Part shown: piece after piece, positions 1 to 64,000 of the stretch | How positions within the stretch are numbered: position 1 is the stretch's first letter | Layout of the letters: each line of letters opens with the position of its first letter | NCBI GenBank assembly: GCA_003599755.1 | Contig: QZJO01000009.1 | Location: 22,140 to 86,139, forward strand | DNA from: Candidatus Parcubacteria bacterium | GTDB taxonomy: Bacteria; Patescibacteriota; Minisyncoccia; Sungbacterales; SURF-37 | Direction of reading: 5' to 3' | DNA length: 64,000 bases | Notes under the pieces: generated by a model | Database searches by the model: none | Seen by the model: the letters and a program-made list of their open reading frames with translations, nothing else | Told to the model about the DNA's origin: nothing | Made by a program: the position numbers and the translations under genes

Positions 1-1253
<1,253 letters not shown>

Positions 1254-1265
1254 AATTTTCTGAAA

Positions 1266-1292
1266 TTAGCACTTGCGACCTTAGACTGCTAA
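1266..1292. promoter_or_regulatory. CIRCE-like inverted repeat (HrcA operator) upstream of groES
   Basis: TTAGCACTT-N9-GACTGCTAA matches the CIRCE consensus TTAGCACTC-N9-GAGTGCTAA with 2 mismatches. It lies 13 nt upstream of the groES start. Confidence 0.6.
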
Positions 1293-1402
1293 CACTAGAT
1301 GTACTTTCCCATAGCGCCCCATGTCAAGAGGAAACGGGAGGAAACTATACACAACGCTGCCTCGGGCCAAATCTGTATTCAGATCGGCGGGAATGCCCTA
1401 CC

Positions 1403-4252
<2,850 letters not shown>

Positions 4253-4800
4253 GGCATGGTAGTGTACTGCCAATCGGACGCGGGTTCAAGAGTGAACGGC
4301 ATCCGCCCTAGACGGATGCCGTTTCAGATGTCTGGAGCGCGCGACCGCATGGCCATCGCGCTATTCGTGGCGATTGAACGCCCGCGCCACCCGGGCAACC
4401 GGAACGCCATTGCGGCGCATCGCGACAAGCCGGCTATAACGATGCCGCAGCCGCGTCAGGTGCGACGCGCCTCCTCCGACGGCGAAGTCCTCCACGTCCC
4501 GGATCGCATCCGCAAGAAACGTACCATTCCTTCCCTCCCCGCACACGATCAGGGCGACCAGGATCTGCTGATCCAGCGGAATCGTTCGAAGCCGGAGCCC
4601 TGGTTCTTGATGGCCCTCCCGTGAACGCCGCGTTCGTTTCGGCATTGTCGCCTCCTCTCGGTTTACGATCTTATACGGGTATATCTGCCACACCGGATCC
4701 CAGCGCCGCACGGCTCAACCGCCGATGTATATGGGAACCTTCCGTTCCTTTGCAACGGTTATACTATACGCTAGACAATGGAAGCCGCACATTCAATTCT

Positions 4801-6123
4801 ATGGTCACCAAACCCACCGCCATCCCCGCATATCCCGGCGTTTATATCTTTCGCCGCGATGGAACGCCGATCTATGTCGGCAAAGCCGCGAACCTCAAAA
4901 CGCGGCTCGGTTCGTATTTCCAGAAACGGCCGAACCTCGGCACGAAAACCGAGCGGATGCTCGCCGAAGCCACAAGCGTGGATTTTGAAAGGGTCGTATC
5001 CGAGATCGATGCGCTGATCAAAGAAGCGGAGCTGATCAAAAAATTCCATCCCCGGTTCAACGTCATCATGCGCGATGACAAGAACTACTCGTTCGTCGGC
5101 ATTACCAAAGAGCCGTTTCCCCGCATCTTCGTCACGCATCAGCCGACCGACGCCGAGGCCAAGCGTCGCGCCGGCGCCAAAGGCGGCGCGAGTTACTACG
5201 GCCCGTTTACGAGCGCATCCGAACTCCACATGGCGCTCAAGCTTCTGCGCCGCGTATTCCCCTATTGCACCTGCAAACAGCCGCATAAACGTCCCTGCCT
5301 GAATAGCCAGATCGGCCGCTGTCCCGGCGTCTGCTGTATCACAGATCCGCGCGCCAGATTCAAGAAACTGGCGCACGCGCGGGCGCAGTACCGCCGCACG
5401 ATTCGGAAAATTATCGCCGTGCTCAAGGGTGATCGCCAGCGGCTGATGCAATCGCTCAAGCGCGAGATGGCACGCGCGGCCAGGACCGAACGCTATGAAG
5501 AGGCCGCGCGCCTGCGCGACGAGTTATCGGGACTCGAGAGCTTATTCGAGCATCGCACCGTGATCCGCCGACCGGACGCAGGCCCCCTATGGCAAGAGAC
5601 CGAAGCCCATTTGCGCGTAATGCTCGGCACGGACATGCCAATCAGCCGCATCGAGGGCTACGACATCTCCAATATCAGCGGTACCGAGGCGACCGGTTCC
5701 ATGGTGGTGTTCACCGATGGCCGACCGGACAAAAGCCAGTACCGAAAATTTCGCATCAAGACCGTGGTCGGCCCCAACGACGTCGCGTCGCACGGCGAGG
5801 TATTGCGCCGCCGCTTTACCCATCCCGAATGGCATTACCCCCAACTCGTCGTGATGGACGGCGGCAAGCCGCAGCTCAATGCCGCGCTCGCGGCCCTGAA
5901 GGATTCGGCCAAACGCGATAAAATTATCGGCCGCGTGATCGTCACCGCGCTTGCCAAGCGCGAGGAGATTCTCTTCACCGCCGACGGCCGATCCATCCGC
6001 CTCGCCAACGAGCACCCGGCGCTCTTCAATCTCTTTCGCTTCATCCGGAACGAATCCCACCGCTTCGCCCAGGCCTATCATCATAAACTCCGCCAAAAAT
6101 TCTATGCCGCGTCATCGCGATAA
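4801..6123 (+). CDS. uvrC: Excinuclease ABC subunit C, short form
   Basis: GIY-YIG motif at the N-terminus (PGVYIFRRDGTPIYVGKAANLKTRLGSYF) plus the UvrC endonuclease region. Start chosen at the Met directly preceding the GIY-YIG domain. Confidence 0.85.
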   Translation: MVTKPTAIPAYPGVYIFRRDGTPIYVGKAANLKTRLGSYFQKRPNLGTKTERMLAEATSVDFERVVSEIDALIKEAELIKKFHPRFNVIMRDDKNYSFVGITKEPFPRIFVTHQPTDAEAKRRAGAKGGASYYGPFTSASELHMALKLLRRVFPYCTCKQPHKRPCLNSQIGRCPGVCCITDPRARFKKLAHARAQYRRTIRKIIAVLKGDRQRLMQSLKREMARAARTERYEEAARLRDELSGLESLFEHRTVIRRPDAGPLWQETEAHLRVMLGTDMPISRIEGYDISNISGTEATGSMVVFTDGRPDKSQYRKFRIKTVVGPNDVASHGEVLRRRFTHPEWHYPQLVVMDGGKPQLNAALAALKDSAKRDKIIGRVIVTALAKREEILFTADGRSIRLANEHPALFNLFRFIRNESHRFAQAYHHKLRQKFYAASSR

Positions 6124-6281
6124 GAAAACAAAATCCGAACGCCGTGAGAAAACAAAGCGCCCGCGCATGCTGGTCTCGGGAAAGGGCGTCTTCTTACTGG
6201 CCGCAGTGCAGCGTAAACGCCGCAGTCGCTAAGGGACGCCGTGCTTTGACCCATGGCCGCCGGCTTGGTACCATAGAATTC

Positions 6282-6674
6282 GTGTTTTTCTTGAAATTCG
6301 GGATACGTATTACCGCCAATGCCGGGGCCTTGTGGGTCGCGGATCGCCTCTTTGCGGGTTTCAGCGTCATTCCCCATGTCTTGCCGAGCATGGCGGGCAT
6401 CGGCGTCGAATCTATGGCGCAGACGTTTCTGATCAGCGGCCTGATCTTGGCGATATTGTTTGCCTTTGTCCGGCCGATTCTGAAACTCCTGAGCTTCCCG
6501 CTCATTATCCTGACGTTCGGCATCTTCAACATCGTCATCAGCATCATCCTCATCGCCCTTGCCGATTGGATTGCCGGCGGCATCGAAGTAACCGGATTCA
6601 TTGCGTATGTCGGCGGCGCGCTCATCATCAGTGCTGCCAACGCTTTCATCGAACTCCTCTTCCGCACGTCATAA
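6282..6674 (+). CDS. Phage-holin-4_2 / DUF360 (YvlD-like) small membrane protein
   Basis: Four predicted TM segments. FVRPILKLLSFPLIILTFGIFNIVIS resembles the conserved core of YvlD-family proteins. The start (GTG or TTG) is uncertain. Confidence 0.55.
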   Translation: MFFLKFGIRITANAGALWVADRLFAGFSVIPHVLPSMAGIGVESMAQTFLISGLILAILFAFVRPILKLLSFPLIILTFGIFNIVISIILIALADWIAGGIEVTGFIAYVGGALIISAANAFIELLFRTS

Positions 6675-6676
6675 TT

Positions 6677-6898
6677 ATGGATACCATCCTGAACATTATC
6701 CTCGTCGTCACGGCGGTGTTGCTCATTGCCGCCATTCTTTTGCAGCAGCGCGGCACCGGCCTCTCGACCGCGTTCGGCGGCGACGGCACGGTCTATCGCA
6801 CCAAGCGCGGCCTCGAAAAAGGGATCTTCTTCGCGACGATCGTTCTGGCGATCCTGTTTTTCGGAACGGCGCTCGCGCGCATCGTCTTTCCGTCCTAA
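6677..6898 (+). CDS. secG: Preprotein translocase subunit SecG
   Basis: 73 aa with two TM helices flanking a Gly-rich loop (LLQQRGTGLSTAFGGDG), as in SecG. Confidence 0.8.
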   Translation: MDTILNIILVVTAVLLIAAILLQQRGTGLSTAFGGDGTVYRTKRGLEKGIFFATIVLAILFFGTALARIVFPS

Positions 6899-6916
6899 CG
6901 AATCCGATTTCTTCGC

Positions 6917-8704
6917 ATGACGCTCCTTGCATCGGGTGACCCCGATTCCTCAGGCGGCATACCGCAAAGCCGTCCGTCATCGCGCTGGCAGACGCTGCGG
7001 CGGCTTTCCCGCCGCCAGTGGCTCTATCTGCCGCGCCTGTTCCCGCGCCGGGAACGGATATTCATCGTCGTGCTTGTCCTGATCGCCATAAGCTCGGCAA
7101 GCGCGCTCTCGGCGCGTGTTGTCTGGCGCGTCACCGTGCCGCAGCCGGCGGTCGGAGGGACGCTGCGCGAAGGCGCCCTGCAGGAGCCGCGCTTCATTAA
7201 CCCGATCTACGCCTCCTCCGACACCGATCGGGCGCTCGCCGCACTCGTCTTTTCGCAGCTCGTCCGCTATAACCCCGCGGGCGAGATCGAAATGGATCTG
7301 GCCGAGGACGTAGTCGTCGCAAGCGACGGCAAGGCCTACACGGTCAATCTCCGCCGCGGCGTCCAATGGCATGACGGCGAGGACTTCACGGCTGATGACG
7401 TGCTCTACACCATCCGCACGATCCAAGACCCCGGCTACCAAAGCCCGTTGCGCGCCAATTGGCAGGGAGTCACGGCCGAGAAACTCAACGATTACACCGT
7501 CCGATTTTCGCTGCGCCAACCCTATGCGCCGTTTATGGAAAATCTCGCGGTCGGCATCGTGCCCGCGCACCTCTGGGAGCGCATTCCGCGCGACGGCGCG
7601 CCCCTGTCCGATCTCAACCTCAAACCCGTCGGTACGGGACCGTACCAATTCGATAAATTCACGCGGCGCGAAGACGGCGTCATCACGCTCGTCGCGCTCA
7701 AGCGCTACAAAAATCATCACCGCGGTTCGCCGTTCGTAAAAGAAATCCGCTTCTCGTTCTATCCGAGCGAGGAGCGCATGGTAGCGGCCTACCGCCGCGG
7801 CGAAATCGACGCGCTGCCGGTCGCCACGCCCGACGCGATCGCGGCGCTCGCGGAGCTGGATGCCGAAATCCATGAAATGAATATTCCGAAGGTTTTCGGC
7901 GTCTTCTTGAATGCGAGCACCCAGCCGATACTCGGCAAGCGAACGCTGCGCGAAGCCCTGTCGCACGCGATCGACCGCGAACGCATTATCCGCGAGACCA
8001 CGAACGGCGGCCAAGCCATCGGCTCAGCACTCCCGCCGGGCACCATCGGGTTTCGAGACGATCTCAAGCCCGCGGCATACGATCCGGATCTTGCCCGCGA
8101 ACTGATCGCCCAGGACGGCTGGAAGGATGCGGACGAGGACGGCGTGCTGGAACGTTCGGAAACCGATGCGAACCGCCGAAAAGTTACGCGCAAGTTGGAA
8201 GTCATCATTACGACCGCCGACACGCCGGAGCTTGCCGGCGCGGCGAACTTGATCGCCGAGATGTGGCGGGCGGTCGGCGTAAAAACCGAAGTGCGCGCGC
8301 TCGCGACCGCGAATCTCGAAGCTGATGTCATTCGTCCCCGCTCCTACGAAATTCTGATCTTCGGCGAGGCGTTCAGCCACGAACCCGATCCCTATGCATT
8401 CTGGCACACCTCGCAGCTCAAAGATCCCGGACTCAACATTGCGCTGTACTCGAATCCGACCGTGGATAATCTCCTCGCCGAGGCCCGCGGCCTGGCCGAC
8501 CGCGACGCGCGCGCGGAGCGGTACCGCCAATTCCAAAAAATCGTCTCGGACGAGATCGGCGCCATTTTCCTCTACAGCCCGCGCACCTATTATGCGATCC
8601 GCCAGAGCACCAACGGCGTCCAACTGACCGCCGTGGCCCTGCCCGAAGACCGCTTCGCGGATATCCACCGCTGGTACCAAGACACGCGAAGAGCGCTGAA
8701 GTAA
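6917..8704 (+). CDS. ABC transporter substrate-binding protein, family 5 (oligopeptide/nickel type)
   Basis: 595 aa with an N-terminal signal anchor and full-length resemblance to OppA/DppA-like solute-binding proteins. Confidence 0.7.
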   Translation: MTLLASGDPDSSGGIPQSRPSSRWQTLRRLSRRQWLYLPRLFPRRERIFIVVLVLIAISSASALSARVVWRVTVPQPAVGGTLREGALQEPRFINPIYASSDTDRALAALVFSQLVRYNPAGEIEMDLAEDVVVASDGKAYTVNLRRGVQWHDGEDFTADDVLYTIRTIQDPGYQSPLRANWQGVTAEKLNDYTVRFSLRQPYAPFMENLAVGIVPAHLWERIPRDGAPLSDLNLKPVGTGPYQFDKFTRREDGVITLVALKRYKNHHRGSPFVKEIRFSFYPSEERMVAAYRRGEIDALPVATPDAIAALAELDAEIHEMNIPKVFGVFLNASTQPILGKRTLREALSHAIDRERIIRETTNGGQAIGSALPPGTIGFRDDLKPAAYDPDLARELIAQDGWKDADEDGVLERSETDANRRKVTRKLEVIITTADTPELAGAANLIAEMWRAVGVKTEVRALATANLEADVIRPRSYEILIFGEAFSHEPDPYAFWHTSQLKDPGLNIALYSNPTVDNLLAEARGLADRDARAERYRQFQKIVSDEIGAIFLYSPRTYYAIRQSTNGVQLTAVALPEDRFADIHRWYQDTRRALK

Positions 8705-8760
8705 GATCGAATTAAGCGTCGCGGGTTTCATCGCCGCTAACGAGGATCGGTTGTTTACCT

Positions 8761-9603
8761 ATGCTGCAGTCGCTGGAAAAACAGGCTGGCCTTCCCCTTT
8801 CCCTGGATCCGGCAACCAACACGATCGCGTGGCCGGACGCTGTACGCGTGGAGAAAACCAGCGTCCGGTCGTTGGCCGAGATGCGGGCCTTTCTTTCAAA
8901 CTTTCGGACCAGCGCTCCGACCGACACGATCTACACCATGTACCGCAACGTCTGCCTGGCCGCGGACGAAGCGGCCATCCGCTCGCTCGACCTGCGGTAT
9001 GACATCACCGTCATTCCGCCCGGCGCGTTCGACGGCAAGCGGCGCCGGGAATTGTTCCGCACCGCGGGCCACTACCATCCGTTCAAGCCGGGCACGGGCG
9101 TGGCGTACCCCGAGATCTACGAAGTATTGAGCGGCCACGCGTATTGGCTCATTCAGCGGCCGAAAATAAGCGATCCGGCGATCGTGGAAGAGGTCTATCT
9201 TATTGAGGCCGGGCCGGGCGAAAAAGCGATTATGCTTCCCGGCTTCGGCCATGTGACGATCAATGCCTACCAGGAACCGCTCGTGCTTTCCGATTGGACC
9301 AGCACCGCGTTTACCAGCGATTACGAGCCGTATCGGCGCATGCACGGCGCGGCCTACTGGGCATTCGAAGGGCCGAATCCCGAGACCATCGTATTCGACG
9401 TCAACACCCATTACCGCAACGTGCCGGACCTGGCCAAGTACCGCCCGCGCGAAATTCCCGAATTCGGCCTGACATTCGATACGCCCGCCTATGAGCTGGT
9501 GCGCGATCTGGAAAAGCTGCGCTTCCTCAGCGATCCCGAAGATTTTACCGCACTGCTGACGCTTAATCGGTGCTACGAAAAAGTAGCGTCGGGCGGGGAT
9601 TGA
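8761..9603 (+). CDS. Cupin-type glucose-6-phosphate isomerase family protein
   Basis: GHYHP metal-binding motif and overall similarity to archaeal-type cupin PGI (PF06560-like). Confidence 0.5.
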   Translation: MLQSLEKQAGLPLSLDPATNTIAWPDAVRVEKTSVRSLAEMRAFLSNFRTSAPTDTIYTMYRNVCLAADEAAIRSLDLRYDITVIPPGAFDGKRRRELFRTAGHYHPFKPGTGVAYPEIYEVLSGHAYWLIQRPKISDPAIVEEVYLIEAGPGEKAIMLPGFGHVTINAYQEPLVLSDWTSTAFTSDYEPYRRMHGAAYWAFEGPNPETIVFDVNTHYRNVPDLAKYRPREIPEFGLTFDTPAYELVRDLEKLRFLSDPEDFTALLTLNRCYEKVASGGD

Positions 9604-9854
9604 CAGATCGGTTCGGGCGCGGTAGTATTGCACCATAACAATCTCCGCAATATCGCAATCGTTCACGGGTTTGCGTTCATAACCGCATCCCCGGAACATT
9701 CTTTTGCCGCGGTAGATGGAATGGCAGATTTACCCCGCCCAGATGATGGGCAGGTGGTGGAATCGGCAGACACGTACGGTTCCCCGCACCAGAGCAAAGC
9801 TCGGTGCGAGGTGGGCGCTGCCGTATGCCGCCCATCGAATTCCAAAATGCATAT

Positions 9855-9936
9855 GCCCTGGTGGCGGAACTGGCAGACGCGCACGGTTCAGAGCCGTGTG
9901 AGGCAACTCGTGGGAGTTCGACTCTCCCCCAGGGCA
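9855..9936 (+). tRNA. tRNA-Leu (anticodon CAG)
   Basis: Manual fold: acceptor GCCCTGG/CCAGGGC, D arm, anticodon loop TTCAGAG, long variable arm TGAGGCAACTCGT, T loop TTCGACT, discriminator A. No CCA is encoded. Confidence 0.8.
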
Positions 9937-10087
9937 CTGCACGGTCATATGACCAAGCATTCATTATTCGTCTAACGTAATTGGGTAATACGCAGACACT
10001 CCAAAGGCCGGTTTGCTATTTACCTCGACGCGCGTATTCTCCGATGCGCTCGTATCGCAGTAACACGACGACTATCTGCATAACCGC

Positions 10088-11833
10088 ATGATACGCACCA
10101 CGCAAAGCCGGCGCCGCGGCGAATCCTTGCCGCTGGTACTCCGGTCACTCAATCACGAAAATCGCCCCGCGCTCCGCATTATCCCGGTCGGGGGCGTCGA
10201 GGAAGTCGGTCGCAACATGACTATCCTCGAATACGGCAATGACATCATCGTCGTCGACATGGGCCTCCAATTTCCCGAGGAGGACATGCCGGGGATCGAC
10301 TACATCATTCCGAATATCGAATACCTCATCCCCAAGAAGAAAAACATCCGGGGCATCATCATCACGCACGCGCACTACGATCACATCGGCGCGATCCCCC
10401 ACCTCATGCCCATGCTGGGGGACTCGATTCCGATCTATGCCACCGACCTGGCCTGCGCGATCATCGCGCGCCGCCAGGAGGACTACAAGCACTACGGCTC
10501 GCGCCTGCAGCTCAACGAGATCAAAAACGACACCAAGCTTACGCTCGGCGCGTTCAAGATCGAATTCTTCGGCGTGTCGCACAACATCCCCGGTTCGGTC
10601 GGCGTGATCGCCGAGACGCCCGGGGGCATCGTGGTGCACACCGGCGACTTCAAGATCGATCTTAAATCCGATATCGCCGGCCGCACCGAAGTCGAGAAAA
10701 TAAAGGCGCTCGGCAAGCGAAACGTCCTTGCCCTGCTCTCGGACTCGACCAACGCCCGCGAGTCAGGCCACCAAAACTCCGAACACGAAATCAAACTGCA
10801 GCTCGAAGACATCATCCGCGATACCAAAGGCCGCCTCATCATCGGCACGTTCGCCTCGCTCTTGGGCCGCCTCAACCAGATCATCCAGCTGGCCGAGAAA
10901 TACAAGCGCAAAGTCGCCATCGACGGCCATTCGATGAAGCTCAACATTGAAATCGCCAAGAAGCTCGGCTACATGCAGTTCAACGAAAAGACGGTTATCC
11001 CGATCCAGGAGGTCGAGAACTACCGGCCCGAGCAAGTCATGATCCTTGCGACCGGCGCCCAGGGCGAAGAGCGCGCCTCGCTCATGCGCATGGCCAATCG
11101 CGAGCACCGGGTGCTCCGTATCCAGCCGGGCGACACGGTGGTCTTCTCCTCGTCGGTCATCCCGGGCAATGAGCGCACGGTCCAGCGCCTCACCGATAAG
11201 CTCTACCGCGAAGGAGCGGAAGTCATCAACAAATACATGCTCGACATCCACGCCGGCGGGCATGCCAAACGCGAGGACCTGAAGCAAATGGTGGAGTGGA
11301 TCCGGCCGAAATTTCTCGCGCCGATAGAAGGCAACCACTCGTTCTTGAAAATGCACGGCAAGGCCGCAATGGAAGCGGGCATGAAGCCCGAGCAGATCCT
11401 CATCGCCGACAATGGCCAGGTTATCTCCTGCCAGGGCAGCGTCTGCACGCTTACCGACGAACGCATCCCCTCGAGCTACGTCTTCGTCGACGGCCTCGGC
11501 GTCGGCGACATCGGCGAAGTGGTGCTGCGCGATCGCGAGGCGCTTGCCTCCGACGGCATGTTCGTCATCATCGCCGTCATCGACAGCCAGACCGGAAAAC
11601 TCCGGGGTTCGCCCGACATCATTTCGCGCGGCTTCGTGTATCTCCGGGAAAACCAGGAACTCCTGAAAGACGTGCGAAAGAAAATAAAAGACATCATCGA
11701 ATCGAGTACCACGCCAAATGAAACCTTGAACCCGCAGTACGTGCGCGACAATCTGCGCGACCGCGTGGGCCAATACCTCTTCACGAAAACCCAGCGCCGA
11801 CCCATGGTCCTGCCCGTCGTGGTCGAAGTCTAG
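10088..11833 (+). CDS. rnj: Ribonuclease J
   Basis: Metallo-beta-lactamase / beta-CASP motifs (HAHYDHIG) and full-length RNase J similarity. Confidence 0.85.
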   Translation: MIRTTQSRRRGESLPLVLRSLNHENRPALRIIPVGGVEEVGRNMTILEYGNDIIVVDMGLQFPEEDMPGIDYIIPNIEYLIPKKKNIRGIIITHAHYDHIGAIPHLMPMLGDSIPIYATDLACAIIARRQEDYKHYGSRLQLNEIKNDTKLTLGAFKIEFFGVSHNIPGSVGVIAETPGGIVVHTGDFKIDLKSDIAGRTEVEKIKALGKRNVLALLSDSTNARESGHQNSEHEIKLQLEDIIRDTKGRLIIGTFASLLGRLNQIIQLAEKYKRKVAIDGHSMKLNIEIAKKLGYMQFNEKTVIPIQEVENYRPEQVMILATGAQGEERASLMRMANREHRVLRIQPGDTVVFSSSVIPGNERTVQRLTDKLYREGAEVINKYMLDIHAGGHAKREDLKQMVEWIRPKFLAPIEGNHSFLKMHGKAAMEAGMKPEQILIADNGQVISCQGSVCTLTDERIPSSYVFVDGLGVGDIGEVVLRDREALASDGMFVIIAVIDSQTGKLRGSPDIISRGFVYLRENQELLKDVRKKIKDIIESSTTPNETLNPQYVRDNLRDRVGQYLFTKTQRRPMVLPVVVEV

Positions 11834-11845
11834 CAAAATGGGAAA

Positions 11846-11879
11846 ACCCGGCAGAGCGCTTCGCTCCGCCGGGTTTTTC
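11846..11879. terminator. Hairpin plus T-run after rnj, bidirectional
   Basis: CCCGGCAGAGCG...CGCTCCGCCGGG followed by TTTTTCG. Confidence 0.5.
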
Positions 11880-11885
11880 GTTGAC

Positions 11886-12194
11886 TCACTTCACCGAGGA
11901 GAGCCGCCCGAGATCGCGCACAAGACGAAACCCGCGGAACCCTGCCAGAGTTAGAGCAACGAACGCGTTGGCAAGATGCCGGGCATCGGTGCCCTGGCCG
12001 CGGAACAATCGCCGCGCCTCGGCCAGCGGCACGCGGTTCCGGGCTGCATACTCCGCGACGCCGCGGATCCATCCGCGGCGAGCTCGGCGCAGGAGCCGCT
12101 TGCGCACCCCGGTATTGGCGAGGCCAGAGATCGCCGCCCAGAGTCCCGGCAAGAACCACAGCGCGACCGCGATCGCGACCATGAGTTTTGTCAT
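11886..12194 (-). CDS. Small basic membrane protein, hypothetical
   Basis: GGAGG lies 8 nt upstream of ATG at 12194. The protein has an N-terminal TM helix followed by an Arg-rich tail. Confidence 0.4.
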   Translation of the reverse strand: MTKLMVAIAVALWFLPGLWAAISGLANTGVRKRLLRRARRGWIRGVAEYAARNRVPLAEARRLFRGQGTDARHLANAFVALTLAGFRGFRLVRDLGRLSSVK

Positions 12195-12247
12195 TGCAAC
12201 TGCCTCCGGCATTGGTTTTCAGCCCGTTTTACGATAGAATGCGGACG

Positions 12248-13246
12248 ATGAAGGGTCAATCACGCATATTCAGCGGCATCCGCCCCTCGGGCGATTTACA
12301 TATCGGCAACTATCTCGGCGCGATCAAGCAATGGATCAAACTGCAGGACTCGCATGAGATTATCGCCGGTATCGTGGATCTGCATGCCATCACCACGCCG
12401 CACGAGCCCGAAAAACTCCGCCGCGCCACGCTCGAGACCGCGATGGTCTATTTGGCCGCGGGTCTGGATCCGAACAAAGTGACGCTCATGGTGCAATCGC
12501 ACGTGCCCGCACACACCGAGCTTGCGTGGATTTTAGGCACCATGACGCCGCTGGGCGAGCTTGAGCGCATGACGCAATTTAAGGAGAAGGGACGCGAAGC
12601 GGCCGCGCGCCAAGGCATCATGGCCGGCCTCCTCAACTATCCGGTGCTTATGGCAGCCGATATTCTTCTGTATCAGACCGCGGTCGTGCCGGTCGGCGAG
12701 GACCAAGAACAGCACGTCGAACTCGCCCGCTCCATTGCCGAGCGCTTCAACAACAAATACGGTGAAACGTTTACGGTACCGGCCGTGCAACTGCAAAAAG
12801 AATCGGCGCGCATCATGTCGCTGACTGATCCGGAAAAGAAAATGTCCAAAAGCGACGAGTCGGCCAAAAGCGCCATCATGCTGGCTGATGAGCCCGGCGC
12901 GATCCGAGAAAAAATAAAATCCGCGGTCACGGATTCGGGCAAAGAAATCCGCTACGACCCGGACGCCAAGCCGGCGGTATCGAATCTCCTCGTTATCTTT
13001 TCCGAACTTTCCGGCCGGCCGATCAAGGAGCTCGAAGAATCCTATAACGGCAAAGCCTACGCTGAATTCAAATCAGACCTCGCCGAAGCGGTGATCGAAG
13101 GCCTCAAGCCGTTGCAGGCCAAGCTCACGGAACTCCGCGAGAACGAACAAGCGGTGCTGACGATTCTCCGCGACGGCAGCGAAAAGGCCGCCGCGATCGC
13201 GAACAAAACCTTGGCAAGCGTGCGCGAAAAAATCGGATTTCTCTAA
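12248..13246 (+). CDS. trpS: Tryptophan--tRNA ligase
   Basis: Class I HIGN (HIGNYLG) and KMSKS motifs with full-length TrpRS similarity. Confidence 0.9.
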   Translation: MKGQSRIFSGIRPSGDLHIGNYLGAIKQWIKLQDSHEIIAGIVDLHAITTPHEPEKLRRATLETAMVYLAAGLDPNKVTLMVQSHVPAHTELAWILGTMTPLGELERMTQFKEKGREAAARQGIMAGLLNYPVLMAADILLYQTAVVPVGEDQEQHVELARSIAERFNNKYGETFTVPAVQLQKESARIMSLTDPEKKMSKSDESAKSAIMLADEPGAIREKIKSAVTDSGKEIRYDPDAKPAVSNLLVIFSELSGRPIKELEESYNGKAYAEFKSDLAEAVIEGLKPLQAKLTELRENEQAVLTILRDGSEKAAAIANKTLASVREKIGFL

Positions 13247-13259
13247 GCGGTCTATAGGC

Positions 13260-13293
13260 AAAACTAGCCAAGACGATCGTCTTGGCTAGTTTT
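13260..13293. terminator. Perfect 34-nt palindromic hairpin, bidirectional terminator
   Basis: AAAACTAGCCAAGACG-ATCGTCTTGGCTAGTTTT sits between convergent trpS and the gene at 13318. Confidence 0.7.
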
Positions 13294-13317
13294 CGGTTCC
13301 GTATCTTTTCGCCGGCA

Positions 13318-13749
13318 CTACTTCTTTTCGTCCCGGTCCGCGAAGCCAAACCACCAGAGTATACTTCCGAAAAACGCGACCGCGATATCGCGGATAACGT
13401 CGCGCTGCCAAATTTCGGTCATGTGCAGCGCGTAATAACGGACGTCATCGTCGAAATAGTATTCATACACCTCCCAGGAGACCGTCACGGCAAGCGTCAC
13501 GATCATGAGGCGCCAGAGCCGCGGCTGAAGCGCGAACCACTCGTATGCGAGCGCGATCAGCACGCCGCCGAAAAAATGGGGAATTTTATCGATGTCATGG
13601 GCGCCGATGTAGCGCAATTGCTGGCGCGTGGCGAAAAAATCCACGAAAACCAAAAAGCCCGCGAGCCCGAGCCCGATGACCGAACCCAACGCCTGTTTCC
13701 ACGGCGCAAAACCGCGATTCCACCGCATGCGGATAGCCATCACCGCCAT
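13318..13749 (-). CDS. Hypothetical polytopic membrane protein
   Basis: ORF with several hydrophobic segments. The start is uncertain and the longest ORF reaches 13824. Confidence 0.45.
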   Translation of the reverse strand: MAVMAIRMRWNRGFAPWKQALGSVIGLGLAGFLVFVDFFATRQQLRYIGAHDIDKIPHFFGGVLIALAYEWFALQPRLWRLMIVTLAVTVSWEVYEYYFDDDVRYYALHMTEIWQRDVIRDIAVAFFGSILWWFGFADRDEKK

Positions 13750-13756
13750 AGCGTAC

Positions 13757-14281
13757 TTATTTTCCCAGAGAAATAGAGAATCGCCAAGGTTTCGCGCGCC
13801 ACGCGCCGGCATAATCCACGCCAATGCGCGGACTGCGCCTGATGGCGCGCGGCGGAATCTTTGCGCCCCGATCTTCGATCCAAAGCCCCGTTTTGTACAT
13901 TGCCGGCATGCGATTCAGGCGGCCGTCTATGCCCAACGCTTTCGTCACGCGCGCAGGACCGATGACGCCTTCAATGCCGCGCATCAAAATGGCAGCCGGG
14001 TACGCTTCGCGCTCGGTCACAACGTTGAGCATCCAATGCATGCCGTACGTGAAATACACATACCAGTAACCGGGCGGCCCGAACATGATGCTGTTGCGGA
14101 TAGTTTTGCCGCGACTGGCGTGCGATGCAAGATCATGCGGACCGACATAGGCCTCGACCTCGGTGATCATGGCTGCGATCTCGCGCCTGCCGCGTTTGCG
14201 CACCAAATATTTCCCAAGCAAATCTTTCGCCACGACGAGCGTCGGGCGATCGAAGAATTTCGGACCGAGGAGGCGCCTCAT
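13757..14281 (-). CDS. mpg: DNA-3-methyladenine (methylpurine) glycosylase, Mpg/AAG family
   Basis: EVEAYVGPHDLASHASRGKT...FGPPGYWYVYFTYGMHWMLNVV closely matches the MPG family. Confidence 0.8.
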   Translation of the reverse strand: MRRLLGPKFFDRPTLVVAKDLLGKYLVRKRGRREIAAMITEVEAYVGPHDLASHASRGKTIRNSIMFGPPGYWYVYFTYGMHWMLNVVTEREAYPAAILMRGIEGVIGPARVTKALGIDGRLNRMPAMYKTGLWIEDRGAKIPPRAIRRSPRIGVDYAGAWRAKPWRFSISLGK

Positions 14282-14847
14282 TGGCCGTTTTGCGCCAAAA
14301 GTTTTTCGATCACCGGTTCAACCTGCGCCTCGAGTTCAGCCACCGTGCCGTTGTTCTGAAATAGGTAGTCCGCCATCTTGATACAGGCGGCGATATTTTG
14401 CTGATATGGCTCGGGATTTTGCATTTCGCGCTCCTCGTCAGCCATAAATTTCTCGAACGATACGCGGTCGGTTTCGCTCTGGCGCGCCACGATGCGCTCG
14501 TAGCGGATCTTCGGATCGGCGTCCACGGCAAAAAGTATGAAATCTCCTTTGGCGCGCAGGGATTCCACTTCCGCGGTGGCGCGCAGGGATTCGATAATAG
14601 TATTCTTGCCGCTTGCTTTTGCCTGTTCGTAGAGCGCCTCGGCAATGTAGTTTGGCCCGTTTTTCATGCGCAGATCATTCGCCGTCGCGGTCATGATATC
14701 GCGATCCACATCCAACCCGCGGCGCTTGATCTCATCCACGATCAGATCGCGCGCGGAAAAATGCGCGAAGCCGTGCTCGCGGATAAGATAATCGACGATC
14801 GTTCCTTTTCCCGCGCCGAGCGTCCCGGTAATGCCGATGATACGCAT
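14278..14847 (-). CDS. P-loop nucleotide/nucleoside monophosphate kinase-like protein (AAA_18 or dephospho-CoA-kinase-like)
   Basis: N-terminal Walker A IGITGTLGAGKGT. Start placed at MRIIGITG. The substrate is unknown. Confidence 0.55.
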   Translation of the reverse strand: MRIIGITGTLGAGKGTIVDYLIREHGFAHFSARDLIVDEIKRRGLDVDRDIMTATANDLRMKNGPNYIAEALYEQAKASGKNTIIESLRATAEVESLRAKGDFILFAVDADPKIRYERIVARQSETDRVSFEKFMADEEREMQNPEPYQQNIAACIKMADYLFQNNGTVAELEAQVEPVIEKLLAQNGQ

Positions 14848-14976
14848 GCTCAAGATAGATAATTCAATCCGCATGCTAGCACGATTCGATCCCTTTGCCG
14901 ATACGCATACCGCTCGGGCATGCGCTGTGCAAAATCCGGGTGCCATTCCCCGAAACTCGCGTATACTGGGAAGGAC

Positions 14977-17061
14977 ATGCATACGCCCCCGGTATCCCGG
15001 CAGAGTACCGCAACGCTCGTGTGGTTGGGCATCGCGATCGTGCTATTTCTCGCTACCCCGCTCGCGGCAGCCGAAGCCCAAAACGGCACGATCGTGGGTA
15101 CGCTCGAGGAGCGGCTTCTTTCGTTAGCGTCGAGTTCCCGCCGGCACATTGACGCCCTTGCGGCGAACATTTCAACGAGTCTCAGCGGCATTCTCGGACA
15201 GCTTTCCGCCATCGCGCGCGACGGGAATCCTACGCAAATCACGGCGCTATCGAATGAGGTAAGCGCGCTCTACGCGCGCGCGTTCAGCGATGCGACTGCT
15301 ATTACAAAGGCGCAGCGGGAAATCGAACAAGCTGAATTGACGCGAAATCAAATCCAGGAACTCTCCGGCGCGAGCTTTGCGGTGATTCCCGCGGCCGAAC
15401 TCGACGCCATTGATACCGCGCTCGCGAAAGCGCGCACTGCATTCGACGCCACCAAATACAACGACGCGATCGATGCCGCCCAAAAGGCGCAGAAACTCGG
15501 CGATGCGCTGATTGCCGATTATTTCCCCGCCTCCGCCGGCGGCACGGGAACCGTGCTCATCAAGCGCGTCGGCGCCGATGACACGGTCAAGACCGCTCCG
15601 GCCGGCACCGCGGGCTGGATCGGTTCGCTCGCCGCAAATGCCGACAACTCTGCCAAATTGAAAGATACGGCAACGGGTGCGCACATCGCATTCGCAACCG
15701 ATGCCAAAGAGTACGTCGAGCGCGCCGGTATCTGCACGTTCCGTTCCAATTCCAAGGAATGCAGGATCTCGGTCTTTCCGATCACGCCAAGCTGCGACGG
15801 CGCCGCCTGCAGCGTTCCCATCCAAGTGAAAAAGGATGAAACCACCAAAGTAGTGTTCAAATATTTTGCCGCGAATAGTATCCCTCCGCCACCACCGCCT
15901 GCGCCGGCCCCGACACCAGCGCCTTTGCCGCCGCCACCCGCACCGGCGCCATCCCCTACGCCACCGCCTCCGCCATCGCCAACTCCCATTCCCGCGCCGC
16001 CGCCTCCGCCCCCTCCATCCGACGCATCGCTCGAGGGCTTCGGAGCAAAAACGCCGGGCGGATCGCTCGGTACCACAATCCGCGTCACGAATCTCAATGA
16101 CGCGGGCCCGGGCAGCTTGCGCCAGGCCCTTCTGCAAGGCAATCGCACGATCGTATTCGACGTCGGCGGCACCATAACGCTCCAGAGCGATATCGTGATC
16201 AAAGAGCCGTTTATGACCATCGACGGACGCAGCGCGCCGATGCCGGGCATCACGCTCAGCGGGGCCGGGCTCATCATCCATGGCACGCCGCGCTATTACG
16301 CCGGCTCCAACGCGCATGACGTCATCATCCGCAACATTCGCATCCGCGATGCGGTAGCTGACGGCATCCAGATCGCGTGGGGCGCGTATAACGTCGTGGT
16401 TGATCACGTATCGGTGAGCAATGCGGGCGACGGCGATATCGATATCACGCACGGCGCGCACGACGTTACGGTGCAGTGGAGCGTACTACGCGACACGTCG
16501 AAAATCATGCTCGTCAAAACACAGACGGCCGAAGCTCCGGGCGAGACAAGCCGCGTCACGCTCCATCACAATGCCTTTCTCACCAGCGAAGACCGCAATC
16601 CGCGGGTCAGCAATCTCGCAAACGGATCAACCAGAGCAGCGACCATCACGGCCGACGTGCGCAATAACCTCATCTGGCAATGGGGCGGCGGCCTGGGCAC
16701 GGACGTGGAATGCGGCGCCAAAGCGAATATCGTTAATAATTTTTACTCCTCGCCCTCCAGTTCGCTCGGCAATAAGCAGCAGGCGCTCGTCATCCGCGCG
16801 GACAGCGACCCGGTAACGCGATGCGCGTTCGGAGGGCCGTCGTACGTGAATGGGAACTTCAGCGGAGACAAGTTGAGTATTGATATCAACACCGGGCCCT
16901 GGGTATTGAACCGTGTTGCGACACCATACCCGGCAGACCCCGTCGCCACCACCGATGCCTGCACCGCCGCTCGCGCGATTGTAAACGCCGGGGGTGCGCA
17001 GCCACGGGATGCCGATGATCGAAGCCATTTCAATCAGATCTCGCTCGCGGCGTGCCCGTAA
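14977..17061 (+). CDS. Secreted pectate-lyase-like (PL1-type) right-handed beta-helix protein with a proline-rich linker
   Basis: N-terminal signal/TM, a ~60-aa poly-Pro/Ala/Thr linker, then PL1-like motifs (NVVVDHVSVSNAGDGDIDIT...VTLHHNAF...RNPRV). GGAAGGA RBS precedes ATG 14977. Confidence 0.7.
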   Translation: MHTPPVSRQSTATLVWLGIAIVLFLATPLAAAEAQNGTIVGTLEERLLSLASSSRRHIDALAANISTSLSGILGQLSAIARDGNPTQITALSNEVSALYARAFSDATAITKAQREIEQAELTRNQIQELSGASFAVIPAAELDAIDTALAKARTAFDATKYNDAIDAAQKAQKLGDALIADYFPASAGGTGTVLIKRVGADDTVKTAPAGTAGWIGSLAANADNSAKLKDTATGAHIAFATDAKEYVERAGICTFRSNSKECRISVFPITPSCDGAACSVPIQVKKDETTKVVFKYFAANSIPPPPPPAPAPTPAPLPPPPAPAPSPTPPPPPSPTPIPAPPPPPPPSDASLEGFGAKTPGGSLGTTIRVTNLNDAGPGSLRQALLQGNRTIVFDVGGTITLQSDIVIKEPFMTIDGRSAPMPGITLSGAGLIIHGTPRYYAGSNAHDVIIRNIRIRDAVADGIQIAWGAYNVVVDHVSVSNAGDGDIDITHGAHDVTVQWSVLRDTSKIMLVKTQTAEAPGETSRVTLHHNAFLTSEDRNPRVSNLANGSTRAATITADVRNNLIWQWGGGLGTDVECGAKANIVNNFYSSPSSSLGNKQQALVIRADSDPVTRCAFGGPSYVNGNFSGDKLSIDINTGPWVLNRVATPYPADPVATTDACTAARAIVNAGGAQPRDADDRSHFNQISLAACP

Positions 17062-17083
17062 ATAGCTTCTTGGATGAATAGAA

Positions 17084-17114
17084 CCCCGCCGGCTAAAAGG
17101 CCGGCGGGGTTGTT
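17084..17114 (+). terminator. Rho-independent terminator of the pectate-lyase-like gene
   Basis: CCCCGCCGGC-TAAAAG-GCCGGCGGGG followed by TTGTT. Confidence 0.6.
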
Positions 17115-17160
17115 ATATATGCAACACGTAAAAACTCGGAGCGTTTTTTTGAATTGAAGA

Positions 17161-17184
17161 CACCCGGCCGCTTAGCCGGGTGCC
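17161..17184 (-). terminator. Hairpin downstream of the minus-strand ORF 17203-17397
   Basis: CACCCGGC-CGCTTAGC-CGGGTG. Confidence 0.4.
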
Positions 17185-17202
17185 ATTACATCTTGCTCTT
17201 CC

Positions 17203-17397
17203 CTACTTGGGCAGCATCCCCTTCCATTGAAGGATGAGAGGGATGGCGAGGATGGAAATTGCGCCCAAGTAGGCAAGCGTACCTACAATCCGCTCAGGCC
17301 AGGTCGATGCCGGTATGGAGTCGTCCTGATCATCCATTACGCTTTCTCCCTTCATCCGCCGAACGGCGGCCAGTAGCGAACGCTCTGCCACGCCCAA
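17203..17397 (-). CDS. Small hypothetical membrane protein (64 aa)
   Basis: ORF with a C-terminal TM helix (IVGTLAYLGAISILAIPLIL) and a hairpin downstream. Weak call. Confidence 0.3.
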   Translation of the reverse strand: MGVAERSLLAAVRRMKGESVMDDQDDSIPASTWPERIVGTLAYLGAISILAIPLILQWKGMLPK

Positions 17398-17531
17398 AGA
17401 ACGGCAACGGTAATACCAAAGAGCTCAAATATACGACGGCTTGCGAATACTCCGCATATAGAAAAAAGGAAGGGTACCATGGATTTTGCCAGAATGCGCC
17501 GCCCACAAGGGGCGGCGCAAGTTCTATCATA

Positions 17532-17605
17532 CGCTCCCAAAGGGATTCGAACCCTTGATCTTCTGGCTGAGAACCAGATGTCCTAGGCCTCTAGACGATG
17601 GGAGC
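17532..17605 (-). tRNA. tRNA-Glu (anticodon CUC)
   Basis: Reverse complement GCTCCCATCGTCTAGAGGCCTAGGACATCTGGTTCTCAGCCAGAAGATCAAGGGTTCGAATCCCTTTGGGAGCG folds as a 74-nt cloverleaf with anticodon loop TTCTCAG. Confidence 0.85.
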
Positions 17606-17663
17606 ACACCCGCATTGATATACCACGCAATCGCCATCAAAGGTAGTGCCTGAGTCGCGGGAC

Positions 17664-17891
17664 TCAGGCACGGGACGCCACCTGGAGGGCTCGAGCCATG
17701 CGGCTCAGCGTCGGCGAATAATGCCCGCCGTTGGCATGGCACATCTCCGGCAACGGCTCCTGATGGATACGGAGGATCTTGGGCGCCCGGCAGAAACACC
17801 AGCCGGACTTGTCGGCGTTGTTCTTGCGGCACGTGCAGTGGCCAGCGTCACTCCAGTCGGTTTCGTGGCCGCATGCGACGCAAATGCCCAT
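17664..17891 (-). CDS. Small Cys-rich protein (75 aa), hypothetical, possibly zinc-binding
   Basis: Strong RBS (AAGGAGG plus 6 nt plus ATG). Sequence MGICVACGHETDWSDAGHCTCRKNNADKSGWCFC contains 9 Cys and 3 His. Confidence 0.5.
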   Translation of the reverse strand: MGICVACGHETDWSDAGHCTCRKNNADKSGWCFCRAPKILRIHQEPLPEMCHANGGHYSPTLSRMARALQVASRA

Positions 17892-17928
17892 CCAGCACCT
17901 CCTTGTGCTTCTGCCTAAAGCGTACTCC

Positions 17929-19236
17929 CTAGCGGCGTTTCTTCCAATCCCCATCCTGTCGCACCAGGAGCCGCCGCGCTTTTTCCGGCTCGGCCATCAC
18001 TTCCTCGGTCACCCGCTCCATGCGCATGCCCTGCGAGCCCTTTACAAGCACCGCGTCGCCGGGCCGCAGCACGCGCTCCAGTTCTTTGCCCGCGGACTGC
18101 GAATTCGAAAACCACTGCATTTGGGCGCGCACCATGCGCCGCCGATTCTCCGGCCCCGGCTGCATGGCCTCATCCATGGCGAACTTCATGCGCTCCCCTA
18201 CGGCAATGAAATAATCGCACACCTCGGCCACCTCTTCGCCGATGGTCCGATGCGCCATTTCCGTGAAGCGCCCAAGCTCCAACATGTCGCCGAGCACCGC
18301 AATGCGCCGCTTCGCGGGAAATTCCGCGAGCACGTCCAGCGCCGCCAGGGTCGAGATCGGCGAGGCGTTGTACGTGTCGTCCAAAATCCAGGCGCTGCGG
18401 TGCGCGGGAATAAGCTTGAGCCGGCCGGGCGGCGCCTCGTATGCCAAAAGGCCATCGGCAATTTCCTCGAATGAAAGATCGAGCGCGCGCCCCACGGCCG
18501 CGGCCGCCGCGGCCGCATAGGCCTGGTGCTTACCGAAGGTATTGGCAAGCCGTACGGCCACCGTGTCCGACCCCGCGCGGAGCTTGAACCATATGCCATC
18601 CAGCCGCATCGCCTCGCCCACGCCCGATGCGCGCAATTCGTAGTGCGTGATGCGGATATCCGCGCCGGGCGCGAAGCCGTAGGTCACTACTTCGGCATGC
18701 GTTTTATCCTCGCCGCTGGCGACCGTCTCGTCGTCGCGGTTCAGGATCGCCGTGCCGTTTTCAGGCAGAACTTGAATGAGTTTGAGTTTCTCGCGGCGGA
18801 GCTCCTCGGCATTGGCGAAATATTCCACATGCACGGGGATATCGCCGATCGTCGTGACAATGCCGATATTCGGACGCGCAAGGCCGATCAAAAAATCCAT
18901 GTCGCCCCGTTTCTGAATGCCGTATTCGAGCACCAAGACATCGGGATACTCCTTGGCGAACCAGAGGCGCCACGCCGCGCCCGCGATCGCGCCCGCCCAG
19001 GCAAACGCGTTTTTGCCCTGGTGCTGCATGCCAAGGATGGTCAGCGGCACGCCGATTTCGGTATTGAAACTTTTTTCGCTCTTGCGCACCCGAAAATGCG
19101 GCTTCAACACGGCCCAGATCGCTTCCTTCGTGGAAGTTTTGCCGGCCGAGCCGGTCACGGCAATGACATACGGCCGGCGGCGGCGGACCGTCGCGCGGGC
19201 TAATGATGCCAATATGAGTTCCAGCAAGCGGCGCAT
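17929..19236 (-). CDS. murF: UDP-N-acetylmuramoyl-tripeptide--D-alanyl-D-alanine ligase
   Basis: Mur ligase P-loop (VTGSAGKTSTKE) and full-length MurF-like organisation. Confidence 0.85.
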   Translation of the reverse strand: MRRLLELILASLARATVRRRRPYVIAVTGSAGKTSTKEAIWAVLKPHFRVRKSEKSFNTEIGVPLTILGMQHQGKNAFAWAGAIAGAAWRLWFAKEYPDVLVLEYGIQKRGDMDFLIGLARPNIGIVTTIGDIPVHVEYFANAEELRREKLKLIQVLPENGTAILNRDDETVASGEDKTHAEVVTYGFAPGADIRITHYELRASGVGEAMRLDGIWFKLRAGSDTVAVRLANTFGKHQAYAAAAAAAVGRALDLSFEEIADGLLAYEAPPGRLKLIPAHRSAWILDDTYNASPISTLAALDVLAEFPAKRRIAVLGDMLELGRFTEMAHRTIGEEVAEVCDYFIAVGERMKFAMDEAMQPGPENRRRMVRAQMQWFSNSQSAGKELERVLRPGDAVLVKGSQGMRMERVTEEVMAEPEKARRLLVRQDGDWKKRR

Positions 19237-19238
19237 GA

Positions 19239-20114
19239 TCAGTGCTTGAGCATCCGGTTGAGCGCCGTGCGCAGTTCCGGCCGCTTTTTGGCGAACGCGA
19301 TATTGGCCGCAAGATAGCCGATCTTGCTGCCGCAGTCATACCAGGCGCCCGCAAGCTCGACGCCGCAAACGGGCTGATCCCGAACGTACCGCGCGAGGCC
19401 ATCGGTGATGCCGAGCTCCCGGTCTTTCCCGAGCGTGCGCTCGGCCATATACAGCGCGACCAGCACGCCGGGCGTCAGCACGTAGCGGCCGACCACGGCC
19501 AACGGCTCGCGAATCGCGGCGGTATTCTTCGGCTTCTCGATAATCCGTTCTACGTTCCATGCCCTACCCTCCTTGCGCGAACCCGCGATCGTCCCATACC
19601 GCGATAAATCCGCCCGCGGCACGCGCGCGAGGGCCATGGTCGGCGCGCCGCGCTTTTGGAAGACCGCGATAACCTGGGCGAGCGCCGGCCGCGGCGCATC
19701 GATCAAATCGTCGCCGAACAACACGGCAAACGGCTCGTCCGGGCCGATCAGGTGCGCGGCGCGCAAGATCGCGTCGCCGTTGCCTCGCGGCATGGGTTGG
19801 CGCACATAGACGAACCGCGCAAGTTTCGGCAGGTGCTCGACCAGCTTCAACAGATCGCGTTTGTCGCGCTCGACCAGCGTCCGTTCCAATTCATACGACG
19901 CATCGAAATGATCTTCGATCGCCCGTTTCCCGCGCCCGGTCACAAAAATGATATCCGTGATGCCCGAGGCGACGGCCTCCTCAACCAAATATTGAATCAC
20001 CGGCTTGTCCACGACCGGCAGCATCTCCTTGGGCATGGCTTTGGTCACCGGTAAAAAACGGGTGCCATACCCGGCAACGGGAATAATCGCCTTGCGAACA
20101 GGTCTCATGGACAT
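19239..20114 (-). CDS. galU: UTP--glucose-1-phosphate uridylyltransferase
   Basis: N-terminal AIIPVAGYGTRFLPVTKAMPKEMLPVVDKP signature of GalU. Confidence 0.85.
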   Translation of the reverse strand: MSMRPVRKAIIPVAGYGTRFLPVTKAMPKEMLPVVDKPVIQYLVEEAVASGITDIIFVTGRGKRAIEDHFDASYELERTLVERDKRDLLKLVEHLPKLARFVYVRQPMPRGNGDAILRAAHLIGPDEPFAVLFGDDLIDAPRPALAQVIAVFQKRGAPTMALARVPRADLSRYGTIAGSRKEGRAWNVERIIEKPKNTAAIREPLAVVGRYVLTPGVLVALYMAERTLGKDRELGITDGLARYVRDQPVCGVELAGAWYDCGSKIGYLAANIAFAKKRPELRTALNRMLKH

Positions 20115-20132
20115 AGCGGCTCCCTGGGCCGA

Positions 20133-21866
20133 TCAGCGCGCGCCGGGCGCGTCCGGCGGCACGTCATAATACGCGAGGATGAATTCGGCCAAGTTATGGA
20201 ACGCGGGCGTCAGCGTGTTGGAGGCGAAGATATTGCCTTGGGGGCGCACGAGTTGGAAGAACGCCAAAAACCTCGGGTCGCTTGCCGGCGCGAAGCCGAC
20301 GAACGAATGGATATATTCCTCGGAATACCCGCGGCCCGAAGGCAGGGGGATCTGCGCCGTGCCGGTTTTGCCGGCCACGCGGTAGCCATCGACTTCGGCC
20401 TTGCTCTCGAAGCTATGTTCGACGGTCGCCACGAGGATATCGGTAATCGCATCGGCCGCCGTGGGCTCGATCGCCCGTCCCAGTGCTACGGGCTCGCGCA
20501 CCTCCTCGTTTCCGGCCGAATCAATGATGCGCTCCACGATATACGGCTTCATTCGTACCCCATCATTGGCGATGGCGCCAATCGCGGACGCGATCTGCAG
20601 CGGCGTGACCGCGATGCCTTGCCCGAATGCCGCGGTCGCGTAATCGATGTCCCGGCCCGCGTCGAGATTCGCGATATTGCCGGCGACCTCGTTCGGAAAA
20701 TCCACGCCGGTCGCGGTCCCGAAGCCGAAGCGCCGCAAATAATCCTTGAAGCGCTCTTGGCCGAGTTTCTGCTGGGCAAACACCGCGCCGACGTTCAACG
20801 ACTTCTCGATCACTTGGCTCATGGTCTGCACGCCGTAGGCCCGACCGTCGAAATTGCGGATCGTATGCGTGCCGAATTTTACCGCGCCGGTATCTTCATA
20901 GGTGGTCTTCGGCGTCACCGCGCCCGCGTCGAGTGCCGCGGCCATGGTAATCGGTTTCAATACCGAACCGAGCTCGTACTGCGCGTCCACGATCGGCAGG
21001 CGGAATCGCTGGTAATCGGTCACGCGCGAATATTCATTAGGATTGAACGAAGGCGCGGCTGCGGCGGCCAGGATCCGGCCGGTCTTGGGTTCGATCACCA
21101 GCGCCAGGCCCTGCTCGGCCTGCCATCGCTCCATGAGCGCGGCAAGTTCCGCCTCGGCCTTATACTGGATGTTTGAATCGATCGTGAGCACGAGCGAGTC
21201 GCCGTCTACCGGCGGATTCAGAATCCGCCGGCCAAGCGCGACCCAATACCCCTTCGCGTCTTTCTCGCCCTCGAATAATCCGCGCGCACCCTTGAGCACG
21301 CCGTCGTATTCGCGTTCCAGTCCGTATTCGCCCTGCTCCTCGTTTTCGCGGTAACTTATAAAGCCCAAGAGATTCGCCCCGAGCGCCTCTTGCGGATAGC
21401 TCCGCCGCGCCTCCTCCACGAGCGAGACGCCGGGCATCCCGAGCGCGCGAATGCGCTCGGCCGCGGCCTCATCAATGCGCCGCGCGATAATCTCATAGGG
21501 ATCGTCCTCCTTCGCGAGCTTGGCCGTAATTTCGGCCCGTTTGATGCCGAGAATTTCGGCCAGCTTCTCGCTTGCGTACGGTGCGTCCGCGATATTTTTG
21601 GGCACCGCAACCACGGTGTAGGCGCGCTGCTGAACCGCGAGCGGATGCTGCTGGCCGGACTTATCCTGGGCGTAAATCGCGCCGCGGCGCGACGGCAGGA
21701 TTTCGATCAGCTGGTGCTGCCGATCGGCGGCGAGCGCGAACTGGCGATGATCGATGATGGATAAGGAAAAAACCCGCGCCACGAGCGCGGCCAACAGCAC
21801 GAGAAAGAATACGGCTAGGATCGCCAGCCGCCAGTGGAATGTCTGATGGGATCGAAGGGCAGCCAC
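20133..21866 (-). CDS. ftsI: Peptidoglycan D,D-transpeptidase (PBP2/FtsI class)
   Basis: N-terminal TM anchor, a dimerisation domain and a transpeptidase domain (SxxK, SxN, KTG context) in the cell-wall cluster position. Confidence 0.85.
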   Translation of the reverse strand: MAALRSHQTFHWRLAILAVFFLVLLAALVARVFSLSIIDHRQFALAADRQHQLIEILPSRRGAIYAQDKSGQQHPLAVQQRAYTVVAVPKNIADAPYASEKLAEILGIKRAEITAKLAKEDDPYEIIARRIDEAAAERIRALGMPGVSLVEEARRSYPQEALGANLLGFISYRENEEQGEYGLEREYDGVLKGARGLFEGEKDAKGYWVALGRRILNPPVDGDSLVLTIDSNIQYKAEAELAALMERWQAEQGLALVIEPKTGRILAAAAAPSFNPNEYSRVTDYQRFRLPIVDAQYELGSVLKPITMAAALDAGAVTPKTTYEDTGAVKFGTHTIRNFDGRAYGVQTMSQVIEKSLNVGAVFAQQKLGQERFKDYLRRFGFGTATGVDFPNEVAGNIANLDAGRDIDYATAAFGQGIAVTPLQIASAIGAIANDGVRMKPYIVERIIDSAGNEEVREPVALGRAIEPTAADAITDILVATVEHSFESKAEVDGYRVAGKTGTAQIPLPSGRGYSEEYIHSFVGFAPASDPRFLAFFQLVRPQGNIFASNTLTPAFHNLAEFILAYYDVPPDAPGAR

Positions 21867-21891
21867 GCTCGGAACATTTCGGGAAAAATTA

Positions 21892-22281
21892 CTAGCGCGT
21901 CAGGGCGACGGAGTGCTCGCCGCTCAAATAGCGGATGTGATCCACGCCGACCATGCCGTGCGCGCGGGCGGCGGCCTCGAGCCGCGCGGGTGCGCGCTGG
22001 CGGGCGATCTCGGCCTCCAGCATGTCGCGGTCTTGCTCGAGCGCTTCGAGCGTTCGGCGCGCCTCCAATACCGCTTCGCCGGAAAACATCATTGCCTGGA
22101 CCACGGCTACATAGATTACCACGGACGCGGCGATAACCCCCAATGCGCCCGCGCTTGTCCAAAAACGCGCTTCGGGGCGGAACAAAAAGCGCGGCATCCC
22201 GAGCGCGGGCACGGTGAGTGCGCGCACGGCAGCCGGTGCGGCGGAACGGCGAAGGATATAGGTAGAAAAGAAATGGCTCAT
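21892..22281 (-). CDS. ftsL: Cell division protein FtsL-like
   Basis: Small bitopic protein with a TM helix and coiled coil, located between rsmH and ftsI. An alternative start lies at 22197. Confidence 0.55.
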   Translation of the reverse strand: MSHFFSTYILRRSAAPAAVRALTVPALGMPRFLFRPEARFWTSAGALGVIAASVVIYVAVVQAMMFSGEAVLEARRTLEALEQDRDMLEAEIARQRAPARLEAAARAHGMVGVDHIRYLSGEHSVALTR

Positions 22282-23258
22282 GAAATTTTTTCGATAGCGC
22301 GGAGCATTGCGGATCGGGCGCGCGGATTCGCTCGGACTTCATCCGCGCCCGGCCGGATGGGTTTTTTGGTGAGCAATCGGGCTTCGCCGCGCGCGGCCCA
22401 GTCGCGGAACCGCCGCTTCACGATGCCGTCCTCGCCCGAGTGGAAGGCGATCACGGCGATGCGGCCGCGCGGCGCGAGCGCCGCGAATGCGGCGGCCAGT
22501 CCTGCTTCGATATTCTCAAACTCCCGATTCACCGCGATCCGCAGCGCCTGGAATGCGCGCGTCGCCGGATGAATCTTCCCGCGGCGGAATCGAGCGGGTA
22601 TGCCCGCGGCGATCGCATCCAGAAAATCGCCTACCGTGCGAATCGGCCGCCGGCCCCGCGTTGCGACCACCGCGGCGGCGATGCGATCGGCGAACCGCTC
22701 TTGGCCGTAGTCGCGGAATATCGCCGCGAGCTCGTCGTGCGTCCGCGCGTTGAGTATGTCGGCGCCGGTTTCTCGGAGATCGCGGGAAAATCGCATGTCG
22801 AGTTCTTCAGCGTGATTTTGGAAACTGAATCCGCGCTTGGACCGCTCGAGGTGGAACGAACTCAGGCCGAGATCGAACAGGACTCCGTCCACCGGACCGA
22901 ACCCGAGCGATCGGACGAGGTTTTCGATCTGGACGTAGCTCGTCCGTTGCAAGACGCAAGCGTTGTTGCCGCGAGGCCATGTGCGCGCGATGCGTTCCTC
23001 GAGATTTGTGAAGAGCGTCTCGTCCCATTCGATTGCGAGCACCCGGCCGGTCGGACCGATGGCGTTCGCGATGTCGATCGTATGTCCGCCGCCGTCGGCC
23101 GTCGCATCGATGTAGCGGCCGCCGGGCCGGATTCCTAAATATTCGAGCGCTTCGTGGCGGAATACCGGCTCGTGCACTTGCCCTGAGCGGGGCGAAGGGC
23201 CGTGCGCGCCGTCCGAAGCGCTAGGCGCCGAGTTCTCCGAGGCGTTCGGCGATCTCAT
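22278..23258 (-). CDS. rsmH: 16S rRNA (cytosine1402-N4)-methyltransferase
   Basis: RsmH/MraW motifs (IDATADGGGHT, PVDGVLFDLGLSS). The start is either ATG 23258, overlapping mraZ by 38 nt, or GTG 23177. Confidence 0.8.
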   Translation of the reverse strand: MRSPNASENSAPSASDGAHGPSPRSGQVHEPVFRHEALEYLGIRPGGRYIDATADGGGHTIDIANAIGPTGRVLAIEWDETLFTNLEERIARTWPRGNNACVLQRTSYVQIENLVRSLGFGPVDGVLFDLGLSSFHLERSKRGFSFQNHAEELDMRFSRDLRETGADILNARTHDELAAIFRDYGQERFADRIAAAVVATRGRRPIRTVGDFLDAIAAGIPARFRRGKIHPATRAFQALRIAVNREFENIEAGLAAAFAALAPRGRIAVIAFHSGEDGIVKRRFRDWAARGEARLLTKKPIRPGADEVRANPRARSAMLRAIEKIS

Positions 23259-23652
23259 CGGTCTTTTGTTCGACGCGGCCTCGGTATTCGCGCCACTTGG
23301 CCTCGTCCCAGATCTCCGCGCGGCTATGGAGGCCGATAACGACCGCGCGATCGGTAATGCCGGCAAACGTCCGCAGGCCTTCGGGAATGAGGATCCGTCC
23401 CTGGCTGTCGATGTCGGCGTGCGATGCTCCCGAGAGTAACATTCGGGCGAATGCCCGCGAATCGGCCTGGTTCATGGGGAGGTGCGATAGCTTATCGGCG
23501 AGCTTCGCCCATTCGTCGAGGGGGTACATATATAAACACTGATCGAGCCCCCGCGTGACCACGACGCCGCCGGCAAGCGTCTTGCGGAATTTTGCCGGCA
23601 CCGCGAGCCGTCCCTTGTCGTCTATCGAATGTTCGTATTCGCCGAGCAGCAT
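23221..23652 (-). CDS. mraZ: Transcriptional regulator MraZ
   Basis: 143 aa with duplicated MraZ domains (DDKGRLAVPAKFR ... DSQGRILIPEGLR). Confidence 0.85.
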   Translation of the reverse strand: MLLGEYEHSIDDKGRLAVPAKFRKTLAGGVVVTRGLDQCLYMYPLDEWAKLADKLSHLPMNQADSRAFARMLLSGASHADIDSQGRILIPEGLRTFAGITDRAVVIGLHSRAEIWDEAKWREYRGRVEQKTDEIAERLGELGA

Positions 23653-23783
23653 GGTCGCCGCAATATCCGTTTAATCGAATGATTCGATACGACGCGCGAA
23701 CGACCGAGAATCCGGGAAAACCGCTCACCACGCCCTGCGCGATTGCAGGGCATGGCGACCAGTTATGCACATAAGGGGTTACT

Positions 23784-23812
23784 TATCCCCAAAGTTATCC
23801 ACAATTCCCCAC
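23784..23812 (-). promoter_or_regulatory. Putative MraZ operator: three direct repeats in the mraZ promoter region
   Basis: On the mraZ strand the region reads GTGGGGAAT TGTGGATAA CTTTGGGGATAA. These are three GTGGG-like boxes at ~10-bp spacing, the known MraZ-box architecture, inside an AT-rich intergenic region. Confidence 0.45.
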
Positions 23813-24030
23813 TACTGCTCCATTCTATACCACCGACGTTTCACCAATCAAATATTTACAGCAAATATGCGGCCAACTTCGATTGCCCGCTGTTTCTCTT
23901 GATTTTTTGCCGTTTTGATTTCCGGTATTCACACCTTATACACTGATATGCCATTTCACCGGGGAATCGCTGCGGCGGAAAAACGCAAAACAGCCCGCCG
24001 AAGGCGAGCTGCTTTGCGATGGTTGCGCGG

Positions 24031-24294
24031 CTATGCGGTCGGCTGCGGCCGCGGCTCTTCCCGACGATGTCCCGCTGGGCGGCGCGGAATAACGAGCACT
24101 GCTAGCAAATATGCCAGGATACCCGGGAAAAATCCGGTGAAAATAACGATCAGGAGCCAAACCAGGCGCAAGAGCGTAGGATCCACGTCGAAATATTCTC
24201 CGATGCCGCCGACCACGCCGGCAATAATTTGATTTTCCTCGCTGCGGTACAGACGCTTCATAGTTGTTATCGTTGCCATATAACGGTGACGCAT
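24031..24294 (-). CDS. PspC-domain membrane protein
   Basis: MKRLYRSEENQIIAGVVGGIGEYFDVDPTLLRLVWLLIVIF is a canonical PspC domain. GGGAGAG RBS lies 7 nt before ATG 24294. Confidence 0.65.
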   Translation of the reverse strand: MRHRYMATITTMKRLYRSEENQIIAGVVGGIGEYFDVDPTLLRLVWLLIVIFTGFFPGILAYLLAVLVIPRRPAGHRREEPRPQPTA

Positions 24295-24401
24295 ACTAAT
24301 ACTCTCCCTTTCTCGGCCGTTCCACAACGCTTCGCGATCTCCCGCTATACATAAAGTTAGGAGCGGTGCTCCTCTGCACCGCTCCCGGGCCCCGTCTCCT
24401 C

Positions 24402-25058
24402 CTATCGATTGAGGGCCTTCAAGGAATTCCGGACGCGCCGGACGATGCAGGCGGCTACGGCCGCGCCATGAACTTCCTCGTCCCCATTGGTGAAATACTC
24501 GTGGAAGCGAACTCCTCGTGCTTCCACATTCCAGCTTCGGCACGCCGTGAGCCGGCGTTCGATGTCCTCCGCGTTGTCTCCCCGTTCATGCATGCGCCGC
24601 CGGATGATCTCATCGGGTAGCGCAGCAAGGCCGATACTCAGCAGCGAATCCGCCATGCCGATGCCGGCAAGGTACTTCTGAAGATCTGCTGCGGCCGCGG
24701 GCGGGGCCTCCAAAATCCGCACGGCCCTGCCTTGGAAGCAGGCATGAACGTTCGCCTTGCGCCCGCCGTATCGGTGACCCTGCACGGGATTTATCCAGAC
24801 AAGCTCGCCGGCGTCCCGCAACCGATCGAAGGCCTTGTTCTGGATGTACTCGTACTGACCGGGAAGATCGGCCGGTTTGCGGTGCCGCGTCGTCGTAATC
24901 GGAAATGGCTTGAATTCCACCTCCTTGCTCGCGACGAGCTGTCGCAGAATCGCGCTCTTCCCCGCCCCGCTCGGTCCGCTGATCGTAAGGATGCGTGTAA
25001 CCACGAACTGCCTCCTCTCTTGCACGGTATGCTGCCTTGCCACCAGCAATGCATACAT
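24402..25058 (-). CDS. Guanylate kinase-like P-loop kinase, paralog A
   Basis: Walker A ISGPSGAGKS, a GMP-site-like TTTRHRKP...YEY motif and a Gmk-like C-terminus (IVNDD-like FTNGDEE). The start is uncertain. Confidence 0.6.
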   Translation of the reverse strand: MYALLVARQHTVQERRQFVVTRILTISGPSGAGKSAILRQLVASKEVEFKPFPITTTRHRKPADLPGQYEYIQNKAFDRLRDAGELVWINPVQGHRYGGRKANVHACFQGRAVRILEAPPAAAADLQKYLAGIGMADSLLSIGLAALPDEIIRRRMHERGDNAEDIERRLTACRSWNVEARGVRFHEYFTNGDEEVHGAAVAACIVRRVRNSLKALNR

Positions 25059-25141
25059 GATGCGGGAAAGCAATGCGTTCCGCTGCCGAAACGGCAGCAA
25101 AGAGTTCGGAGCGGCGCGCGCGGGCGCCGCTCCGATATCGT

Positions 25142-25753
25142 TTACGCTCGCACGCCCCACAGATACCGATAGGACTCGAGGACGCGCCGGATGATTGCGG
25201 CGCTTACCGCAGCGCCGGGAACTTCCTCATCATCGTTGACGAGGCATTCATCGAAGCATTCCAGGCGCCGGGCATCCGCATCCCAGGCGCGGCACGCGTC
25301 GAACCGATCCCGGATTTCCGCCGCGGAATCGCCGCGCTTCTCCATGCGCCGCAGCAGCACGTCGTCCGGCGCAGTCAGGTACACGCTCCAGACCGAATCA
25401 TGGATGCCGCTCTCACGCACGTACCCCTTCAGGCGCGGCACGATGTCCGGCGTGAGCGCCATAACGGATACCGCGCTTCCCCGAAGACAGGCGTTGATGT
25501 TTCGCCTGCGCCCGCCGTACCGATAGCCGCCGAACGACTTGACCCAGACGAATTCGCCCTGCTCATCGAACTCATCGAACGCCGGATTGGTGCAGTACTC
25601 GTAGTCGTCCCCTGCATCGGTCGGCCTCTGCAGCCGAGTGGTCGTGCTGAGAAACGGCCGGAACTTCGGTTCCGGATGCTCGAGCAGCCGCCGCATGATC
25701 GTGGTTTTACCCACGCCGCTTCGACCGCTCAGTACAACGATCCGTATGACCAT
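25142..25753 (-). CDS. Guanylate kinase-like P-loop kinase, paralog B
   Basis: Walker A LSGRSGVGKT and STTTRLQRP...YEY. GAGGAGGGGG RBS precedes ATG 25753. Collinear with paralog A. Confidence 0.6.
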   Translation of the reverse strand: MVIRIVVLSGRSGVGKTTIMRRLLEHPEPKFRPFLSTTTRLQRPTDAGDDYEYCTNPAFDEFDEQGEFVWVKSFGGYRYGGRRRNINACLRGSAVSVMALTPDIVPRLKGYVRESGIHDSVWSVYLTAPDDVLLRRMEKRGDSAAEIRDRFDACRAWDADARRLECFDECLVNDDEEVPGAAVSAAIIRRVLESYRYLWGVRA

Positions 25754-25953
25754 CGCCCCCTCCTCGCGAATGAGTGAACTGCCCATGCCTGGCACCAGGC
25801 ATACCCGAAACGAACGACTCCGTCAACCCATGGCGTTCCCGCGCGAAAACATGCCGACATCCCGTTTCGGAATGCCGGCATGCGCTCTACTTCGACATAT
25901 AAAAATGACGTTGCCGCTGCTTCCGTCTTTCCGGGCCAACGTCAACCGCGCGA

Positions 25954-26364
25954 TCAAATGCAAAGATCCACGGAGAAATCCTGGTGGCCGCGGCCGGGCC
26001 AGCATTTCTGCATCTCCTCGATGTCGCCGACGCGCCAGGCGCCGTTTTCATACGTTACTTGGGCGCGCATGCGCGAGGCCTGGACTGAATCATCAAAAAA
26101 TCCATCATAGACGACCGTAACTATCCAGCGGCCGTTTTCTTTTTCAACATCCAGCGTGCACGAGCGGTAGCTTTCCGCGATGCCTTCCGGACGGCAGTCC
26201 GCGAACAGATATCCTTCCAAAAGCACTGCCGCCGTCTCTTCGGTCAGCTCCGGCGCGGTGCCGGCCGCGTCGCCCGTGTATGCCGGACCTTCGGAGCGCA
26301 AATACAGCCACGCGCCGCCGACAACAACGATAAGAATTGCAATCGCGATGATGACCGTCTTCAT
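25954..26364 (-). CDS. Hypothetical N-terminally anchored protein
   Basis: MKTVIIAIAILIVVVGG TM anchor followed by a soluble ~110-aa domain. Confidence 0.45.
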   Translation of the reverse strand: MKTVIIAIAILIVVVGGAWLYLRSEGPAYTGDAAGTAPELTEETAAVLLEGYLFADCRPEGIAESYRSCTLDVEKENGRWIVTVVYDGFFDDSVQASRMRAQVTYENGAWRVGDIEEMQKCWPGRGHQDFSVDLCI

Positions 26365-26496
26365 GCCAGGCATTATTGCAAATACACCGACCGTCCGCAA
26401 TACGGATGCTCTTCCTCAATCACTGAATTAAAAGTGTAGAGCGGCGCCCGCAGGCGCCGCTTTGCGATACTTGCTGCACGCGCGACTACGCTCCGG

Positions 26497-26949
26497 TCAG
26501 ACGCCCCAGGGTCGGACGAGGATGAGCCGGGGCTCGCCGTCGCCGAAGTAGTTGTCCTGCCACGACTCGACGACGAACCCGAAGTTGAGGGCGAGCCGGA
26601 GCGAGCGCCGGTTGTGCGGGTGAACCGCCATGTCGATGCGCTCGACGCTCTTGAGCTCCTTGAGCACGAAGTGCAGCGCCACGTGGCCGACGCCCCGTTC
26701 CTGGAACTCCGGCCGCACCACGATGCCGCTGATGTGCGCGTGCTTCGGGCTCTTGATCTCGTACTGGATCGTACCGGCGATCTTGCCGTCCACCGTGATG
26801 AAGTACACGATGCTCGCCGCGAGCTCCTGCCGTGCTTCATCCTGGTCAGTGATGCCCGAGTAGGTCGGGGGGCCCATGACGGAGCGCTCAACGGCCAGGT
26901 AATCGGCGAAGTCGGCGACCCGAGCCCGATAGAACTGGATGTCGCTCAC
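26497..26949 (-). CDS. GNAT family N-acetyltransferase
   Basis: Acetyl-CoA-binding motif VVRPEFQERGVG. AGGAGG lies 8 nt upstream of GTG 26949. Confidence 0.75.
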   Translation of the reverse strand: MSDIQFYRARVADFADYLAVERSVMGPPTYSGITDQDEARQELAASIVYFITVDGKIAGTIQYEIKSPKHAHISGIVVRPEFQERGVGHVALHFVLKELKSVERIDMAVHPHNRRSLRLALNFGFVVESWQDNYFGDGEPRLILVRPWGV

Positions 26950-27077
26950 CGGTCGTTCCTCCTTTCGGTAGATGAACGTCAGCGGATGAACTTCCTGCCT
27001 GCAGCAGTACCGCAAACGGACCGAAAACGCAATCGAACAGGGGCTGCGGCGTTCTCTATGTTAACCATCGATCCGGC

Positions 27078-27160
27078 TTATTCTGGCGTTCTTAAGAATT
27101 TGAGAATGAATTGCCGTGTGCGGGAGGGCGCTATTTCCGCTGTCCCCTCTGTTGGTTTTC
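27078..27160. repeat. Island repeat R1, carrying a 28-bp palindrome around TTCTTAAGAA
   Basis: ATTCT-GGCG-TTCTTAAGAA-TTTG-AGAAT, followed by a CTGTCCCCT block. It is related to R2-R5. Confidence 0.6.
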
Positions 27161-27499
27161 CTTAAGACGGGCGCGGATGATCTTTTTGATGAGTGCGGTG
27201 GGAACCTTCGCGCCGCGGGGAATCTGCAGCGTGCTCGCGACCACCTTTTGCGCGGCGAGCTCTTTTTTGAATGTCTTTTTGTCTTTGGCGCTAATCCAGA
27301 AAAAACTGCAGTGATTTTTGAATGCGGCAAAATACGCCAGCCGGCCGTTCTGGCTGTAGTACGGCATATGGTAGCTGATCGACTCTTTGGCTTTGGGCGC
27401 GGCGGCCCTGATCGTCCGGCGCAATTCCCGCAACGTGCCGCGGGCCCACGGCGGGGCTGAAGTAATGTAGGCGGTTACGGTTTTGGGGTTGGGGTTCAT
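27131..27499 (-). CDS. DUF1801-domain protein
   Basis: 122 aa matching the YdhG/DUF1801 fold family. Lower GC than the flanking core. Confidence 0.55.
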   Translation of the reverse strand: MNPNPKTVTAYITSAPPWARGTLRELRRTIRAAAPKAKESISYHMPYYSQNGRLAYFAAFKNHCSFFWISAKDKKTFKKELAAQKVVASTLQIPRGAKVPTALIKKIIRARLKENQQRGQRK

Positions 27500-27528
27500 G
27501 GCGTTCGGCTCATTGTCATGTACCGTTT

Positions 27529-27912
27529 TTACGTTTTGCGTGAGTGCCGCTTAAGCCAGGCAGCGATGTCCGCTATGGATTCCTTCTTCATAGCTACCCG
27601 AACCATGAAGCGCACGATTTCGTTGTTCGGCGCGCTGAATTCGTAACGATTCAAGAATAAAAAGCGCGCCGCCGCTGCAATCGCCGTGCGCTTATTGCCA
27701 TCCACGAAGACGTGGTAATTCGCAATCGCTTCAAGGTAGACGGCGGCTCTGGCGAATATATCGCGATATAACTTCTTGCCGCCGAATGCCGCCTTGGGCT
27801 TATCGGCTAGAGCGGCGAACAGTCCAACGTCGCGCACGCCATGCAAGCCGCCGGTCTCGTCGATGATTTCCGAGTGAATGATGAGGATATCCTCGGCGCT
27901 TAGGTGGCGCAT
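27529..27912 (-). CDS. doc: Doc (death-on-curing, Fic-fold) toxin
   Basis: Fic/Doc core around HVFVDGNKRTAIAAAARFL, immediately downstream of the antitoxin. Confidence 0.8.
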   Translation of the reverse strand: MRHLSAEDILIIHSEIIDETGGLHGVRDVGLFAALADKPKAAFGGKKLYRDIFARAAVYLEAIANYHVFVDGNKRTAIAAAARFLFLNRYEFSAPNNEIVRFMVRVAMKKESIADIAAWLKRHSRKT

Positions 27913-27916
27913 AGGA

Positions 27917-28147
27917 TCAGCGCTTCGCGAGCGCTTCGAGCGCCGGGCGATAGCGCTCGATAAACTTGCGGGTCCAGTCGAGCGTTTCGCGATCCACGGT
28001 TTTGTGCGGCTTGATCACCACCGACGCCTGTTTTTTGTTTATCTCAACGGAAACCCGATCCCCCACTTTGAGCCCGAGTTCTTCGAGCGTGCGTTTCGGG
28101 ATGGTCACGGCGGCCGAGCTGCCGACTTTGAGCACTTTTTGGGTCAT
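27917..28147 (-). CDS. AbrB/MazE/SpoVT-fold antitoxin (Phd-like partner of Doc)
   Basis: 76 aa with a swapped-hairpin beta-barrel signature (KVGSSAAVTIPKRTLEELGLKVGDRVSV). It lies 5 nt upstream of doc. Confidence 0.75.
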   Translation of the reverse strand: MTQKVLKVGSSAAVTIPKRTLEELGLKVGDRVSVEINKKQASVVIKPHKTVDRETLDWTRKFIERYRPALEALAKR

Positions 28148-28267
28148 ATCATGAATTATAACAATATTATAATATCGTATTCAACATAGCGCCCATCAAG
28201 TGATGACGTCAAATAGCGATATTCCATTTCTCCTGTCTTTGTAAGAAGTTCGTAAAAAGCTATCCAA

Positions 28268-28320
28268 GCTTATTCTCAAGTTCTTAAGAACATGAGAAGA
28301 AGAGTGTTGCGGGAGCTACA
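28268..28320. repeat. Island repeat R2, with a perfect 12-bp palindrome GTTCTTAAGAAC
   Basis: TTATTCTCAAGTTCTTAAGAACATGAGAAGAAG forms a 26-bp near-palindrome centred on TTAA, in the Phd/Doc upstream region. Confidence 0.6.
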
Positions 28321-28636
28321 CGCGGATTTCGAGGGAGAATGGAATCGTCTGGCCGGCTACGATCCCCTCTCTTTTGCGCATTTCGGCCTTGAGCGGCAGA
28401 AGGTAAGCGCCGGCTTTGGTATCGGGAAAGATTGAAGTCCGCCATTTGCTTTTGCCGATTGTGACGTTGACCGGCAGCGAGCCCCACCCTCGCTTTATCA
28501 CGCCGAACACTTTCTTGATCTCATCGGATTGCTTTTTCGGCAAGGTCACGAAATGCCACCCCGCCATGCCGGGATAAAGCCATACTTTCGCCCGCATCTC
28601 GTAGCGGGTTTTCGGTGTGCGTTTGGAGGACTGCAT
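28316..28636 (-). CDS. DUF1905-domain protein
   Basis: 106 aa matching DUF1905 small proteins. Confidence 0.55.
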   Translation of the reverse strand: MQSSKRTPKTRYEMRAKVWLYPGMAGWHFVTLPKKQSDEIKKVFGVIKRGWGSLPVNVTIGKSKWRTSIFPDTKAGAYLLPLKAEMRKREGIVAGQTIPFSLEIRV

Positions 28637-28685
28637 CCGCAGTTTGCTGTTCTACTTTTTGTTTACGGTGCTATCGTCCGCGCAC

Positions 28686-28712
28686 CATTCCATCATTCGC
28701 GCGAATTAGAAA
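28686..28712. promoter_or_regulatory. Palindromic element ATTCCATCATTCGCGCGAATTAGA, copy 1
   Basis: Perfect 12-bp palindrome ATTCGCGCGAAT about 50 nt upstream of the DUF1905 gene start. A near-identical copy sits at 29418-29444. Confidence 0.5.
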
Positions 28713-29332
28713 TACCAAGGAAGAGGAGCAATCCCGAGCAATAGTATGGCGCATCGTATCATAACGCCTTTTTTTATTGCTTCGATATACTTGGGGTGAT
28801 CAATTTTATGCGGCGCATCTTCTACGATAATGAGCTTGGCTCGTTTCGCCAGCGCAGCAGTTTCTTCGCATCTTATTTTCAATTGCGGAAATCTGCGTCC
28901 CTCGACCGCCCCATAAAATATCGTCGTCGGCATCGTGAGGGTTTGGGCGATGGTTCGAGCGCTTCGAGTCCGAGTATCTTCGAATCTCCGCTTACCGATC
29001 AGTTTTCTAACCCAGGATTTCATAGCGGTTCGATCTTCGCGGAAATCTGGACTCAACGAGCACAAGTAGAGTTGTTTGGGCTTAAATTCGCCTGCGGTCA
29101 TAAAGGCGATAACCGCCCCATAAGAGAATCCGAGAAAATAGTCATTGCCAGTTCGATGTTCTCGGTAAAACTTTTTAAAATCAATGACATAGTCCGACAC
29201 CACGCGGTACTTCCATTTGATCGGGACCCCGAAGACTCGAAAACCTTTGTGTTTTAAGAATTTAATTAACCAACCATAATTCCGGCTCGATGTTTTTTCT
29301 TGCCAACCAGGAATGACAAAAATTGTTTTCAT
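28706..29332 (-). CDS. Alpha/beta hydrolase-fold protein
   Basis: 208 aa with GFSYG nucleophile-elbow motif. AT-rich. Confidence 0.6.
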   Translation of the reverse strand: MKTIFVIPGWQEKTSSRNYGWLIKFLKHKGFRVFGVPIKWKYRVVSDYVIDFKKFYREHRTGNDYFLGFSYGAVIAFMTAGEFKPKQLYLCSLSPDFREDRTAMKSWVRKLIGKRRFEDTRTRSARTIAQTLTMPTTIFYGAVEGRRFPQLKIRCEETAALAKRAKLIIVEDAPHKIDHPKYIEAIKKGVMIRCAILLLGIAPLPWYF

Positions 29333-29417
29333 TGTTACCCGCTATTTCTTATAAATCCGAGATAAAACTGCTATGGAATTATTGTGGGTCGTGGATTGTG
29401 TTAATTTCTATTTCTAC

Positions 29418-29444
29418 TATTCCATTATTCGCGCGAATTAGACA
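29418..29444. promoter_or_regulatory. Palindromic element ATTCCATTATTCGCGCGAATTAGA, copy 2
   Basis: Same 12-bp palindrome about 95 nt upstream of the hydrolase gene start. Confidence 0.5.
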
Positions 29445-29523
29445 AGGAGACGAGAGACGAGGAGGGAGAGAAAAATGGATGGAAGAAGATTCGAGGCGGC
29501 GCCAGCAGCGCCGCCTCCTCGGT

Positions 29524-30132
29524 TTACTGTTGCTCCTGTCGCTCGTGGATACCGTAGCGCCGGAGAAGATGCTCGCGTACCTTCCCGCCCTGTTCGTACG
29601 GCACAATGACCGCCGTGATTGGGATGCCGTAGAACTGGTTCAGGAATGTGAAGACGTCGTCCATCTGCTCCTTCCCGACCTTACCGGATCCGCTGCAGTC
29701 GGTGCAACCGGCCGCGATGAGGACCTTGTGCGGCGTCCCCACCTCGTAGACCACGTCGTGACGGCTGCGATCGGGTTCCCAGCATTCCGCATGAATGACG
29801 CGAAGATACCATCCGCGCAGGAAGCCCGGGAACGCCTTGCCGAGCTCACTGACCGTATGAGCGATGAGTGGATCCTGATAGGGCGACCCGGGATACCCGA
29901 CGAGCGCGATGCGGCGAGGCCGACCGTTCTCCTGGCTCGGAACCGAAAGACCGTACGGATGCTCGTCCAGATCGCAGATCTGCTCATGCGGCTTCGCGTC
30001 ATCATATACGATGCGCTGCGCCGACCGTTGCGCGACTTGAAGCAGGTACGACAGGCCAGCCATGGCTGGAGGTAGCGAGTCGCCATTGTGCACGGCGATC
30101 CGCTGGGAGGAGTTGGGCTTAGCGTGTCTCAT
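29524..30132 (-). CDS. Hypothetical protein, high-GC insert within the island
   Basis: GGAGG plus 4 nt plus ATG. Contains W/Y/H/C-rich segments (CTDCSGSGKVGKE) and no recognisable family. A 200-aa antisense ORF with its own RBS exists at 29479-30075, so the strand is not certain. Confidence 0.4.
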   Translation of the reverse strand: MRHAKPNSSQRIAVHNGDSLPPAMAGLSYLLQVAQRSAQRIVYDDAKPHEQICDLDEHPYGLSVPSQENGRPRRIALVGYPGSPYQDPLIAHTVSELGKAFPGFLRGWYLRVIHAECWEPDRSRHDVVYEVGTPHKVLIAAGCTDCSGSGKVGKEQMDDVFTFLNQFYGIPITAVIVPYEQGGKVREHLLRRYGIHERQEQQ

Positions 30133-30214
30133 ACGCCTCCTTGAAAGAGCATTTTTTTGTCTCGAGAGCTATTTTCTATTATATTATATTTATATAAATA
30201 GTCAAGTCTATCCT

Positions 30215-30310
30215 CGCATTCTCAAGAATGTTGGAATGTTCCTGTCCCCTGCTTCGGATCTGTGGATTCTCGGGGCGGCGGCGATGGAGGCGTCGAGGTT
30301 TTTGATGGTG
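30215..30310. repeat. Island repeat R3
   Basis: CATTCTCAAGAATGTTGGAATG ... CTGTCCCCTG ... GGGGCGGCGGCGATGGAGGCGTCGAGG is about 85 % identical to R5. Confidence 0.6.
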
Positions 30311-30446
30311 GATTTCTATGAATTGGTCGAGCCTGCGTTATTGCCTAGGACTAGGAATGTGCAGAAAATACTGTGTTTCAGAGCTTGGGTTGAAAATAAC
30401 CATAAATCCTAGTACCATTGAAACAGAAGAGTCGTTATGCCGTCAG

Positions 30447-30677
30447 ATGTATAGTGGCATGAAATTTGAGTTTACGCAGCATGCCCGGCAGCGCTGTAAG
30501 GAACGACGCATTAGATTTCAAGACGTCAAAGCGGTTGTCTCGAATCCCTCTACGACAAAGATAACTGCAGCCGGAACTATTGAAGCCCGGGGTAGAATTC
30601 GCAGCAAGACACTGGTAGTAATTTTCGCGGTGAAGCGAGATCTGCGTATAATAATTACGGCATATTATGAAGTTTAG
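30447..30677 (+). CDS. DUF4258-domain protein, toxin-like
   Basis: MKFEFTQHARQRCKERRI matches DUF4258. Its stop overlaps the start of the next gene. Confidence 0.6.
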   Translation: MYSGMKFEFTQHARQRCKERRIRFQDVKAVVSNPSTTKITAAGTIEARGRIRSKTLVVIFAVKRDLRIIITAYYEV

Positions 30678-30885
30678 CTACGACAAATACGCTGACGCAG
30701 TGTATATACGAGCGAAGTCGGCAAAGATTAAAAGAACTGAAAAATTTCAGGACGATATTCTTATTGACTTTGATGCGGAAAACAAAGTCCGTGGTATAGA
30801 GATATTGAATGTATCCGAATGGCTATCTAAAGATAAAACTCCAAGCGTGGAAATCGGAAACCGCAAAATACCCATTCCGGCGTAG
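30667..30885 (+). CDS. DUF2283-domain protein, antitoxin-like partner of DUF4258
   Basis: 72 aa with YDKYADAVYIR...DFDAENKVRGIEI (DUF2283), overlapping the upstream gene by 11 nt. Confidence 0.6.
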   Translation: MKFSYDKYADAVYIRAKSAKIKRTEKFQDDILIDFDAENKVRGIEILNVSEWLSKDKTPSVEIGNRKIPIPA

Positions 30886-30897
30886 TGAACGAGTCAA

Positions 30898-30925
30898 AGG
30901 CCGCTCCTTTAGAGAGCGGCCTTTG
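30898..30925 (+). terminator. Hairpin terminator after the DUF2283 gene
   Basis: AAAGGCCGCTC-CTTTAGAG-AGCGGCCTTT. Confidence 0.55.
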
Positions 30926-30940
30926 TATTTCAATCGTCAA

Positions 30941-31055
30941 TCCGGTTTATTCTGATGTTCCTAAGAAGATCGGAATAAATGGAGATGGGCGGAAGATGGA
31001 TGATCGGATCTTTTGTGGGTTTGCGGGGCGGCGGCGATGGAGTTTATGCTGCTTC
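30941..31055. repeat. Island repeat R4
   Basis: TCCGGTTTATTCTGATGTTCCTAAGAAGATCGGAATAAATGGAG...GGGGCGGCGGCGATGGAG combines the R1-type 5' part with the R3/R5-type 3' part. Confidence 0.6.
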
Positions 31056-31066
31056 AGCTATGACGG

Positions 31067-31462
31067 TTAGCTTTGGAACTCCGGCTTCGAAAGATATTCC
31101 TCGGGAATGATTTTCGCTTTGATGGTCTTTGCTCCCTGGAGATAGGCCTTTGCTAACCGATGCACGCCGTCGATGACAACAAGTCGACCGTTGAATCGCC
31201 GAAGGAGGATCGGATATTGCAAGTCGGTGTCATCGACGCGTTTTTGATGCGCTGATGTCCCCGCCTCTCCGCGGATGACTTGCCATGGCGTGAGATTCCA
31301 ATCATCGGTGCCGTCCTGTTCCCAGACCGGCATATCGAAATGCCATACAAGTTCGTCGATCGCCACATCGATAATCGGCAGCGGCAACTCGCGGAGTTTT
31401 ACGGTGTCTACAAATAAATTGAGGCCGGCATCGGTCAGTATTTTGGGCGGTGTTTGTTCCAT
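31067..31462 (-). CDS. ParB/sulfiredoxin-fold nuclease-domain protein
   Basis: VVIDGVHRLAKAY carries a DGxHR motif typical of ParB N-terminal (ParBc) nuclease domains. Confidence 0.5.
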   Translation of the reverse strand: MEQTPPKILTDAGLNLFVDTVKLRELPLPIIDVAIDELVWHFDMPVWEQDGTDDWNLTPWQVIRGEAGTSAHQKRVDDTDLQYPILLRRFNGRLVVIDGVHRLAKAYLQGAKTIKAKIIPEEYLSKPEFQS

Positions 31463-31506
31463 AAAAACATGAGAAGCTGCGGGGCTGATTGAAAGCGAGG
31501 AAATGT

Positions 31507-31625
31507 GACATTCTCACATTCTCAAGAATGTTGGAATGTACTCGTTTCCTGTGGCCTGTCCCCTGTTCTGGGCTGGTGGGTTTGCGGGGCGGCGGCGATG
31601 GAGGCGTCGAGGGGTTTAAGGGGCG
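31507..31625. repeat. Island repeat R5
   Basis: CACATTCTCAAGAATGTTGGAATG...CTGTCCCCTGTTCTGG...GGGGCGGCGGCGATGGAGGCGTCGAGGGG. Confidence 0.6.
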
Positions 31626-32018
31626 GATTTTATGGTTGCTGCCAAAGTGGGACGAGTTCCGAACGATAAAGTGGGATGAAATGTTCGAATTTCCTAGCGT
31701 TTCTCTCGACCAGATGCAGAAATTGCTTGCGCTCCAGTGATGCCGGATCAACATTCGAACCGGCTATTAGTTGAAACTGGCAGAGCAACGCTGCTGGTAT
31801 TTTGTAGTAATGAATGATAATGCCAGCGTGTTAGTATTTGCATTCACAATCTTCGCCATTATAGTCACTCTGTTTTTGCTGCCATCGGTTTTTGGACTCT
31901 ACGCTACGCGCCAACCGTGGCGATTTGAAGAATGGTGCCTCGGCGTTTACGGTAAAGAACGATGTGAACGAGAGCGCCATCTTCTCCGGTGGGAGTTTTC
32001 TGAATTTCAGTAAAAGAT

Positions 32019-32798
32019 TCACTTTCGAGTTCTTAAGTCTTTCAAAAACTTCGAAAATGTCTTCTGTAAATTCGGAAGGCCGCTTAGTGAATCGTTCCCA
32101 AATTTTATCAGTAGAATCGCTCCGGGGACTGCGAAGACAATATACGACAAGAAGTAGAATAGCCACCAGCTTTTATCTGTATACTTTGGAATTACAACTA
32201 AACTACCGCCGAGTCGCACAGCGGCAATTTCCGGTGAATCAATAACTTGCCCGACATTAGAAATCGCACAGAATATTTCCTGCCATCTTTGCGAAACTTC
32301 CGTGATACGAATAGAGGACAAAACTTGTCTGCGCTGCCCGGGATCGATTTCAACTGGCTCACCATTGCCCGGAGGGGTACATTTCAGTGTAAATGCTGTC
32401 GATGTAGCAAAAATTGGCTCGTCTTGTGTTCCCGAAAATTGATCTAGCGCGAGATGATTTTCAATTTCGATGTTGTATTCAATTCTCGGAGATGACCTTA
32501 ACCATCCGATGAATTCGTTTATTTCTTTTTGTTCAACCGCTTCTCGGACCGCTTGAGCAATTTGATCATCAGCTGGATAGAGGATCTCATTCCCCTCTCG
32601 AGCAATTGAGGCTTCGAAACCATATGATGATTCGTTGAATGAGAAGCTAATACCCTTGACGGACGGCGAAATGAAAAAATAACCAACCTCCAAGAGCAAC
32701 GCGACCAGAAGAACACCGAAAATCGGCCAAAAATGCCTAAAGAAAATTTTCAAAAATCTGAAAACTTTCTGGCTAGCCTCGCCAAATTTTGAAAGCAT
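32019..32798 (-). CDS. Hypothetical membrane protein, AT-rich
   Basis: 259 aa with two N-terminal TM helices. No recognisable domain. Confidence 0.45.
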   Translation of the reverse strand: MLSKFGEASQKVFRFLKIFFRHFWPIFGVLLVALLLEVGYFFISPSVKGISFSFNESSYGFEASIAREGNEILYPADDQIAQAVREAVEQKEINEFIGWLRSSPRIEYNIEIENHLALDQFSGTQDEPIFATSTAFTLKCTPPGNGEPVEIDPGQRRQVLSSIRITEVSQRWQEIFCAISNVGQVIDSPEIAAVRLGGSLVVIPKYTDKSWWLFYFLSYIVFAVPGAILLIKFGNDSLSGLPNLQKTFSKFLKDLRTRK

Positions 32799-32911
32799 AG
32801 CGGTTAATCACTTCGGTCTTGTCGTTTCAAATGGGAAAATTTTGTAATATCGCGCAATTTCTTTCTCCCGCGAAGGACTAAAGGACTTGCGGGCGAGGCT
32901 CTCTAGAAGTC

Positions 32912-33763
32912 CTATCTGGCAGCAATAGTGCGAGGCACATTTAAACCAGAACTGAAAAAGAGGATCTCTTTGCCCACTCGTGGTCCGCGCGCAGTATGCA
33001 AAAGATGGTGACGCTTTGATCTAAGACCGGCATAAATCTTTCGAATCTCGGCATGATCATCGTAGGAAACAATCCACCTCACCCCTTTGATGCTTCTTAC
33101 TACTTTACCGACGGCTACATGGTCATCCTTGTCGTAATGGTTCATGTATAAAGACTCGCCTTTTAGATAGTACGGAGGGTCAAGGTAGAATATTGTTTTT
33201 TTGTTCTCTAACCTCCTCGCAATTTTCCGAACTAAATCCATTGCGTCCATATGTTTGACATGGATTTTGCTTTTATGCTTGGCAATTTTCTTTATGCGCT
33301 TTATCAGCTCCTTTTTGTTGAAGCGACAATTCAGCTTGTACTCGCCCGTCTGATGAATATTCCCGATAGGGCCTCCGTTGAGAATCCCCGAGACATTTGT
33401 TCTATTCAGGAAGAAAGTAGCAAAGCCGAGCTTAAGCAAAGGTTCGTTCTCTTTATTTTGAAGAATCGCGCGCTGCCTCTTCCATGTTGTAATATTTACC
33501 CGTGTCGCGCGGATGAGTTTTATCAACTCTTCCGAGCGGTGAACTGCGGAGTACCAAAAAGCATAAATAGCCCTATCCTTATCGTTTATTGTTATCTCTG
33601 AAACGTACCCCTCAAACAAAAGGTGGAGAGCCACAGATGCACCTCCGGCATACGGCTCTACATAATGTCCGTTGATATCGTTGCGCTCACAGATTTTTGC
33701 AATAAACTTTGCGAGCTCATTTTTTCCTCCCGGATATCGAAGCGGTGAATAAAATTTTTTCAT
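32912..33763 (-). CDS. dam: DNA adenine methyltransferase (Dam/D12 class, N6-adenine)
   Basis: N-terminal LRYPGGK (motif I/FxGxG region) and DPPY catalytic motif. Confidence 0.85.
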   Translation of the reverse strand: MKKFYSPLRYPGGKNELAKFIAKICERNDINGHYVEPYAGGASVALHLLFEGYVSEITINDKDRAIYAFWYSAVHRSEELIKLIRATRVNITTWKRQRAILQNKENEPLLKLGFATFFLNRTNVSGILNGGPIGNIHQTGEYKLNCRFNKKELIKRIKKIAKHKSKIHVKHMDAMDLVRKIARRLENKKTIFYLDPPYYLKGESLYMNHYDKDDHVAVGKVVRSIKGVRWIVSYDDHAEIRKIYAGLRSKRHHLLHTARGPRVGKEILFFSSGLNVPRTIAAR

Positions 33764-35136
33764 GACAACTTGTTTGTGTCTAAGCTGCTCAGGAGATCGT
33801 TCGGCTCTTGCAGCATAAACTCGATCAAGGGTATCAGATTCTCGCCTTGTGTTCTCGCATCACTCGCGGACGCGCCTACCTTATAATTATGCACTACTTG
33901 ATGTAGCTTTTCGAGGTCGAATCCACGGAAAGCGTTTTTTGTACCAGTGTCGGTGATCAGCTCGGTAAATTTTTCTTTTAACACGGCAAAGTTGGTGTAA
34001 GTGTTTCTCCTACCATGCCTGTCGTAGAAGGCGGAATGAAAATTGTTGTACGATGCAAGCTCCTTATTTTTGTATTTCGTCTCCGCAACAACATATTTCA
34101 GCACGGCCTCAAATGTAACACGAACAAGAGCAACCTTCGCGTTCGCAAACTGCGAGTTGTCGAGGTTATAACATTCGTTAACGAGGCGCTTTAATTTCGG
34201 TGCAACTTGTTTCCGCTCATACGCCGGTCGTGTCTTTACGGATCCTCTTTTACCCGGAGTGATTGGCGTAGTTGTTGGGAGAGATGTGGGCGTTGTACCT
34301 TGCTCGACCTCTGCTTTCGGCAGTTCTTTTGGCGTAAAGCCATGGGTAGACAACCTCTTGAGAAAATCCCCGTGTTCGTGATCCACATCACCATGTGAGG
34401 TTTTAGGCTTAGCGTTAAGATATGCAACGAGGGCGCTGATATACGAAGTAAACTGCGCTTGATCTAGTATCTCGATAACGTATGCAGGCTTGCCCTTGAA
34501 CTGATAGCCGCACTGCTTACTGTACGCAAACAGACGTTCAAAAATAATGGTTTTGCCACCGGCGTTCCCTTTTCCACGACGCAACAATTTCTTTAGGTCT
34601 TCTTCTCCAATCTTTACAGCCTCGTAGTAGAAGCTAGCGAGCTTAATGAGCCGCGATGGGTTTGAGTCGATCTCGCGTATTACTTCTTCTGAGGAACCGG
34701 ATTGGTGCATTTCGTACGCTTTGAGGGCTTTTGCAATCGGATCCCATTCCCTAAAGAGGCTATGCATGTGCTGTTCTTGGATGCGTCGATCAAGCTCTTT
34801 CTCGTCGCGGTACACCAGCACAGGTAGCTGTTTTATATCTACCTTTGCGAGCTCAAGCCCGTACTTCCTTTGGTTACGTAGGGCTTTGACGGCCGCACAT
34901 CTGCGATTACCATCGCGCACAAGAAAATTCTTGCCTTTTGGCACAACCCACAAAGCTTGATCTGGGTAGAAATAACCACGATCAGAGATATTCTTTGCCA
35001 CTTCTTCAGCCGCCTCTGTATAAAGTAGGTATTCAACAAGATCTTCCTCTCTTCCGCTGCCACTATAAAGCTCTGCGAACCTATGATTATTAGGATCGAG
35101 TATGAGCTGAGTTATATTCTTATATTCGATTTTCAT
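33760..35136 (-). CDS. ParB N-terminal-domain protein (458 aa), translationally coupled to dam
   Basis: ILDPNNHRF ... LVRDGNRRCAAVKAL resembles the ParB NPxQPR and GERRxRA boxes. It overlaps the dam start by 4 nt. Confidence 0.55.
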   Translation of the reverse strand: MKIEYKNITQLILDPNNHRFAELYSGSGREEDLVEYLLYTEAAEEVAKNISDRGYFYPDQALWVVPKGKNFLVRDGNRRCAAVKALRNQRKYGLELAKVDIKQLPVLVYRDEKELDRRIQEQHMHSLFREWDPIAKALKAYEMHQSGSSEEVIREIDSNPSRLIKLASFYYEAVKIGEEDLKKLLRRGKGNAGGKTIIFERLFAYSKQCGYQFKGKPAYVIEILDQAQFTSYISALVAYLNAKPKTSHGDVDHEHGDFLKRLSTHGFTPKELPKAEVEQGTTPTSLPTTTPITPGKRGSVKTRPAYERKQVAPKLKRLVNECYNLDNSQFANAKVALVRVTFEAVLKYVVAETKYKNKELASYNNFHSAFYDRHGRRNTYTNFAVLKEKFTELITDTGTKNAFRGFDLEKLHQVVHNYKVGASASDARTQGENLIPLIEFMLQEPNDLLSSLDTNKLS

Positions 35137-35186
35137 GCTTCGTTCTAGATTTGCTATTCCGATTTTGAAAGGCTAGTACTAAAAGG

Positions 35187-38027
35187 TTATGCGCTACTGG
35201 AAGCCGTCGTACGCTTGTAAGCGCTATGTGCTCGCACAGATTTTGTTTTTACCGCTTCACGACCCACATAAACCCCGTATAGCCCAAAAAGAAATTCGAG
35301 ACGTTCCGCTTCCGTTTTGAATGAACGCTTGCCGTAGCAGGCATCAACTGCACGATCGAGCGCGCGATGTGCTTCGAGAAGTTTCAGCGGCATGGTTTCG
35401 GGATTGTAGAGATCAGCGAGCGTGGCGTTCGGGAATTGTTTTCTAGCATCAAGCACGGACTGCGCCGCTTGCTCTACTTTTTCTTTTTGCTCTTTCGTAG
35501 GATTTTCCGGCCATGGAAAGTTGTTATATACGATATCTTTTGAATAACGGTAGTCGGACTTGAGACGGCCGGCTACGGCTCGGACCCATGTCATATGCAT
35601 TTCGCTTTGAAGAACGCCGAAGTGATAGAGAGAGGCGTTAGGAACGATCTTCAAAAGATTGCTGGCAAGCGTATCCGGTTCGATAAAGCCAATTGGAATA
35701 TAATGCCGCCGCTCAGATGAAACTTCTGGTATGACTAAATATGTATCCTTCGGCATATTCTCCACATGGAATCGCGTCGGCGTTTCCGCTAATTTTCGTG
35801 TCGGAGCGCTTTTGCTCAAGCGACGGAATTCAGCTACCGCCTGAATGCGTCGAAGTACTTCAGGCATGGCCGCAATTTCTTCGGGCGCGGCGTCGCCGAG
35901 CCAGAGACACCAGCGTTCATATCCGTTCAGAAATTCATCAGCGCCGATCCAGCGCTTAAAGAATTTTTCTGCCTTCGGTTCTTTTTCAAGAAATGCTTCT
36001 TTTTCTTCTGGTGTGAAAAGATAGAGTCCCCCATCGATCGGTTTATTGCCAATTCCGATTTCCGGAACGTCCGCAATCGGCTTGCCTCGACTTTCAACCA
36101 GTACATTTGGTGCATCCACGAGATATGCATTAATCTGCTGCGCCAGAATCTCGTGCGGTTCACTGCGGATATCCGCATATTCATAAATACGGGGGCGTGG
36201 GTGCGGGGACGTGCCAAACCCGATAATGACGCAGTAGACCGCAGCTTTGCCCGGCGCTTCATTGCTCCATTTGAACGTCCGATGGGCAAAATGAATCTTG
36301 ATTCCCCGTTGATTGAGGAGCCGCCACAGCACAGCGACCTGTTCGCCCTGGGTAATCGAGTTTGTTGAGACAAAGGCACAGGCGATAGCCGTTCCTTGAA
36401 TGTATGCTGATGCCTTGGCGTACCAGCCACAGACGAAATCGAGCGTCCCGGATCCTGGCGCATTTTGAAAAAGATCCGTGATTTCCTTCCGCTGCGTATC
36501 GGACATAAGCTTCGAGCCGACGAAGGGCGGATTGCCGAGGACGTAGGTCAATTGTGATTTCGGTACGGCACTTTCCCAGTCGAGTGTGAGTGCATTATCT
36601 TCAACGATGTGCGGCTGTTCTGTGAGTGGGAGTTTGGCAAACGGCCTTCCGAAGTGGTCGCCAAGCTCGGTATTCGCAATGTGATCAGCGAGCCAAAGCG
36701 AGAGCCGGGCAATGGCCGCTGGAAATGATTCTATCTCAATGCCGAACATGCGTTCGATGGAAAGCTTCGAAATTTTCGTAATATCAAATGTTCCGGGCGC
36801 TTCACTTCCCCTGCGGATATCTTCTACTTTTTCCGCGTAGAACCGTTTGATGATCTCGAGTTCAATCCGGCGGAGTTCGCGATACGCTACCACAAGGAAA
36901 TTCCCGCAGCCGCAAGCCGGGTCAAGAAGCGCTATTGCCGCAATTTTGTTCCATAGGCGATCGAGTTTTGCATGGCTCGTACCGGCATCAGCGAGTTCTT
37001 TATGGAGATCATCGAGAAAAAGCCCGCTGATGACTTTTAGAATATTCTTTTCGGACGTATAGTGCGCTCCCAGATCATGGCGCGCTTTTTCATCCATCAC
37101 TGATTGGAACATGGATCCGAAGATGGCCGGCGATATTCCGGACCAGTCGAAGGACATACAACTCAAAATATTCTCGCGGATACTGACGGTGCCGAATACG
37201 GAAGATAGATGCTCAGCGAACAGGCCACCATTCACGTATGGCAAAGCGGCTAAATCTTCATCGAGCGTCGTCTGACGCTTTTCGATGGGCGTATTGAGAA
37301 CCTCGAATATCGCTCCGAGATGATAGCCGATATCCGAACCATCAATCTCGGTTCTATCCTCCAAGTACATTTTGAACGAGTCGCGATTGAAAATTCCGGT
37401 ATCATCAGCAAAAAAGCAGAATACCAGACGGGTGAGGAGTGTGCTTATTTCATTGGGTGGATAGTTTGATGCGCGGAGCGCGTCATAGAGCTTCCCGATC
37501 GCGCTTACCGCTTTGATCGTAATCGGGCTTTCTTCTTTGTAGGTTCTCGTCTGGAATCCGAGGATAAACGCAAAGCGACGGACGTGCTTGGGAAAATCCG
37601 AAAGCAGGCACTGGAATTGCTCGATTCCGTTTTCACCCTCTAGATCATAGAGACGGATAAGGATGAAGTTTGAAACAATGATGTAGCGCGGTTTTTCTTC
37701 TTCGGGAAGCGCATCAAAGTACGACCCCGCTTGGTCATAGGCACTGTCAAGATTTTCGCCGACCGATTTATGCTCGACAATGAGGACTCCAGGCCAAAAG
37801 AGATCAATAAAACCAGTATTTCCCTTCAGCCGTTTTACGTGCTGTTGATAGCGCGCAACGGTTCTTCGGCGGATACCAAATACCTCGAAAAATTCATTCC
37901 AAAAAGAAGCGTACTCCGCTTCTCGCTCTTCATTTTCCCATTCACGGGCGAATTGCACCGCGCGGTTCCGAATTTCGTTCCAGTTCAGCATGCACGTTTC
38001 TAATGCAGTTTCTGCCGATAAAATCAC
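35187..38027 (-). CDS. Type IIL restriction-modification enzyme, MmeI family (single-chain nuclease, methyltransferase and target-recognition)
   Basis: N-terminal PD-ExK region with FWNEFFEVFGI...GFIDLFWPGVLIVEHKS matches the MmeI-family signature. The central gamma-class N6-adenine MTase motifs are NPPF (LGNPPFVGSK) plus a SAM-binding segment. 946 aa, ~48 % GC. Confidence 0.8.
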   Translation of the reverse strand: MILSAETALETCMLNWNEIRNRAVQFAREWENEEREAEYASFWNEFFEVFGIRRRTVARYQQHVKRLKGNTGFIDLFWPGVLIVEHKSVGENLDSAYDQAGSYFDALPEEEKPRYIIVSNFILIRLYDLEGENGIEQFQCLLSDFPKHVRRFAFILGFQTRTYKEESPITIKAVSAIGKLYDALRASNYPPNEISTLLTRLVFCFFADDTGIFNRDSFKMYLEDRTEIDGSDIGYHLGAIFEVLNTPIEKRQTTLDEDLAALPYVNGGLFAEHLSSVFGTVSIRENILSCMSFDWSGISPAIFGSMFQSVMDEKARHDLGAHYTSEKNILKVISGLFLDDLHKELADAGTSHAKLDRLWNKIAAIALLDPACGCGNFLVVAYRELRRIELEIIKRFYAEKVEDIRRGSEAPGTFDITKISKLSIERMFGIEIESFPAAIARLSLWLADHIANTELGDHFGRPFAKLPLTEQPHIVEDNALTLDWESAVPKSQLTYVLGNPPFVGSKLMSDTQRKEITDLFQNAPGSGTLDFVCGWYAKASAYIQGTAIACAFVSTNSITQGEQVAVLWRLLNQRGIKIHFAHRTFKWSNEAPGKAAVYCVIIGFGTSPHPRPRIYEYADIRSEPHEILAQQINAYLVDAPNVLVESRGKPIADVPEIGIGNKPIDGGLYLFTPEEKEAFLEKEPKAEKFFKRWIGADEFLNGYERWCLWLGDAAPEEIAAMPEVLRRIQAVAEFRRLSKSAPTRKLAETPTRFHVENMPKDTYLVIPEVSSERRHYIPIGFIEPDTLASNLLKIVPNASLYHFGVLQSEMHMTWVRAVAGRLKSDYRYSKDIVYNNFPWPENPTKEQKEKVEQAAQSVLDARKQFPNATLADLYNPETMPLKLLEAHRALDRAVDACYGKRSFKTEAERLEFLFGLYGVYVGREAVKTKSVRAHSAYKRTTASSSA

Positions 38028-38334
38028 ATATTTGCTGTATTAAATCAAGAGCTCCCGCAAACCAATATGCAGTTGCATGAATTTGGCGGTTTACTTAAAA
38101 ATCTTGGAATATTTAAACCAACGAGGACTACCGCAGCTTACGGTAGTCCTCGAAGCCTCAAAAATTATTTTTTTCTCGAGGGTTTTGTATCGCCGTGTCC
38201 CGGTTTCGGAACTCTCTCTACGACATGCGTGTCGGGATAGCGACGCGCTTTCTTCACGGTCGTAAATTCGCCGTTGCGAGCATCCCGGCCACGAAGAGTA
38301 GTTTTTGAGTCCTTACTCATTACGGTTATGGACG

Positions 38335-38607
38335 CTAGAACGTCCTGCCGCGAAGCCAGGTCAATCCCTCCTGGTCATCTATTCGTCCCCACCACTCTCT
38401 CGTCAAGCCAAAAACGATGAGTTCGTCATTGCGATCGAGATGAGGGGCGAGGCGATCATAGATCTGCTGTGCGCTCAGTGAGGTATCAACGAGCCATACG
38501 GACGTGGTGTGATGCCACCACGATCCAGAAAGGCTTCGAATCGCTTCGTGAAGAGAGCTGTAATCGCGTCCCGGTGAGTGAAGAGTATAGGAGATGATGT
38601 GAATCAC
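38335..38607 (-). CDS. Hypothetical 90-aa protein
   Basis: ORF only. A 51-aa basic ORF follows at 38166-38320. Confidence 0.35.
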   Translation of the reverse strand: MIHIISYTLHSPGRDYSSLHEAIRSLSGSWWHHTTSVWLVDTSLSAQQIYDRLAPHLDRNDELIVFGLTREWWGRIDDQEGLTWLRGRTF

Positions 38608-38830
38608 CTGTTCTCAGATACTGTTGATAGCTGGAAACTGCCGCTGATATGATGGATGCACAGTAAGCGCGCCAATCGACCGGGAGTCAAACTGAAGGCC
38701 ATCATACCATTTCGTTTGATTCCGCTTGGTTGCCTGCGGTACTCAGCTTCAGTGCCCACAAAAACCGCCGCATGGCGGTTTTTGTCGATTCTAAAGAAAT
38801 ATATTTATGCGTACGTCAGGGAGGGGCATA

Positions 38831-39211
38831 TTAATTTAAATCTTTCAGGGAAATACTTTTGACCACGCTACCGTGATAAACTTTTCTCCTGTAATACAAG
38901 GCTAATCCGAGGAATAGGACGGTCAGCGTCGTAAAAACGCAGGCGCTCCACCAAAGAGCGAGCGGCTGGGAGGGCTCAATGGCGTAAGCAGTCCAGAAAC
39001 CGACTGCAATAGGTGCAATAAGCGCTACGAGCCATTGGAACAACTCGTAATGTCTAAGTTCATTCGCTTGCACAAGTTCCATGCCGATTTCATCGGGGAA
39101 TCGGACGGTTACTCTTGTTTGCCGCCCTATATGGGGAGCTGATTTATTATCAGAAGATTCTTCTTTTATGCGCCCGTTCTTCATCTTCGATCGGGATAAT
39201 TTGGTAATCAT
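38831..39211 (-). CDS. Small membrane protein downstream of lexA, candidate SOS-induced toxin
   Basis: Basic N-terminus followed by two TM helices (FQWLVALIAPIAVGFW ... CVFTTLTVLFLGLALYY). It either overlaps the lexA 3' end by 62 nt or starts at ATG 39082. Confidence 0.4.
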   Translation of the reverse strand: MITKLSRSKMKNGRIKEESSDNKSAPHIGRQTRVTVRFPDEIGMELVQANELRHYELFQWLVALIAPIAVGFWTAYAIEPSQPLALWWSACVFTTLTVLFLGLALYYRRKVYHGSVVKSISLKDLN

Positions 39212-39839
39212 CCATCCGTTCGACCTGAATCACCTGAATAACCTTTCCGAATATTTGGAAGTCCCGCCGTAGAATTATGGCTTTATGCTCGGAGTCCGAG
39301 GTAACTGGGGTGAGTACGATGGCATTATTGCCGAATGCGATTTTCTTAATCACGGCATTGTCGTCGATAATGGCAACGACGATATCTCCGGTTTGAACAT
39401 TCTGCGTCATTTCGGTAAGAACGAAATCGCCGTCGTGGATTCCGGCATCTTCCATCGACGAACCGACCGCTCGGATAACATAAACATTTTCACGGCCGGA
39501 GATCAGGCTCGCGGCCACGGGGATATATTCGTCGAACTGCCGGTCGGCAATCACGCTCGGACTGCCACACCCTGCGGAGGCGAATACTGGCACCTGCAAG
39601 ATTTCCTCGCGAGCTGGATCATCTTCGACAATTTGTATACCGCGGCGGGAAAACCGACCTCGTCGAATTAGCCCTTTACTTTCGAGTGCTTTCAAGTACT
39701 GGGTCACTGACCGAATGCTTTTGGCGCCGACTGCCTTTCCGATTTCAGCCAAAGTAGGTGCTTCTCCCCTCTGGGCAAGACATGCCTTAATAAAATCGTA
39801 AACGCATCGCTGATTTGCCGTGAGCAGAGCCGGTTTCAT
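39150..39839 (-). CDS. lexA: LexA-family repressor (S24 peptidase) with an extended C-terminal tail
   Basis: wHTH N-terminus, an Ala-Gly cleavage-site region (ASAGCG), Ser (GSSM) and Lys (IKKI) catalytic dyad context, and a ~40-aa extra C-terminal extension. Confidence 0.8.
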   Translation of the reverse strand: MKPALLTANQRCVYDFIKACLAQRGEAPTLAEIGKAVGAKSIRSVTQYLKALESKGLIRRGRFSRRGIQIVEDDPAREEILQVPVFASAGCGSPSVIADRQFDEYIPVAASLISGRENVYVIRAVGSSMEDAGIHDGDFVLTEMTQNVQTGDIVVAIIDDNAVIKKIAFGNNAIVLTPVTSDSEHKAIILRRDFQIFGKVIQVIQVERMDDYQIIPIEDEERAHKRRIF

Positions 39840-39847
39840 CGGGAGTA

Positions 39848-39884
39848 ATTATAGCATCCACCTTTTCGCATTGCAAGATCCACC
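39848..39884 (-). promoter_or_regulatory. Predicted sigma70-type promoter of lexA
   Basis: On the lexA strand: -35 TTGCAA, 17-nt spacer, -10 TATAAT ending 9 nt before the ATG, so the transcript is probably leaderless. GGTGGAT direct repeats flank the -35 box. Confidence 0.45.
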
Positions 39885-39911
39885 ATATCCTACCCAGCCG
39901 CCCAAGGCTAC

Positions 39912-40361
39912 TTACCTCCTCCGCTCCTCCCACTCCGGCACGTCTTCGCCAACAATATAGAAAAAATGGAATGCGCCGGTGGGGCCGATCCAGCGAAAGG
40001 TTTTGACCAGGATCGCGCGGCGCTTGGCGTAGGGCAGCTTCCTGATGGAACGGATGAAAGCGGCAAAGGAGCCGTGCTCTTTTTGCAGGCCCTGGATGAT
40101 GCGCGCGTTTTCTATTGTGCCGCGGATCTTCGCGCCGTTCCTAATAATGCCCGGATCGGCGAGCAAGCGCAGAACGTCACGCGCGCCCATCTTCGCCACT
40201 TTCTGAACATTGAAATTATGGAATGCCTTTCGGAAATGCGGCCACTTGTTGCGCACGACTTCCCAGGAAAACCCCGCCTGGAATACGGATTGCGCCAGCG
40301 CTTCAAGATAGCCGTTGTCGTCCTTCGGGCGCTTGGGCGTGGGAATGTAGTAGTCGTACAT
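39912..40361 (-). CDS. tag: DNA-3-methyladenine glycosylase I
   Basis: Full-length similarity to Tag, including a conserved aromatic/Glu core (FHFFYIVGED...). Confidence 0.75.
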   Translation of the reverse strand: MYDYYIPTPKRPKDDNGYLEALAQSVFQAGFSWEVVRNKWPHFRKAFHNFNVQKVAKMGARDVLRLLADPGIIRNGAKIRGTIENARIIQGLQKEHGSFAAFIRSIRKLPYAKRRAILVKTFRWIGPTGAFHFFYIVGEDVPEWEERRR

Positions 40362-40404
40362 AGCCGTATTGTTCGCCGTTTGAACTCCCTATTCGCAGCA
40401 TCAT

Positions 40405-40426
40405 CCAAACCAAAACCGCCCGCAAG
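40405..40426. repeat. 22-nt exact repeat CCAAACCAAAACCGCCCGCAAG, copy 1
   Basis: An identical 22-mer is found at 41233-41254. Both lie upstream of minus-strand transcription units. Confidence 0.6.
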
Positions 40427-40430
40427 CTCT

Positions 40431-40472
40431 AAAAAAACAACCCGCCCCGGCGCATGCGAGCGCGCGGGGCGG
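40431..40472 (-). terminator. Rho-independent terminator on the minus strand
   Basis: On the minus strand the hairpin CCGCCCCGCGCGCTCGCATGCGCCGGGGCGG is followed by TTGTTTTTTT. It lies downstream of the small membrane gene 40540-40677. Confidence 0.6.
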
Positions 40473-40539
40473 TGGCTTTTCGTCCACGAAGGTACTGCTC
40501 TGACTGGTGCAGAACCAGCGCGTGGCTAGGCTGCCGGCA

Positions 40540-40677
40540 TCACGGCGTTTTACCGGTGAGTGTACCGACGATGAGGGCGGTGACGAGAAGCAGGGTGGCG
40601 ACGATCGCGCCCCAGGAGGTGATCTGAACGAACCATCCCTCTCTTGCTCGCTCTCTCTTGAGGATATCCCTATTCAT
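40540..40677 (-). CDS. Small hydrophobic protein (45 aa)
   Basis: GAGGAGA RBS lies 6 nt before ATG 40677. The protein MNRDILKRERAREGWFVQITSWGAIVATLLLVTALIVGTLTGKTP has one TM helix. Confidence 0.45.
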   Translation of the reverse strand: MNRDILKRERAREGWFVQITSWGAIVATLLLVTALIVGTLTGKTP

Positions 40678-40693
40678 GTATTGTCTCCTCTTC

Positions 40694-41047
40694 TCAGCGA
40701 AAGAGAACTGGTGCGTGATAGATCGCCCGAACCAACCAAACAAGAGCGACGAAAATACCGATGCCCGAGAACAACCTTCGGCTGGCGAGCGCGCGAGAGC
40801 GTCTTTCTTCGAACTCCGGATCACTGAAGATCTTGACCCTCGCACTGTCGGAGCCGTCCTGGTCGATCTCTTCCAGAGCCGCAAGTCTGGCGTCGAAGAA
40901 GGCGATCCAGTTATTAGCGCGGCCCGTCGCGCTCAGGATGAGCAGGTGCACAAATAGTCCGACCAGACTGATGACGAACTTCACCCACTCCGGTTGTCCT
41001 GTACCGAATACGATGGGCAATGCCACGGTGTTAAAGACCAGGAACAT
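40694..41047 (-). CDS. Hypothetical membrane protein (117 aa)
   Basis: Three hydrophobic helices. Located immediately upstream of the 45-aa gene, probably forming an operon with it. Confidence 0.5.
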   Translation of the reverse strand: MFLVFNTVALPIVFGTGQPEWVKFVISLVGLFVHLLILSATGRANNWIAFFDARLAALEEIDQDGSDSARVKIFSDPEFEERRSRALASRRLFSGIGIFVALVWLVRAIYHAPVLFR

Positions 41048-41232
41048 CTGAACCCGGCCTCACTGCTGTTGCATGTAGCTGCTGCGGACATTGCAGAGGC
41101 CCGTGTATATGTTAGGTTCGCCGTTTTGCACGGTTGTTCCCCTTTCTCCGCTGGCGTCGCTTTATTTCCTTTACCATGTTTGAACTTAAAAATCAAGAAG
41201 ATATTTCTCGAATTGCAGGATAATTTTTAGTC

Positions 41233-41254
41233 CCAAACCAAAACCGCCCGCAAG
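41233..41254. repeat. 22-nt exact repeat CCAAACCAAAACCGCCCGCAAG, copy 2
   Basis: Second copy, about 190 nt upstream of the operon at 40540-41047. Confidence 0.6.
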
Positions 41255-41570
41255 GGGTCGCCCCCTCACCTCCTCCGGTCCTCCCATTCAAATGAGCCGT
41301 GCTCCTTTGAAGCCTCGAAACTCCTCTGCCCCTGGCCGTGTCCTATCAAATAACACGCCGGATCACGAACGGTTCGGCTGATGGGGCGCCCAAGGCCCCC
41401 GACAATGTCCGCCAGGCGGACGCCAGCGGTCGCTGGTACCCTCAAGGGGTCAGGCGGCTTTTTTTATTGCGCGAGGCGGTTGCCATTTCTCCAAAATAGT
41501 GGTTTATTTTCCATAGTCCCGCTCTTCTCAGAACCGTGCGCGGCAGTCCCACCCCCACAAGGAGGAACGC

Positions 41571-42419
41571 GTGAACACGCTGCTCTTCGCCGACGCCCAG
41601 GTGTTTTCCGACCTCGCCCCGGAGCGCGACGACGCGCCGCTCCACTACGAGCAGGACCTCGCCTACGACACGGGCTTCTACCAGATCCGCAAGGCCATCG
41701 ACTGCGGCCTCTGGGGATCCGCGGAGCTGGACCTCAACCAGATGATCACCGCGGTGAACCAGCACGAGACTCCGGCCAGCCGCTTCGCGAAGCTCGAGTG
41801 GACCCCCGCGGTGCGCGGCGCCAAGACCGCCCTGCTCGCCGAGCGCGGCGTCCGGCCGATCCACATCGAGGAGTATGAGACGTGGTGCGCATGGCTCCCG
41901 CGCGCGAGCCGGTTCCCCGACGACGGGACGCGCGCGTGGACCTACCGCTTCGACTCCGTCCCCTTCTCGGTGCGCGAGGTGATCGCCGCGGCCATGCGGG
42001 CCGAGGCCTTCGAGTCGTTCGAGATCCGGTTCCCGGCCGAGCCCAAGGCGGTGGATCCGGTCCTGTTCGGGAAGATCGGACGCGTCGCCTACCTCATCGC
42101 GCGCTGGGGCGCGGAGCAGTTCCTCACGCTCGATCAGGTCCGGATGGGACTCGAAGCGCGGCAGCGGCATGACCGCCTGGACCAGTGGTGCAACCGCACC
42201 GTGAACAACGGGTCTGTCTTCCTCGGCGGCACCGTGGGCTCGGGCCTCGCGAGCGCGTTCATCAGCTTCGGTTTCCTCGGAGACCACCCGCTCCTGCTCC
42301 CCCTCGGCGTCCTCAGCGGCGTCGCCGCCGCGGCGGTCATGCTCAGCGTCGAGAAGCTCTTCTTCCGGAAGAAGATGGCAGCGATTCGCGCGGAATGCCC
42401 CTACGCGTTCGCGTCGTGA
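41571..42419 (+). CDS. Hypothetical protein with a C-terminal double TM anchor
   Basis: AAGGAGGAACGC-GTG start. 282 aa with a soluble N-domain and a C-terminal hydrophobic pair. The long antisense ORF 41442-42593 is judged spurious. Confidence 0.5.
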   Translation: MNTLLFADAQVFSDLAPERDDAPLHYEQDLAYDTGFYQIRKAIDCGLWGSAELDLNQMITAVNQHETPASRFAKLEWTPAVRGAKTALLAERGVRPIHIEEYETWCAWLPRASRFPDDGTRAWTYRFDSVPFSVREVIAAAMRAEAFESFEIRFPAEPKAVDPVLFGKIGRVAYLIARWGAEQFLTLDQVRMGLEARQRHDRLDQWCNRTVNNGSVFLGGTVGSGLASAFISFGFLGDHPLLLPLGVLSGVAAAAVMLSVEKLFFRKKMAAIRAECPYAFAS

Positions 42420-42446
42420 AGCAGTAAGCGGCAAACGCCGCACCCG

Positions 42447-42473
42447 CCGGCTCGGGAACGTTCCCGAGCCGGC
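42447..42473 (+). terminator. Perfect palindromic hairpin terminator
   Basis: GCCGGCTCGGGAACGTTCCCGAGCCGGC followed by GAAATATTTT. Confidence 0.55.
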
Positions 42474-42561
42474 GAAATATTTTAAATAAAGGCCTGGCTT
42501 TGCTTGAACGCCGAATCGCGCAATAATGCGCAAAGAACCAGCCCTTACCAAGGAGGCCGCT

Positions 42562-42972
42562 ATGGCGTGGCACCACGTGCGCACCGCGGGCATCGCGCTC
42601 CTCGCCGTGCTTCTCTGGACGCATGCCAGCTGCTACTTCGCAGAGTTCCTGCATCTCGGCGTCATGGCAACGCTCGTCCCGGCGCTGTGGATCTGCATCC
42701 TGATCGCGGATCATCTTTGCTTCTATCGGAAGATCGCTGCGTCGCCACTCTCGGCTGCCCACCAGGATACCTATATGCGCGCGCCGACCATCATGATCGG
42801 AGCCATGATCGCGACCCTGGGCCTGTATCGCGTCGGTCTTTTCACGTATGCGGATATGGCGCGCACCGTGATCGCGGGCACGATCGTCATCGCGGCCATA
42901 CGCATCGGGTTCATCATCCACATGCGACGCGCAAAGCGGGATGCGTCCGCCGCGCTGCGACGGGTACGCTAA
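42562..42972 (+). CDS. Hypothetical membrane protein (136 aa)
   Basis: AAGGAGG RBS. Four predicted TM helices. Confidence 0.5.
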   Translation: MAWHHVRTAGIALLAVLLWTHASCYFAEFLHLGVMATLVPALWICILIADHLCFYRKIAASPLSAAHQDTYMRAPTIMIGAMIATLGLYRVGLFTYADMARTVIAGTIVIAAIRIGFIIHMRRAKRDASAALRRVR

Positions 42973-43000
42973 CCGGAACATCCGGAACGGAGGGGAACCC

Positions 43001-43294
43001 ATGACCGAACAGGAGATCACGTTCTTCACGATCGGGCTTGTCGCGTTGGCCGGCGGACTCCTCATGACGCCGATCTTCATGGGCTTCGCGGTCGCTCGCC
43101 CGCTCCTGCTCGTCGCCGCGGGCTTCTGGGCCACCGTATTCGCGGTGTCCGCCGTGAGCGCCGCGATCCACTGGGACGGCCTGCAGCCCAAGGACATGCC
43201 CGGAATAATGGGAGGCCTCATTCCGTTTTCCGCCATATGCCTCGGCATCACCGGCTACAAGGCGTTTCGCGCGCGGAACAGAGAACTGGCGTAA
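43001..43294 (+). CDS. Hypothetical membrane protein (97 aa)
   Basis: GGAGGGGAA RBS. Three TM helices. Followed by a hairpin plus CTTCTTCTTTT tail. Confidence 0.5.
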   Translation: MTEQEITFFTIGLVALAGGLLMTPIFMGFAVARPLLLVAAGFWATVFAVSAVSAAIHWDGLQPKDMPGIMGGLIPFSAICLGITGYKAFRARNRELA

Positions 43295-43302
43295 ACCACA
43301 CA

Positions 43303-43354
43303 CTCGCGCAAGCCGCCCTGCGGCGGGAAGAATCCGCCACCGCAGTCGGCGGCT
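43303..43354 (+). terminator. Tandem hairpins plus GGCTTCTTCTTTT tail
   Basis: CCGCC-CTGC-GGCGG and CCGCCACCGCAGTCGGCGG followed by CTTCTTCTTTTG. This is the conserved terminator-tail type of this block. Confidence 0.5.
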
Positions 43355-43433
43355 TCTTCTTTTGACTCAAATAAAAACCGGCCCGCCGAGTGCGATACTT
43401 TGCACCCAACGGGCCGTAGCTATATATCTCCTT

Positions 43434-44024
43434 TCATCGGCTATGCCGGGTGTGGAAGAACCGTTTCGTTTCGACGATGATCTGACGGCCGAGATCGGTC
43501 ACGCCGGCGGCGTTCTCATCCAGGTTCAGCGACAGCGCGCCTCCCTTGCCGGAATCGCTTTGCACCATGCCTTGCCCCGTGAGGAATCCGAGCGTCTCGC
43601 GCAGCGCCGTGCGGTTGATGGAAGGGAGCTTCAGCTGGCCGAGCTTCCGCTCGACGTTCTGCAGCACCGAGTCCTCTTTCAAGGCATGTCCGCCGGCGAA
43701 GATTCGCCGACTCCCCGGCCTGGCAAAGCCGTAGACCAGCACGAGCTGCACATGGATGTGCGGCACGGGCAAGGACGCGTCGAGCCGCAGCGCGCGGTGC
43801 GGCTCGAGCCGCTGAAACTGCTTCATCGCGGCCGCAGTCCGACGCGCTTCCTTCTTTTGCTGCCGCGCCACCCAGCGCAGGGTCTGGCGCTCGGCCTCGG
43901 CCAGTTCCGCCCGGAGCCGGTCGGAGTTCTCGAGGCCCACGCGGCGGACGATCTGCGCGAACCAGCCCATCTGGATCGAAGGATACAGCTCTCGCAGCTG
44001 CCGAAACTCGCGTTCGATGTCCAC
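43434..44024 (-). CDS. Hypothetical protein (196 aa)
   Basis: AAGGAG lies 7 nt upstream of GTG 44024. The protein is more protein-like than the antisense plus-strand ORF 43362-44087. Confidence 0.4.
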   Translation of the reverse strand: MDIEREFRQLRELYPSIQMGWFAQIVRRVGLENSDRLRAELAEAERQTLRWVARQQKKEARRTAAAMKQFQRLEPHRALRLDASLPVPHIHVQLVLVYGFARPGSRRIFAGGHALKEDSVLQNVERKLGQLKLPSINRTALRETLGFLTGQGMVQSDSGKGGALSLNLDENAAGVTDLGRQIIVETKRFFHTRHSR

Positions 44025-44108
44025 CGATGGTCTCCTTGTCGGGGTTTCGAAGATCTGAATCGCGCGGTAATTAGTATACTAAAATAGTTGATTTGTCAAT
44101 CTATGCCG

Positions 44109-44139
44109 TTGATAGCTGCTCTAGAAAATGCTTAGCTGA
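44109..44139 (+). promoter_or_regulatory. Conserved promoter module P1 (TTGATA-N17-TGCTTAGCTGA)
   Basis: -35-like hexamer, 17-nt spacer and an extended -10-like TGCTTAGCT. Near-identical modules occur at 45802, 46304 and 48521. Confidence 0.5.
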
Positions 44140-44222
44140 GCACAGTTCCCCGCTCCTTTCCATTCCTCCTTCCCAGCCGGAAGTGCTGCCCGAACAACAC
44201 TTCCGCACTGGGAGGGAAACCT

Positions 44223-44681
44223 ATGCAAGAGGATCGATCGCTGCAACGAATCTCGCGCCGCGAAGCCCTAAAGTCAGCGCTGATCCAGCCAGGTATCGCG
44301 GCATTCGGCCTGGGCGTCGTCGCCGCCGTAATGGTTCTACTCGTGACCTCGCAGCCACTGGTGGCGAAGGTGCCGACGAGCTTCCTCGGCTATCCAGTGA
44401 CTATGCAGGACCTCGGTCGACTATGCGCCGTCGCGTTCTTCGTCCTGTCGCCACTGATGTTCATTCCATTCAGCTATCGCGACCTTCGGAAGAACTTCGT
44501 CCGGTGTCTGGAATGCGGCAAGCAACGATCACTTCATGCGATCGAACATCTCCGCGCCATGCGTCGGTGCGGGACCTGCCACCACGAGCTCCCGCCCCAG
44601 CTTCGATCGCAACCGCGAACCGGAGAAAAGCTATCGACCAACCAACTCATACTTCGGTACTTGCGAGCGCTCAATCGCTAG
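44223..44681 (+). CDS. Membrane protein with a C-terminal zinc-ribbon
   Basis: GGGAGGGAAAC RBS. Two TM helices, then CLECGK...CGTCHH (a CxxC-N17-CxxC motif). Confidence 0.55.
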   Translation: MQEDRSLQRISRREALKSALIQPGIAAFGLGVVAAVMVLLVTSQPLVAKVPTSFLGYPVTMQDLGRLCAVAFFVLSPLMFIPFSYRDLRKNFVRCLECGKQRSLHAIEHLRAMRRCGTCHHELPPQLRSQPRTGEKLSTNQLILRYLRALNR

Positions 44682-44701
44682 AACCTCGATAAGGAGGGGT
44701 C

Positions 44702-45070
44702 ATGGAAAAACTGATCGCCGCGATCTGGGGATTCACCCCTGACTGGTGGAGCTACGGCGACCCCACGGTGCGTACCATGGTGCTCGGCGTCGTGACGCTC
44801 ACGATCCTGATGGCCAGTGCCATGATCGGCATGGCCGTACTCGGACTCATCGCATATCTCCGGCGGCAACCGACCAGCTCTCGCCTAGTGAGACTCGAAC
44901 TCGCAATCTCTCTCGGGATGGTCGCGGGAGCCGCCATCATCCAGGTGCTTCCGCTTCATCTCGGTCCGCGCCTAGCCCTCACCATCGCGCTTCTCGCGCT
45001 CTGCCTCACCGCCACTGCGATCTATATTGCGGATGGGACCTCCAAGAGGAGGATATCCCATGAGCGCTGA
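44702..45070 (+). CDS. Hypothetical membrane protein (122 aa)
   Basis: AAGGAGGGG RBS. Four TM helices. Confidence 0.5.
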   Translation: MEKLIAAIWGFTPDWWSYGDPTVRTMVLGVVTLTILMASAMIGMAVLGLIAYLRRQPTSSRLVRLELAISLGMVAGAAIIQVLPLHLGPRLALTIALLALCLTATAIYIADGTSKRRISHER

Positions 45071-45227
45071 GACGCGCGAAGTCCTCTGCCTGATCTTCAT
45101 CCCGACTGCCAGCTTCGCGGCACTCTGGCTCGGGGTCGGCGCGCTCCTGTGGTTCAAGCCACACCTCTGGGACATCGCCGGCGATGCGGCAAAGTCCCCG
45201 CCGCTCGTCGAAGAGGAGATGCAATGA
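45060..45227 (+). CDS. Small membrane protein (55 aa)
   Basis: GAGGAGGA RBS. The start overlaps the upstream stop by 11 nt. One TM helix. Confidence 0.4.
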   Translation: MSAETREVLCLIFIPTASFAALWLGVGALLWFKPHLWDIAGDAAKSPPLVEEEMQ

Positions 45228-45739
45228 TGACCGACAAGCTCGTCGCGCTTCAGTTCAAAGATGAGCAGGGATTCGCGCGCGGCCTTGAAGCACTCGAAGC
45301 GCGAAGCGAGATTCCGTACTCGCTTCCCGGCAATCGAAACATCGCGCTGCCGACATCGGCACTGGGCTGGTTCGTGGCCGAGCTCCGACGTCTTTCCGTC
45401 AAATTCGAGGAGATTCCGGTGGTCGATGCCAGCGATCTTCCCGAAGGCAAGGCCGACCGGATCCGTCGGTCGGCGCGCGCATCCTCACCGCGCATGTTGA
45501 TTCGGGTTCGGAACGCAGAACGCCTGGCGCAGTTACTCCAGCTTCTCATTCGAACGGACTGTCCGTTCGTCTATCTCGGATCGGAGGAAGGCATCGTCGT
45601 CCGCTACGAGGACTGGACGCGATTCGTGCCCGATCAGTCCATGTTCGAGGGTTTCGAACATCGGGCCGTGTCCCAGATAACCCTCGACCTGCTCGCGATT
45701 CGAGGTAAGCCGCACCTCGCCGAGTTCCTCGGCATGTAA
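45224..45739 (+). CDS. Hypothetical soluble protein (171 aa), last gene of a translationally coupled 4-gene operon
   Basis: GAGGAG RBS, with ATGA start/stop overlap to the upstream gene. No recognisable domain. Confidence 0.5.
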   Translation: MMTDKLVALQFKDEQGFARGLEALEARSEIPYSLPGNRNIALPTSALGWFVAELRRLSVKFEEIPVVDASDLPEGKADRIRRSARASSPRMLIRVRNAERLAQLLQLLIRTDCPFVYLGSEEGIVVRYEDWTRFVPDQSMFEGFEHRAVSQITLDLLAIRGKPHLAEFLGM

Positions 45740-45760
45740 TCGCCCACCGCCCGCACGGAA

Positions 45761-45795
45761 GCCCGCCGTGCATCGCGGCGGGCTTCTTCTTTTTC
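45761..45795 (+). terminator. Hairpin plus GGCTTCTTCTTTTT terminator
   Basis: GCCCGCCG-TGCATCG-CGGCGGGC followed by TTCTTCTTTTTC. Confidence 0.55.
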
Positions 45796-45801
45796 GCCTT
45801 C

Positions 45802-45831
45802 TTGACGTCCCTGGCCGGCATGCTTAGCTGG
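45802..45831 (+). promoter_or_regulatory. Conserved promoter module P2 (TTGACG-N16-TGCTTAGCTG)
   Basis: Same architecture as P1, P3 and P4. It is followed by ~430 nt with no convincing ORF, then a conserved terminator. Confidence 0.5.
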
Positions 45832-46267
45832 AGTCAGCGATTCCCCTTAAACAAAATCGTGCGTCAGCGACAATCCGTGGGACGGGTCGTGCCTGGAAGT
45901 ACACGCGTAACGACACAGCGCTATACTGCGCTGGGACCCGAGTAATCACTCGGCGAACACCCACCGCCGTGACGGGGCTCATCCTGGGAATCGCCCCAGA
46001 CGCAACGCAGCATGTAAATCGCGGCAGGCATGTGACGGTAGAGAGGGTGACCTATCGCCGTACTCGGAGAATCCTCACGGAGGCACGGGCTGATGCTCGT
46101 CGCTGCTGACGCACGAGGTCAATTGCGAGCTAACCGGCTCGCATCGCTGTGGCGCAGGCGTCGGAAATTACGCTGGCCTGATAGTATAGTGAGGGGCTCA
46201 TCCACCCTCTCCCTTCCTGGTCAGGTCCGCGGACTTGCCGCCGGCGCTTGCGCCACACTCGATCACC

Positions 46268-46296
46268 GCCACCTAGCAGAGGTGGCGGCTTCTTTT
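46268..46296 (+). terminator. Hairpin plus GGCTTCTTTTG terminator
   Basis: GCCACCT-AGCAG-AGGTGGC followed by GGCTTCTTTTG. Confidence 0.5.
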
Positions 46297-46303
46297 GCTC
46301 TTC

Positions 46304-46333
46304 TTGACGTTCCTGGCCAATGTGCTTAGCTGA
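46304..46333 (+). promoter_or_regulatory. Conserved promoter module P3 (TTGACG-N16-TGCTTAGCTGA)
   Basis: Identical core to P2. Lies upstream of gtrA. Confidence 0.5.
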
Positions 46334-46403
46334 GCGCAGTTCTCCTTCCTCCCAGCCGAAAACGCCTCTCGCTCCGAGAGACCTTTCCGCCCTGGGAGGA
46401 AAA

Positions 46404-46802
46404 ATGCTCAGCCCTTCACAACTCTCTCAGATGCTTCGGTTTTCGACAGCCGGAGCCGCGACCGTTTCTCTGTACTACCTCCTGCTGGCTTTCCTGACGG
46501 AGGTGCTAGGGTTCTGGTACCTCACCTCATCCATCGCGGCGTTCCTGATTGGCTACGCAACGAACTTCACGCTCCAGAAACTCTGGACGTTCAAGGAACG
46601 CAGCACGCACGCGCTATCTCGCCAAGTCACTCTTCATCTCGCTCTTCAGTTCGGGAACCTCGTGCTCAACACGACCCTTCTGTATCTCCTCGTGGAATAC
46701 GGACAACTCTGGTACATCACCGCACAGCTCATCCTGACCGTTGCGCTATCCATCGAGAGCTACTTCGTTTCGCGATGGATCTTCGCTTCCGTTAGCCGGT
46801 GA
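46404..46802 (+). CDS. GtrA-family membrane protein (polysaccharide/lipid-linked sugar translocation component)
   Basis: 132 aa with four TM helices and the GtrA-like pattern F..VG......Y.....L......Y..A...A......NF.L.K.WTF. Confidence 0.65.
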   Translation: MLSPSQLSQMLRFSTAGAATVSLYYLLLAFLTEVLGFWYLTSSIAAFLIGYATNFTLQKLWTFKERSTHALSRQVTLHLALQFGNLVLNTTLLYLLVEYGQLWYITAQLILTVALSIESYFVSRWIFASVSR

Positions 46803-46850
46803 CCCTGTTCGTGTCGTCCCAAAACAACGCTTCCGCACTGGGAGGGAAAC

Positions 46851-47363
46851 ATGACGTATGATCCGTCGCTGCAGCCCATATCCCCCGATACAATGGCGAA
46901 CCTCAAGATGGTCAAGGGCGCCGTTCTCGACCTGGGGCGTATCCATCTTGTCGAGCTCACTCGCGTGGTCGAGAGTAAAGAGATAGTTACCGACTACAAA
47001 ACGAAAAACCGAGTCCTTGGAACGATTCGAGAATCGGTCGAGCAGATCGATGCAATGCTTGCCGCCATCGTCCGAGAGCTCGAAGCTGCGGGCAAACTCG
47101 CTGGAGCTGTCCGGCAAACGCTGGGAGTAATCGACGGGGTGCATGCGGTCTTCTTCGAAAGGGAAGGGCGCGTCACGCACATCTGGACGGTTCTCTCCGC
47201 CGATGATCGAAGTGTCGAGGAGGCGGTCTACGCAGGCGAGAGAAAGATTATCGACAAGCTCGGTAGCACGCCTCTCGACTTCCACCTCGTCGTCCGCGAC
47301 GGCCGGCCGCTCGACGAGCGCTTCCCCCGCGCAACGTGTCTCTATAAGCGAACACTCAGGTAA
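46851..47363 (+). CDS. Hypothetical protein (170 aa)
   Basis: GGGAGGGAAAC RBS. Its 5'UTR and first residues (M..DPSLQPIS) are duplicated from the gene at 44223. Confidence 0.45.
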   Translation: MTYDPSLQPISPDTMANLKMVKGAVLDLGRIHLVELTRVVESKEIVTDYKTKNRVLGTIRESVEQIDAMLAAIVRELEAAGKLAGAVRQTLGVIDGVHAVFFEREGRVTHIWTVLSADDRSVEEAVYAGERKIIDKLGSTPLDFHLVVRDGRPLDERFPRATCLYKRTLR

Positions 47364-47429
47364 CCGGTCATCGCTAGAGAAGAGTTCCCTAACTATACAG
47401 AGGGTGCTTCTCACCCTGAGGAGGAAGAT

Positions 47430-47837
47430 ATGACCATGGTTCAGCCCGTCCTGCAAGACGATCCGTTCGCAGCGCCTGCCTGGAACGCGAGCGGCGCAAT
47501 CCTCGCACTCGAGAAGTTGCGCAGCGGCGAGCAGTTGGACAACAACGACCGTCGAGCGATCACGAAGACCGAGGAGTTCCTCCGCTCGCTGCAATGGGGA
47601 GATGCTCAAGAAGACGACCTTTCAGACGAAGCCCGGCGCAACCAGGAGTTCTTGCTGAGAGCGAACCGCTTCCGACCTACACTGGATATCGTCAATCTCC
47701 ACCTTCAATTCGAGGCGCTGATCAGCCAGCTCGAGGCGTCCGCAGGTCTGAACGAGGAAGTTCTCGGCTTCGTCCCGCAGATGCAGGACACGCTTCTCGA
47801 CGTTCTCCATGTGCTCAACATCTGCCGGCAGCGCTGA
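47430..47837 (+). CDS. Hypothetical protein (135 aa)
   Basis: GAGGAGGAAGAT RBS. Acidic, predicted helical. Confidence 0.45.
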   Translation: MTMVQPVLQDDPFAAPAWNASGAILALEKLRSGEQLDNNDRRAITKTEEFLRSLQWGDAQEDDLSDEARRNQEFLLRANRFRPTLDIVNLHLQFEALISQLEASAGLNEEVLGFVPQMQDTLLDVLHVLNICRQR

Positions 47838-47933
47838 AAAACCGAACGCCGTCGCCCGCGACGAGAAAGAAGCTCGTCACCCCGGGTGGCGGCTTCTTCT
47901 TTTTCGACGACGATCATAACGACTAGAAAAGAT

Positions 47934-48206
47934 TCAACCGACGACCGAAGTAGATACACCAGCCGAGGCCAGCGAAAAATAGAGTGCGTCGGCCACAGGG
48001 ATCACGCCGATCCGTCCAAGCATTATATTGCGCTCGTGATAAATCCACCAGCCGTCTGCTACTGCAACCTGCCCCCACACGCCCCACCACATCACCGCGA
48101 GAACCGCAAAGCCCAACAGCATGAAACGCTCAAAGGGCCGGACGCCTGATCGCCACCACATCAACAGCCCGATCAGTAGAAGGATGCCGTACGCGGCCAG
48201 ATTCAT
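47934..48206 (-). CDS. Lycopene-cyclase-domain (CrtYd-like) small membrane protein
   Basis: 90 aa with 3 TM helices. ATGA overlap with the upstream partner. Carries a degenerate IPVAD.LYF motif. Confidence 0.45.
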   Translation of the reverse strand: MNLAAYGILLLIGLLMWWRSGVRPFERFMLLGFAVLAVMWWGVWGQVAVADGWWIYHERNIMLGRIGVIPVADALYFSLASAGVSTSVVG

Positions 48207-48469
48207 AACGTATTGCGCTTAGCCCAGATCAGGATCGCGGCGACATTGTAGAAGGCAAGGACGAACAACAGCATCTCTTCGATCGGAACCCCGGCGACTG
48301 TCGCGATAATCCGGTTGTTGGGGAAATTGCCGAGATAGCGAATCCAAAACGCATCGAAGATTGACCAGTAGAGAATAGTAACCGCGAGCACAGCCGCGCC
48401 CCGCCAAGTTAGGAGACGACGGCCGACCCGGAAATCGCCCGCCGCATCAAAGGCGATACTGATCGGCAA
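48203..48469 (-). CDS. Lycopene-cyclase-domain (CrtYc-like) small membrane protein
   Basis: 88 aa with 3 TM helices. GVPIEEMLLFVL matches the PxEE(x)LFF motif of the heterodimeric lycopene cyclase domain. Confidence 0.55.
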   Translation of the reverse strand: MPISIAFDAAGDFRVGRRLLTWRGAAVLAVTILYWSIFDAFWIRYLGNFPNNRIIATVAGVPIEEMLLFVLAFYNVAAILIWAKRNTL

Positions 48470-48520
48470 TACAAAGCTGAAGCGGTCAACGCGCTGACCT
48501 ACCGTTCACACTGGTCGCCC

Positions 48521-48550
48521 TTGACCTCCCCCGCCAGCGTGCTTAGCTGA
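48521..48550 (+). promoter_or_regulatory. Conserved promoter module P4 (TTGACC-N16-TGCTTAGCTGA)
   Basis: Same architecture as P1-P3. Upstream of the Ham1 gene. Confidence 0.5.
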
Positions 48551-48601
48551 TTTCAGATTCCTCCCCCAGGCGCTTCACTGCTTCAGCCCTTAAGGAGCAC
48601 C

Positions 48602-49204
48602 ATGATGAAAATCACAGTAGGTTCGACCAATCCCGCGAAGATCGCCCAGATACGGGACGCCTTGGCGCCGGCAGGAATCGATGTCCGGGGCATAACAGAC
48701 AAACGACTCCTTCCAGAAGTAATCGAAGACCAGCGAAGCGTGCAAGAAAACGCGAGAAAGAAAGCTCTTGCTTACGCCAAGGCGCTCGGAGAATTGGTGC
48801 TCTCAGTGGACAATGCACTATTTCTCGACGGTCTGCCTCCCGAGCAACAGCCGGGCATGTACGTGCGACGCATCGGCGGCCGAGAAGCCGCGACTGATAC
48901 CGATCTTCTTCGTCATGGCTCGGAGCTCGTGCAATCTCTCGGCGGTCGGACTACCGGCTACTGGGAATATGGGATCTGCGTCGCCAGCCCGGAGGGCAAG
49001 ACGTGGGAAACCACTATTCGAACTCCGCGAGTGTTCACGAGCGAGGCAAGTTCCGCGATCGTGCCCGGCTATCCGCTCGAGTCGATCCAAATCGATCCGG
49101 AAACTGGAAAGTACATCGCGGAGATGACCGCAGCGGAACAAGCTGCGTTCTGGCAGAGAACGCTCGGCGAGCCCCTCCGGAAGTTTTTCGAAGGCATCAG
49201 ATGA
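48602..49204 (+). CDS. Non-canonical purine NTP pyrophosphatase (Ham1/RdgB/ITPase family)
   Basis: VGSTNPAKIAQI N-terminal motif and overall Ham1-fold pattern. AAGGAG RBS. Confidence 0.75.
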   Translation: MMKITVGSTNPAKIAQIRDALAPAGIDVRGITDKRLLPEVIEDQRSVQENARKKALAYAKALGELVLSVDNALFLDGLPPEQQPGMYVRRIGGREAATDTDLLRHGSELVQSLGGRTTGYWEYGICVASPEGKTWETTIRTPRVFTSEASSAIVPGYPLESIQIDPETGKYIAEMTAAEQAAFWQRTLGEPLRKFFEGIR

Positions 49205-49245
49205 AGCGACCCGCAGGCGCGCCAAACACGCCCATCGTTCGCACG

Positions 49246-49285
49246 GAAGCCCGCCGTCGCGTCAACGGTGGGCTTCTTCTTTTCG
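49246..49285 (+). terminator. Hairpin plus GGGCTTCTTCTTTTC terminator
   Basis: GCCCGCCGT-CGCGTCA-ACGGTGGGC followed by TTCTTCTTTTC. Confidence 0.5.
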
Positions 49286-49299
49286 CTCAATCACTGATG

Positions 49300-49316
49300 T
49301 GCGCAGGGCAGGATTC
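49300..49316 (-). repeat. 17-nt direct repeat of the tRNA-Tyr 3' end (att-core-like scar)
   Basis: TGCGCAGGGCAGGATTC is identical to 49506-49522, which is the discriminator plus acceptor 3' strand plus T-arm 3' half of tRNA-Tyr. Confidence 0.6.
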
Positions 49317-49505
49317 CGGCGTTACGCGCCTAGAACCGTCGCGGCACGCGCACTCTGTGCGCTAACACCGCCTTTGAAACCTTGCGGTTTCAATACTTCC
49401 GCCATGGGGAAACTTCCGTTTCCCCCACCCCCCTTCCCGAGGTTCGAATCTTGCCCGTTCATCAAAGTAGACAGAACCCGCGAGGGGTCCAGTATACTTC
49501 GTTAA

Positions 49506-49588
49506 TGCGCAGGGCAGGATTCGAACCTGCGTAGCCGTAAGGCGCCAGATTTACAGTCTGGTGTAATTGACCGCTCTACCACCTGCGC
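49506..49588 (-). tRNA. tRNA-Tyr (anticodon GUA), class II with long variable arm
   Basis: The reverse complement folds as acceptor GCGCAGG/CCTGCGC, anticodon stem-loop CCAGA-CTGTAAA-TCTGG, a 14-nt variable arm, and T arm GCAGG-TTCGAAT-CCTGC. Confidence 0.85.
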
Positions 49589-49741
49589 AAATTACTTCGT
49601 AATTTCGGCATGCTGCCGAGTCAATTACACCATGCCTTCGGCATATGTAATTGTTCCCAGGCATCCTACTGCGTCTGCCCTGTGCTGTAGCTTCGAGCGT
49701 ACTCGTAATGCCCGTTCAAAGCAAAGCCCTTTGCTTTGAAC

Positions 49742-49760
49742 CCGCTCTACCACCTGCGCG
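49742..49760 (-). repeat. Duplicated 5' fragment (19 nt) of tRNA-Tyr
   Basis: CCGCTCTACCACCTGCGC[G] repeats the acceptor 5' strand and D-arm start of tRNA-Tyr. It lies about 150 nt upstream of the intact gene. Confidence 0.6.
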
Positions 49761-49803
49761 AATAACTCCGTAATTACCGTACCTGATTTTCCCGCGCTTT
49801 CGA

Positions 49804-49875
49804 AGCCACCTCTCGGATTTGAACCGAGGACCTACTGTTTACAAAACAGTTGCTCTGCCGCTGAGCTAAGGTGGC
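49804..49875 (-). tRNA. tRNA-Thr (anticodon UGU)
   Basis: Reverse complement GCCACCTTAGCTCAGCGGCAGAGCAACTGTTTTGTAAACAGTAGGTCCTCGGTTCAAATCCGAGAGGTGGCT folds as a 72-nt cloverleaf. Confidence 0.85.
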
Positions 49876-49922
49876 AACGAAAGGGCGGGACTGCTCTGCC
49901 GGCAGAAGAGTCTGCCGCGTTG

Positions 49923-50573
49923 CTACGCGATCGATATATCGCTCTCGCTGACGGCCGCTGTTTTTTTCTTCGACATGCGGCGGGGCTTCGGATTCGCTGC
50001 ATCAGCGTCCCCCATTCCGGACGCCGAGCGAACGCGCAATCGTTTCGGGCGCGCGATCACGGTTGATTGCAATGTTCTCTCGATACGACTCGGGACGAGT
50101 ACGGATACGGCTTCGGCAGCGGCGGCTTCAACCGGCGGCGCGATCGGCGAAATCGCGACTTCGGCCCGCGCCGATTTCGGCTCGGCCGGCGCATCGGATA
50201 CGAGCCGCGTATCGGTTTTGAACCCTTTCAGATTCTCCCAGTAACGCTGCCGCTCTTCCGCAAAGTCGCGGCTTTTGGCTTCCAAGATCGACGCAAGATG
50301 ATATACGGAGCGCTCCATGCGGAGTAGGCGCACGCGGATCAAATTGAGCGCCCAGAGTGCCGTCGTATACCAAAGATCATAGTAGCGCTGCTCGCGGAAG
50401 AACCGCGCGACCGCTTCCACGAGGCGCTTGAGGCGGCTCGGGCGCGTGACGAAACTTTCCTCAATCAATTGCTGCGGCACCTGCAAGAGCAGCGGGATCT
50501 TGCGCCACACGAGGACGCCCGCACCGCCGAAGCTCGCCAGGAATACCGCGAGCAGAGTCAGATCGAGAGCCAT
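49923..50573 (-). CDS. Hypothetical N-terminally anchored protein (216 aa)
   Basis: N-terminal TM helix, a basic/helical middle and a Pro/Ala-rich C-terminus. Confidence 0.45.
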   Translation of the reverse strand: MALDLTLLAVFLASFGGAGVLVWRKIPLLLQVPQQLIEESFVTRPSRLKRLVEAVARFFREQRYYDLWYTTALWALNLIRVRLLRMERSVYHLASILEAKSRDFAEERQRYWENLKGFKTDTRLVSDAPAEPKSARAEVAISPIAPPVEAAAAEAVSVLVPSRIERTLQSTVIARPKRLRVRSASGMGDADAANPKPRRMSKKKTAAVSESDISIA

Positions 50574-50585
50574 AAAAGCGTTGGG

Positions 50586-51029
50586 TTAGAGTTCGAACCG
50601 GGTGAAATTCCCGATCTGGATATTCTCGCCGAACGTGCCGATCGCCTCCTTTACCAATTCACCGATGCGGCGGGACGGATTGCGCACGAATTCTTGTTCT
50701 TCAAGCTCTGCCCGGTCCTGCGGCGCCATGGCCGCGATATGAAGCGCTAGGTCATGGGCGAGTTCCTTGAATTTGGGATTGCGCGCCACGAAGTCGGTTT
50801 CGCACTGGAGCTCGATCATCGCGCCGATCCTCCCGTTTTGGTGGATATAGGCGTCCACGAGGCCGGCTTTGACTTCTCGGGCGGCCTTCTTCTCGGCGAT
50901 CGCGCCGAGCTTGGTTTTAAGGATATCACGGGCGCGCTCGAGGTTATCCCCGCTCTCGGCCAGGGCCGCGCGGATCTCACCGATAGAGGCACCCGTCTCC
51001 TCCCGGAGCTGCTTCAACGCTTCAATCAT
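50586..51029 (-). CDS. tsf: Elongation factor Ts, short form
   Basis: N-terminal UBA-like (IGEIRAALAESGDNLERARDIL) and EF-Ts core. 147 aa. Overlaps the rpsB stop. Confidence 0.85.
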   Translation of the reverse strand: MIEALKQLREETGASIGEIRAALAESGDNLERARDILKTKLGAIAEKKAAREVKAGLVDAYIHQNGRIGAMIELQCETDFVARNPKFKELAHDLALHIAAMAPQDRAELEEQEFVRNPSRRIGELVKEAIGTFGENIQIGNFTRFEL

Positions 51030-51862
51030 ACACGCGGTTTACCCTGAGCGGCGTCGAGGGATGCCGTGCCATTGGCCGCTGCGCCGGCCCCGAGCGGCGT
51101 CGAGGGGGTCGGGGCTGTTTCTTGGTTGCGAGCCGCCTCGGCGCCTTCGGCAAAGGCGCCGCGCATGCGGCCGAGCAGATACTGGAGCGATGGCCGGGCG
51201 TCGTCATTGGCCGGGATGGGATAGGTCACCATGCGCGGATCGGTGTTCGTGTCAGTGAGCGCCACGACCGGGATCTTCATGCGGCGCGCCTCGCGCAGCG
51301 CCGATGCATCATGGGCGATGTCGATGATCACCATGAGGTCGGGCATCTTCGTCAAACGGCGAAGGCCGTTGAAGTTCTGGTTCAGGCGGGCGATTTCTTT
51401 TTCTTTTTCCAGCTGCTCTTTCTTGGTGTATTTTTCGAAGCCGCCGGTCGCGCGCTCTTGCTCGAGTCCCTCCATGGTCTCCACGCGCTTGCGGACCACC
51501 TTGAAATTTGTCAGCGTGCCGCCGATCCAACGCTCGGTCACCGCGGGGTAGCCAAGCTGGATAGCCATGTCGCTGACCAGCGCGCGCGACGAAGGCCGCG
51601 TGCCCACGAGGAGCACGAGCTTCTTGGCCGCGGCCGCTTGCTTGAGCACGGCCAGGGCATGGTCCAGAAGTTCCTTAGTTTTAGTCAGGTCAATGATCTC
51701 GACGTTATTCCGGACACCCCAAAGATACGGCATCATGCCGGGATTGCGCCGGGACCGGCTGTGGCCCAGGTGCACCCCTGCGGCCATCATGTCTTCAATC
51801 TCAGGATCCACCGGGGTGTTGATCTCGGCGGGATTCAGCTTTTCCGATTGGGCGGTCGTCAT
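51026..51862 (-). CDS. rpsB: 30S ribosomal protein S2
   Basis: MMAAGVHLGHSRSRRNPGMMPY...IIDLTKT matches the S2 N-terminus, with a C-terminal low-complexity extension. The start is Met17 of the long ORF. Confidence 0.85.
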   Translation of the reverse strand: MTTAQSEKLNPAEINTPVDPEIEDMMAAGVHLGHSRSRRNPGMMPYLWGVRNNVEIIDLTKTKELLDHALAVLKQAAAAKKLVLLVGTRPSSRALVSDMAIQLGYPAVTERWIGGTLTNFKVVRKRVETMEGLEQERATGGFEKYTKKEQLEKEKEIARLNQNFNGLRRLTKMPDLMVIIDIAHDASALREARRMKIPVVALTDTNTDPRMVTYPIPANDDARPSLQYLLGRMRGAFAEGAEAARNQETAPTPSTPLGAGAAANGTASLDAAQGKPRV

Positions 51863-52025
51863 ACTGAACGAGCATAGCACCTTGCGGCCCGGGAGGCAAT
51901 ATGCTAGCATTCATCCCGTTACAGCCGCTTCGGCCGGTTTGAGCCGGCACGGCGCGCGTAAAGATGCCTGATCCCGGCTTCCTGAAATTTACATCGTGTT
52001 TTGCGGCGGTAACGGGATTCATATA

Positions 52026-52235
52026 ATGAAGACCGACATTCACCCGACATATCATCCCCAGGCCAAGGTTTCCTGCGCCTGCGGCAACACCTTTACCGTG
52101 GGCTCCGCCAAGGAGCGCCTGGAAGTTGAAATTTGTTCGAAATGCCACCCGTTCTACACGGGGGGCTCCAAAATCGTGGATACCGCGGGACGCGTGGAGA
52201 AGTTCCGCCAGCGCCTCGCCAAAAAGAAGAAATAA
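52026..52235 (+). CDS. rpmE: 50S ribosomal protein L31
   Basis: [10 protein letters not shown]...CACGNTF...[10 protein letters not shown] is the L31 zinc-ribbon. Confidence 0.85.
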
Positions 52236-52286
52236 GGAACGACGAAATCCCGCCAGGGCGGATCTGGGCGGGATTTTGCTACTTTC

Positions 52287-53183
52287 ATGGCCAGTCGCGA
52301 CGAATTACTCGAACGCAAAGCCGAACTCGAACGCCAGCTTTCCGATCCGGCGGTGCTTTCCGATCCCGCAAAAATCAAAGCGGCAAGCATCGAATACGGC
52401 CGCGTCGAACACGAACTCCAGGCGCTCGAGCGCGGCGGCGGGACCGAAGGCCTCGGCGCCCGGCAGTTGATTCTCGAAATCCGCGCGGGCACGGGCGGCG
52501 ATGAAGCGGCCCTCTTTGCCGGCGAGCTTATGGGCATGTACGAGGCCTACGCCCGAAAGCGCGGCTGGGCCGTTACAACGGTGGATTCAAACCCGACGAC
52601 GCTCGGCGGCATCAAGGACGCAACGCTTGAGATCACCGGCAAAGACGCGTTCGACGTGTTCCAGCACGAAGCGGGCGTGCACCGGGTGCAGCGCATTCCG
52701 GCTACGGAAAAAACCGGGCGTATCCACACCTCGACCGCATCGGTCGCCGTACTGCCGATTGCCCAGGAATCGGACATCGAAATCAAGCCGCAGGATATCG
52801 AACTGGAATTTTCCCGCTCCGGCGGCGCGGGCGGCCAGAACGTGAACAAAGTGGAGACCGCGGTGCGCATCATCCACAAACCCACCGGCATTGCCGTGCG
52901 CTCGCAGGATTCGCGCTCCCAACAGAAGAACCGCGAAACAGCGATGATGATCCTCCGCTCGAAACTGCTCGAGATCCAAAAGAGTACTGCGGCGACTCAA
53001 ACCGCTGAAGCGCGGCGCGAACAGATCGGCAGTGCGGAGCGGTCGGAAAAAATCCGAACCTATAATTTCCCCCAAGACCGTATTACTGACCATCGCATCA
53101 AGAAAAGTTTCCACAATATCCCCGAGATCCTCGCCGGAAAGCTGGATCCGATCGTTGAAGCATTCCAAACGGCGGCACCCTAA
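52287..53183 (+). CDS. prfA: Peptide chain release factor 1, short form
   Basis: GGQ motif ([17 protein letters not shown]) and PAT tripeptide anticodon ([10 protein letters not shown]). Only 298 aa, with a reduced N-terminal domain. Confidence 0.8.
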
Positions 53184-53335
53184 ACCGCGCCTGACATAGT
53201 CAGGCGCGGTCGGGCGATCCGTCGGAGCGGGTTTAGCATAGCGAAGCGATCCTTGCCGGGAACATGGATCCGGTCGCCGAAAGCTTCTCGGAATCGGGAA
53301 ACGAACCCGCCGCGGCGGGTTTTGCATAGCCGGGA

Positions 53336-54784
53336 TTACGGATTGATTGCCCGCTCGATGTCCGCAGCCAAGGTCTGGATACGATTGGCGTATGCGATAC
53401 AGGCGCTCCGCGCCGCGCCGCTTGCGGGACAATTCGGCCGGCCGCTGATATAGGTGCGCGCCGCACGAATTTCGCCATCGCGCGTTTTCGAAGCCGCGCC
53501 GGATTCGGACAGAAACACGGCCGACGCGGTAAAGGCGTCCTCGATATTCCAAGGATTCGGCGGTTTATGGCCGGTAATAGTGCCGACTTTATCCGAGAAC
53601 AAAAGCCAGGTGGATGCGATGAACTGCGCCGGACCCATGGCGCCGCCGCAACCGTAGGACGGCCGCCGCGATACCGGCATTTGCGTGTCGGGATCAAGGC
53701 CGAGCCCTTCGGCGATTTTGAAAAACGCGCGCTTCTCCGCCTCAGCCACGGACGTGCGGCCGAAGCTGACGTAGCAGTCGTACATGTCGGTTTTCCAGTG
53801 GCCGGTGCCGAGATTCGTGCCCACGGTAATCACCCCGTTTTGGAATTGGCGACCGGTCTCGACTTCCAGAAGCGCCAAAAGAAACGCCGTACGGATGCCG
53901 GTGCGATTCGCGGCAAGCTGGGCATACTGCAGCGCTTCGGCCGCGCTGACGCCGGTGCGCTCCAAATAGTACAGCTGCTGCCGCAAGGCCTGAAGATCTT
54001 GTTTGCGCTGGGCAAGCAGCGTCTGGTACGCCGCTTCGCGGCCTTTGGTAATTTTGAGCAGTTGATCTTTCTCGGTGCGCTTGGCCTGAACCCCGCGCCG
54101 CTCCTGCTCGGAGATGGCTTTCAATTGCTGCTGTTCGGCGCGATAGTCCTCGAGCTCTACCTTTTGGAGCGCCAGCAATTCGCGGTTCTCGCGCAGACCC
54201 GAGACCAATTGGACGATTTGTCCTTGAAGATCACGCATGTTATCAAGCGCGATCAAAAAATCGGAGAGCGAATCGTTTTTCGCGAACGAAACGATCAAGC
54301 TCTCGCGCTCATAGGCATCGAGTGTTTGCAAATGCCGGCCCAAAAGATCGCGATTGGTATCGATGCGGCCGGTCAGATCGTCGATGCCCGCGATTTTGAC
54401 CTGGATATCGAGTTCCGCCTCGCGGATCTCGAGCGCCAAGCGCTGGATCTCGATCTCCCGGCGGCGGATCTCGGCGTCGAACGTGCGGATTTGCGACTGG
54501 AGCGTTCGCGCTTCGCCCTGCGCCTGGTCGATTTGCACGTCCAATACGGCCGCTTCTCGTTCGAGCGCTTCGATCTGCTGGCGGAGTGAATCGCGTTGGC
54601 CTTGACTGGGCGCATCCTGCGCACGCAACGGCACGGCAAACAAGAACGTCGCGCCGACGGCTGCGGCAAGCGCTCCGATGATGATCGCTTTTGTTGCGGC
54701 GCGGCCCGCCTGCCCTCCTCCGGCGGATGAACCGGCGGGTAGGCGGATGTCCGCTCGCCGTTGCATTCCCGACTGCATCGGCAT
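53336..54784 (-). CDS. Coiled-coil protein with a C-terminal MltB-type (SLT_2) lytic transglycosylase domain
   Basis: N-terminal anchor, ~280 aa of heptad-repeat coiled coil, then GCGGAMGPAQFIASTW (the MltB/SLT_2 signature). Confidence 0.7.
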   Translation of the reverse strand: MPMQSGMQRRADIRLPAGSSAGGGQAGRAATKAIIIGALAAAVGATFLFAVPLRAQDAPSQGQRDSLRQQIEALEREAAVLDVQIDQAQGEARTLQSQIRTFDAEIRRREIEIQRLALEIREAELDIQVKIAGIDDLTGRIDTNRDLLGRHLQTLDAYERESLIVSFAKNDSLSDFLIALDNMRDLQGQIVQLVSGLRENRELLALQKVELEDYRAEQQQLKAISEQERRGVQAKRTEKDQLLKITKGREAAYQTLLAQRKQDLQALRQQLYYLERTGVSAAEALQYAQLAANRTGIRTAFLLALLEVETGRQFQNGVITVGTNLGTGHWKTDMYDCYVSFGRTSVAEAEKRAFFKIAEGLGLDPDTQMPVSRRPSYGCGGAMGPAQFIASTWLLFSDKVGTITGHKPPNPWNIEDAFTASAVFLSESGAASKTRDGEIRAARTYISGRPNCPASGAARSACIAYANRIQTLAADIERAINP

Positions 54785-54799
54785 GGTATGCGGTTAGCG

Positions 54800-55480
54800 T
54801 TACGACCCTGCTTCTTCGGTAGCGGCCTCTTCGGCAGCTTTGGCCTCGGCTTTGATTTCTCGTTCGGTTTTGACTTCTTCCACGCCTTCGGCCGCTTCCG
54901 GCTTTGCCAGCTCTTCCAGTTCCGCTTCCGAGCGCGGCGCCTCGATCAGCGCGACCACTTCATCGGCATCGGCTTCGATCGTGACGCCCTGGGGCGCGGC
55001 AATATCGCGAACATGGATTTTCGCGCCGATAGCATTCAGCGCTTCGATGGAAATTTCGATCTCGTGCGGCAAGTCCTTGGGCAGCGCCGAGACCGGCAAT
55101 TCATGGATAACTTTGACCAAAATACCGCCTTCATTTTTCACCGCAGCCGACTCGCCCGTAAAGGCGAGCGGAATCTTGGCCTCGATGGGCTTGTCCATGC
55201 GCACGGCATAGAAATCAGCATGGATGGGCTTGAGCGTCAGCGGGTCCTTAGCGACGTCATGGATCAGCACGTTGAAGGTCTTGCCGCCTTCCACGGCAAT
55301 GCTGACCAAGCTCGTCTCCCCCGCCTCTTTGAGGGTCTTGCGGAATTCATCGAGGGAAACGGCAAGCGACATGGCCGGTACGTTCTCGCCATAGAGCACA
55401 ACCGGCAAAAACCCCTCACGGCGGAGGGATTGCACCTTTTTTCCCGTTATTTCGCGCGGTTTTGCTGCCAAAGTCGGCAT
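54800..55480 (-). CDS. rplY: 50S ribosomal protein L25 / general stress protein Ctc
   Basis: L25 beta-barrel N-domain plus Ctc-type C-domain and an acidic tail. The start is Met77 of the long ORF. Confidence 0.8.
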   Translation of the reverse strand: MPTLAAKPREITGKKVQSLRREGFLPVVLYGENVPAMSLAVSLDEFRKTLKEAGETSLVSIAVEGGKTFNVLIHDVAKDPLTLKPIHADFYAVRMDKPIEAKIPLAFTGESAAVKNEGGILVKVIHELPVSALPKDLPHEIEISIEALNAIGAKIHVRDIAAPQGVTIEADADEVVALIEAPRSEAELEELAKPEAAEGVEEVKTEREIKAEAKAAEEAATEEAGS

Positions 55481-55533
55481 AAAAAGCAATGTAGCATACA
55501 GAACCGGACTCGGCCAGAGCCCCGGGGATATCT

Positions 55534-56502
55534 CTAGCCCTTGACGATGTTGGGGGGCGTCTTGCCTTCTAGGGCGGCGATAATGTTCTCGGCCGCAATG
55601 CGGCTCATCTCCTGCCGGGCTTGATCCGTGGCCGAAGCGATATGCGGAGTCAGGATAACGGTATCCAGTTCCGTAAGGCCCGGCGTCAGTTTGGGCTCGA
55701 ACTCCCATACATCGAGCGCCGCGCCGCGGATGCGCTTAGCCCTCAGCGCGTCCAGGAGTGCGGCCTCATCCACCACTGGACCGCGCGACGTATTTACCAG
55801 ATACGCCGTCGGCTTCATGAGGGCGAGCCGCTCGGCGTTGATCAAATGCTTGGTCGTCGGCAAAAGCGGCACGTGAATGGATACGATATCCGCTTCGCGG
55901 AGCACGTCGTCCACGTTTGCCGAGAATACCGCGCCCGATTCTTTCTCGAATGCTTCGTTGCGGACGACATCGTAGTACAGGGTCGGCATCTCGAACCCGC
56001 GCGCATGAAACGCAACGCGCGATCCGATGCGGCCGAGGCCCACGATGCCCAGGGTCTTTCCCGAAATTTCCTGCCCGAGCAGCAGTTCCGGCTCCCAGCC
56101 CTGGTATTTGCCGGCGCGCGAAAAGCGGTCGGCTTCGGGGATGCGGTGCGCAATGGCCAGGATGAGCGCGAAAGCAAACTCGGCGACGGAATTGGTCAGC
56201 ACGCCCGGCGTATTGGTCACGAATATCGCGCGCTCGGCCGCGGCTTTGATGTCCACGTTATCGAAGCCGACCGCGTAGTTGGCGAAGATTTTGACTTGCT
56301 TGCCCGCCGCATCCATGACGTCGGCATCGATCTTGTCAGTCAGCAAGCACAGCACCGCATCGTAGCCGCCGGCTTTGAGTTTGGCGATAAGCTCCTCCTT
56401 GGTCAGAACTCGATCCTCGGAGCTGACCGTGACCTCGTGCCCCCTTTCTTGGAGCAGCTTGATGCCGCGATCCGGGATATTGCGCGTGATGAAAATTTTC
56501 AT
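55534..56502 (-). CDS. D-isomer-specific 2-hydroxyacid dehydrogenase (glyoxylate/hydroxypyruvate reductase-like)
   Basis: NAD-binding GxGxxG (GIVGLGRIG) and a catalytic Arg-Glu-His context. Confidence 0.8.
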   Translation of the reverse strand: MKIFITRNIPDRGIKLLQERGHEVTVSSEDRVLTKEELIAKLKAGGYDAVLCLLTDKIDADVMDAAGKQVKIFANYAVGFDNVDIKAAAERAIFVTNTPGVLTNSVAEFAFALILAIAHRIPEADRFSRAGKYQGWEPELLLGQEISGKTLGIVGLGRIGSRVAFHARGFEMPTLYYDVVRNEAFEKESGAVFSANVDDVLREADIVSIHVPLLPTTKHLINAERLALMKPTAYLVNTSRGPVVDEAALLDALRAKRIRGAALDVWEFEPKLTPGLTELDTVILTPHIASATDQARQEMSRIAAENIIAALEGKTPPNIVKG

Positions 56503-56514
56503 GGCATTTTATGA

Positions 56515-56901
56515 TTAGCGGCCGGAGCGACGCATGACCGCGCGGCCGATGTTTGTTATGGCATACAATGTCAGCGCCCATCCGACGAACAGGGCGGTGA
56601 GCTGAAATACGGAATTACTCGTCGCGAAGTTGGAAACGAGCGACCAATAGCGGATTCCGATCGCGCCGCCATAAATCGCGGCAGCCGCGAGGATAAGCCA
56701 AAACGCATGATACCACGCTAAACCCAAAAGCCCGATCGCGAAGCCCAAAAGCGCTCCGGCAGCCAAAAACCCATAGACGAACGCCGAGGCCCATCCCGCG
56801 CTTTCCAGGGGGATCAGCGCAAGCACCGCCAGTGCCGCGCCGGCCAAGATTACGGCCGTGCCGAGCGCAATGGTGATTGCGCGCTTCGATGAGTTAGTCA
56901 T
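56515..56901 (-). CDS. Hypothetical polytopic membrane protein (128 aa)
   Basis: Four TM helices. Overlaps the fba stop by 4 nt. Confidence 0.45.
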   Translation of the reverse strand: MTNSSKRAITIALGTAVILAGAALAVLALIPLESAGWASAFVYGFLAAGALLGFAIGLLGLAWYHAFWLILAAAAIYGGAIGIRYWSLVSNFATSNSVFQLTALFVGWALTLYAITNIGRAVMRRSGR

Positions 56902-57764
56902 ATGCGATCCATTGCTCCGAATAATTTCAGCTTTTCTTCGATCACTTTAGCCATAGTTTGCTCCGCTTCGCGATAAAGCTTGTACGGCGTCGTCTCGTCC
57001 GGATGCTCGGATAAATCCTGGCGCAGGCCCCGCACAAACGCCACTCGGAGTTCCGTATTGACGTGGATATTCGCGATGCCCGCCGCGATCGCCGCTTTGA
57101 TTTGATCCTCGGGAATGCCCGATCCGCCATGCAGCACGAGCGCCACCGATTCGGGCACGCGCGCGCGTACGGCGCGGATGCGCTCGATATCGAGCGCGGG
57201 CTCGTCCAGGGCGATGCCGTGCGAGTTGCCGACCGCCGGCGCAAGACGATCCACGCCCGTCTCGGCGACGAAATGCTCGGCCTGATCCGGGTCGGTCAGA
57301 TCTTCGGGTTTGATCTCGATTTTTTCCTTTTGCAATTTCGACTCGCCGCGTAAATACCCCAGCTCTCCTTCCACGACCACGCCGGCGTTTTTTGCGCGCG
57401 CGTAGATCACGACCTCTTTCGTACCGGCCAGATTCTCCGCGAACGGCTTTGCAGACAGATCGATGTGCACCGAATCGTACCCCGCGTCTACCGCCGCTTT
57501 GGCCGTCTCGACGGATTTGGAATGATCAGCATTGAGAAACACCGGAATGCCAAACTCATGGCGGAGTGCCGAACGCAGCGCCACGGCTTCGGCAAGTCCC
57601 ATGTGGTCGCGCTCGCCTTCGGAAGTGCCGATCATGGCCGGACTTTTGAGATCCCGGCATACGCGGCAAATCACCCGCATCTGCTCAAGATTCGACGCGT
57701 TGAAATGGCCGACGGCCCAGCCCTCGGTCCTCGCGCGCTTCAAAATATCGGATAGCGATTCCAT
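56898..57764 (-). CDS. fba: Class II fructose/tagatose-bisphosphate aldolase
   Basis: Metal-binding His motifs (LHGGSGIP, HVNTE) of class II aldolases. Confidence 0.8.
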   Translation of the reverse strand: MESLSDILKRARTEGWAVGHFNASNLEQMRVICRVCRDLKSPAMIGTSEGERDHMGLAEAVALRSALRHEFGIPVFLNADHSKSVETAKAAVDAGYDSVHIDLSAKPFAENLAGTKEVVIYARAKNAGVVVEGELGYLRGESKLQKEKIEIKPEDLTDPDQAEHFVAETGVDRLAPAVGNSHGIALDEPALDIERIRAVRARVPESVALVLHGGSGIPEDQIKAAIAAGIANIHVNTELRVAFVRGLRQDLSEHPDETTPYKLYREAEQTMAKVIEEKLKLFGAMDRI

Positions 57765-57780
57765 GCCGTAATTATAAAGC

Positions 57781-57805
57781 GCCCTCGCCGGAAGGGCGAG
57801 GGCGT
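57781..57805 (-). terminator. Hairpin downstream of the S8 peptidase gene
   Basis: CGCCCTCGCC-GGAA-GGGCGAGGGCG, followed by a T/A-rich stretch on the minus strand. Confidence 0.45.
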
Positions 57806-57812
57806 TTCGGGG

Positions 57813-60800
57813 CTATGGCCCCGCTTCTTCGGGAACGAGGTCGAAGGCGGGATCGCGGGTCCCCGCAACGCCGCTTTCCCAGATGGCAGTATTATTATCT
57901 TCGTTCTGTTCAGCAACTTTATTATCCGGATCTATGCGCACCGTGAGCGGCAACTGGCGGACTTTGCCCGTGAGGCGCTTCATCTGGCCCGGCTCCAATT
58001 TCGACAAATTCACCCGCTTCGGGGAGAGCGAACCTTCGCGGATCTCGATGACTGTTGACGGCGATGCAACCGATCCGCGATTTGCAACCCACACTTCGTA
58101 GAAGAAGTCGCCTTTTTTCGAAAATACTTGCAAGCTTTCTATCGCCAGATCGGGGCCCTCCACGCTGGCTACGTACGCGAAGTCCTCGCCAATCGTGCCG
58201 GCGGCGCTCTGTACTTCCAAACGAAGGATGTATGGCCGGGTATCGGGGAACAGCTTGGGTTCGAGCTTCAAGAATACGCCGTCGGCGGGAAGCGCGGTTC
58301 CTTGCGCCAGCTGCTTCCATGTCCGCGATCCGGTGAAACCGCTCGCCGGCGTCGAAGATACGCGCCACTCAACAAGTCCCTCGACGTCGAAATCCGCGCG
58401 CAGCGAAGCGGTCCGCGTGTTCTCGAGAGGTTGAATCTCTACGGCCGGCCAGACCGCTCCTCCGAGCACGGCAAGGATATCCAAGAATCCGGAGCCTTGG
58501 GAAATCTCGTTTTGCGCAAGCACCGATGCAGAGCCCCTCAGCGCCGCCTTCACCTGGGCAGGCGACCAATCGGGATGCGCGCCGATGAGTAATGCCGCCG
58601 CACCCGCAACGTGCGGCGTAGCCATGGATGTCCCGGAAAGCGCGACATGCTGCGGCCCGCAGTTTGGAGCGTACCCAGCGGTTGCGGCCGCGCAGATGGC
58701 GACGCCCGGGGCGGCGATGTCCGGCTTCATTAGGGAAAGGTTGTTCCAAAGCACGGGGCCGCGAGAGCTGAAGAGCGCAATGAGCTTGTCCTTGCCCGTA
58801 GCCGCGACCGTAATGGCATCCTTCGCCGATCCCGGCGTGCCGATGGACGAGGTCGCGGGTCCGTTATTGCCGGCGGCAACAACCACTACCGACCCCGCCG
58901 CAACAGCGGCATCCACGGCTTGGGCCATAGGATCCGACGGATTGCCGGAACCGCCCAAACTCAAGTTGATGACGTCGGCCGCATCCGAAAGGTCGCCGTC
59001 CTGGTTTGGATCCAGCGCCCGATTGATGCCGGCGATGACATCCGACCAGAATCCGGAGCCCGAATCATCGAGCACGCGGTACGCGAGAATCTTCGCGTCT
59101 GGGGCAACACCTTTCAGTGCGCCGTTGCCGGCGGCCGTTGCCGCAACGTGCGTGCCATGGCCGTTTCCGTCCATCGGGTCGCCGTCATTAGAAACGAAAT
59201 CATACCCGCCGATAACTTTCGTATTGAATTCGGGAGCTGAGATGATATAGGGATCAGACGGATTATAGGTATGACAGTAAATATCCGCCCCCATCGAAAG
59301 CATACACATTCGGTCTCCTTCGGCCTCGAAGTCGTAAGCCACTTTCGTGGTGTTCAGCAAGGCATACCGATCAAGGACTCGATCATACGCCACGATTGAC
59401 GTTATTTCATTAATATTTTTCGTGAAGTACACAAGATTTCCTTCCAGCTCCGCCCGGCTAATCCATTCGTAGAAGGAAAATCCGCTTGCGCCGAGCGTCG
59501 CACCCTCTGCGGCGCTCGAAAACTTCATCTCTTCGTGCACACCCGTGGTGACATTGTAACGATAATACGTATCCCATCGTTCCGTCGCCGGATCGCAAGC
59601 AACATAGAGAATCTCCTCGCCTACAGCGTCGAGCACGGGGCCTGCTTTCGGCGGATTGACCGTGCGCGTCTCGCCCGTCGCGAAATCGAATACAGATATA
59701 CCTGCAAAGCACAACGATGCGGGATTCGGCCAATACGCTTTATCGTTTGCGACCACGGGAGAAATGATATAGCCCCCGGTTTCGGCAACAATGGTTTCCT
59801 GATCCGCATCGATGTCGTAGGCGTATATCTTCAGGGAGCTGGTCGTGTCCTTCATCCGGCTATAGACAATGCGCCCATCATTAATGTCGATCGTGCTCAA
59901 TGCCGTCGCGGCTCCGATTTTTTTATGCGTTTGGGTGCCGCGGTTATACGCATATAGCGCCCCGTTCTGGAAGAACTGATCGGTCGCGAAATACGCGATA
60001 CTATCGCCCCGCATCACGACACGGTGCACTTTGTGACCCGCCTGCACCGGCGGGATGACTTCGGTCGCCCCCGTGGAAAACGAATACAGGTTCAAGCCGC
60101 CCGAGGAAAGATAAACGACCGCATCGCCATCCATATCAAATTGCTGGTCAACCCGGTATGACAGCGGAAATGCGGTCGCGATGGGCTCGGTCGTGATCTT
60201 CGTAAACGGACGATCCGATGAGGGCGACGCGCCAAGATCCGGATGCGTGTAATCTACGCCCGTATCCACGACCGCGATCGTCGTGCCCGCGCCGGTGTAC
60301 CCGGCAGACCAGGCCGCCGCAGCGCCAACCAGCGGCACCGAATCGCTCAACGCAGCTTTCACGATTCCGTTCGGCCATACCGTGAAGCCGGCATTTTGAA
60401 TGGCCGCTGCTTCCTCGGGCGTCGCTTCTATTGCAAACCCGTTAAATGCCGTCTCGAACGTCTGCTTGATCTTGGCTTTGGGCGCGCGAGCCTGGATGGC
60501 GCGCTCGCCCGCGAGACGATCCGCCGCGAGCGTAGCGCGATGCGCCGCCACGACGCTCTTCTTCAACGCCGTGAGCTCTTCGATACGGGCCCGCAACGAC
60601 TCTTTGGCGGCATCGTCCTCTGCTTTGGCCAATTCTTTTTTGAGATCTTTGATCTGGCGCTCGACTTCTCCCTGCTTCTCCGCAAGCGACGGACTCGCCA
60701 GCTTGACGATGTAGCGGGGGGATCCGGGCTCTGCGCTGCCGGCCGGCGCAAGCGGCATATCTTTAAATTTGGAAAGGTCGCGAATGCCGAGCAGTCCTTT

Positions 60801-60953
60801 GTCGCGAATACTTGCAGTCAGGCGAACATCGCCTTCGGATGTTCCGGCAAATGACGTCACAATCGCCAAAAGAACCACCAACAACACCAGCCCCCACGTC
60901 TTCTTCGACTGCAGCCCCCGGTCAATCGCGTCTTGCATGCTCGTCATAGGCAT
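57813..60953 (-). CDS. Membrane-anchored S8 family serine peptidase (subtilase), 1046 aa
   Basis: N-terminal TM anchor and coiled coil. Catalytic triad motifs VAVVDTGVDYTHPDL (Asp), HGTHVAATAAGNG (His), GTSMATPHVAGAAALL (Ser). A ~350-aa insert lies between the Asp and His motifs. Confidence 0.8.
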   Translation of the reverse strand: MPMTSMQDAIDRGLQSKKTWGLVLLVVLLAIVTSFAGTSEGDVRLTASIRDKGLLGIRDLSKFKDMPLAPAGSAEPGSPRYIVKLASPSLAEKQGEVERQIKDLKKELAKAEDDAAKESLRARIEELTALKKSVVAAHRATLAADRLAGERAIQARAPKAKIKQTFETAFNGFAIEATPEEAAAIQNAGFTVWPNGIVKAALSDSVPLVGAAAAWSAGYTGAGTTIAVVDTGVDYTHPDLGASPSSDRPFTKITTEPIATAFPLSYRVDQQFDMDGDAVVYLSSGGLNLYSFSTGATEVIPPVQAGHKVHRVVMRGDSIAYFATDQFFQNGALYAYNRGTQTHKKIGAATALSTIDINDGRIVYSRMKDTTSSLKIYAYDIDADQETIVAETGGYIISPVVANDKAYWPNPASLCFAGISVFDFATGETRTVNPPKAGPVLDAVGEEILYVACDPATERWDTYYRYNVTTGVHEEMKFSSAAEGATLGASGFSFYEWISRAELEGNLVYFTKNINEITSIVAYDRVLDRYALLNTTKVAYDFEAEGDRMCMLSMGADIYCHTYNPSDPYIISAPEFNTKVIGGYDFVSNDGDPMDGNGHGTHVAATAAGNGALKGVAPDAKILAYRVLDDSGSGFWSDVIAGINRALDPNQDGDLSDAADVINLSLGGSGNPSDPMAQAVDAAVAAGSVVVVAAGNNGPATSSIGTPGSAKDAITVAATGKDKLIALFSSRGPVLWNNLSLMKPDIAAPGVAICAAATAGYAPNCGPQHVALSGTSMATPHVAGAAALLIGAHPDWSPAQVKAALRGSASVLAQNEISQGSGFLDILAVLGGAVWPAVEIQPLENTRTASLRADFDVEGLVEWRVSSTPASGFTGSRTWKQLAQGTALPADGVFLKLEPKLFPDTRPYILRLEVQSAAGTIGEDFAYVASVEGPDLAIESLQVFSKKGDFFYEVWVANRGSVASPSTVIEIREGSLSPKRVNLSKLEPGQMKRLTGKVRQLPLTVRIDPDNKVAEQNEDNNTAIWESGVAGTRDPAFDLVPEEAGP

Positions 60954-61037
60954 ACGTTATTCGCGCATCGTGCGGAAAATGGGTGATATCTTATCATGTA
61001 CCGATACATGGTTATAGTCAATGAATGCGTTAACCGC

Positions 61038-62030
61038 TCATAACGGTTGCGGGGCATAGCCGTCCGGAGCATGAAGAAGATACTGCTCAAGCGCTTCGCG
61101 TTTCAAGAGGCCCGCGCGGGCGCCGATACCCTGCACCACGGACATGGAATTGACCGGTCCCCAGCGCAGCGCCTCCGTAAACGGCTTGCCGAGCGCAAGC
61201 GCGGCAACGATAGTTGAAGAAAACGCGTCCCCCGCGCCCGTTCGCGATACCGGCGGCTTAGGATCGGGGTAGACCGGCATGGACCAATATTTGTCTTCGA
61301 AGTCGCGGGCATACGCGCCGTCCGGGCCATCGGTAATGCACACGGCTTTCGGACCGAGCGCATGAATGCCGTCGAGTAATTTTTTGATATCCGATTCCTC
61401 GGTGCCGAGAATCCGCTGCGACTCCTCTTTATTGCAAAAGAATATCTCGGTCCTCCGATAGATACGGGAAAGCGCGTCGATGCCCATTTTCATTTGAAAC
61501 GTGCCGGGCTGGAATGCGAACTTGACGTCCGGATGCGACTCGAAATAATCCGCGAGCGCATCGTGGAATTTCGCGGCATGCTCGCCGAGCGATGACAAAT
61601 ACACCCAATGCGGCGAACCGATATCCGGCAGGCGGTAATCGAATTCCTCGTGCTTGATGAGGATCGTACGGTCGTCCTTATACCAGAGCACGTAATGGTA
61701 GTTGGTTTTCTTTCCCGCGTGCACGGCGATGAATTCGGTGCTCATGCCCTCGCCGGCAAGCGATTCGATAATTTCTTTGCCATGCGCATCATCGCCCACG
61801 TTCGATACGAACGCCGTCTTGAGACCAAGGCGCGCCGCGGTTGTGGCGGCATTCGCGCTGTTGCCTACCCCGGGAACCACATAGACGTTCTCATAGGGAA
61901 TTTTATCGCCGAAGCGCATGCATAATTCGCGCCGCTCCTGGCTAATGGTTACTCGGGCCGAGTCCAGCTTGAGCCGAATAAACGCGTCCGTGACCGTATC
62001 GCCGATACTGACAAAATCGTATTCGGTCAT
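61038..62030 (-). CDS. PfkB-family carbohydrate kinase
   Basis: Ribokinase-fold signature DTTGAGDAFSSTIVAALALG near the C-terminus. Confidence 0.75.
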   Translation of the reverse strand: MTEYDFVSIGDTVTDAFIRLKLDSARVTISQERRELCMRFGDKIPYENVYVVPGVGNSANAATTAARLGLKTAFVSNVGDDAHGKEIIESLAGEGMSTEFIAVHAGKKTNYHYVLWYKDDRTILIKHEEFDYRLPDIGSPHWVYLSSLGEHAAKFHDALADYFESHPDVKFAFQPGTFQMKMGIDALSRIYRRTEIFFCNKEESQRILGTEESDIKKLLDGIHALGPKAVCITDGPDGAYARDFEDKYWSMPVYPDPKPPVSRTGAGDAFSSTIVAALALGKPFTEALRWGPVNSMSVVQGIGARAGLLKREALEQYLLHAPDGYAPQPL

Positions 62031-62038
62031 GGCGGTAA

Positions 62039-62671
62039 TTATAATTCGCTGCTAATCGTAAATGCCTTACGGTCCACGGCAAAAGGTATGCCGTCTTGGC
62101 TGACAAGCATCAGTTCCAAAACATATGCGCCTTCAGCCAGCGGCGCGCCGTCCCATTCTGCGGGCACCGTCCATGCAAACTGACCGGCTGAGGCCTGCAC
62201 GTATCCATCGTCGAGCAGCGCTTGGCGATGCAGTGGATCACAGCGGAATCCGCCGGTGCCGCGCGGCGCGCACGCGGAGGCCGGATATGCCGCGATACGG
62301 ACGCGATACAACACGCGCGGCACTGCCACGGCCGCGGCATCGTTGGGCGGCCGGAAATCCCATGCGATGATCCGTTCCTCGCCCGGCCGCCACACCGCCG
62401 TGCTTGCCGGCTCCACAATACGAACCGGGCGCGCAAGCGGGGCCCCGTCCTCGGCCGGAGCTATCGGGTTGCGATTCGCGGCACCGGTAATGGCAACCGC
62501 GACCAATACCGCCCCGAGGATGCTTGCCCAAGCGAGCCCATTGCTGACGCGCACGGACGGCGCGAACAAATGAAATTCGCGATGCAGCTGCGATGCGGAT
62601 GAAGTGATCGTCCGCATCGAAGGAGGCGGCGGGGCCTTGGGCGGAGGTGGCGGGATTGCGGGCTTATTCAT
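62039..62671 (-). CDS. Hypothetical Pro-rich N-terminally anchored protein
   Basis: Poly-Pro N-terminus, one TM helix and a ~150-aa extracytoplasmic domain. Confidence 0.45.
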   Translation of the reverse strand: MNKPAIPPPPPKAPPPPSMRTITSSASQLHREFHLFAPSVRVSNGLAWASILGAVLVAVAITGAANRNPIAPAEDGAPLARPVRIVEPASTAVWRPGEERIIAWDFRPPNDAAAVAVPRVLYRVRIAAYPASACAPRGTGGFRCDPLHRQALLDDGYVQASAGQFAWTVPAEWDGAPLAEGAYVLELMLVSQDGIPFAVDRKAFTISSEL

Positions 62672-62678
62672 AAAGACA

Positions 62679-63683
62679 TCATTTTCGCTTGATCGCGCGT
62701 TCTGCCGCCTGTCGGATGTGATTGACGCCCATGCCGAAATGCTCGATCAGTTCGGAAGGTGAACCCGATTCGCCGAAGCGGTTTTGCACGCCGATAAACT
62801 CCATCGGCACCGGATGCCGCTGTGCCAATAGCTCGGCCACGGCGGAGCCCATGCCGCCGGTTATCTGATGCTCTTCGACGGTGACGATCGCACCCGCGTC
62901 GCGGGCTGCGGCGACGACTGCCTGCTCGTCCATCGGTTTGATCGAGACCGCATTGAGTACGCGGACTTTGATGCCCGCGTGCTCCAGCTCGGCGGCGGCG
63001 AGCACGGCGTTATGCACGAGCGGGCCGCAGGCGACGATTGCAACATCCGGCTTCGTGTTCGGCGGCTCCACCCAAAATACTTGAGCCTTGCCGATGGCAA
63101 ATGGTGTGCCCGCGGTCGTAAACACCGGCGTCTTTTCCCGCGCGAATCGAACGTAGCAGGGATTCTTCGCGTTCGCGACGGCGATCGTCACCTTCTCCCC
63201 TTCTCCCATGTCGCAGGGCGCAAACACGAACATGTTCGGAATCGGCCGCATGATGGCGATGTCTTCAATAGCCTGATGCGTCGCGCCGTCCGGGCCCACC
63301 GATACGCCCGCATGCGAACCGATAACTTTCACGTTCTGTTCGTTGTAGCAAATGGTCGTGCGGATCTGCTCCCAATTCCGGCCGGGTGAGAACATCGCGT
63401 ACGAAGTAATGAACGGGATTTTGCCCATCGCCGCCATACCCGATGCGACAGCCGCGAGATTCTGCTCCGCAACGCCCATTTCCACGAACCGGTCTGGATA
63501 TTTTCTCGCGAACGGCTCCATGCGGGTGGATTCGGTCAGATCCGCACACAACCCAACTATTTCTGGAGAATCATCCGCCGCTTTAACCAGGCCCGCACCA
63601 AAACCCTCGCGCGTGGGCTTTTGCTCAAGCGCCTTCAAATCCAGCACATTTTCGACTAGCCGGGCCGACGGATTCGCGGGCAT
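62679..63683 (-). CDS. Transketolase family protein, C-terminal subunit of split transketolase
   Basis: Transketolase pyrimidine-binding and C-terminal domains across the full length. The start is Met21 of the long ORF. Confidence 0.8.
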   Translation of the reverse strand: MPANPSARLVENVLDLKALEQKPTREGFGAGLVKAADDSPEIVGLCADLTESTRMEPFARKYPDRFVEMGVAEQNLAAVASGMAAMGKIPFITSYAMFSPGRNWEQIRTTICYNEQNVKVIGSHAGVSVGPDGATHQAIEDIAIMRPIPNMFVFAPCDMGEGEKVTIAVANAKNPCYVRFAREKTPVFTTAGTPFAIGKAQVFWVEPPNTKPDVAIVACGPLVHNAVLAAAELEHAGIKVRVLNAVSIKPMDEQAVVAAARDAGAIVTVEEHQITGGMGSAVAELLAQRHPVPMEFIGVQNRFGESGSPSELIEHFGMGVNHIRQAAERAIKRK

Positions 63684-63685
63684 GG

Positions 63686-64000
63686 TCAGTAAAAACGAAG
63701 TGTCGTAAGTACAGTATCGAACAACTCTAAGCACCCTGGGCACTTTCGCGTGTCAGTAATTCTCATGCCGACATAAACAGCAAAGTCTCTATCCTTAGAC
63801 GCTACTAAGAACTCTTCAACGTCTTGGAAATTGCACGGATTATCCCACTCTGCTGGGGTCGGACACCCCCTTATATACCATCGCAAAGCCTCGTGCCCCG
63901 CAAATTGTGTCATAGCATGTGGCCGCTCATCTATCCAAGCTTGAAACGAGCCACCATCTTGAAAGTCAAGTATACCAAACGAAAGATGGTTCCCTGAATT
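63686..64000 (-). CDS. Hypothetical protein, 5'-partial. The ORF continues beyond the window end.
   Basis: An open frame with no stop runs from 64000 down to 63686. Moderately AT-rich. No recognisable domain. Confidence 0.35.
   Translation of the reverse strand, partial: NSGNHLSFGILDFQDGGSFQAWIDERPHAMTQFAGHEALRWYIRGCPTPAEWDNPCNFQDVEEFLVASKDRDFAVYVGMRITDTRKCPGCLELFDTVLTTLRFY

What the first reader, a model, noticed from the sequence alone, without database searches (positions are those of the whole stretch)
24031..25753. Two tandem divergent guanylate-kinase-like paralogs followed by a PspC-domain protein, directly upstream of the mraZ cell-wall cluster
Both kinases retain the Gmk-type Walker A, an S/TTTRxxRP GMP-site motif, a Y...YGG segment and a ...NDDEE C-terminus. 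They are only about 30 % identical to each other.

A reduced genome carrying two collinear Gmk homologs is unexpected. One may be the true Gmk and the other a neofunctionalised nucleotide kinase.

The operon ends with a PspC-domain membrane protein, which hints at an envelope-stress link.
Basis: partly seen in the sequence, partly recalled or inferred. Interest (0 to 1): 0.55.

Follow-up and report, generated by a model that had tools for sequence, protein, structure and literature searches.

The report
Duplicated divergent guanylate-kinase-like genes
Two neighbouring genes in this tiny-genome (Parcubacteria) bacterium are an old local duplication of an uncharacterised guanylate-kinase-like nucleotide kinase that is typical of ultra-small bacteria and archaea and has lost the residues that normally recognise guanine, so its true substrate is open, while the PspC and cell-wall genes next to it look like neighbours, not partners.

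Summary
The three genes are real and sit on the minus strand at the stated coordinates. K1 is 25145-25753, K2 is 24405-25004 and the PspC-domain gene is 24031-24294, directly upstream of mraZ.

- K1 and K2 are 45% identical, not about 30%.
- K2 carries ITTTRHRKP, not an S/T...R form of the motif.
- Each gene is followed by its own stable hairpin, so an operon is not shown.

Neither kinase is a canonical Gmk. They score 72 and 58 bits on the Gmk equivalog model, whose cutoff is 160. Both belong to a distinct subfamily found mainly in Patescibacteria/CPR and some DPANN archaea.

This subfamily keeps the P-loop, the LID arginines and the residues that clamp the acceptor phosphate. It replaces human GMPK E72 with Trp, D103 with Val/Thr and D101 with Ile/Leu.

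The family is normally single-copy. K1 and K2 are sister genes (195 of 200 bootstraps). K1 looks like a typical member. K2 evolved faster and has further acceptor-site changes.

PspC was not detected near the kinase gene in any other locus I fetched. The mraZ adjacency recurs in five other species.

Verdict: a lineage-specific duplicate of an uncharacterised variant NMP kinase. Base specificity is unresolved and interest is moderate.

The parts
25145..25753 (-). K1: guanylate-kinase-fold NMP kinase of the CPR/DPANN 'Trp-type' subfamily. It is 203 aa (NCBI RJQ36685.1, C4552_02210, called 11 aa longer). It looks like a typical family member.
   Evidence: ORF and RBS. Pfam PF00625 51.2 bits. TIGR03263 71.8 bits against a cutoff of 160.45. 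AF2 pLDDT 94.2 and Foldseek hits to Gmk structures. Keeps 25/28 family-conserved positions.
24405..25004 (-). K2: the faster-evolving paralog of K1. It is 200 aa from the GTG start (NCBI RJQ36684.1, C4552_02205, called as 252 aa). At the acceptor site, human S37 is Ile, R44 is Lys, E72 is Trp, T83 is Gly and D103 is Pro.
   Evidence: ORF and RBS. 45% identity to K1. PF00625 38.6 bits and TIGR03263 57.8 bits. AF2 pLDDT 93.6 with a Gmk fold. Keeps 21/28 conserved positions and has the longer branch.
24031..24294 (-). Small PspC-domain membrane protein (87 aa). It is a neighbour, not a conserved partner of the kinases.
   Evidence: PF04024 79.5 bits. Below the PspC equivalog cutoff, 58.8 against 104. 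No PspC detected by tblastn in the other family loci.
25106..25135 (-). GC-rich hairpin directly after the K1 stop codon. It is homologous to the hairpin after K2.
   Evidence: Folding energy -27.8 kcal/mol, z = -4.6. The pattern GGAGCGGYGC-N-GCRCCGCTCC occurs only at these two sites in the window, against 0 expected.
24359..24386 (-). GC-rich hairpin directly after the K2 stop codon. Relative to the K1 hairpin, its stem differs by a paired C-G to U-A change.
   Evidence: Folding energy -23.6 kcal/mol, z = -3.1.
23984..24018 (-). Intrinsic-terminator-like hairpin plus T-run after pspC. It separates this group of genes from the mraZ promoter region.
   Evidence: Folding energy -31 kcal/mol, z = -5.2.
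25845..25887 (-). Terminator-like hairpin followed by UUUUCG, after the upstream 138-aa gene. It suggests that K1 starts its own transcription unit.
   Evidence: Sequence. Folding energy -33.6 kcal/mol, z = -4.1.
23221..23652 (-). mraZ, the first gene of the division/cell-wall cluster. This is context only.
   Evidence: PF02381 124.9 bits. A family kinase gene lies close upstream of mraZ, on the same strand, in 5 other species.

Best explanation
K1 and K2 arose by a lineage-specific tandem duplication that copied the gene together with its 3' hairpin. The duplication is old, because the copies are now only 45% identical.

The duplicated gene belongs to a distinct subfamily of guanylate-kinase-fold nucleoside-monophosphate kinases. 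I call it 'Trp-type' here. It is found mainly in Patescibacteria/CPR and in some DPANN archaea.

Shown by the evidence:
- The family keeps the parts needed for ATP-dependent phosphoryl transfer to a phosphorylated acceptor. These are the P-loop, the LID arginines (human R137 and R148) and the Arg/Arg/Tyr/Tyr clamp on the acceptor phosphate (R41, R44, Y53, Y81).
- The acidic guanine pocket is remodelled. E72 becomes Trp, D103 becomes Val/Thr and D101 becomes Ile/Leu. A second family-specific Trp replaces a Glu that is invariant in my canonical set.
- The family is normally single-copy. Its gene tree follows local synteny, with separate PfkB-linked, mraZ-linked and DPANN clades. That pattern fits a vertically inherited housekeeping gene.

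Inferred:
- The family acts as an NMP (or dNMP) kinase in nucleotide salvage. It either recognises guanine in an altered way or accepts other or more bases.
- K1, which looks like a typical member, keeps the ancestral job.
- K2 evolved faster and has extra acceptor-site changes (S37 to Ile, R44 to Lys, D103 to Pro). It has probably shifted or narrowed its acceptor preference, or has weakened activity.
- PspC and mraZ are neighbours only.
For: Family membership:
- An exhaustive HMMER search with the K1+K2 profile found 785 cluster representatives at E <= 1e-10. Of the 144 top-listed representatives of 330 aa or less, 138 carry Trp at K1 position 70.
- A family-profile search separates family members (150-231 bits) from canonical Gmk (118 bits or less).
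- All members tested score 75-97 bits on TIGR03263, against 213-239 bits for canonical Gmk and a cutoff of 160.

Residue mapping:
- Two methods agree: a HMMER pairwise alignment to mouse Gmk 1LVG and an hhalign profile-profile alignment.
- The mapping also fits the secondary structure of the model.
- The roles of the residues come from PMC12297293 and from the title of the E72Q/D103N paper cited in PMC4177761.

Distribution:
- A strict DNA pattern found 63 loci among species-representative genomes. By record title, 47 are CPR, 8 are DPANN or other archaea and 8 are other.
- The same pattern found nothing in 2.9 million viral contigs.

Evolution of the pair:
- K1+K2 are sister genes in 195/200 NJ bootstraps, and the family separates from canonical Gmk in 198/200.
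- K1 keeps 25/28 family-conserved positions and K2 keeps 21/28; the family mean is 26.
- The two 3' hairpins are homologous and differ by a compensatory stem change.
- Both proteins model confidently as a Gmk fold.

Neighbours:
- The synteny clades are seen.
- No PspC homologue was detected near the kinase in any other locus.
Against: - There is no biochemical evidence for any member of the family.
- In human GMPK, E72A has no detectable activity and D101 helps position Mg2+ through water. By canonical rules the family should be a poor GMP kinase, and its catalytic competence is assumed rather than shown.
- I could not test whether genomes carrying the Trp-type gene also carry a canonical gmk. 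The 64-kb window holds none, but it covers only a quarter of the 264-kb contig.
- The tree is neighbour-joining on 182 columns, not maximum likelihood.
- K2 could be decaying rather than gaining a new function.
- I had no access to model coordinates, so the position of Trp70 in the pocket rests on alignment, not on measured distances.
Confidence: 0.6

Rival explanations
1. K1 is the cell's working guanylate kinase, a divergent ortholog that recognises guanine through Trp and other residues. K2 is a neofunctionalised nucleotide kinase.
For: - K1 keeps S37, R41, R44, Y53, Y81 and the LID arginines, and looks like a typical member of a single-copy, vertically inherited family.
- JGI annotates family members as guanylate kinase.
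- A KEGG-based survey reports Gmk as present in Paceibacteria and ABY1 but absent in Microgenomatia (PMC9166423). None of the 63 record titles in my scan names a lineage that I recognise, from memory, as Microgenomatia.
- No canonical gmk lies in the window.
Against: - E72 and D103 H-bond the guanine base, and both are replaced. E72A abolishes human GMPK activity.
- K1 and K2 have additionally lost T83, which is Gly in both.
- Whether a canonical gmk exists elsewhere in the genome was not tested.
Confidence: 0.4
2. K2 is a decaying or non-catalytic copy. It could be a pseudo-enzyme or a binding protein, as in MAGUK GK domains, left over from the duplication.
For: - K2 has the lowest conservation at family-invariant sites (21/28, the family's 5th percentile) and the longer branch.
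- S37 is Ile and R44 is Lys. In human GMPK, S37A raises KM more than 10-fold and R44A is inactive.
- The independent tandem pair in L033 also has a degenerate second copy, with T-D-R and R44 replaced by Leu.
Against: - The ORF is intact and has a strong RBS.
- The P-loop and all LID arginines are intact.
- GC3 is 0.73, in the range of the neighbouring coding ORFs.
- The fold is modelled confidently.
- The 3' hairpin is maintained by a compensatory change.
- The copies are 45% identical after a long divergence without a frameshift, which argues for continued selection.
Confidence: 0.15
3. The family is not an NMP kinase. It would instead be a sugar-phosphate kinase resembling PhnN (ribose-1,5-bisphosphate to PRPP) that works with the adjacent PfkB kinase.
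For: - A PfkB ribokinase-like gene lies immediately upstream, on the same strand, in about 11 CPR species.
- Family members give weak PhnN hits of 29-42 bits.
- The acidic base pocket has been lost.
Against: - Canonical Gmk controls hit PhnN at similar or higher scores (35.5 and 52.1 bits), so the family shows no special affinity to PhnN.
- All members score higher on Gmk models than on PhnN.
- The TTR..R..Y...Y phosphate clamp and the YG(T) segment are Gmk-like.
- The PfkB gene also sits next to a class II aldolase, as expected for a glycolytic kinase, so the adjacency may be plain synteny.
- In this window the PfkB ortholog is 35 kb away.
Confidence: 0.07
4. K1, K2 and pspC form an envelope-stress or cell-division-linked operon that is functionally tied to the mraZ cluster.
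For: - The genes share a strand and lie close together.
- The hairpins after K1 and K2 lack a strong T-run, so read-through is possible.
- A family kinase gene lies close upstream of mraZ in 5 other species.
Against: - No PspC homologue was detected by tblastn near the kinase gene in any other fetched locus.
- A strong terminator separates pspC from mraZ, and mraZ has its own promoter-like element with operator-like repeats.
- No match to a defence system beyond weak P-loop-only hits (E 0.0015-0.006).
- The family has a different conserved neighbour, PfkB, in another clade.
Confidence: 0.05

Closest known systems
Guanylate kinase (Gmk/GMPK, EC 2.7.4.8; TIGR03263, PF00625)
   Same: - Same three-part fold: CORE, NMP-binding domain and LID. 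Foldseek TM is about 0.75 to many solved Gmk structures.
- Same P-loop and same LID arginines.
- Same Arg/Arg/Tyr/Tyr clamp for the acceptor phosphate.
- Similar length.
   Different: - Human E72 is Trp, D103 is Thr (K1) or Pro (K2), T83 is Gly, and D101 is Ala (K1) or Glu (K2). K2 has also lost S37.
- A second family-specific Trp (K1 W157) replaces a Glu that is invariant in my canonical set.
- Scores are less than half the equivalog cutoff.
Mouse Gmk E72Q/D103N engineered mutant (Stolworthy and Black 2001, known to me only from the title cited in PMC4177761)
   Same: The same two positions that H-bond the guanine base are altered. This shows that changes at these positions can redirect base specificity in this fold.
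   Different: The mutant carries Gln/Asn, which are H-bond donors suited to adenine. The natural family carries Trp plus Val/Thr/Pro. The outcome for specificity cannot be read from the mutant.
PhnN, ribose 1,5-bisphosphate phosphokinase (TIGR02322)
   Same: It is a Gmk-fold kinase that has left nucleotide substrates. It is a precedent for a change of acceptor within this fold.
   Different: K1 and K2 score only 31.6 and 29.3 bits against a cutoff of 156. Canonical Gmk controls score about as well or better. No phn genes were seen among the neighbouring ORFs I annotated.
MAGUK GK domains (catalytically dead Gmk fold that binds peptides)
   Same: They are a precedent for a Gmk paralog losing catalysis after duplication, which is relevant to K2.
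   Different: K2 keeps an intact P-loop and the LID arginines. No eukaryote-type domain partners are present.
PspC (phage-shock protein C, TIGR02978) for the third gene
   Same: It has a PspC domain with one predicted membrane helix (PF04024, 79.5 bits).
   Different: At 87 aa it scores below the equivalog cutoff (58.8 against 104). No pspA or pspB was seen among the neighbouring genes I annotated.

Membership tests
Canonical guanylate kinase (Gmk, TIGR03263 equivalog) | Whole-protein score at or above the curated equivalog cutoff (160.45 bits) | tested here: not met
   K1 scores 71.8 bits and K2 57.8 bits. Canonical controls P0015 and P0030 score 238.9 and 212.9 bits.
Canonical guanylate kinase (Gmk, TIGR03263 equivalog) | Gmk fold: P-loop CORE, NMP-binding domain and LID | tested here: met
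   AF2 pLDDT 94.2 (K1) and 93.6 (K2). All top Foldseek PDB hits are Gmk structures or MAGUK GK domains, with TM about 0.7-0.79.
Canonical guanylate kinase (Gmk, TIGR03263 equivalog) | P-loop GxxGxGK[ST] and LID arginines (human R137, R148) | tested here: met
   K1 has GRSGVGKT, R140 and R150. K2 has GPSGAGKS and the equivalent arginines. These positions are invariant or nearly invariant in the family.
Canonical guanylate kinase (Gmk, TIGR03263 equivalog) | Acceptor-phosphate clamp (human R41, R44, Y53, Y81) | tested here: met
   K1 has R40, R43, Y51 and Y79. K2 has R, K (with an Arg one position earlier), Y and Y, so K2 meets this only partly.
Canonical guanylate kinase (Gmk, TIGR03263 equivalog) | Glu that H-bonds the guanine base (human E72; E72A is inactive) | tested here: not met
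   Trp in K1, in K2 and in 138/144 top-listed family representatives. Glu in 18/18 canonical sequences at that column. Residue role from PMC12297293.
Canonical guanylate kinase (Gmk, TIGR03263 equivalog) | Other guanine and Mg contacts: human S37, T83, D103 and D101 | tested here: not met
   K1 has S, G, T and A at these positions. K2 has I, G, P and E. The family consensus is S, T, V/T and I/L. The MAFFT alignment disagrees by two residues around D101/D103. HMMER, hhalign and the model's secondary structure agree with each other.
Canonical guanylate kinase (Gmk, TIGR03263 equivalog) | GMP + ATP to GDP + ADP activity; rescue of a gmk mutant | not testable with these tools
   This needs enzyme assays and complementation.
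Pfam Guanylate_kin superfamily (PF00625) | Score at or above the gathering cutoff (25.2 bits) | tested here: met
   K1 scores 51.2 bits and K2 38.6 bits.
CPR/DPANN 'Trp-type' Gmk-like subfamily (defined here) | Trp at human E72, a second Trp at K1 position 157, hydrophobic residues at D101/D103, a TTR..R..D motif, and separation from canonical Gmk in a tree and by profile score | tested here: met
   Both K1 and K2 have W70 and W157 and the D46 motif. They cluster inside the family, which separates from canonical Gmk in 198/200 bootstraps. The profile-score test is circular for K1, because K1 and K2 are in the query profile, and K2 is not among the rows listed there. The subfamily is my own definition, not a curated one.
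PhnN ribose-1,5-bisphosphokinase (TIGR02322) | Score at or above the equivalog cutoff (156 bits) | tested here: not met
   K1 scores 31.6 bits and K2 29.3 bits. Canonical Gmk controls score 35.5 and 52.1 bits.
PspC envelope-stress protein (TIGR02978) | Score at or above the equivalog cutoff (104 bits), with psp operon partners | tested here: not met
   Score 58.8 bits. Only the PspC domain (PF04024) is met. No pspA or pspB among the annotated neighbours.

The most novel reading that the evidence does not exclude
The Trp-type protein would be the only guanylate-kinase-fold enzyme in most Paceibacteria/ABY1-type CPR bacteria and in some DPANN archaea. It would work either as a GMP kinase with a new, Trp-based mode of base recognition or as a broad-specificity (d)NMP kinase that lets these minimal cells run nucleotide salvage with fewer enzymes. 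In the DPANN lineages that carry it, it would also supply the guanylate-kinase step for which no archaeal enzyme had been identified as of PMC4177761 (2014). In this genome the duplication would have split that role between K1 and K2.
Probability: 0.3. Interest if true: 0.65.

Novelty: new variant of a known kind. Interest (0 to 1): 0.42.

Why it matters
Patescibacteria largely lack de novo nucleotide synthesis and live on salvaged nucleotides (bioRxiv 10.64898/2026.06.21.733656). How they turn NMPs into NDPs is therefore central to their metabolism.

Metabolic reconstructions count this family in different ways. JGI names its members guanylate kinase. NCBI calls them hypothetical proteins, because they fall below the equivalog cutoff.

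If the family is a true GMP kinase, it shows that guanine can be recognised without the Glu that is essential in human GMPK. If it is not, CPR pathway maps that list 'Gmk present' may be wrong, and a new NMP-kinase specificity awaits description.

The K1/K2 pair offers a natural comparison of two acceptor pockets on one scaffold. The duplication itself occurs in a single MAG and is of modest interest.

Tried and rejected
- The search for related loci with family alignments A2 and A3 failed on both collections, because no conserved 7-10-column stretch was available. I replaced it with a hand-designed degenerate DNA pattern. I first checked the pattern at protein level: it matched 98/181 family members and 0/217 canonical sequences.
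- I tried to extend the window by 10 kb on each side to look for a canonical gmk, using GroES and PfkB as anchors. All three look-ups failed because no gene with exactly those products is on record. Co-occurrence with a canonical gmk therefore stays untested.
- The AFDB50 fold library was unavailable.
- Defence-system idea: PADLOC gave only weak P-loop-only hits, which I rejected.
- Phage-origin idea: K1 scores 81 bits on phrog_1815 'guanylate kinase', but the family pattern has zero matches in 2.9 million viral contigs. Rejected.
- Domain fusions as a functional clue: several family members carry an N-terminal DUF7768. That domain has no solved relative by sequence and no literature, so it was uninformative.
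- A first literature search for Gmk residue roles returned noise. A second search found PMC12297293.
- A Biopython NJ run with bootstrap timed out. I replaced it with a numpy implementation.
- The MAFFT placement of D101/D103 disagreed with HMMER and hhalign. I adopted the latter two because they also match the secondary structure of the model.
Full report
**1. What is in the sequence**

All the relevant genes lie on the minus strand.

- K1 runs from 25753 down to 25145 (203 aa). GAGGAGGGGG lies just upstream of its ATG.
- K2 most plausibly starts at the GTG at 25004, 6 nt after GAGAGGAGG, and ends at 24405 (200 aa). NCBI's record calls a longer 252-aa form.
- The third gene, 24294-24031, encodes an 87-aa protein with a PspC domain (PF04024, 79.5 bits).
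- Downstream come mraZ (PF02381, 124.9 bits), rsmH, an ftsL/DivIC-like gene, a PBP and a Mur ligase.
- Exact-sequence look-ups show that the window comes from a 263,839-bp contig of a 'Candidatus Parcubacteria bacterium' MAG. K1 is C4552_02210 and K2 is C4552_02205, and both are annotated as hypothetical proteins.

Three details are not.

- The paralogs are 45% identical (89/199, E = 4e-61), not about 30%.
- K2's motif is ITTTRHRKP, not an S/T...R form.
- 'Operon' is not shown. Each gene is followed by a stable hairpin:
  - after K1, -27.8 kcal/mol;
  - after K2, -23.6 kcal/mol;
  - after pspC, a classic hairpin plus T-run, -31 kcal/mol.
  - A further terminator-like hairpin precedes K1.

**2. 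Neither kinase is a canonical guanylate kinase**

- Both pass the broad Pfam Guanylate_kin model (51.2 and 38.6 bits).
- Both model confidently as a Gmk fold, with pLDDT 94.2 and 93.6. All top Foldseek hits are solved Gmk structures or MAGUK GK domains, at TM about 0.7-0.79.
- On NCBI's Gmk equivalog model TIGR03263 they score only 71.8 and 57.8 bits against a cutoff of 160.45. Canonical Gmk controls from my own hit lists score 213-239 bits.
- PhnN, the other named Gmk-fold kinase, is a much poorer match (31.6 and 29.3 bits against a cutoff of 156). The canonical Gmk controls hit PhnN about as well or better, at 35.5 and 52.1 bits.

**3. They belong to a distinct subfamily**

- Word-indexed searches with K1 or K2 alone returned only the query itself and canonical Gmks at about 30-35% identity.
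- An exhaustive HMMER search of 1.84 billion cluster representatives with the K1+K2 profile found 785 proteins at E <= 1e-10. The scores decline smoothly from 187 bits.
- A search with a 40-member family profile gave a clear gap. Family members score 150-231 bits, one protein scores 126 bits, and canonical Gmks score 118 bits or less.
- Every family member I tested scores 75-97 bits on TIGR03263.
- In an NJ tree of 135 sequences and 182 columns, the family separates from canonical Gmk in 198/200 bootstraps.

**4. What defines the subfamily**

I mapped residues onto human/mouse GMPK numbering in two independent ways. One was the HMMER pairwise alignment to mouse Gmk 1LVG. The other was an hhalign profile-profile alignment of 116 family sequences against about 200 canonical sequences. 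They agree with each other and with the strand and helix boundaries of the K1 model. A plain MAFFT alignment shifted the D101/D103 region by two residues, and I set it aside for that reason.

Residues that are kept:
- the P-loop;
- R41, R44, Y53 and Y81, which clamp the acceptor phosphate;
- R137 and R148 in the LID;
- S37 and T83 in most of the family.

Residues that are replaced:
- E72 becomes Trp. This holds in 138/144 top-listed representatives, while Glu occupies that column in 18/18 canonical sequences.
- D103 becomes Val or Thr.
- D101 becomes Ile or Leu.
- A second Trp (K1 W157) replaces a Glu that is invariant in my canonical set.

What these residues do in human GMPK (PMC12297293):
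- S37, E72, T83 and D103 hydrogen-bond the guanine base.
- E72A, R41A and R44A have no detectable activity.
- S37A raises KM more than 10-fold.
- T83A and D103A have mild effects.
- D101 contacts Mg2+ through water.

A mouse Gmk E72Q/D103N double mutant is reported to be a functional adenylate kinase. I know this only from the paper's title as cited in PMC4177761. The family has therefore rebuilt two of the positions that read the guanine base.

K1 and K2 differ from the family and from each other:
- K1 has S, W, G, A and T at human S37, E72, T83, D101 and D103.
- K2 has I, W, G, E and P at the same positions, and Lys at R44.
- The shared T83-to-Gly change is unusual for the family, in which Thr occupies that column in about 90% of members.

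**5. Where the family occurs**

A strict degenerate DNA pattern for TTRxxRxxDxxGEYx[YH]x5F matched 98/181 family members and 0/217 canonical sequences at protein level. In one genome per species it found 63 loci. My count from the record titles is:
- 47 CPR/Patescibacteria: Paceibacterota, Nomura-, Adler-, Yanofsky-, Uhr-, Moran- and Vogelbacteria, plus many labelled Saccharibacteria;
- 8 archaeal: Woesearchaeota, Nanoarchaeota, and three labelled Methanosarcinales that cluster with the DPANN sequences;
- 8 others.

Further points on distribution:
- The same pattern has no match in 2.9 million viral contigs. The family is therefore cellular, even though K1 scores 81 bits on a phage 'guanylate kinase' family.
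- By eye, most of the locus-encoded proteins have the Trp. Six do not: T in L012 and L064, V in L013 and L032, and E in L045 and L048. The four of these that I scored (L045, L048, L012 and L032) reach only 41-85 bits on TIGR03263. CPR bacteria thus hold several divergent Gmk-like lineages.

**6. Copy number, synteny and the duplication**

- Among about 70 fetched family loci, only the window and L033 contain two adjacent copies. In L033 the second copy is also the degenerate one, with T-D-R and R44 replaced by Leu. In the NJ bootstraps the L033 pair grouped as sisters in only 1/200 replicates.
- The closest relatives of K1 and K2 (P0142, P0143, P0145) are single-copy on their short contigs and sit in unrelated contexts.
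- Two neighbourhoods recur:
  - A PfkB ribokinase-like gene lies immediately upstream, on the same strand, in about 11 species. The window's own PfkB ortholog (57% identical) is 35 kb away, at 61041-62030.
  - mraZ lies close downstream, on the same strand, in five species: L061, L024, L026, L018 and L016.
- The gene tree follows these neighbourhoods. PfkB-linked genes fall in one clade of 19 tips, four of the five mraZ-linked genes fall in another clade of 7 (L016 was not in the tree), and the archaeal genes cluster together. That pattern is what one expects of a vertically inherited housekeeping gene.
- K1 and K2 are each other's closest relatives in 195/200 bootstraps. K2 lies farther from every relative, at 1.24-1.33 against 1.08-1.14 for K1.
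- At the 28 columns that are at least 80% conserved in the family, K1 matches 25 and K2 matches 21. The family mean is 26 and its 5th percentile is 21.
- The hairpins after the two genes share the stem GGAGCGGYGC/GCRCCGCTCC. This pattern occurs nowhere else in the window, against 0 expected by chance. The two stems differ by a paired C-G to T-A change. The duplicated unit therefore included the 3' hairpin, and the hairpin has been kept by compensatory change.

**7. PspC and mraZ**

- tblastn with the PspC protein (E < 1e-4) found no homologue in any other fetched family locus. The domain is short, so distant copies could have been missed.
- The protein scores below the PspC equivalog cutoff (58.8 against 104).
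- A strong terminator and a promoter-like element with three direct repeats separate it from mraZ.
- PADLOC found no match to a defence system beyond weak P-loop-only hits.
- I see no support for an envelope-stress link. The recurring position upstream of mraZ is best read as synteny.

**8. What the kinases most likely do**

Shown: K1 and K2 are intact Gmk-fold proteins that keep all the phosphoryl-transfer residues I mapped except the Mg-water Asp (D101), and they have a remodelled, non-acidic base pocket. They belong to a widespread, normally single-copy CPR/DPANN family.

Inferred:
- The family works as (d)NMP kinases in nucleotide salvage.
- K1 retains the family's role.
- K2 has shifted or weakened its acceptor preference.

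Whether the family phosphorylates GMP is open.
- For GMP:
  - JGI names members guanylate kinase.
  - A KEGG-based survey finds Gmk in Paceibacteria and ABY1 but not in Microgenomatia (PMC9166423). No title in my scan names a lineage that I recognise, from memory, as Microgenomatia.
  - No enzyme for the guanylate-kinase step had been identified in Archaea as of PMC4177761, from 2014. In DPANN carriers this protein may therefore be the only Gmk-fold enzyme.
- Against GMP: E72 and D103 are lost, and so is the Mg-water Asp.
- Some Patescibacteria manage with no Gmk at all, such as strain OT8 (bioRxiv 10.64898/2026.06.21.733656).

I could not test whether genomes with the Trp-type gene also carry a canonical gmk. 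The window has none, and my attempts to extend it failed.

**9. Verdict**

The copies are unequal and one has probably diverged in function. But 'one true Gmk plus one novelty' does not fit, because both belong to an uncharacterised variant family.
- The PspC link is not supported.
- I rate the finding a new variant of a known kind, of moderate interest (0.42). Most of that interest comes from the family-level question about CPR/DPANN nucleotide salvage. The duplication itself is seen in a single MAG.

Noticed in passing
window 28700-40500: A low-GC island (GC 0.43-0.51, against 0.58-0.63 elsewhere) that is probably foreign DNA. It holds an MmeI-family restriction-modification fusion protein (35187-38027, minus strand), a D12-class N6-adenine methyltransferase (32912-33763, minus strand), an unannotated 458-aa protein (33760-35136, minus strand) and a LexA-like repressor (39150-39839, minus strand).
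   Followed up: partly
window 27529-28147: A Doc/Fic-family toxin gene (27529-27912, minus strand) sits with a MazE/AbrB-type antitoxin gene (27917-28147, minus strand). A GNAT acetyltransferase, a DUF1801 protein and a DUF1905 protein lie nearby. The stretch between the kinases and the low-GC island looks like accessory genes.
   Followed up: partly
window 23783-23851: Upstream of mraZ there is a promoter-like TTGATT-18-TAGAAT on the minus strand. It is followed by three direct repeats about 10-12 nt apart, which read TGGGGAAT, TGTGGATAA and TTGGGGATAA on the minus strand. From memory, this resembles the MraZ operator layout known from other bacteria.
   Followed up: partly
L001, L015, L031, L036, L043, L046, L051, L058, L065, L067, L068; window 61041-62030: A PfkB ribokinase-like gene lies immediately upstream of the Trp-type kinase gene, on the same strand, in about 11 CPR species. 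In L001 it is also next to a class II aldolase. In the window the PfkB ortholog (57% identical) is 35 kb from K1/K2.
   Followed up: partly
L033 1082-2384: An independent tandem pair of Trp-type kinase genes in another CPR-labelled genome. The second copy is degenerate, with T-D-R in place of T-T-R and the second phosphate-clamp Arg replaced by Leu. This parallels the K1/K2 asymmetry.
   Followed up: partly
P0213, P0239, P0277 (family members outside the window): Several family members carry an N-terminal DUF7768 domain fused to the kinase. The domain has no solved relative by sequence and no literature. Its sequence reminded me of nucleoside 2-deoxyribosyltransferase-like domains, but I did not test that.
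   Followed up: partly
L012, L013, L032, L045, L048, L064: Other CPR Gmk-like lineages share the TTR..R..D..GEY motif but have Thr, Val or even the canonical Glu at the human E72 position. The four I scored (L045, L048, L012, L032) reach only 41-85 bits on the Gmk equivalog model. CPR bacteria seem to hold several divergent Gmk-like lineages.
   Followed up: partly
L010, L022, L030, L034, L047, L050, L056, L063: The Trp-type kinase also occurs on contigs titled Woesearchaeota, Nanoarchaeota or Methanosarcinales, and these sequences cluster together in the gene tree. I did not check the contigs for archaeal marker genes.
   Followed up: no
window 10088-11833, 48602-49204, 57813-60953: RNase J, a Ham1/ITPase-type non-canonical NTP pyrophosphatase, and a 1046-aa mycosin/subtilisin-like protease are also encoded in the window. 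The first two fit a lifestyle based on nucleotide salvage.
   Followed up: no

Follow-up and report, generated by a model that had tools for sequence, protein, structure and literature searches.

How does a low-GC stretch of DNA with many genes for defence and addiction come to lie in a higher-GC chromosome when no integrase was found within it? This question is raised by a locus in a Candidatus Parcubacteria bacterium of the CPR (GCA_003599755.1, contig QZJO01000009.1), which was analysed within a window of 64,000 nucleotides (contig positions 22,140–86,139, forward strand; all coordinates below are those of the window). The reading favoured here, with a probability of about 0.72, is that of a mosaic accessory-gene island put together piece by piece through horizontal transfer, as opposed to a single mobile element, its palindromic repeats being most simply putative sites of a winged-helix protein. 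The island has three parts: a series of small modules (27.0–32.05 kb), a string of defence genes (32.0–38.0 kb), and an end with the genes for LexA, hyp126, and hyp90 (38.0–39.9 kb). Its content comprises two restriction-type phage-defence systems, two toxin-antitoxin pairs, and the LexA repressor. All in all, the defence island is of an ordinary kind; its host is unusual, and the palindrome architecture is the one intriguing feature.

Base composition and boundaries

With window positions 1–26400 and 41400–64000 as reference, the flanks have a GC content of 0.600 (1-kb windows: standard deviation 0.025, minimum 0.543), and positions 27050–39900 one of 0.487, with 1-kb windows spanning 0.435–0.552. 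The drop is real and well beyond the spread of the flanks. The initial annotation had described a fall from about 65 % to 45–55 %; the fall itself stands (mean 48.7 %), but it starts from 60.0 %, not 65 %. Sliding-window tetranucleotide analysis gives the same picture, with the correlation to the host collapsing from 0.83–0.96 outside to 0.14–0.68 at 28–40 kb. The region is bordered by genes of host composition, on the left by a GNAT acetyltransferase gene outside the island (26497–27015, minus strand; Pfam Acetyltransf_1, E 2.6e-14; GC3 0.89) and on the right by tag, encoding 3-methyladenine glycosylase (39912–40361, minus strand; Pfam Adenine_glyco, E 1.3e-26; GC3 0.74); both family assignments exceed curated cut-offs. 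Since the collections searched hold no close relative of the host, and an empty site was never seen, the boundaries of the island are drawn from composition alone.

Inside the region, composition is uneven, with a block of 0.62–0.64 GC at 29500–30100. Two interleaved classes of genes can be told apart by their GC3, and the switches between them coincide with palindromes. Measured against the per-gene range of 0.66–0.89 in host genes, five left-hand genes are host-like (DUF1801 0.73, Doc 0.69, MazE-type 0.74, DUF1905 0.71, hyp202 0.75) and eleven foreign-like with 0.41–0.59 (those for the hydrolase-like protein, DUF4258, DUF2283, hyp131, hyp259, methyltransferase, PD-lambda-5 A, MmeI, hyp90, hyp126, and LexA). 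Clearly foreign are 30.15–39.9 kb and the 0.7-kb hydrolase-like gene; the five host-like genes may be native, long resident, or derived from a high-GC donor. A single low-GC island of about 13 kb had been proposed. The low-GC stretch exists, but it is a mosaic, the left 3 kb of which show host-like codon composition with a nested foreign gene.

It is very improbable that the whole region is native and ancestral, its low GC reflecting short genes, AT-rich spacers, and relaxed selection instead of horizontal transfer. The five host-like genes would agree with such a history, as would the unseen empty site in collections that lack relative genomes. It is contradicted by the eleven foreign-like genes, by a tetranucleotide signature departing over 12 kb, and by the close homologues of island proteins, whose source names come from several phyla. 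By contrast, the flank protein tested, encoded by a guanylate-kinase-like gene, has itself as sole homologue at E ≤ 1e-20.

Small-gene modules

The left part, 27.0–32.05 kb, is a string of small modules, each transcribed separately, which point in both directions and have their own promoter-like sites: MazE-type/Doc/DUF1801, DUF1905, the hydrolase-like gene, hyp202, DUF4258/DUF2283, and hyp131. The first unit (minus strand) encodes a MazE/AbrB-type antitoxin (27917–28147; Pfam MazE_antitoxin, PF04014, E 1.8e-12), after a 4-nt gap its partner Doc, a Fic-fold toxin (27529–27912; Pfam Fic, E 1.1e-13; TIGR01550, 75 bits against a cut-off of 38.65), and as final gene product a DUF1801 protein (27131–27499; Pfam DUF1801, E 5.9e-17). 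The MazE-Doc pair recurs in an unrelated contig (L116), where the MazE-type protein is 75 % and Doc 53 % identical. Of the Phd/Doc pair named in the initial annotation, Doc exceeds curated cut-offs, but its partner belongs to the MazE/AbrB type and not to the Phd fold.

The next modules, also on the minus strand, encode a DUF1905 protein (28316–28636; Pfam DUF1905, E 9.1e-27) and a hydrolase-like protein (28706–29332). DUF1801 and DUF1905 lie above curated cut-offs, as had been stated; the alpha/beta hydrolase listed along with them has sub-threshold matches (Hydrolase_4, E 0.005; a PDB alpha/beta hydrolase, E 0.46) and a GFSYG motif. With a GC3 of 0.47, this gene of foreign composition is nested between neighbours at 0.71 (DUF1905) and 0.75 (hyp202). 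The latter (202 aa; 29524–30132, minus strand), of host-like composition, finds no match in Pfam, NCBIfam, PADLOC, PHROGs, or PDB; it is preceded by a −35/−10 match of 11/12 at 30205–30178 and followed by a terminator-like hairpin at 29517–29493.

On the plus strand, the genes of a predicted DUF4258 toxin (30459–30677, likely start ATG at 30459; Pfam DUF4258, E 5.3e-10; GC3 0.44) and a predicted DUF2283 antitoxin (30667–30885; Pfam DUF2283, E 1.1e-16; GC3 0.42) overlap by 11 nt, and both families pass curated cut-offs, which bears out the toxin-antitoxin-like pair first suggested. Going by the names of their families, this pair and Doc with its antitoxin may stabilise the DNA carrying them or abort infection. 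Hyp131 (131 aa; 31067–31462, minus strand; phrog_17560, E 1.4e-15) is possibly a small protein with a ParB/Srx-like core: it resembles the ParB/Srx domain of SbnI weakly (E 0.027 and 0.0013), and its structure model (pLDDT 47) is too poor for a fold comparison.

Palindromes between the modules

Each gap between transcription units at 27.0–32.05 kb holds one copy of a palindrome (coordinates without strand). Family 1 has five copies and a decayed one, family 2 has two; all fall in 27.08–32.05 kb, which leaves the remaining 59 kb of the window, and with it the right-hand 8 kb of the island, without a copy. R1 (ATTCTGGCGTTCTTAAGAATTTGAGAAT; 27080–27107) differs from the metagenome consensus by 3 mismatches, and R2 (28272–28299) folds into a hairpin (z −4.1). 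R3 (30210–30237) continues into a GC-rich extension (composite 30210–30320) common to R5 (31510–31537; composite 31510–31634) and partly to R4 (30949–30976; with GC-rich box 30949–31042), which lies between two convergent genes. R3 abuts the 11/12 promoter match, and seven metagenome contigs contain copies that match R5 at 100 % over 30–33 nt. The decayed copy (32021–32048) retains the TTCTTAAG centre despite 9 mismatches and sits at the hyp259 stop codon. Family-2 copy a (28684–28710; centre ATTCGCGCGAAT) overlaps the stop codon of the hydrolase-like gene, and copy b lies at 29416–29442. The two families reported between the modules both exist; within the window they are restricted to 27.08–32.05 kb, but they are not private to the island.

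The 28-bp palindrome recurs in at least 120 contigs from metagenomes, and the two families are related to each other. Among groundwater bacteria the palindrome is widespread, and no earlier description of it was found. In the metagenomes, palindromes usually bracket a conserved ArsR-type winged-helix gene of about 92 aa: one copy spans the stop codon in 24 of 28 distinct genes, a second lies upstream in 22 of the 28, and three of three independently chosen homologues show the same arrangement. Most simply, the palindromes would be binding sites of this conserved winged-helix protein, which is putatively encoded elsewhere in the genome; the 64-kb window contains no gene of the palindrome-linked family. 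A role as operator fits poorly with how often the palindrome is flanked by converging genes (21 of the 99 sites classified, R4 included).

A different role, rather unlikely on balance, is that of recombination junctions. Palindrome-bounded modules would be exchanged between genomes by a trans-acting site-specific recombinase, or by RecA with the palindrome as short homology anchor after DNA uptake; 27–32 kb would then be a true cassette array, and the missing integrase would be accounted for. The placement of one copy per transcription-unit gap and none in the other 59 kb suits this idea, as do a density of 5 copies in 4.5 kb, about 15 times the 0.64 extra sites per 10 kb of other contigs that carry the palindrome, the exact bounding of the foreign hydrolase-like gene by 27-nt copies that are 25/27 identical, and the GC3 switch from 0.75 to 0.44 at R3. 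Elsewhere, two copies bracket single small genes (winged-helix, DUF488, acylphosphatase, DUF218, NYN, DUF3850), and open reading frames enter the palindrome in two different frames, like cassette ORFs at attC. The site is near-identical across genomes of 24–69 % GC, and the winged-helix query is 76–80 % identical to proteins labelled Omnitrophota/Omnitrophica and to others labelled Parcubacteria/Paceibacterota, with genomic neighbours not conserved. Against exchange at these sites, no recombinase was linked to them, no pair of empty and filled sites was found, and in the one close genome pair (L041 and L103, 90–93 % identical) the variable segment is not palindrome-bounded. Moreover, the most similar copies do not always surround the same module (R1 is nearest to R4), and the right-hand part of the island is palindrome-free. 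Binding sites of a winged-helix protein remain the preferred reading, though the palindrome may serve both purposes.

Defence gene string

The second part is a single co-directional string (minus strand) of genes for an MmeI-family enzyme, PD-lambda-5 A and B, and hyp259. The bifunctional restriction-modification enzyme (Type IIL/IIG; 35187–38027) matches all five MmeI Pfam domains (E 1.8e-89 to 6.5e-23), in agreement with its first description as an MmeI-family Type IIL enzyme, and PADLOC REase_MTase_IIG with 1182 bits. Its translation carries the motifs D-X9-E-X-K, NPPF, and DPACGCGNF, and the enzyme is intact. Like others of its family, it would methylate one strand of an asymmetric site and cut unmodified incoming DNA about 20 bp away.

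PD-lambda-5 component A (33760–35136) combines an N-terminal domain of the ParB/Srx fold with a helical C-terminal one, and the stop codon of its gene overlaps the methyltransferase start by 4 nt. It matches 17 PADLOC PD-Lambda-5_A models (best E 2e-17), and its AlphaFold model (pLDDT 82.7) reaches a Foldseek probability of 1.0 to ParB/Noc/KorB/sulfiredoxin (Srx). Of two ParB-nuclease proteins announced for the locus, this one is solid; for hyp131 there is the weak SbnI similarity. Component B (32912–33763) is a D12-class N6-adenine methyltransferase with a DPPY motif (Pfam MethyltransfD12, E 5.5e-21), matching PADLOC PD-Lambda-5_B over its full length (E 6.5e-116). It had been called a Dam methyltransferase; the D12 assignment exceeds curated cut-offs, but together with the large ParB protein the enzyme is re-filed as PD-lambda-5.

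PD-lambda-5 was described by its discoverers as a compacted restriction-modification and abortive-infection system (PMC9519451). From family and reported function (PMC9519451), the methyltransferase would mark self DNA and the ParB/Srx-fold partner would act as effector. Since component A aligns with the PADLOC models mainly in the ~90 N-terminal residues and shares only ~31 % identity with P2-phage relatives, over a third of its length, functional equivalence of the pair to the E. coli system is presumed. The A-B pair is conserved in four contigs (L126–L129), and the order MmeI-A-B occurs once, in the unrelated contig L127. For component A, 383 homologues with identities of up to 87 % were found at E ≤ 1e-10; their source names, where given, are Omnitrophica, Actinobacteria, several CPR groups, or Bacteroidota, and the spread of names among the closest points to nesting inside other phyla. 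Hyp259 (259 aa; 32019–32798; GC3 0.41), a predicted membrane protein and the last gene product of the string, has N- and C-terminal hydrophobic helices by hydropathy and no family match in Pfam, PADLOC, NCBIfam, or PHROGs.

The LexA end

All three genes at the right end lie on the minus strand. The LexA repressor (39150–39839; GC3 0.53) scores 139.1 bits with TIGR00498 against a cut-off of 110.95, which upholds the original call, and contains Pfam LexA_DNA_bind and Peptidase_S24 with the Ala-Gly cleavage site, the GSSM serine, and the conserved Lys. Its best genome match, 61 % identical, is in a Liptonbacteria MAG (GC 0.47) that shares no neighbours. LexA is, as a rule, a core gene, and its foreign-like composition is only suggestive of transfer. 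Hyp126 (126 aa; 38831–39211), whose gene shares 62 nt with the 3' end of lexA, has two membrane helices predicted from hydropathy and no family match in Pfam, PADLOC, NCBIfam, or PHROGs; the toxin-like nature first suggested for it is putative. Hyp90 (90 aa; 38335–38607) belongs to a phage-associated family (phrog_1090, E 7.7e-22).

These phage affinities bring up a single decayed integrative element, i.e. a prophage or ICE remnant gained in one event. Two proteins match phage families (phrog_1090, phrog_17560), a LexA/S24-type repressor lies at one end, and the original PD-lambda-5 is a prophage system (PMC9519451) with distant relatives in P2-like phages. Such an origin is nevertheless improbable: at least two composition classes of genes are interleaved, structural, replication, and integration genes and att-like repeats are absent, LexA is by the equivalog cut-off a genuine LexA and not a phage CI-type repressor, and no relative of PD-lambda-5 A was found in 2.9 million viral contigs.

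Origin and comparison with known systems

As initially reported, domain searches found no integrase or transposase in any island ORF tested, and no tRNA lies at the boundary (the nearest are at 17.5 and 49.5 kb, i.e. at least about 9.5 kb away); no direct or inverted repeats were found at the island edges. That the locus is accessory DNA gained by horizontal transfer, with many defence and addiction genes, is supported by composition, HMMs, and the labels of PD-lambda-5 A homologues across phyla, and the toxin-antitoxin and restriction-modification assignments survived Pfam and PADLOC searches. The donors would most likely be lower-GC CPR or other groundwater bacteria, and entry would most likely have taken place by recombination, without an island-encoded integrase.

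The term cassette-like is fair as a description of the left part, but is no proof of an integron-like mechanism, because the palindromes also occur in the metagenome contigs. An integron-type cassette array without integrase (CALIN), with the palindromes as attC sites, is extremely improbable. Small modules, among them toxin-antitoxin pairs and DUF proteins, split by repeated imperfect palindromes with no integrase nearby, are what it would look like, but the modules face both ways with promoter-like sites of their own, and other genomes carry the same palindrome as scattered single copies amid housekeeping genes. The attC identity was rejected on the repeat itself: its unit is a 28-bp palindrome, and on neither strand do the R3–R5 composites fold into one long imperfect hairpin (z −1.8 to +0.4). 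Unlike integron attC sites, the palindromes of the window, read from their alignment, lack RYYYAAC...GTTRRRY ends; what both have in common is that open reading frames run into them.

Composition and Setting of the Island

The interval between the GNAT gene (26497-27015) and tag (39912-40361) is an island of defense and toxin-antitoxin genes whose systems are all of known types (an MmeI-family enzyme, a predicted PD-lambda-5, and a Doc module). What sets it apart is chiefly the CPR host and the absence of mobility genes. One feature, the pairing of a palindrome with a winged-helix gene, could lift it beyond routine. The GC content is 0.487 at 27050-39900 (0.435-0.552 in 1-kb windows) vs. 0.600 in the flanks (1-kb windows with a standard deviation of 0.025 and a minimum of 0.543), and the tetranucleotide correlation with the flank average amounts to 0.14-0.68 at 28-40 kb vs. 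0.83-0.96 outside the island. The low-GC interval described in the initial annotation is thus real, but its flanks lie at 60.0 % rather than about 65 % GC, and it is not uniform. GC3 sorts the island genes into two classes. Host-like values are displayed by DUF1801 (0.73), Doc (0.69), the MazE-type gene (0.74), DUF1905 (0.71), and hyp202 (0.75; proteins without a clear family are named by their length in amino acids), with 0.89 for GNAT in the left flank, 0.74 for tag in the right flank, and 0.66-0.89 for host genes overall. Foreign-like values are found for the hydrolase-like gene (0.47), DUF4258 (0.44), DUF2283 (0.42), hyp131 (0.59), and hyp259 (0.41), and for the methyltransferase (0.48), PD-lambda-5 A (0.49), MmeI (0.52), hyp90 (0.59), hyp126 (0.49), and LexA (0.53). 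Atypical composition as a mark of acquisition hence applies to 11 genes (GC3 0.41-0.59) and not to the five left-hand ones, and the clearly foreign DNA comprises 30.15-39.9 kb plus a 0.7-kb hydrolase-like gene lying between host-like genes. Outside the island, positions 46001-48000 are exceptional, with a tetranucleotide correlation of 0.63 at normal GC (0.58); an unannotated 287-aa ORF (46746-47609) is located inside this anomaly.

The flanks harbor genes for MraW and a PBP transpeptidase (cell division/cell wall) and two guanylate-kinase-like genes (252 and 217 aa), which are adjacent and overlapping at 24402-25795, immediately left of the island. The product of one of these, gmkB (25142-25795), is identical to the hypothetical protein C4552_02210 from a 263,839-bp contig of a Candidatus Parcubacteria MAG, and no homologue but itself was found at E ≤ 1e-20 among 5.8 billion proteins. 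The flank gene families and this orphan protein indicate a CPR host of about 60 % GC without a close sequenced relative. The sharp contrast between the orphan gmkB and PD-lambda-5 A with its 383 homologues adds to the evidence for horizontal origin of the latter. An exact-sequence look-up of LexA, GNAT, and the gmkB product (P0001) yielded no record. In a genome-collection scan anchored on LexA, the best match was a 61 % identical protein from a Liptonbacteria MAG; none of the five loci obtained had a further window gene in common, and no syntenic relative emerged.

No integrase or transposase domain was detected in the ORFs tested (Pfam, NCBIfam, and PHROGs searches), the nearest tRNAs are located at 17.5 and 49.5 kb with none at the island boundary, and direct or inverted att-like repeats of at least 11 nt are absent from the island edges. 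Domain searches and tRNA positions agree with the earlier statement that integrase, transposase, and boundary tRNA are missing, and in these respects the region is unlike a self-mobile element. Its right edge (39911-41310) has been rearranged, as indicated by a 45-nt remnant of the tag gene at 41266-41310 (KEHGSF joined straight to EWEDRRR-stop, which amounts to an internal loss of about 130 nt) and by an 806-nt segment with an 8xMP membrane-protein gene, which is bracketed by the perfect direct repeat CCAAACCAAAACCGCCCGCAAG (22 nt; copies at 40405 and 41233).

Defense and Toxin-Antitoxin Genes

The D12 methyltransferase gene (32912-33763, minus strand) overlaps the upstream gene for a 458-aa protein (33760-35136, minus strand) by 4 nt, stop on start. 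The methyltransferase matches PADLOC PD-Lambda-5_B over its full length (residues 1-279, E 6.5e-116). The 458-aa protein is matched by 17 PD-Lambda-5_A models, mostly within residues 1-90 (best E 2e-17), and its C-terminal part by one of them (4.8e-10). In an AlphaFold model built from 38 homologues (pLDDT 82.7), the N-terminal domain of this protein resembles ParB, Noc, KorB, sulfiredoxin, and serine-kinase structures (Foldseek probability 1.0). Judged by sequence and architecture, the two genes are a predicted PD-lambda-5 pair. The methyltransferase and the ParB-type fold named initially are thereby retained, but the two proteins are not separate entities, since PADLOC assigns them to one system. 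PD-lambda-5 was discovered through functional selection in E. coli and confers broad phage protection; its cloning required an mrr-deleted host, its methylation is sensed by Mrr, and the authors regard it as restriction-modification and abortive infection compacted into one system (Vassallo et al., 2022; PMC9519451). The window pair shares with it the A-B gene order, the stop/start overlap, and the full-length match of B. Unlike the E. coli PD-lambda-5, which resides in a P2 prophage hotspot, it is chromosomal and adjoins MmeI, and its A protein is only about 31 % identical to the P2-phage relatives, over a third of its length.

PD-lambda-5 A homologues (383 at E ≤ 1e-10) reach top identities of 87, 82, and 77 %, and the few with a named source are labelled Omnitrophica, Actinobacteria, Parcubacteria, Pacebacteria, Moranbacteria, Gillisia, or Salinivirgaceae. 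A scan of viral contigs for A found none, and BLAST searches of plasmids and phages returned distant ParB-domain matches only. The A-B pair is kept in four fetched contigs (L126-L129), in L127 in the order MmeI-A-B as in the window. Defense neighbors in L127 are an HTH gene and a weak reverse-transcriptase (RVT_1) match, and in L126, the pair lies beside a Type I system and AbiEii. Compared with window positions 32912-38027, identity across these contigs is 72-82 % for A, 44-57 % for B, and 48 % for MmeI; A is thus far more conserved than its methyltransferase partner or MmeI, the reverse of what might be expected for an effector/modifier pair.

MmeI enzymes consist of an N-terminal nuclease, a helical spacer, a gamma-class methyltransferase, a target-recognition, and a C-terminal domain. 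The window protein (35187-38027, minus strand) is a single 946-aa chain with PF20464, PF20465, PF20473, PF20466, and PF20467 above cut-off, in order, and scores 1182 bits against the PADLOC Type IIG model. D-X9-E-X-K (nuclease), NPPF (methyltransferase), and DPACGCGNF motifs are readable in its translation. Domains and motifs bear out the assignment to the MmeI-family Type IIL (IIG/IIS) enzymes, with which it has the five domains, the nuclease and methyltransferase motifs, and the one-polypeptide layout in common; among the contig homologues examined, the nearest shares 48 % identity with it.

An HMM check of the island ORFs (Pfam, NCBIfam, PADLOC, and PHROGs) confirmed most of the remaining gene list, with some corrections. 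In a strict Phd/Doc module, a Phd/YefM-fold antitoxin comes before the Doc (Fic-fold) toxin. Here, Doc exceeds the TIGR01550 cut-off, but the upstream partner is of the MazE/AbrB type (PF04014), so that the Doc toxin of the presumed Phd/Doc pair is combined with an antitoxin of another class; a MazE-Doc pair with 75 % and 53 % identity is present in an unrelated contig. The DUF4258 and DUF2283 genes overlap by 11 nt and both domains score above cut-off; no PADLOC model matched and a literature search for both names together gave nothing relevant. They are predicted to form a toxin-antitoxin pair. The alpha/beta hydrolase call found weak support. As to the two ParB-nuclease proteins proposed, the one at 33760-35136 stands, whereas hyp131 (31067-31462) is only marginally similar to the ParB/Srx domain of SbnI; a comparison with the PD-lambda-5 A profile revealed no relation between hyp131 and A.

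LexA (39150-39839, minus strand) scores 139.1 bits with TIGR00498 vs. an equivalog cut-off of 110.95, harbors the LexA DNA-binding and S24 Pfam domains, and displays the AG (Ala-Gly) site and the GSSM and K motifs. Its neighbor hyp126, initially called a toxin-like membrane protein, overlaps it and has two hydrophobic helices, but belongs to no family. In the Liptonbacteria locus with the closest LexA (61 %; L001:9968-12159), the gene likewise has an overlapping ORF downstream, whose product starts with a membrane segment, and next comes a third gene, nucleotidyltransferase-like by reading of its sequence. LexA with an adjoining membrane protein may be a recurring CPR pairing, though the membrane proteins are dissimilar in sequence. 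The non-coding gaps flanking hyp90 contain strong hairpins at 38108-38166 and 38747-38796 (26-nt and 23-nt arms), which are probably terminators unrelated to the palindrome families.

Palindromes Between the Gene Modules

The two palindrome families noticed between the modules are both real and occupy all inter-unit gaps from GNAT to hyp259, with exactly one copy per gap between transcription units and none in intra-operon gaps. Family 1 (window consensus yTATyCTSnnRTTCYYAAGAAnnTnRGAAK) is represented by five good copies at 27080, 28272, 30210, 30949, and 31510 (R1-R5) and a decayed one at 32021. Family 2 has a GCGC center (ATTCGCGCGAAT; site ATTCnCnnATTCGCGCGAATnnGnGAAT) and two copies, at 28684-28710 and 29416-29442. 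The remaining 59 kb of the window contain no copy of either family. R3 and R5, and partly R4, have an extra GC-rich stretch in common that was not seen elsewhere among the contigs compared; only the core of about 28 nt folds, the R3-R5 composites being no better than shuffles. Rfam searches with the repeats and with their extensions gave no family, whether the gathering or an E-value threshold was applied.

These sites could be recombination junctions for gene modules. The hydrolase-like gene of foreign composition is bounded exactly by the family-2 copies (25/27 identical), GC3 switches sharply at R3, and palindromes are about 15 times as dense in the window as in other contigs that carry them. 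Against this, no recombinase is linked to the sites, and the right-hand 8 kb of the island are devoid of the palindrome. Adjoining R3 is also a promoter-like sequence for hyp202 that matches the -35/-10 pattern at 11/12 positions, which is in line with a role as operator, i.e. as the binding site of the winged-helix protein encoded beside the palindrome in other genomes. No intact or remnant gene of this winged-helix family is present within the 64-kb window. R2 was considered as such a remnant, but a profile search of the six-frame translation reached only E ≥ 1; the tblastn match at R2 is thus the palindrome itself, translating as ILKFLRT.

The Palindrome and a Winged-Helix Gene in Other Genomes

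A degenerate family-1 pattern matched at least 120 metagenome contigs and no viral contig. The consensus of the matches listed is ATTCTCAnATTCTYAAGAATnTGAGAAT, and positions left unconstrained by the pattern are strongly non-random among them (A at position 7 in 151/160). Locus GC ranges from 0.24 to 0.69 (median 0.43) in this set, the palindrome being almost unchanged across that range, and 107 of 127 sites fall outside long ORFs. The commonest neighbor in the matches listed is a winged-helix protein of about 92 aa of the ArsR/MarR type (Pfam matches HTH_5, HTH_20, and HTH_24). Of the 28 distinct winged-helix genes listed, 24 have a copy over the stop codon, and 22 have a second copy upstream, 271-350 nt from the first and 20-90 nt before the start codon. 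In loci L006-L125 and L130-L135, the gene is nearly always enclosed by two copies in this way (e.g. L056:2074-2404, L060:741-1085, L130:9944-10297, and L132:9943-10279). Three of three homologues picked by protein similarity alone (labelled Omnitrophota, unlabelled, and labelled Paceibacterota) show the same bracket, an independent confirmation of the arrangement. The family comprises at least 1886 protein clusters at E ≤ 1e-5, and the query is 76-80 % identical to Omnitrophota/Omnitrophica-labelled as well as Parcubacteria/Paceibacterota-labelled proteins. A search of the literature by sequence and topic returned nothing relevant on this pairing, and it was not found in Rfam.

The upstream site in front of the protein's own gene argues for an operator of the winged-helix protein, as does its retention beside orthologous genes in diverged genomes. 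Palindromes of about 28 bp, the size of the sites described here, are typical binding targets of ArsR-family proteins. A pure operator fits less well with the copy over the stop codon, which in the 24 genes concerned occurs in two reading frames, encoding ILKFLR[TI]LE in 16 of them; in most of the others, the palindrome contains the stop codon or borders on it. Nor are convergent gaps depleted (21 convergent, 9 divergent, and 69 tandem vs. a background of 129, 103, and 489). Single small accessory genes (DUF488, acylphosphatase, DUF218, NYN, and DUF3850) are bracketed by the palindrome elsewhere as the hydrolase-like gene is in the window, which points to junctions instead. A comparison of filled and empty cassette sites in 125 loci gave one informative close pair, L041/L103, whose variable segment is not palindrome-bounded and thus speaks against junctions; in L058/L100, synteny breaks near palindromes, but this pair is too diverged to interpret. 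On balance, a role as operator is more likely than one as recombination junction, and the two are compatible.

Family 2 also occurs elsewhere, with eight copies in the 1.1 Mb of fetched loci vs. about 0.1 expected (L051:2992, L111:1504 and 2525, L094:4471, L067:3045, and L056:378 among the sites); in L111, the copies lie outside a regulator gene bracketed by family 1. On a 67 % GC contig (L029:2016-2512), three units of about 204 nt lie in tandem. Every unit contains an AT-rich, near-perfect copy of the family-1 palindrome, then a GC hairpin, and then a TATACT/TATGCT box; a ribosome-binding site and a start codon come after the last of them.

Possible Role of the Palindrome and Significance

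It is conceivable, with a chance of roughly one in five, that the palindrome families and the winged-helix gene constitute an undescribed system in which the palindrome is an integrase-less cassette junction bound by the winged-helix protein. According to the source labels of the winged-helix homologues, such a system would span CPR bacteria and Omnitrophota. Insertion or exchange of small cassettes at the palindrome would depend on a recombinase acting in trans or, once DNA has been taken up, on recombination through short homology. Binding of the winged-helix protein to the junctions would serve, e.g., to silence or insulate incoming genes, and the 27-32 kb array would be the densest example so far.

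With their tiny genomes and, in most cases, no CRISPR, CPR bacteria are presumed to rely on restriction-type defenses; their route of accessory-DNA gain is poorly understood. The island presents a parcubacterium that stacks an MmeI-family enzyme, a predicted PD-lambda-5, and toxin-antitoxin modules without a visible mobility gene, and to our knowledge, PD-lambda-5 has so far been validated in E. coli alone. If the palindrome is a recombination or silencing site, it bears directly on integrase-less island assembly in these lineages; if it is an operator only, the island is ordinary. The palindrome is therefore the practical lead: it is conserved near base-for-base at 24-69 % GC, brackets a highly conserved regulator gene, and sits, in the 27-32 kb part of the window, wherever two modules meet, also exactly at both ends of a gene of foreign composition.

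Comparison With Known Systems

Defense islands, as reportedly described by Makarova, Wolf, and Koonin, are regions of prokaryotic chromosomes in which genes for restriction-modification, abortive infection, and toxin-antitoxin pairs cluster. The window resembles them in uniting a Type IIL enzyme, PD-lambda-5, and two toxin-antitoxin-type pairs in DNA of atypical composition, and the homologous contigs L126 and L127 mix defense genes too. Unlike other defense islands, it resides in a small-genome CPR host at 60 % GC, has no mobility gene, and is punctuated over half of its length by a conserved palindrome.

With integron arrays, CALINs, and Acinetobacter pdif modules, the region shares short modules, including toxin-antitoxin pairs, delimited by a repeated imperfect palindrome, and as in integron cassettes, ORFs run into the palindrome site. 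Unlike integron arrays, it has no IntI, and in other genomes the palindrome occurs singly among housekeeping genes. An attC site is 57-141 nt long and forms one imperfect hairpin with R''/L''...L'/R' boxes (RYYYAAC...GTTRRRY). This identity was rejected for the palindrome, which has a 28-bp core, composites without a long hairpin on either strand, and no such end motifs in the alignment.

A REPtron consists of REP sequences, i.e. dispersed palindromes, flanking a RAYT (Y1/HUH transposase) gene. Like REP elements, the palindrome is dispersed and intergenic, with many copies at the 3' ends of genes or in convergent gaps, and like REPtrons, it flanks a signature gene with two copies. Unlike in REPtrons, the flanked gene encodes an ArsR-type winged-helix protein of about 92 aa and not a HUH/Y1 transposase, and the copy density is low (about 0.6 extra sites per 10 kb). 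The only Y1_Tnp gene seen codes for an IS200-type transposase and separates the winged-helix gene from its upstream palindrome at L134:9089-10282 (same coordinates in L135). Neither the window nor the other palindrome-bearing loci fetched contain a homologue of this transposase gene, and it looks like a separate insertion; a REPtron was thus rejected.

ArsR/SmtB-family repressors use palindromic operators of the 12-2-12 type. They have in common with the system described here a small winged-helix protein and a palindrome of about 28 bp located 20-90 nt upstream of its own start. Unlike these repressors, the winged-helix protein displays no evident metal-binding cysteine or histidine motifs, a second site covers its stop codon, and many sites are located outside promoter positions.

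Follow-up and report, generated by a model that had tools for sequence, protein, structure and literature searches.

Five palindromic repeats between small gene modules

Within the 64-kb window, by which we mean the whole stretch of Candidatus Parcubacteria MAG DNA that was analysed, five related repeats (R1 to R5) had been claimed in a preliminary description, which overlooked two copies of a sister palindrome whose core, ATTCGCGCGAAT, is found at 28695 and 29427, on both sides of an alpha/beta-hydrolase gene. The features are listed below in order of position.

27078..27109, unstranded: R1 palindrome, TTATTCTGGCGTTCTTAAGAATTTGAGAATGA; 45 bits; RNA fold -8.2 kcal/mol, z -1.7; G at position 9 (GTTCT...), a variant confined to the neighbourhood of subfamily-A protein genes; marks the left edge of a low-GC island
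27110..27185, unstranded: R1 tail, with CTGTCCCCT and a weak GTTGGTTT block in common with R3-R5; overlaps the 3' end of a DUF1801 gene
28270..28301, unstranded: R2 palindrome, TTATTCTCAAGTTCTTAAGAACATGAGAAGAA; 42.6 bits; fold -12 kcal/mol, z -3.0; G at position 9, like R1
28684..28716, unstranded: sister palindrome, copy a (ATTCC-ATC-ATTCG-CG-CGAAT-TAG-AAAT); outer right arm decayed; overlaps the alpha/beta-hydrolase stop codon
29416..29447, unstranded: sister palindrome, copy b; upstream of the alpha/beta-hydrolase gene
30208..30239, unstranded: R3 palindrome, CTATCCTCGCATTCTCAAGAATGTTGGAATGT; 36 bits; A at position 9, as in every subfamily-B-linked site; outer left arm decayed; a strong minus-strand promoter-like site lies 3 nt away
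30240..30320, plus strand: R3 GC-rich tail (CCTGTCCCCTG ... GGGGCGGCGGCGATGGAGGCGTCGAGG ... GGATTTCTATG)
30947..30978, unstranded: R4 palindrome, TTATTCTGATGTTCCTAAGAAGATCGGAATAA; 34.6 bits; fold -16.7 kcal/mol, z -5.8; G at position 9; of all copies it has the most stable hairpin potential
30979..31042, plus strand: R4 tail, ending in GTGGGTTTGCGGGGCGGCGGCGATGGAG
31508..31539, unstranded: R5 palindrome, ACATTCTCACATTCTCAAGAATGTTGGAATGT; 49 bits; fold -13.9 kcal/mol; A at position 9
31540..31634, plus strand: R5 GC-rich tail; over 111 aligned nt, the whole of R5 shares 86% identity with R3

The pattern ATTCT-N4-TTCTTAAGAA-N4-AGAAT (written out, ATTCT-N4-TTCTYRAGAA-N4-AGAAT), with up to three mismatches allowed, has exactly five matches in the window, all in one common register, at 27080, 28272, 30210, 30949 and 31510, while 100 shuffles gave a chance expectation of 0. 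Using a weight matrix derived from 161 palindrome sites of other genomes, R1-R5 score 31-49 bits, every other position of the 64 kb scores at most 8 bits, and the maximum among shuffles is 2.4; a sixth, weak pattern match at 32017 has no weight-matrix support. These results confirm that the five repeats are genuine, partly decayed copies of a 28-32-bp palindrome. Several details proposed for them are also borne out, namely the perfect palindrome GTTCTTAAGAAC within R2, the 28-bp near-palindrome of R1, and an identity of about 85% between R3 and R5, their alignment carrying one 14-nt indel. Two blocks said to occur in most copies are indeed present, but each in three of the five only, GGGGCGGCGGCGATGGAG exactly in R3, R4 and R5, and CTGTCCCCT in R1, R3 and R5, and the GAAT-N4-GAAT direct repeat exists but is merely the right arm of the palindrome. 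All copies are intergenic here, as claimed, except that the tail of R1 runs over the last DUF1801 codons; the assertion that the repeats are not coding holds for this window, but elsewhere the palindrome often lies in frame within real genes.

Two general classes of repeat were rejected. DNA uptake sequences (DUS/USS) occur about once per kb genome-wide on both strands, whereas the five copies in these 64 kb all lie inside 4.5 kb. The suggestion of MITE-like remnants is not supported, as there are neither terminal inverted repeats around a body nor target-site duplications; flanking direct repeats are not in excess of chance, and in the R3/R5 unit just one of the two ends carries the palindrome.

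The palindrome in other genomes

The palindrome is not confined to this locus, since a scan of species genomes returned at least 120 loci. Judged from record titles, the matches listed include 76 from Saccharibacteria, other CPR candidate phyla or the 'Patescibacteria group', together with 12 from Planctomycetota and 4 from Omnitrophota, and none was found in the viral contigs scanned. The consensus, W-Y-ATTCT-N3-R-TTCT-Y.R-AGAA-Y-N3-AGAAT-R-W, consists of four RTTCT pentamers in a 13-2-13 layout. Across the 161 sites, positions 1-5, 10-13, 16-19 and 24-28 are invariant or almost so, whereas the two bases at the centre, TA, CA or TG, are not self-complementary. Mirror positions that show no conservation, and two to three flanking bases, covary inside single sites, even in one genome, and dimer binding alone is no sufficient explanation for such covariation.

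Classified by spacer, the sites are divergent in 10, convergent in 33 and tandem in 71 cases, and 35 are intragenic, a placement without promoter bias. Most of the related 8-kb loci contain a single site, and no conserved regulon emerged across the 120 loci listed. In-frame copies occur inside the genes for MurD, TsaD, MnmA, a peptidase and IscS, where only the stop-free frames are used. In TsaD, the presence of the palindrome is polymorphic among close homologues, and a second, independent position is used in the same loop; there the palindrome mostly substitutes loop sequence at unchanged length, with the native YSN codons serving as the left arm. The palindrome explains the odd conserved peptides HSNVLKNIRM and ILKFLRTLE in proteins of Patescibacteria.

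A rival reading is that the sites work as RNA, either as intrinsic, possibly bidirectional terminators or as hairpins that stabilise or process mRNA between genes. A potential stem of 12-16 pairs, the enrichment of convergent and tandem spacers with sites near stop codons, the A-runs and T-runs that flank some copies, and the fact that R2, R4 and R5 fold better than their own shuffles would all be in keeping with such a role. However, among mismatched mirror pairs read on the sense strand, G.U stands against A.C at 30 against 38 and 17 against 19, and with no preference for G.U we take the site to be a feature of DNA, not RNA. Further, a T-tract (at least 5 T in 8 nt) follows only 19 of the 110 sites at gene 3' ends (17%, with a background of 9%) and the stem is AT-rich, on which grounds an intrinsic terminator was rejected, whereas terminators of the host are GC-rich hairpins, a canonical one of which (30896-30924) lies 20 nt before R4. 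The conservation across phyla is of sequence and not just of structure, many copies lie within coding sequence, and an Rfam search gave no match, so that a structured RNA family was likewise dismissed. We therefore regard a function as RNA as very improbable.

An ArsR-type gene bracketed by the palindrome

Only one protein family is enriched near the sites, an 89-aa winged-helix protein of the ArsR/SmtB type that is encoded at 20 of the 120 listed loci (the next family reaches 6). In each of those 20 loci, the gene sits directly between two sites about 300 bp apart, one of them 17-50 nt upstream and the other over the stop codon, where it encodes ILKFLRTLE*. As an unbiased check on this association, three ArsR-type genes were picked by protein similarity alone, and all three proved to have both the upstream site (17-50 nt from the ATG) and the stop-codon site. 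The association is strict. The C-terminal peptide encoded by the palindrome, [IVL]LxFL[RK]x[LF]E, is present in 112 of 120 close homologues, and the minus-strand reading of R1, ...QFILKFLRTPE*, resembles it. The 28-mer of R5 is identical to sites in four other genomes (L079, L089, L093 and L116), the L093 site being located 17 nt upstream of an ArsR-type gene start. In the 64-kb window itself we looked for a gene of the ArsR-type family and found none.

The protein matches Pfam HTH_5 and HTH_20 and, among solved structures, HlyU and CzrA (both covered by E 2.5e-6) as well as AspA by sequence. Predicted with AlphaFold at a mean pLDDT of 84, it folds as a1-a2-a3-a4-b1-b2-a5, and Foldseek aligns this model with CzrA, SmtB, AspA, ArsR and SqrR at TM 0.7-0.8. 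As judged from the model, the partner protein has the ArsR/SmtB winged-helix fold. Cysteines are nearly absent, with only 4 of 120 homologues having any. The protein is 73-89% identical between deeply divergent candidate phyla and is also found in GC-rich Planctomycetota, a level of identity that would be expected from a selfish module spreading horizontally just as much as from strong constraint.

Site type tends to follow protein type. A second ArsR-type paralogue (in L252 and L038) is bracketed likewise, by ATTCT-N3-RTTCG-CG-CGAAY-N3-AGAAT, again in a 13-2-13 layout, and this is the sister palindrome present twice in the window. Next to genes of subfamily B (recognition helix SEHTRRLVQAGLL), the sites always have A at position 9, mostly as part of a CA at positions 8-9 and in many cases flanked by C/G, while G at position 9 is found next to subfamily A proteins only.

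The bracketed gene invites comparison with REP-flanked RAYT genes, and the palindrome with its winged-helix cargo gene could be a self-propagating element without any regulatory role for its neighbours, the copies in the window being decaying relics. Spread within and between genomes would then occur by recombination, gene conversion or template switching, with survival wherever a copy is tolerated, be it in a spacer, at the 3' end of a gene or in a permissive loop of a protein. Consistent with this, the 335-bp site-gene-site module lies in a context that varies by genome while homology at the DNA level extends exactly between its two sites, the protein retains its 73-89% identity over distant candidate phyla and into GC-rich Planctomycetota, and sites are depleted in divergent spacers. 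The in-frame copies in the five genes named above, the polymorphism and the second, independent loop position in TsaD, and the extension of palindromy to non-conserved positions and flanks point the same way. However, neither a transposase, an HUH enzyme nor a recombinase is enriched in the 120 listed loci, target-site duplications are lacking, the viral contigs hold no copies, and the replacement of the TsaD loop at constant length looks like in-situ evolution rather than insertion. Moreover, we know of no catalytic activity in ArsR-fold proteins. A REP/RAYT system proper was rejected, as the sole enriched flanked gene encodes an ArsR-type winged-helix protein and no Y1 (HUH) transposase. Taken together, we view a purely selfish element as rather unlikely.

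Discussion

Since the palindrome always brackets the ArsR-type gene, the repeats are most likely binding sites of the encoded protein, and with moderate confidence we interpret R1-R5 as orphan, decayed sites for it, located at module junctions. Among the three options offered in the preliminary description, operators for a common dimeric regulator is thus the best supported, but the regulators named there are not supported: the lexA promoter has another motif, the direct repeat GGTGGAT-N15-GGTGGAT, which occurs nowhere else in the window, and we found no link between the sites and the MazE/Phd-like antitoxin. Support for binding is indirect and comes from co-occurrence, from the paralogue, which serves as a control, and from the trend that relates subfamily to site type; we infer from these that the protein binds the site and represses transcription; any regulatory effect in this island would likewise be inferred.

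In the mechanism that we propose, the palindrome would be a 28-32-bp double-stranded DNA site, dispersed through the genomes of Patescibacteria and recognised by a dimer, or a pair of dimers, of a roughly 89-aa ArsR/SmtB winged-helix protein free of a metal site. Its own gene would be bracketed by two sites, the downstream one covering the stop codon and the upstream one, as the sequences suggest, covering the -35 element and spacer of the promoter, leading to autorepression. In the window, however, R3 and R5 have no -10 element where the protein's own promoters carry one. Additional sites would gather as short arrays in neighbouring spacers and occasionally in frame in genes. The copies in the window, with G9 in R1, R2 and R4, A9 in R3 and R5, and two sister sites, would be orphan and partly decayed, and may act in trans as protein-occupied boundaries, be it as repressor, roadblock or architectural sites, which would need the protein to be encoded elsewhere in the genome. 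One of R3 and R5 probably arose from the other when a unit of about 125 nt was duplicated locally; binding sites do not account for the 3' tails of R3-R5, which are rich in GC.

ArsR/SmtB proteins are autoregulatory dimers on 12-2-12 inverted repeats. The partner protein shares fold and size with SmtB, CzrA and HlyU, and its sites share with their operators the two 12-13-bp arms around a 2-bp centre and, as read from the sequences, a putative overlap with the protein's own promoter. In contrast to those repressors, it has no metal- or thiol-sensing residues, a second site lies over its own stop codon, many sites are off promoters or inside genes, and both site and protein are conserved across entire candidate phyla. 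AspA of the Sulfolobus plasmid pNOB8, which has the ArsR fold, recognises a palindrome and from there spreads along the DNA, resembling the pair predicted here, although the ArsR-type gene has no adjoining ParA or ParB partner. In ParB-parS, Noc-NBS and MatP-matS, palindromes are likewise dispersed through genes and spacers, with one at the protein's own gene; unlike in our family, their arms do not covary at non-contacted positions. REP/RAYT systems resemble it in their family-specific palindromes of 30-40 bp per genome, which favour the 3' sides of genes and flank an associated gene, whereas here that gene encodes a winged-helix DNA binder instead of a Y1/HUH enzyme, the GTAG head is missing, and copies also lie in frame within genes. 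The latter is a property of Rickettsia palindromic elements as well, which occupy permissive loops of essential genes, but as insertions of 100-150 bp, in contrast to a 30-nt element that often replaces a loop without change of length.

The location of the sites raises another possibility, that the palindromes are portable homology or recombination joints where gene modules enter, leave or replace one another, driven for instance by a host Xer-type recombinase or, following natural transformation, by homology-facilitated recombination, and that the island is an array analogous to those of integrons or pdif modules, in which same-orientation repeats likewise separate small accessory modules, including toxin-antitoxin pairs. 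Eight modules are set apart by seven sites in 4.5 kb, R1 marks a border of the low-GC island, and steps in GC content coincide with the sites and are absent inside the modules (55-58 | 55 | 45 | 62 | 40-46 | 52 | 46 %); in other genomes, comparable arrays whose intervals hold one to three genes each are found next to the protein gene, and the 28-bp, 11-6-11-like layout, as it reads, would be compatible with tyrosine-recombinase sites. The earlier proposal of a cassette boundary therefore has merit as to the position of the sites and the GC jumps, but no recombinase was found among the ORFs of the stretch between 22 and 44 kb (Pfam on most of the larger ones) or as an enriched family in the listed loci, and the gene of the R4-R5 module has homologues, 63-64% identical, in three other Patescibacteria with no site within 4 kb. 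Furthermore, the protein gene was the only module seen in two contexts whose breakpoints coincide with sites. An integron integrase in particular was absent from the same ORFs (again, most of the larger ones Pfam-scanned) and not enriched in the 120 listed loci, nor is an Xer gene associated. The attC signature is missing as well: the R'' and R' boxes (RYYYAAC...GTTRRRY) are absent, the core that contains GTT has the sequence GTTCTTA or GTTCCTA, and the length is 28-32 bp rather than 57-141 bp, which excludes attC sites and CALINs. Such joints are, in our judgement, improbable.

The palindrome family and its protein partner appear to be undescribed so far. The tiny-celled Patescibacteria account for a large part of the diversity of bacteria, possess few regulators and are genetically almost unstudied, and the protein-site pair would be one of a small number of regulatory or architectural systems that can be defined across this lineage. 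With protein and 28-bp site both in hand, the pair is directly testable, and the palindrome can serve annotators as a marker for accessory-gene arrays. More speculatively, and we consider this doubtful, a minimal ArsR-fold protein and a 30-bp palindrome may form a two-part system in Patescibacteria, some Planctomycetota and Omnitrophota that propagates without transposase or integrase and whose site arrays are module joints. If so, copies of the site would have been written into spacers and into loops of the essential tsaD, murD and mnmA, the arrays would be joints for the exchange or insulation of modules, and the whole would be analogous to a cassette platform, but one that works without an integrase, in organisms reliant on DNA uptake. 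Whether as recombination joints or as a self-spreading element, the palindromes would then represent a new route to genome plasticity in reduced genomes.

Palindromic repeats of the low-GC island

Searching the 64-kb window for ATTCT-N4-TTCTTAAGAA-N4-AGAAT with up to three mismatches returned five matches (at 27080, 28272, 30210, 30949 and 31510), all in one register and with none expected in shuffled sequence. When the window was scored with a weight matrix built from 161 sites of other genomes, these five copies reached 31–49 bits; every other position in the 64 kb stayed at or below 8 bits, and 20 shuffles reached 2.4 at most. The five intergenic repeats (R1–R5) claimed in the preliminary description from the sequence alone are thus a real family. 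Each is an imperfect palindrome with arms of 15–17 nt. The palindrome ascribed to R2, GTTCTTAAGAAC, is present there, and the similarity of R3 and R5, put at about 85%, amounts to 86% identity in an alignment of 111 positions that has a single 14-nt indel. The 3′ blocks said to occur in most copies are more restricted, GGGGCGGCGGCGATGGAG being exact only in R3, R4 and R5 and CTGTCCCCT being found in R1, R3 and R5, while the GAAT-N4-GAAT direct repeat exists but is the right arm of the palindrome. A related repeat pair with the core ATTCGCGCGAAT, at 28695 and 29427, had been overlooked.

The repeats occupy the left end of a low-GC island (approximately 27.0–40.4 kb; GC 43–56% vs. about 60% outside), where gene order agrees with their described placement between small gene modules.

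Order of genes and sites in the island, from left to right
Start: GNAT gene; R1; DUF1801, Doc toxin, MazE/AbrB antitoxin; R2
Next: DUF1905; sister site a; alpha/beta hydrolase; sister site b; 202-aa ORF; R3
Next: DUF4258, DUF2283; R4; 131-aa ParB/Srx-like ORF; R5; small ORFs
End: D12 methyltransferase; ParB-like protein; MmeI-type restriction-modification enzyme; LexA; Tag

The sister sites that flank the alpha/beta-hydrolase gene (28684–28716 and 29416–29447) are decayed copies of a second palindrome type. Base composition stays even inside a module and changes abruptly at the repeats (GC 55–58, 55, 45, 62, 40–46, 52 and 46%), a mosaic consistent with the possibility that the sites may be recombination joints; against this, no recombinase is associated with the sites, and homologues of one module gene, the 131-aa gene, have no sites nearby in three other Patescibacteria. 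On these three homologues we also rejected the idea that the sites travel with module genes. The 131-aa protein of the window is 100% identical to RJQ36696.1 (C4552_02265) of a Candidatus Parcubacteria bacterium, which places the window in a Patescibacteria (CPR) genome. No integrase or transposase was evident among the ORFs of 22–44 kb, most of the larger of which were scanned against Pfam, and an integron attC or CALIN origin was dismissed because R''/R' boxes and an integrase are absent and the length is wrong.

Other features in and beside the island were also recorded.

24402–25160 and 25142–25795 (minus): adjacent, overlapping paralogous guanylate-kinase-like genes, 70% identical over an 87-nt stretch
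32912–38027: D12-class adenine methyltransferase, 458-aa ParB-like protein and complete MmeI-family type IIG restriction-modification enzyme
39856–39884 (minus): lexA promoter with a GGTGGAT-N15-GGTGGAT direct repeat over the -35 box and spacer of a TTGCAA/TATAAT promoter
39911–39935 and 41265–41289: right-edge direct repeats, 25 nt, 88% identical
40405–40426 and 41233–41254: right-edge direct repeats, 22 nt, 100% identical

Both right-edge pairs surround the tag gene and an 8xMP membrane-protein gene and may represent a duplication or a junction scar. The GGTGGAT-N15-GGTGGAT repeat occurs nowhere else in the window and may be the LexA box of this Parcubacterium, one of direct-repeat type; since the lexA promoter carries this different element, the earlier suggestion of LexA as a binder of the palindromic repeats did not hold.

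A palindrome family across candidate phyla

Scanning one genome per species with ATTCT-N4-TTCYYAAGAA-N4-RGAA yielded at least 120 loci, against a roughly estimated few tens of chance matches in the collection.

Assignment of the 120 loci listed, by record title
Saccharibacteria, other CPR candidate phyla or "Patescibacteria group": 76
Planctomycetota / Phycisphaerae: 12
Omnitrophota: 4
"bacterium" without further name: 14
Other labels: 14

The same pattern had zero matches in 2.9 million viral contigs, and a phage origin of the sites was rejected on this ground. The consensus of 161 sites, W-Y-ATTCT-N-A-N-R-TTCT-Y.R-AGAA-Y-N-T-N-AGAAT-R-W, consists of four RTTCT pentamers with an 8-nt period in a 13-2-13 layout, and its central dinucleotide (TA, CA or TG) does not tend to self-complementarity (43% vs. 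56% expected). Variable mirror positions, in contrast to what column composition predicts, are complementary far more often than expected.

Complementarity of mirror pairs in 161 sites (observed; expected)
6/23: 67%; 36%
8/21: 76%; 37%
9/20: 86%; 54%
0/29: 78%; 47%
-1/30: 80%; 34%
-2/31: 53%; 31%

Among the changes seen inside individual loci, those on one side are the commonest (130), and double changes are more often compensated (39) than not (29). On the sense strand, mismatched mirror pairs are not biased towards G.U over A.C, either in tandem spacers (30 vs. 38) or inside genes (17 vs. 19), and therefore the symmetry is a feature of the DNA duplex, or equally of either single strand, and not of a transcript. 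Rfam, at gathering and permissive thresholds, contained no RNA family matching the palindrome. A role as terminator or RNA hairpin was rejected on this lack of G.U preference, on the T-rich tract that follows just 19 of 110 sites at gene 3′ ends (background 9%) and on the host terminators in the window, which are GC-rich hairpins. One of these, at 30896–30924 (AAAGGCCGCTC...GAGCGGCCTTT, then a T-run), closes the DUF4258–DUF2283 pair 20 nt before R4, so that R4 is unnecessary as its terminator. RNA-fold energies of the window copies range from -8.2 kcal/mol (R1 and R3) to -16.7 kcal/mol (R4).

An ArsR/SmtB-type protein bracketed by the palindrome

Clustering all ORFs of the 120 loci listed into families revealed a single outstanding one, present in 20 loci vs. 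6 for the next family. Its members (89–100 aa, starting ...LERxxKGxANHRR) match the Pfam families HTH_5 and HTH_20 and, at the sequence level, the solved structures of HlyU, CzrA and AspA, and an AlphaFold model (mean pLDDT 84; topology a1-a2-a3-a4-b1-b2-a5) superposes on CzrA, SmtB, AspA, ArsR and SqrR with TM values of 0.7–0.8. All these loci have a site on either side of the gene, the two lying about 300 bp from each other, and DNA similarity between loci spans exactly site to site. The site at the 3′ end of the gene supplies its nine C-terminal codons together with the stop (ILKFLRTLE*); in a second subfamily it supplies just the stop codon. For three genes chosen on protein similarity alone, a site was found 17–50 nt upstream of the start codon, together with a 3′ site, in all three. 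In two loci (L247 and L093) a TATAAT- or TACAAT-like box directly follows the site, and the site centre TTCTYA would, as read from these sequences, fall where a -35 box is expected.

The family comprises at least 1,655 clusters, the best 120 of which, from WWE3, Woyke-, Curtiss-, Sung- and Berkelbacteria and Parcubacteria, are 73–100% identical to the query over 89 residues; among these 120, the palindrome-encoded peptide forms the C-terminal end in 112 and a cysteine occurs in only 4. High-GC Planctomycetota (L020, L022 and L110, Phycisphaeraceae, 67% GC; L023 and L062, Planctomycetota) carry perfect AT-rich palindromes and GC-adapted versions of the ArsR-type gene, and thus the pair is not restricted to Patescibacteria.

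A paralogous ArsR-type gene (L252, 1900–2178; L038, 4861–5109) is bracketed likewise by a different palindrome, ATTCT-N3-RTTCG-CG-CGAAY-N3-AGAAT, the type that occurs twice in the window.

Sister palindromes beside the paralogous gene
L252: 1395–1500, 1870–1900 and 2185–2225
L038: 4845–4880 and 5185–5225

The sites also show a trend in specificity. Beside genes of subfamily B proteins (recognition helix SEHTRRLVQAGLL), position 9 of the palindrome is invariably A, mostly as CA at positions 8–9, often with C/G flanks; G at position 9 adjoins subfamily A proteins only, in about half of their sites. The window copies have G (R1, R2 and R4) or A (R3 and R5) at this position.

Site contexts and intragenic copies

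Contexts of about 160 sites
Tandem spacers: 71
Convergent spacers: 33
Divergent spacers: 10
Within long ORFs: 35

The intragenic copies are real and occur in genes that include MurD, TsaD, MnmA, Xaa-Pro peptidase and IscS, where with few exceptions they are read as HSN[VI]L[KE]N[VI]R[MI]; the ILxFLRTxE frame, which meets a stop codon just past the site, occurs at gene ends. When the loop after LEGH was scored in about 105 close homologues of one site-bearing TsaD, approximately 25 contained L[YH]SN[VI]L[KEQ]N[IV][RG][IM] and the remainder had unrelated loops starting LYSNWL or LYSFLL. The left arm of the site thus re-uses native Tyr-Ser-Asn codons. Loop length is usually unchanged by the site, whose presence varies between close relatives, and the homologue P0306 has it at a second position in the same loop. 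One mnmA loop (L092, 6640–6750) holds two adjacent palindromes, the standard HSNILKNVRM and a CTGCAG-centred variant, HANILQNVSM, which presumably lengthen it by about 25 residues relative to E. coli MnmA. No target-site duplications flank the sites, and a transposon-like insertion was rejected for this reason.

Discussion

Taken together, the strictness of the bracketing, the control provided by the paralogue, the protein fold and the 13-2-13 layout of the sites point to the palindrome as the putative cognate binding site of the ArsR/SmtB-type protein. Members of the ArsR/SmtB family are autoregulators that bind 12-2-12 inverted repeats, either as a single dimer or as two. Five features are left unaccounted for by binding alone: non-conserved positions covary, the palindrome extends outwards, sites are depleted in divergent spacers, copies occur inside genes, and the protein is very highly conserved from phylum to phylum. 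All five fit sites that are REP-like, self-propagating elements; they would equally be compatible with intrastrand template switching that "corrects" palindromes, acting on sites already mostly symmetric.

The window contains no gene of the ArsR-type family or of the paralogue family, and R3 and R5 are without a -10 box of the type found in the protein's own promoters; the window sites are orphan, partly decayed copies. Should another part of the genome encode the protein, they would be protein-occupied joints between modules. R3, R4 and R5 carry GC-rich tails of about 60–100 nt, weakly recognisable also in R1, that are restricted to this locus. They had no match in Rfam, and among the matches listed from a metagenome scan with the loose pattern AAGAA-N38-68-GGGGCGGCGGCGATGG there were chance matches and none with the palindrome. 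As pseudogene remnants of the ArsR-type gene the tails of R1 and R3–R5 were rejected: nhmmer aligned the palindrome and a few bases only, local alignment with four GC-rich family genes gave z mostly below 2.2 (one of 4), and tblastn gave short C-terminal matches only, at R1 and R2 (E 0.2–0.8). Frames beside R1 (27081–27128, minus) and R2 (28248–28298, plus) read PSRTRQFILKFLRTPE* and VRKKLSKLILKFLRT*E; their resemblance to the C-terminus of the ArsR-type protein is weak (E 0.2–0.8), and they may be what remains of gene copies since lost.

Literature searches found no paper with the palindrome sequence or an ArsR–palindrome pair in Patescibacteria, and as a family the palindrome/protein pair appears undescribed. 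As a type, a repressor-like protein paired with dispersed palindromic sites varies on systems already known, namely ArsR/SmtB operators, AspA or parS-like site families and REP/RAYT; the in-frame intragenic copies and the site lying over the protein's own stop codon are unusual.
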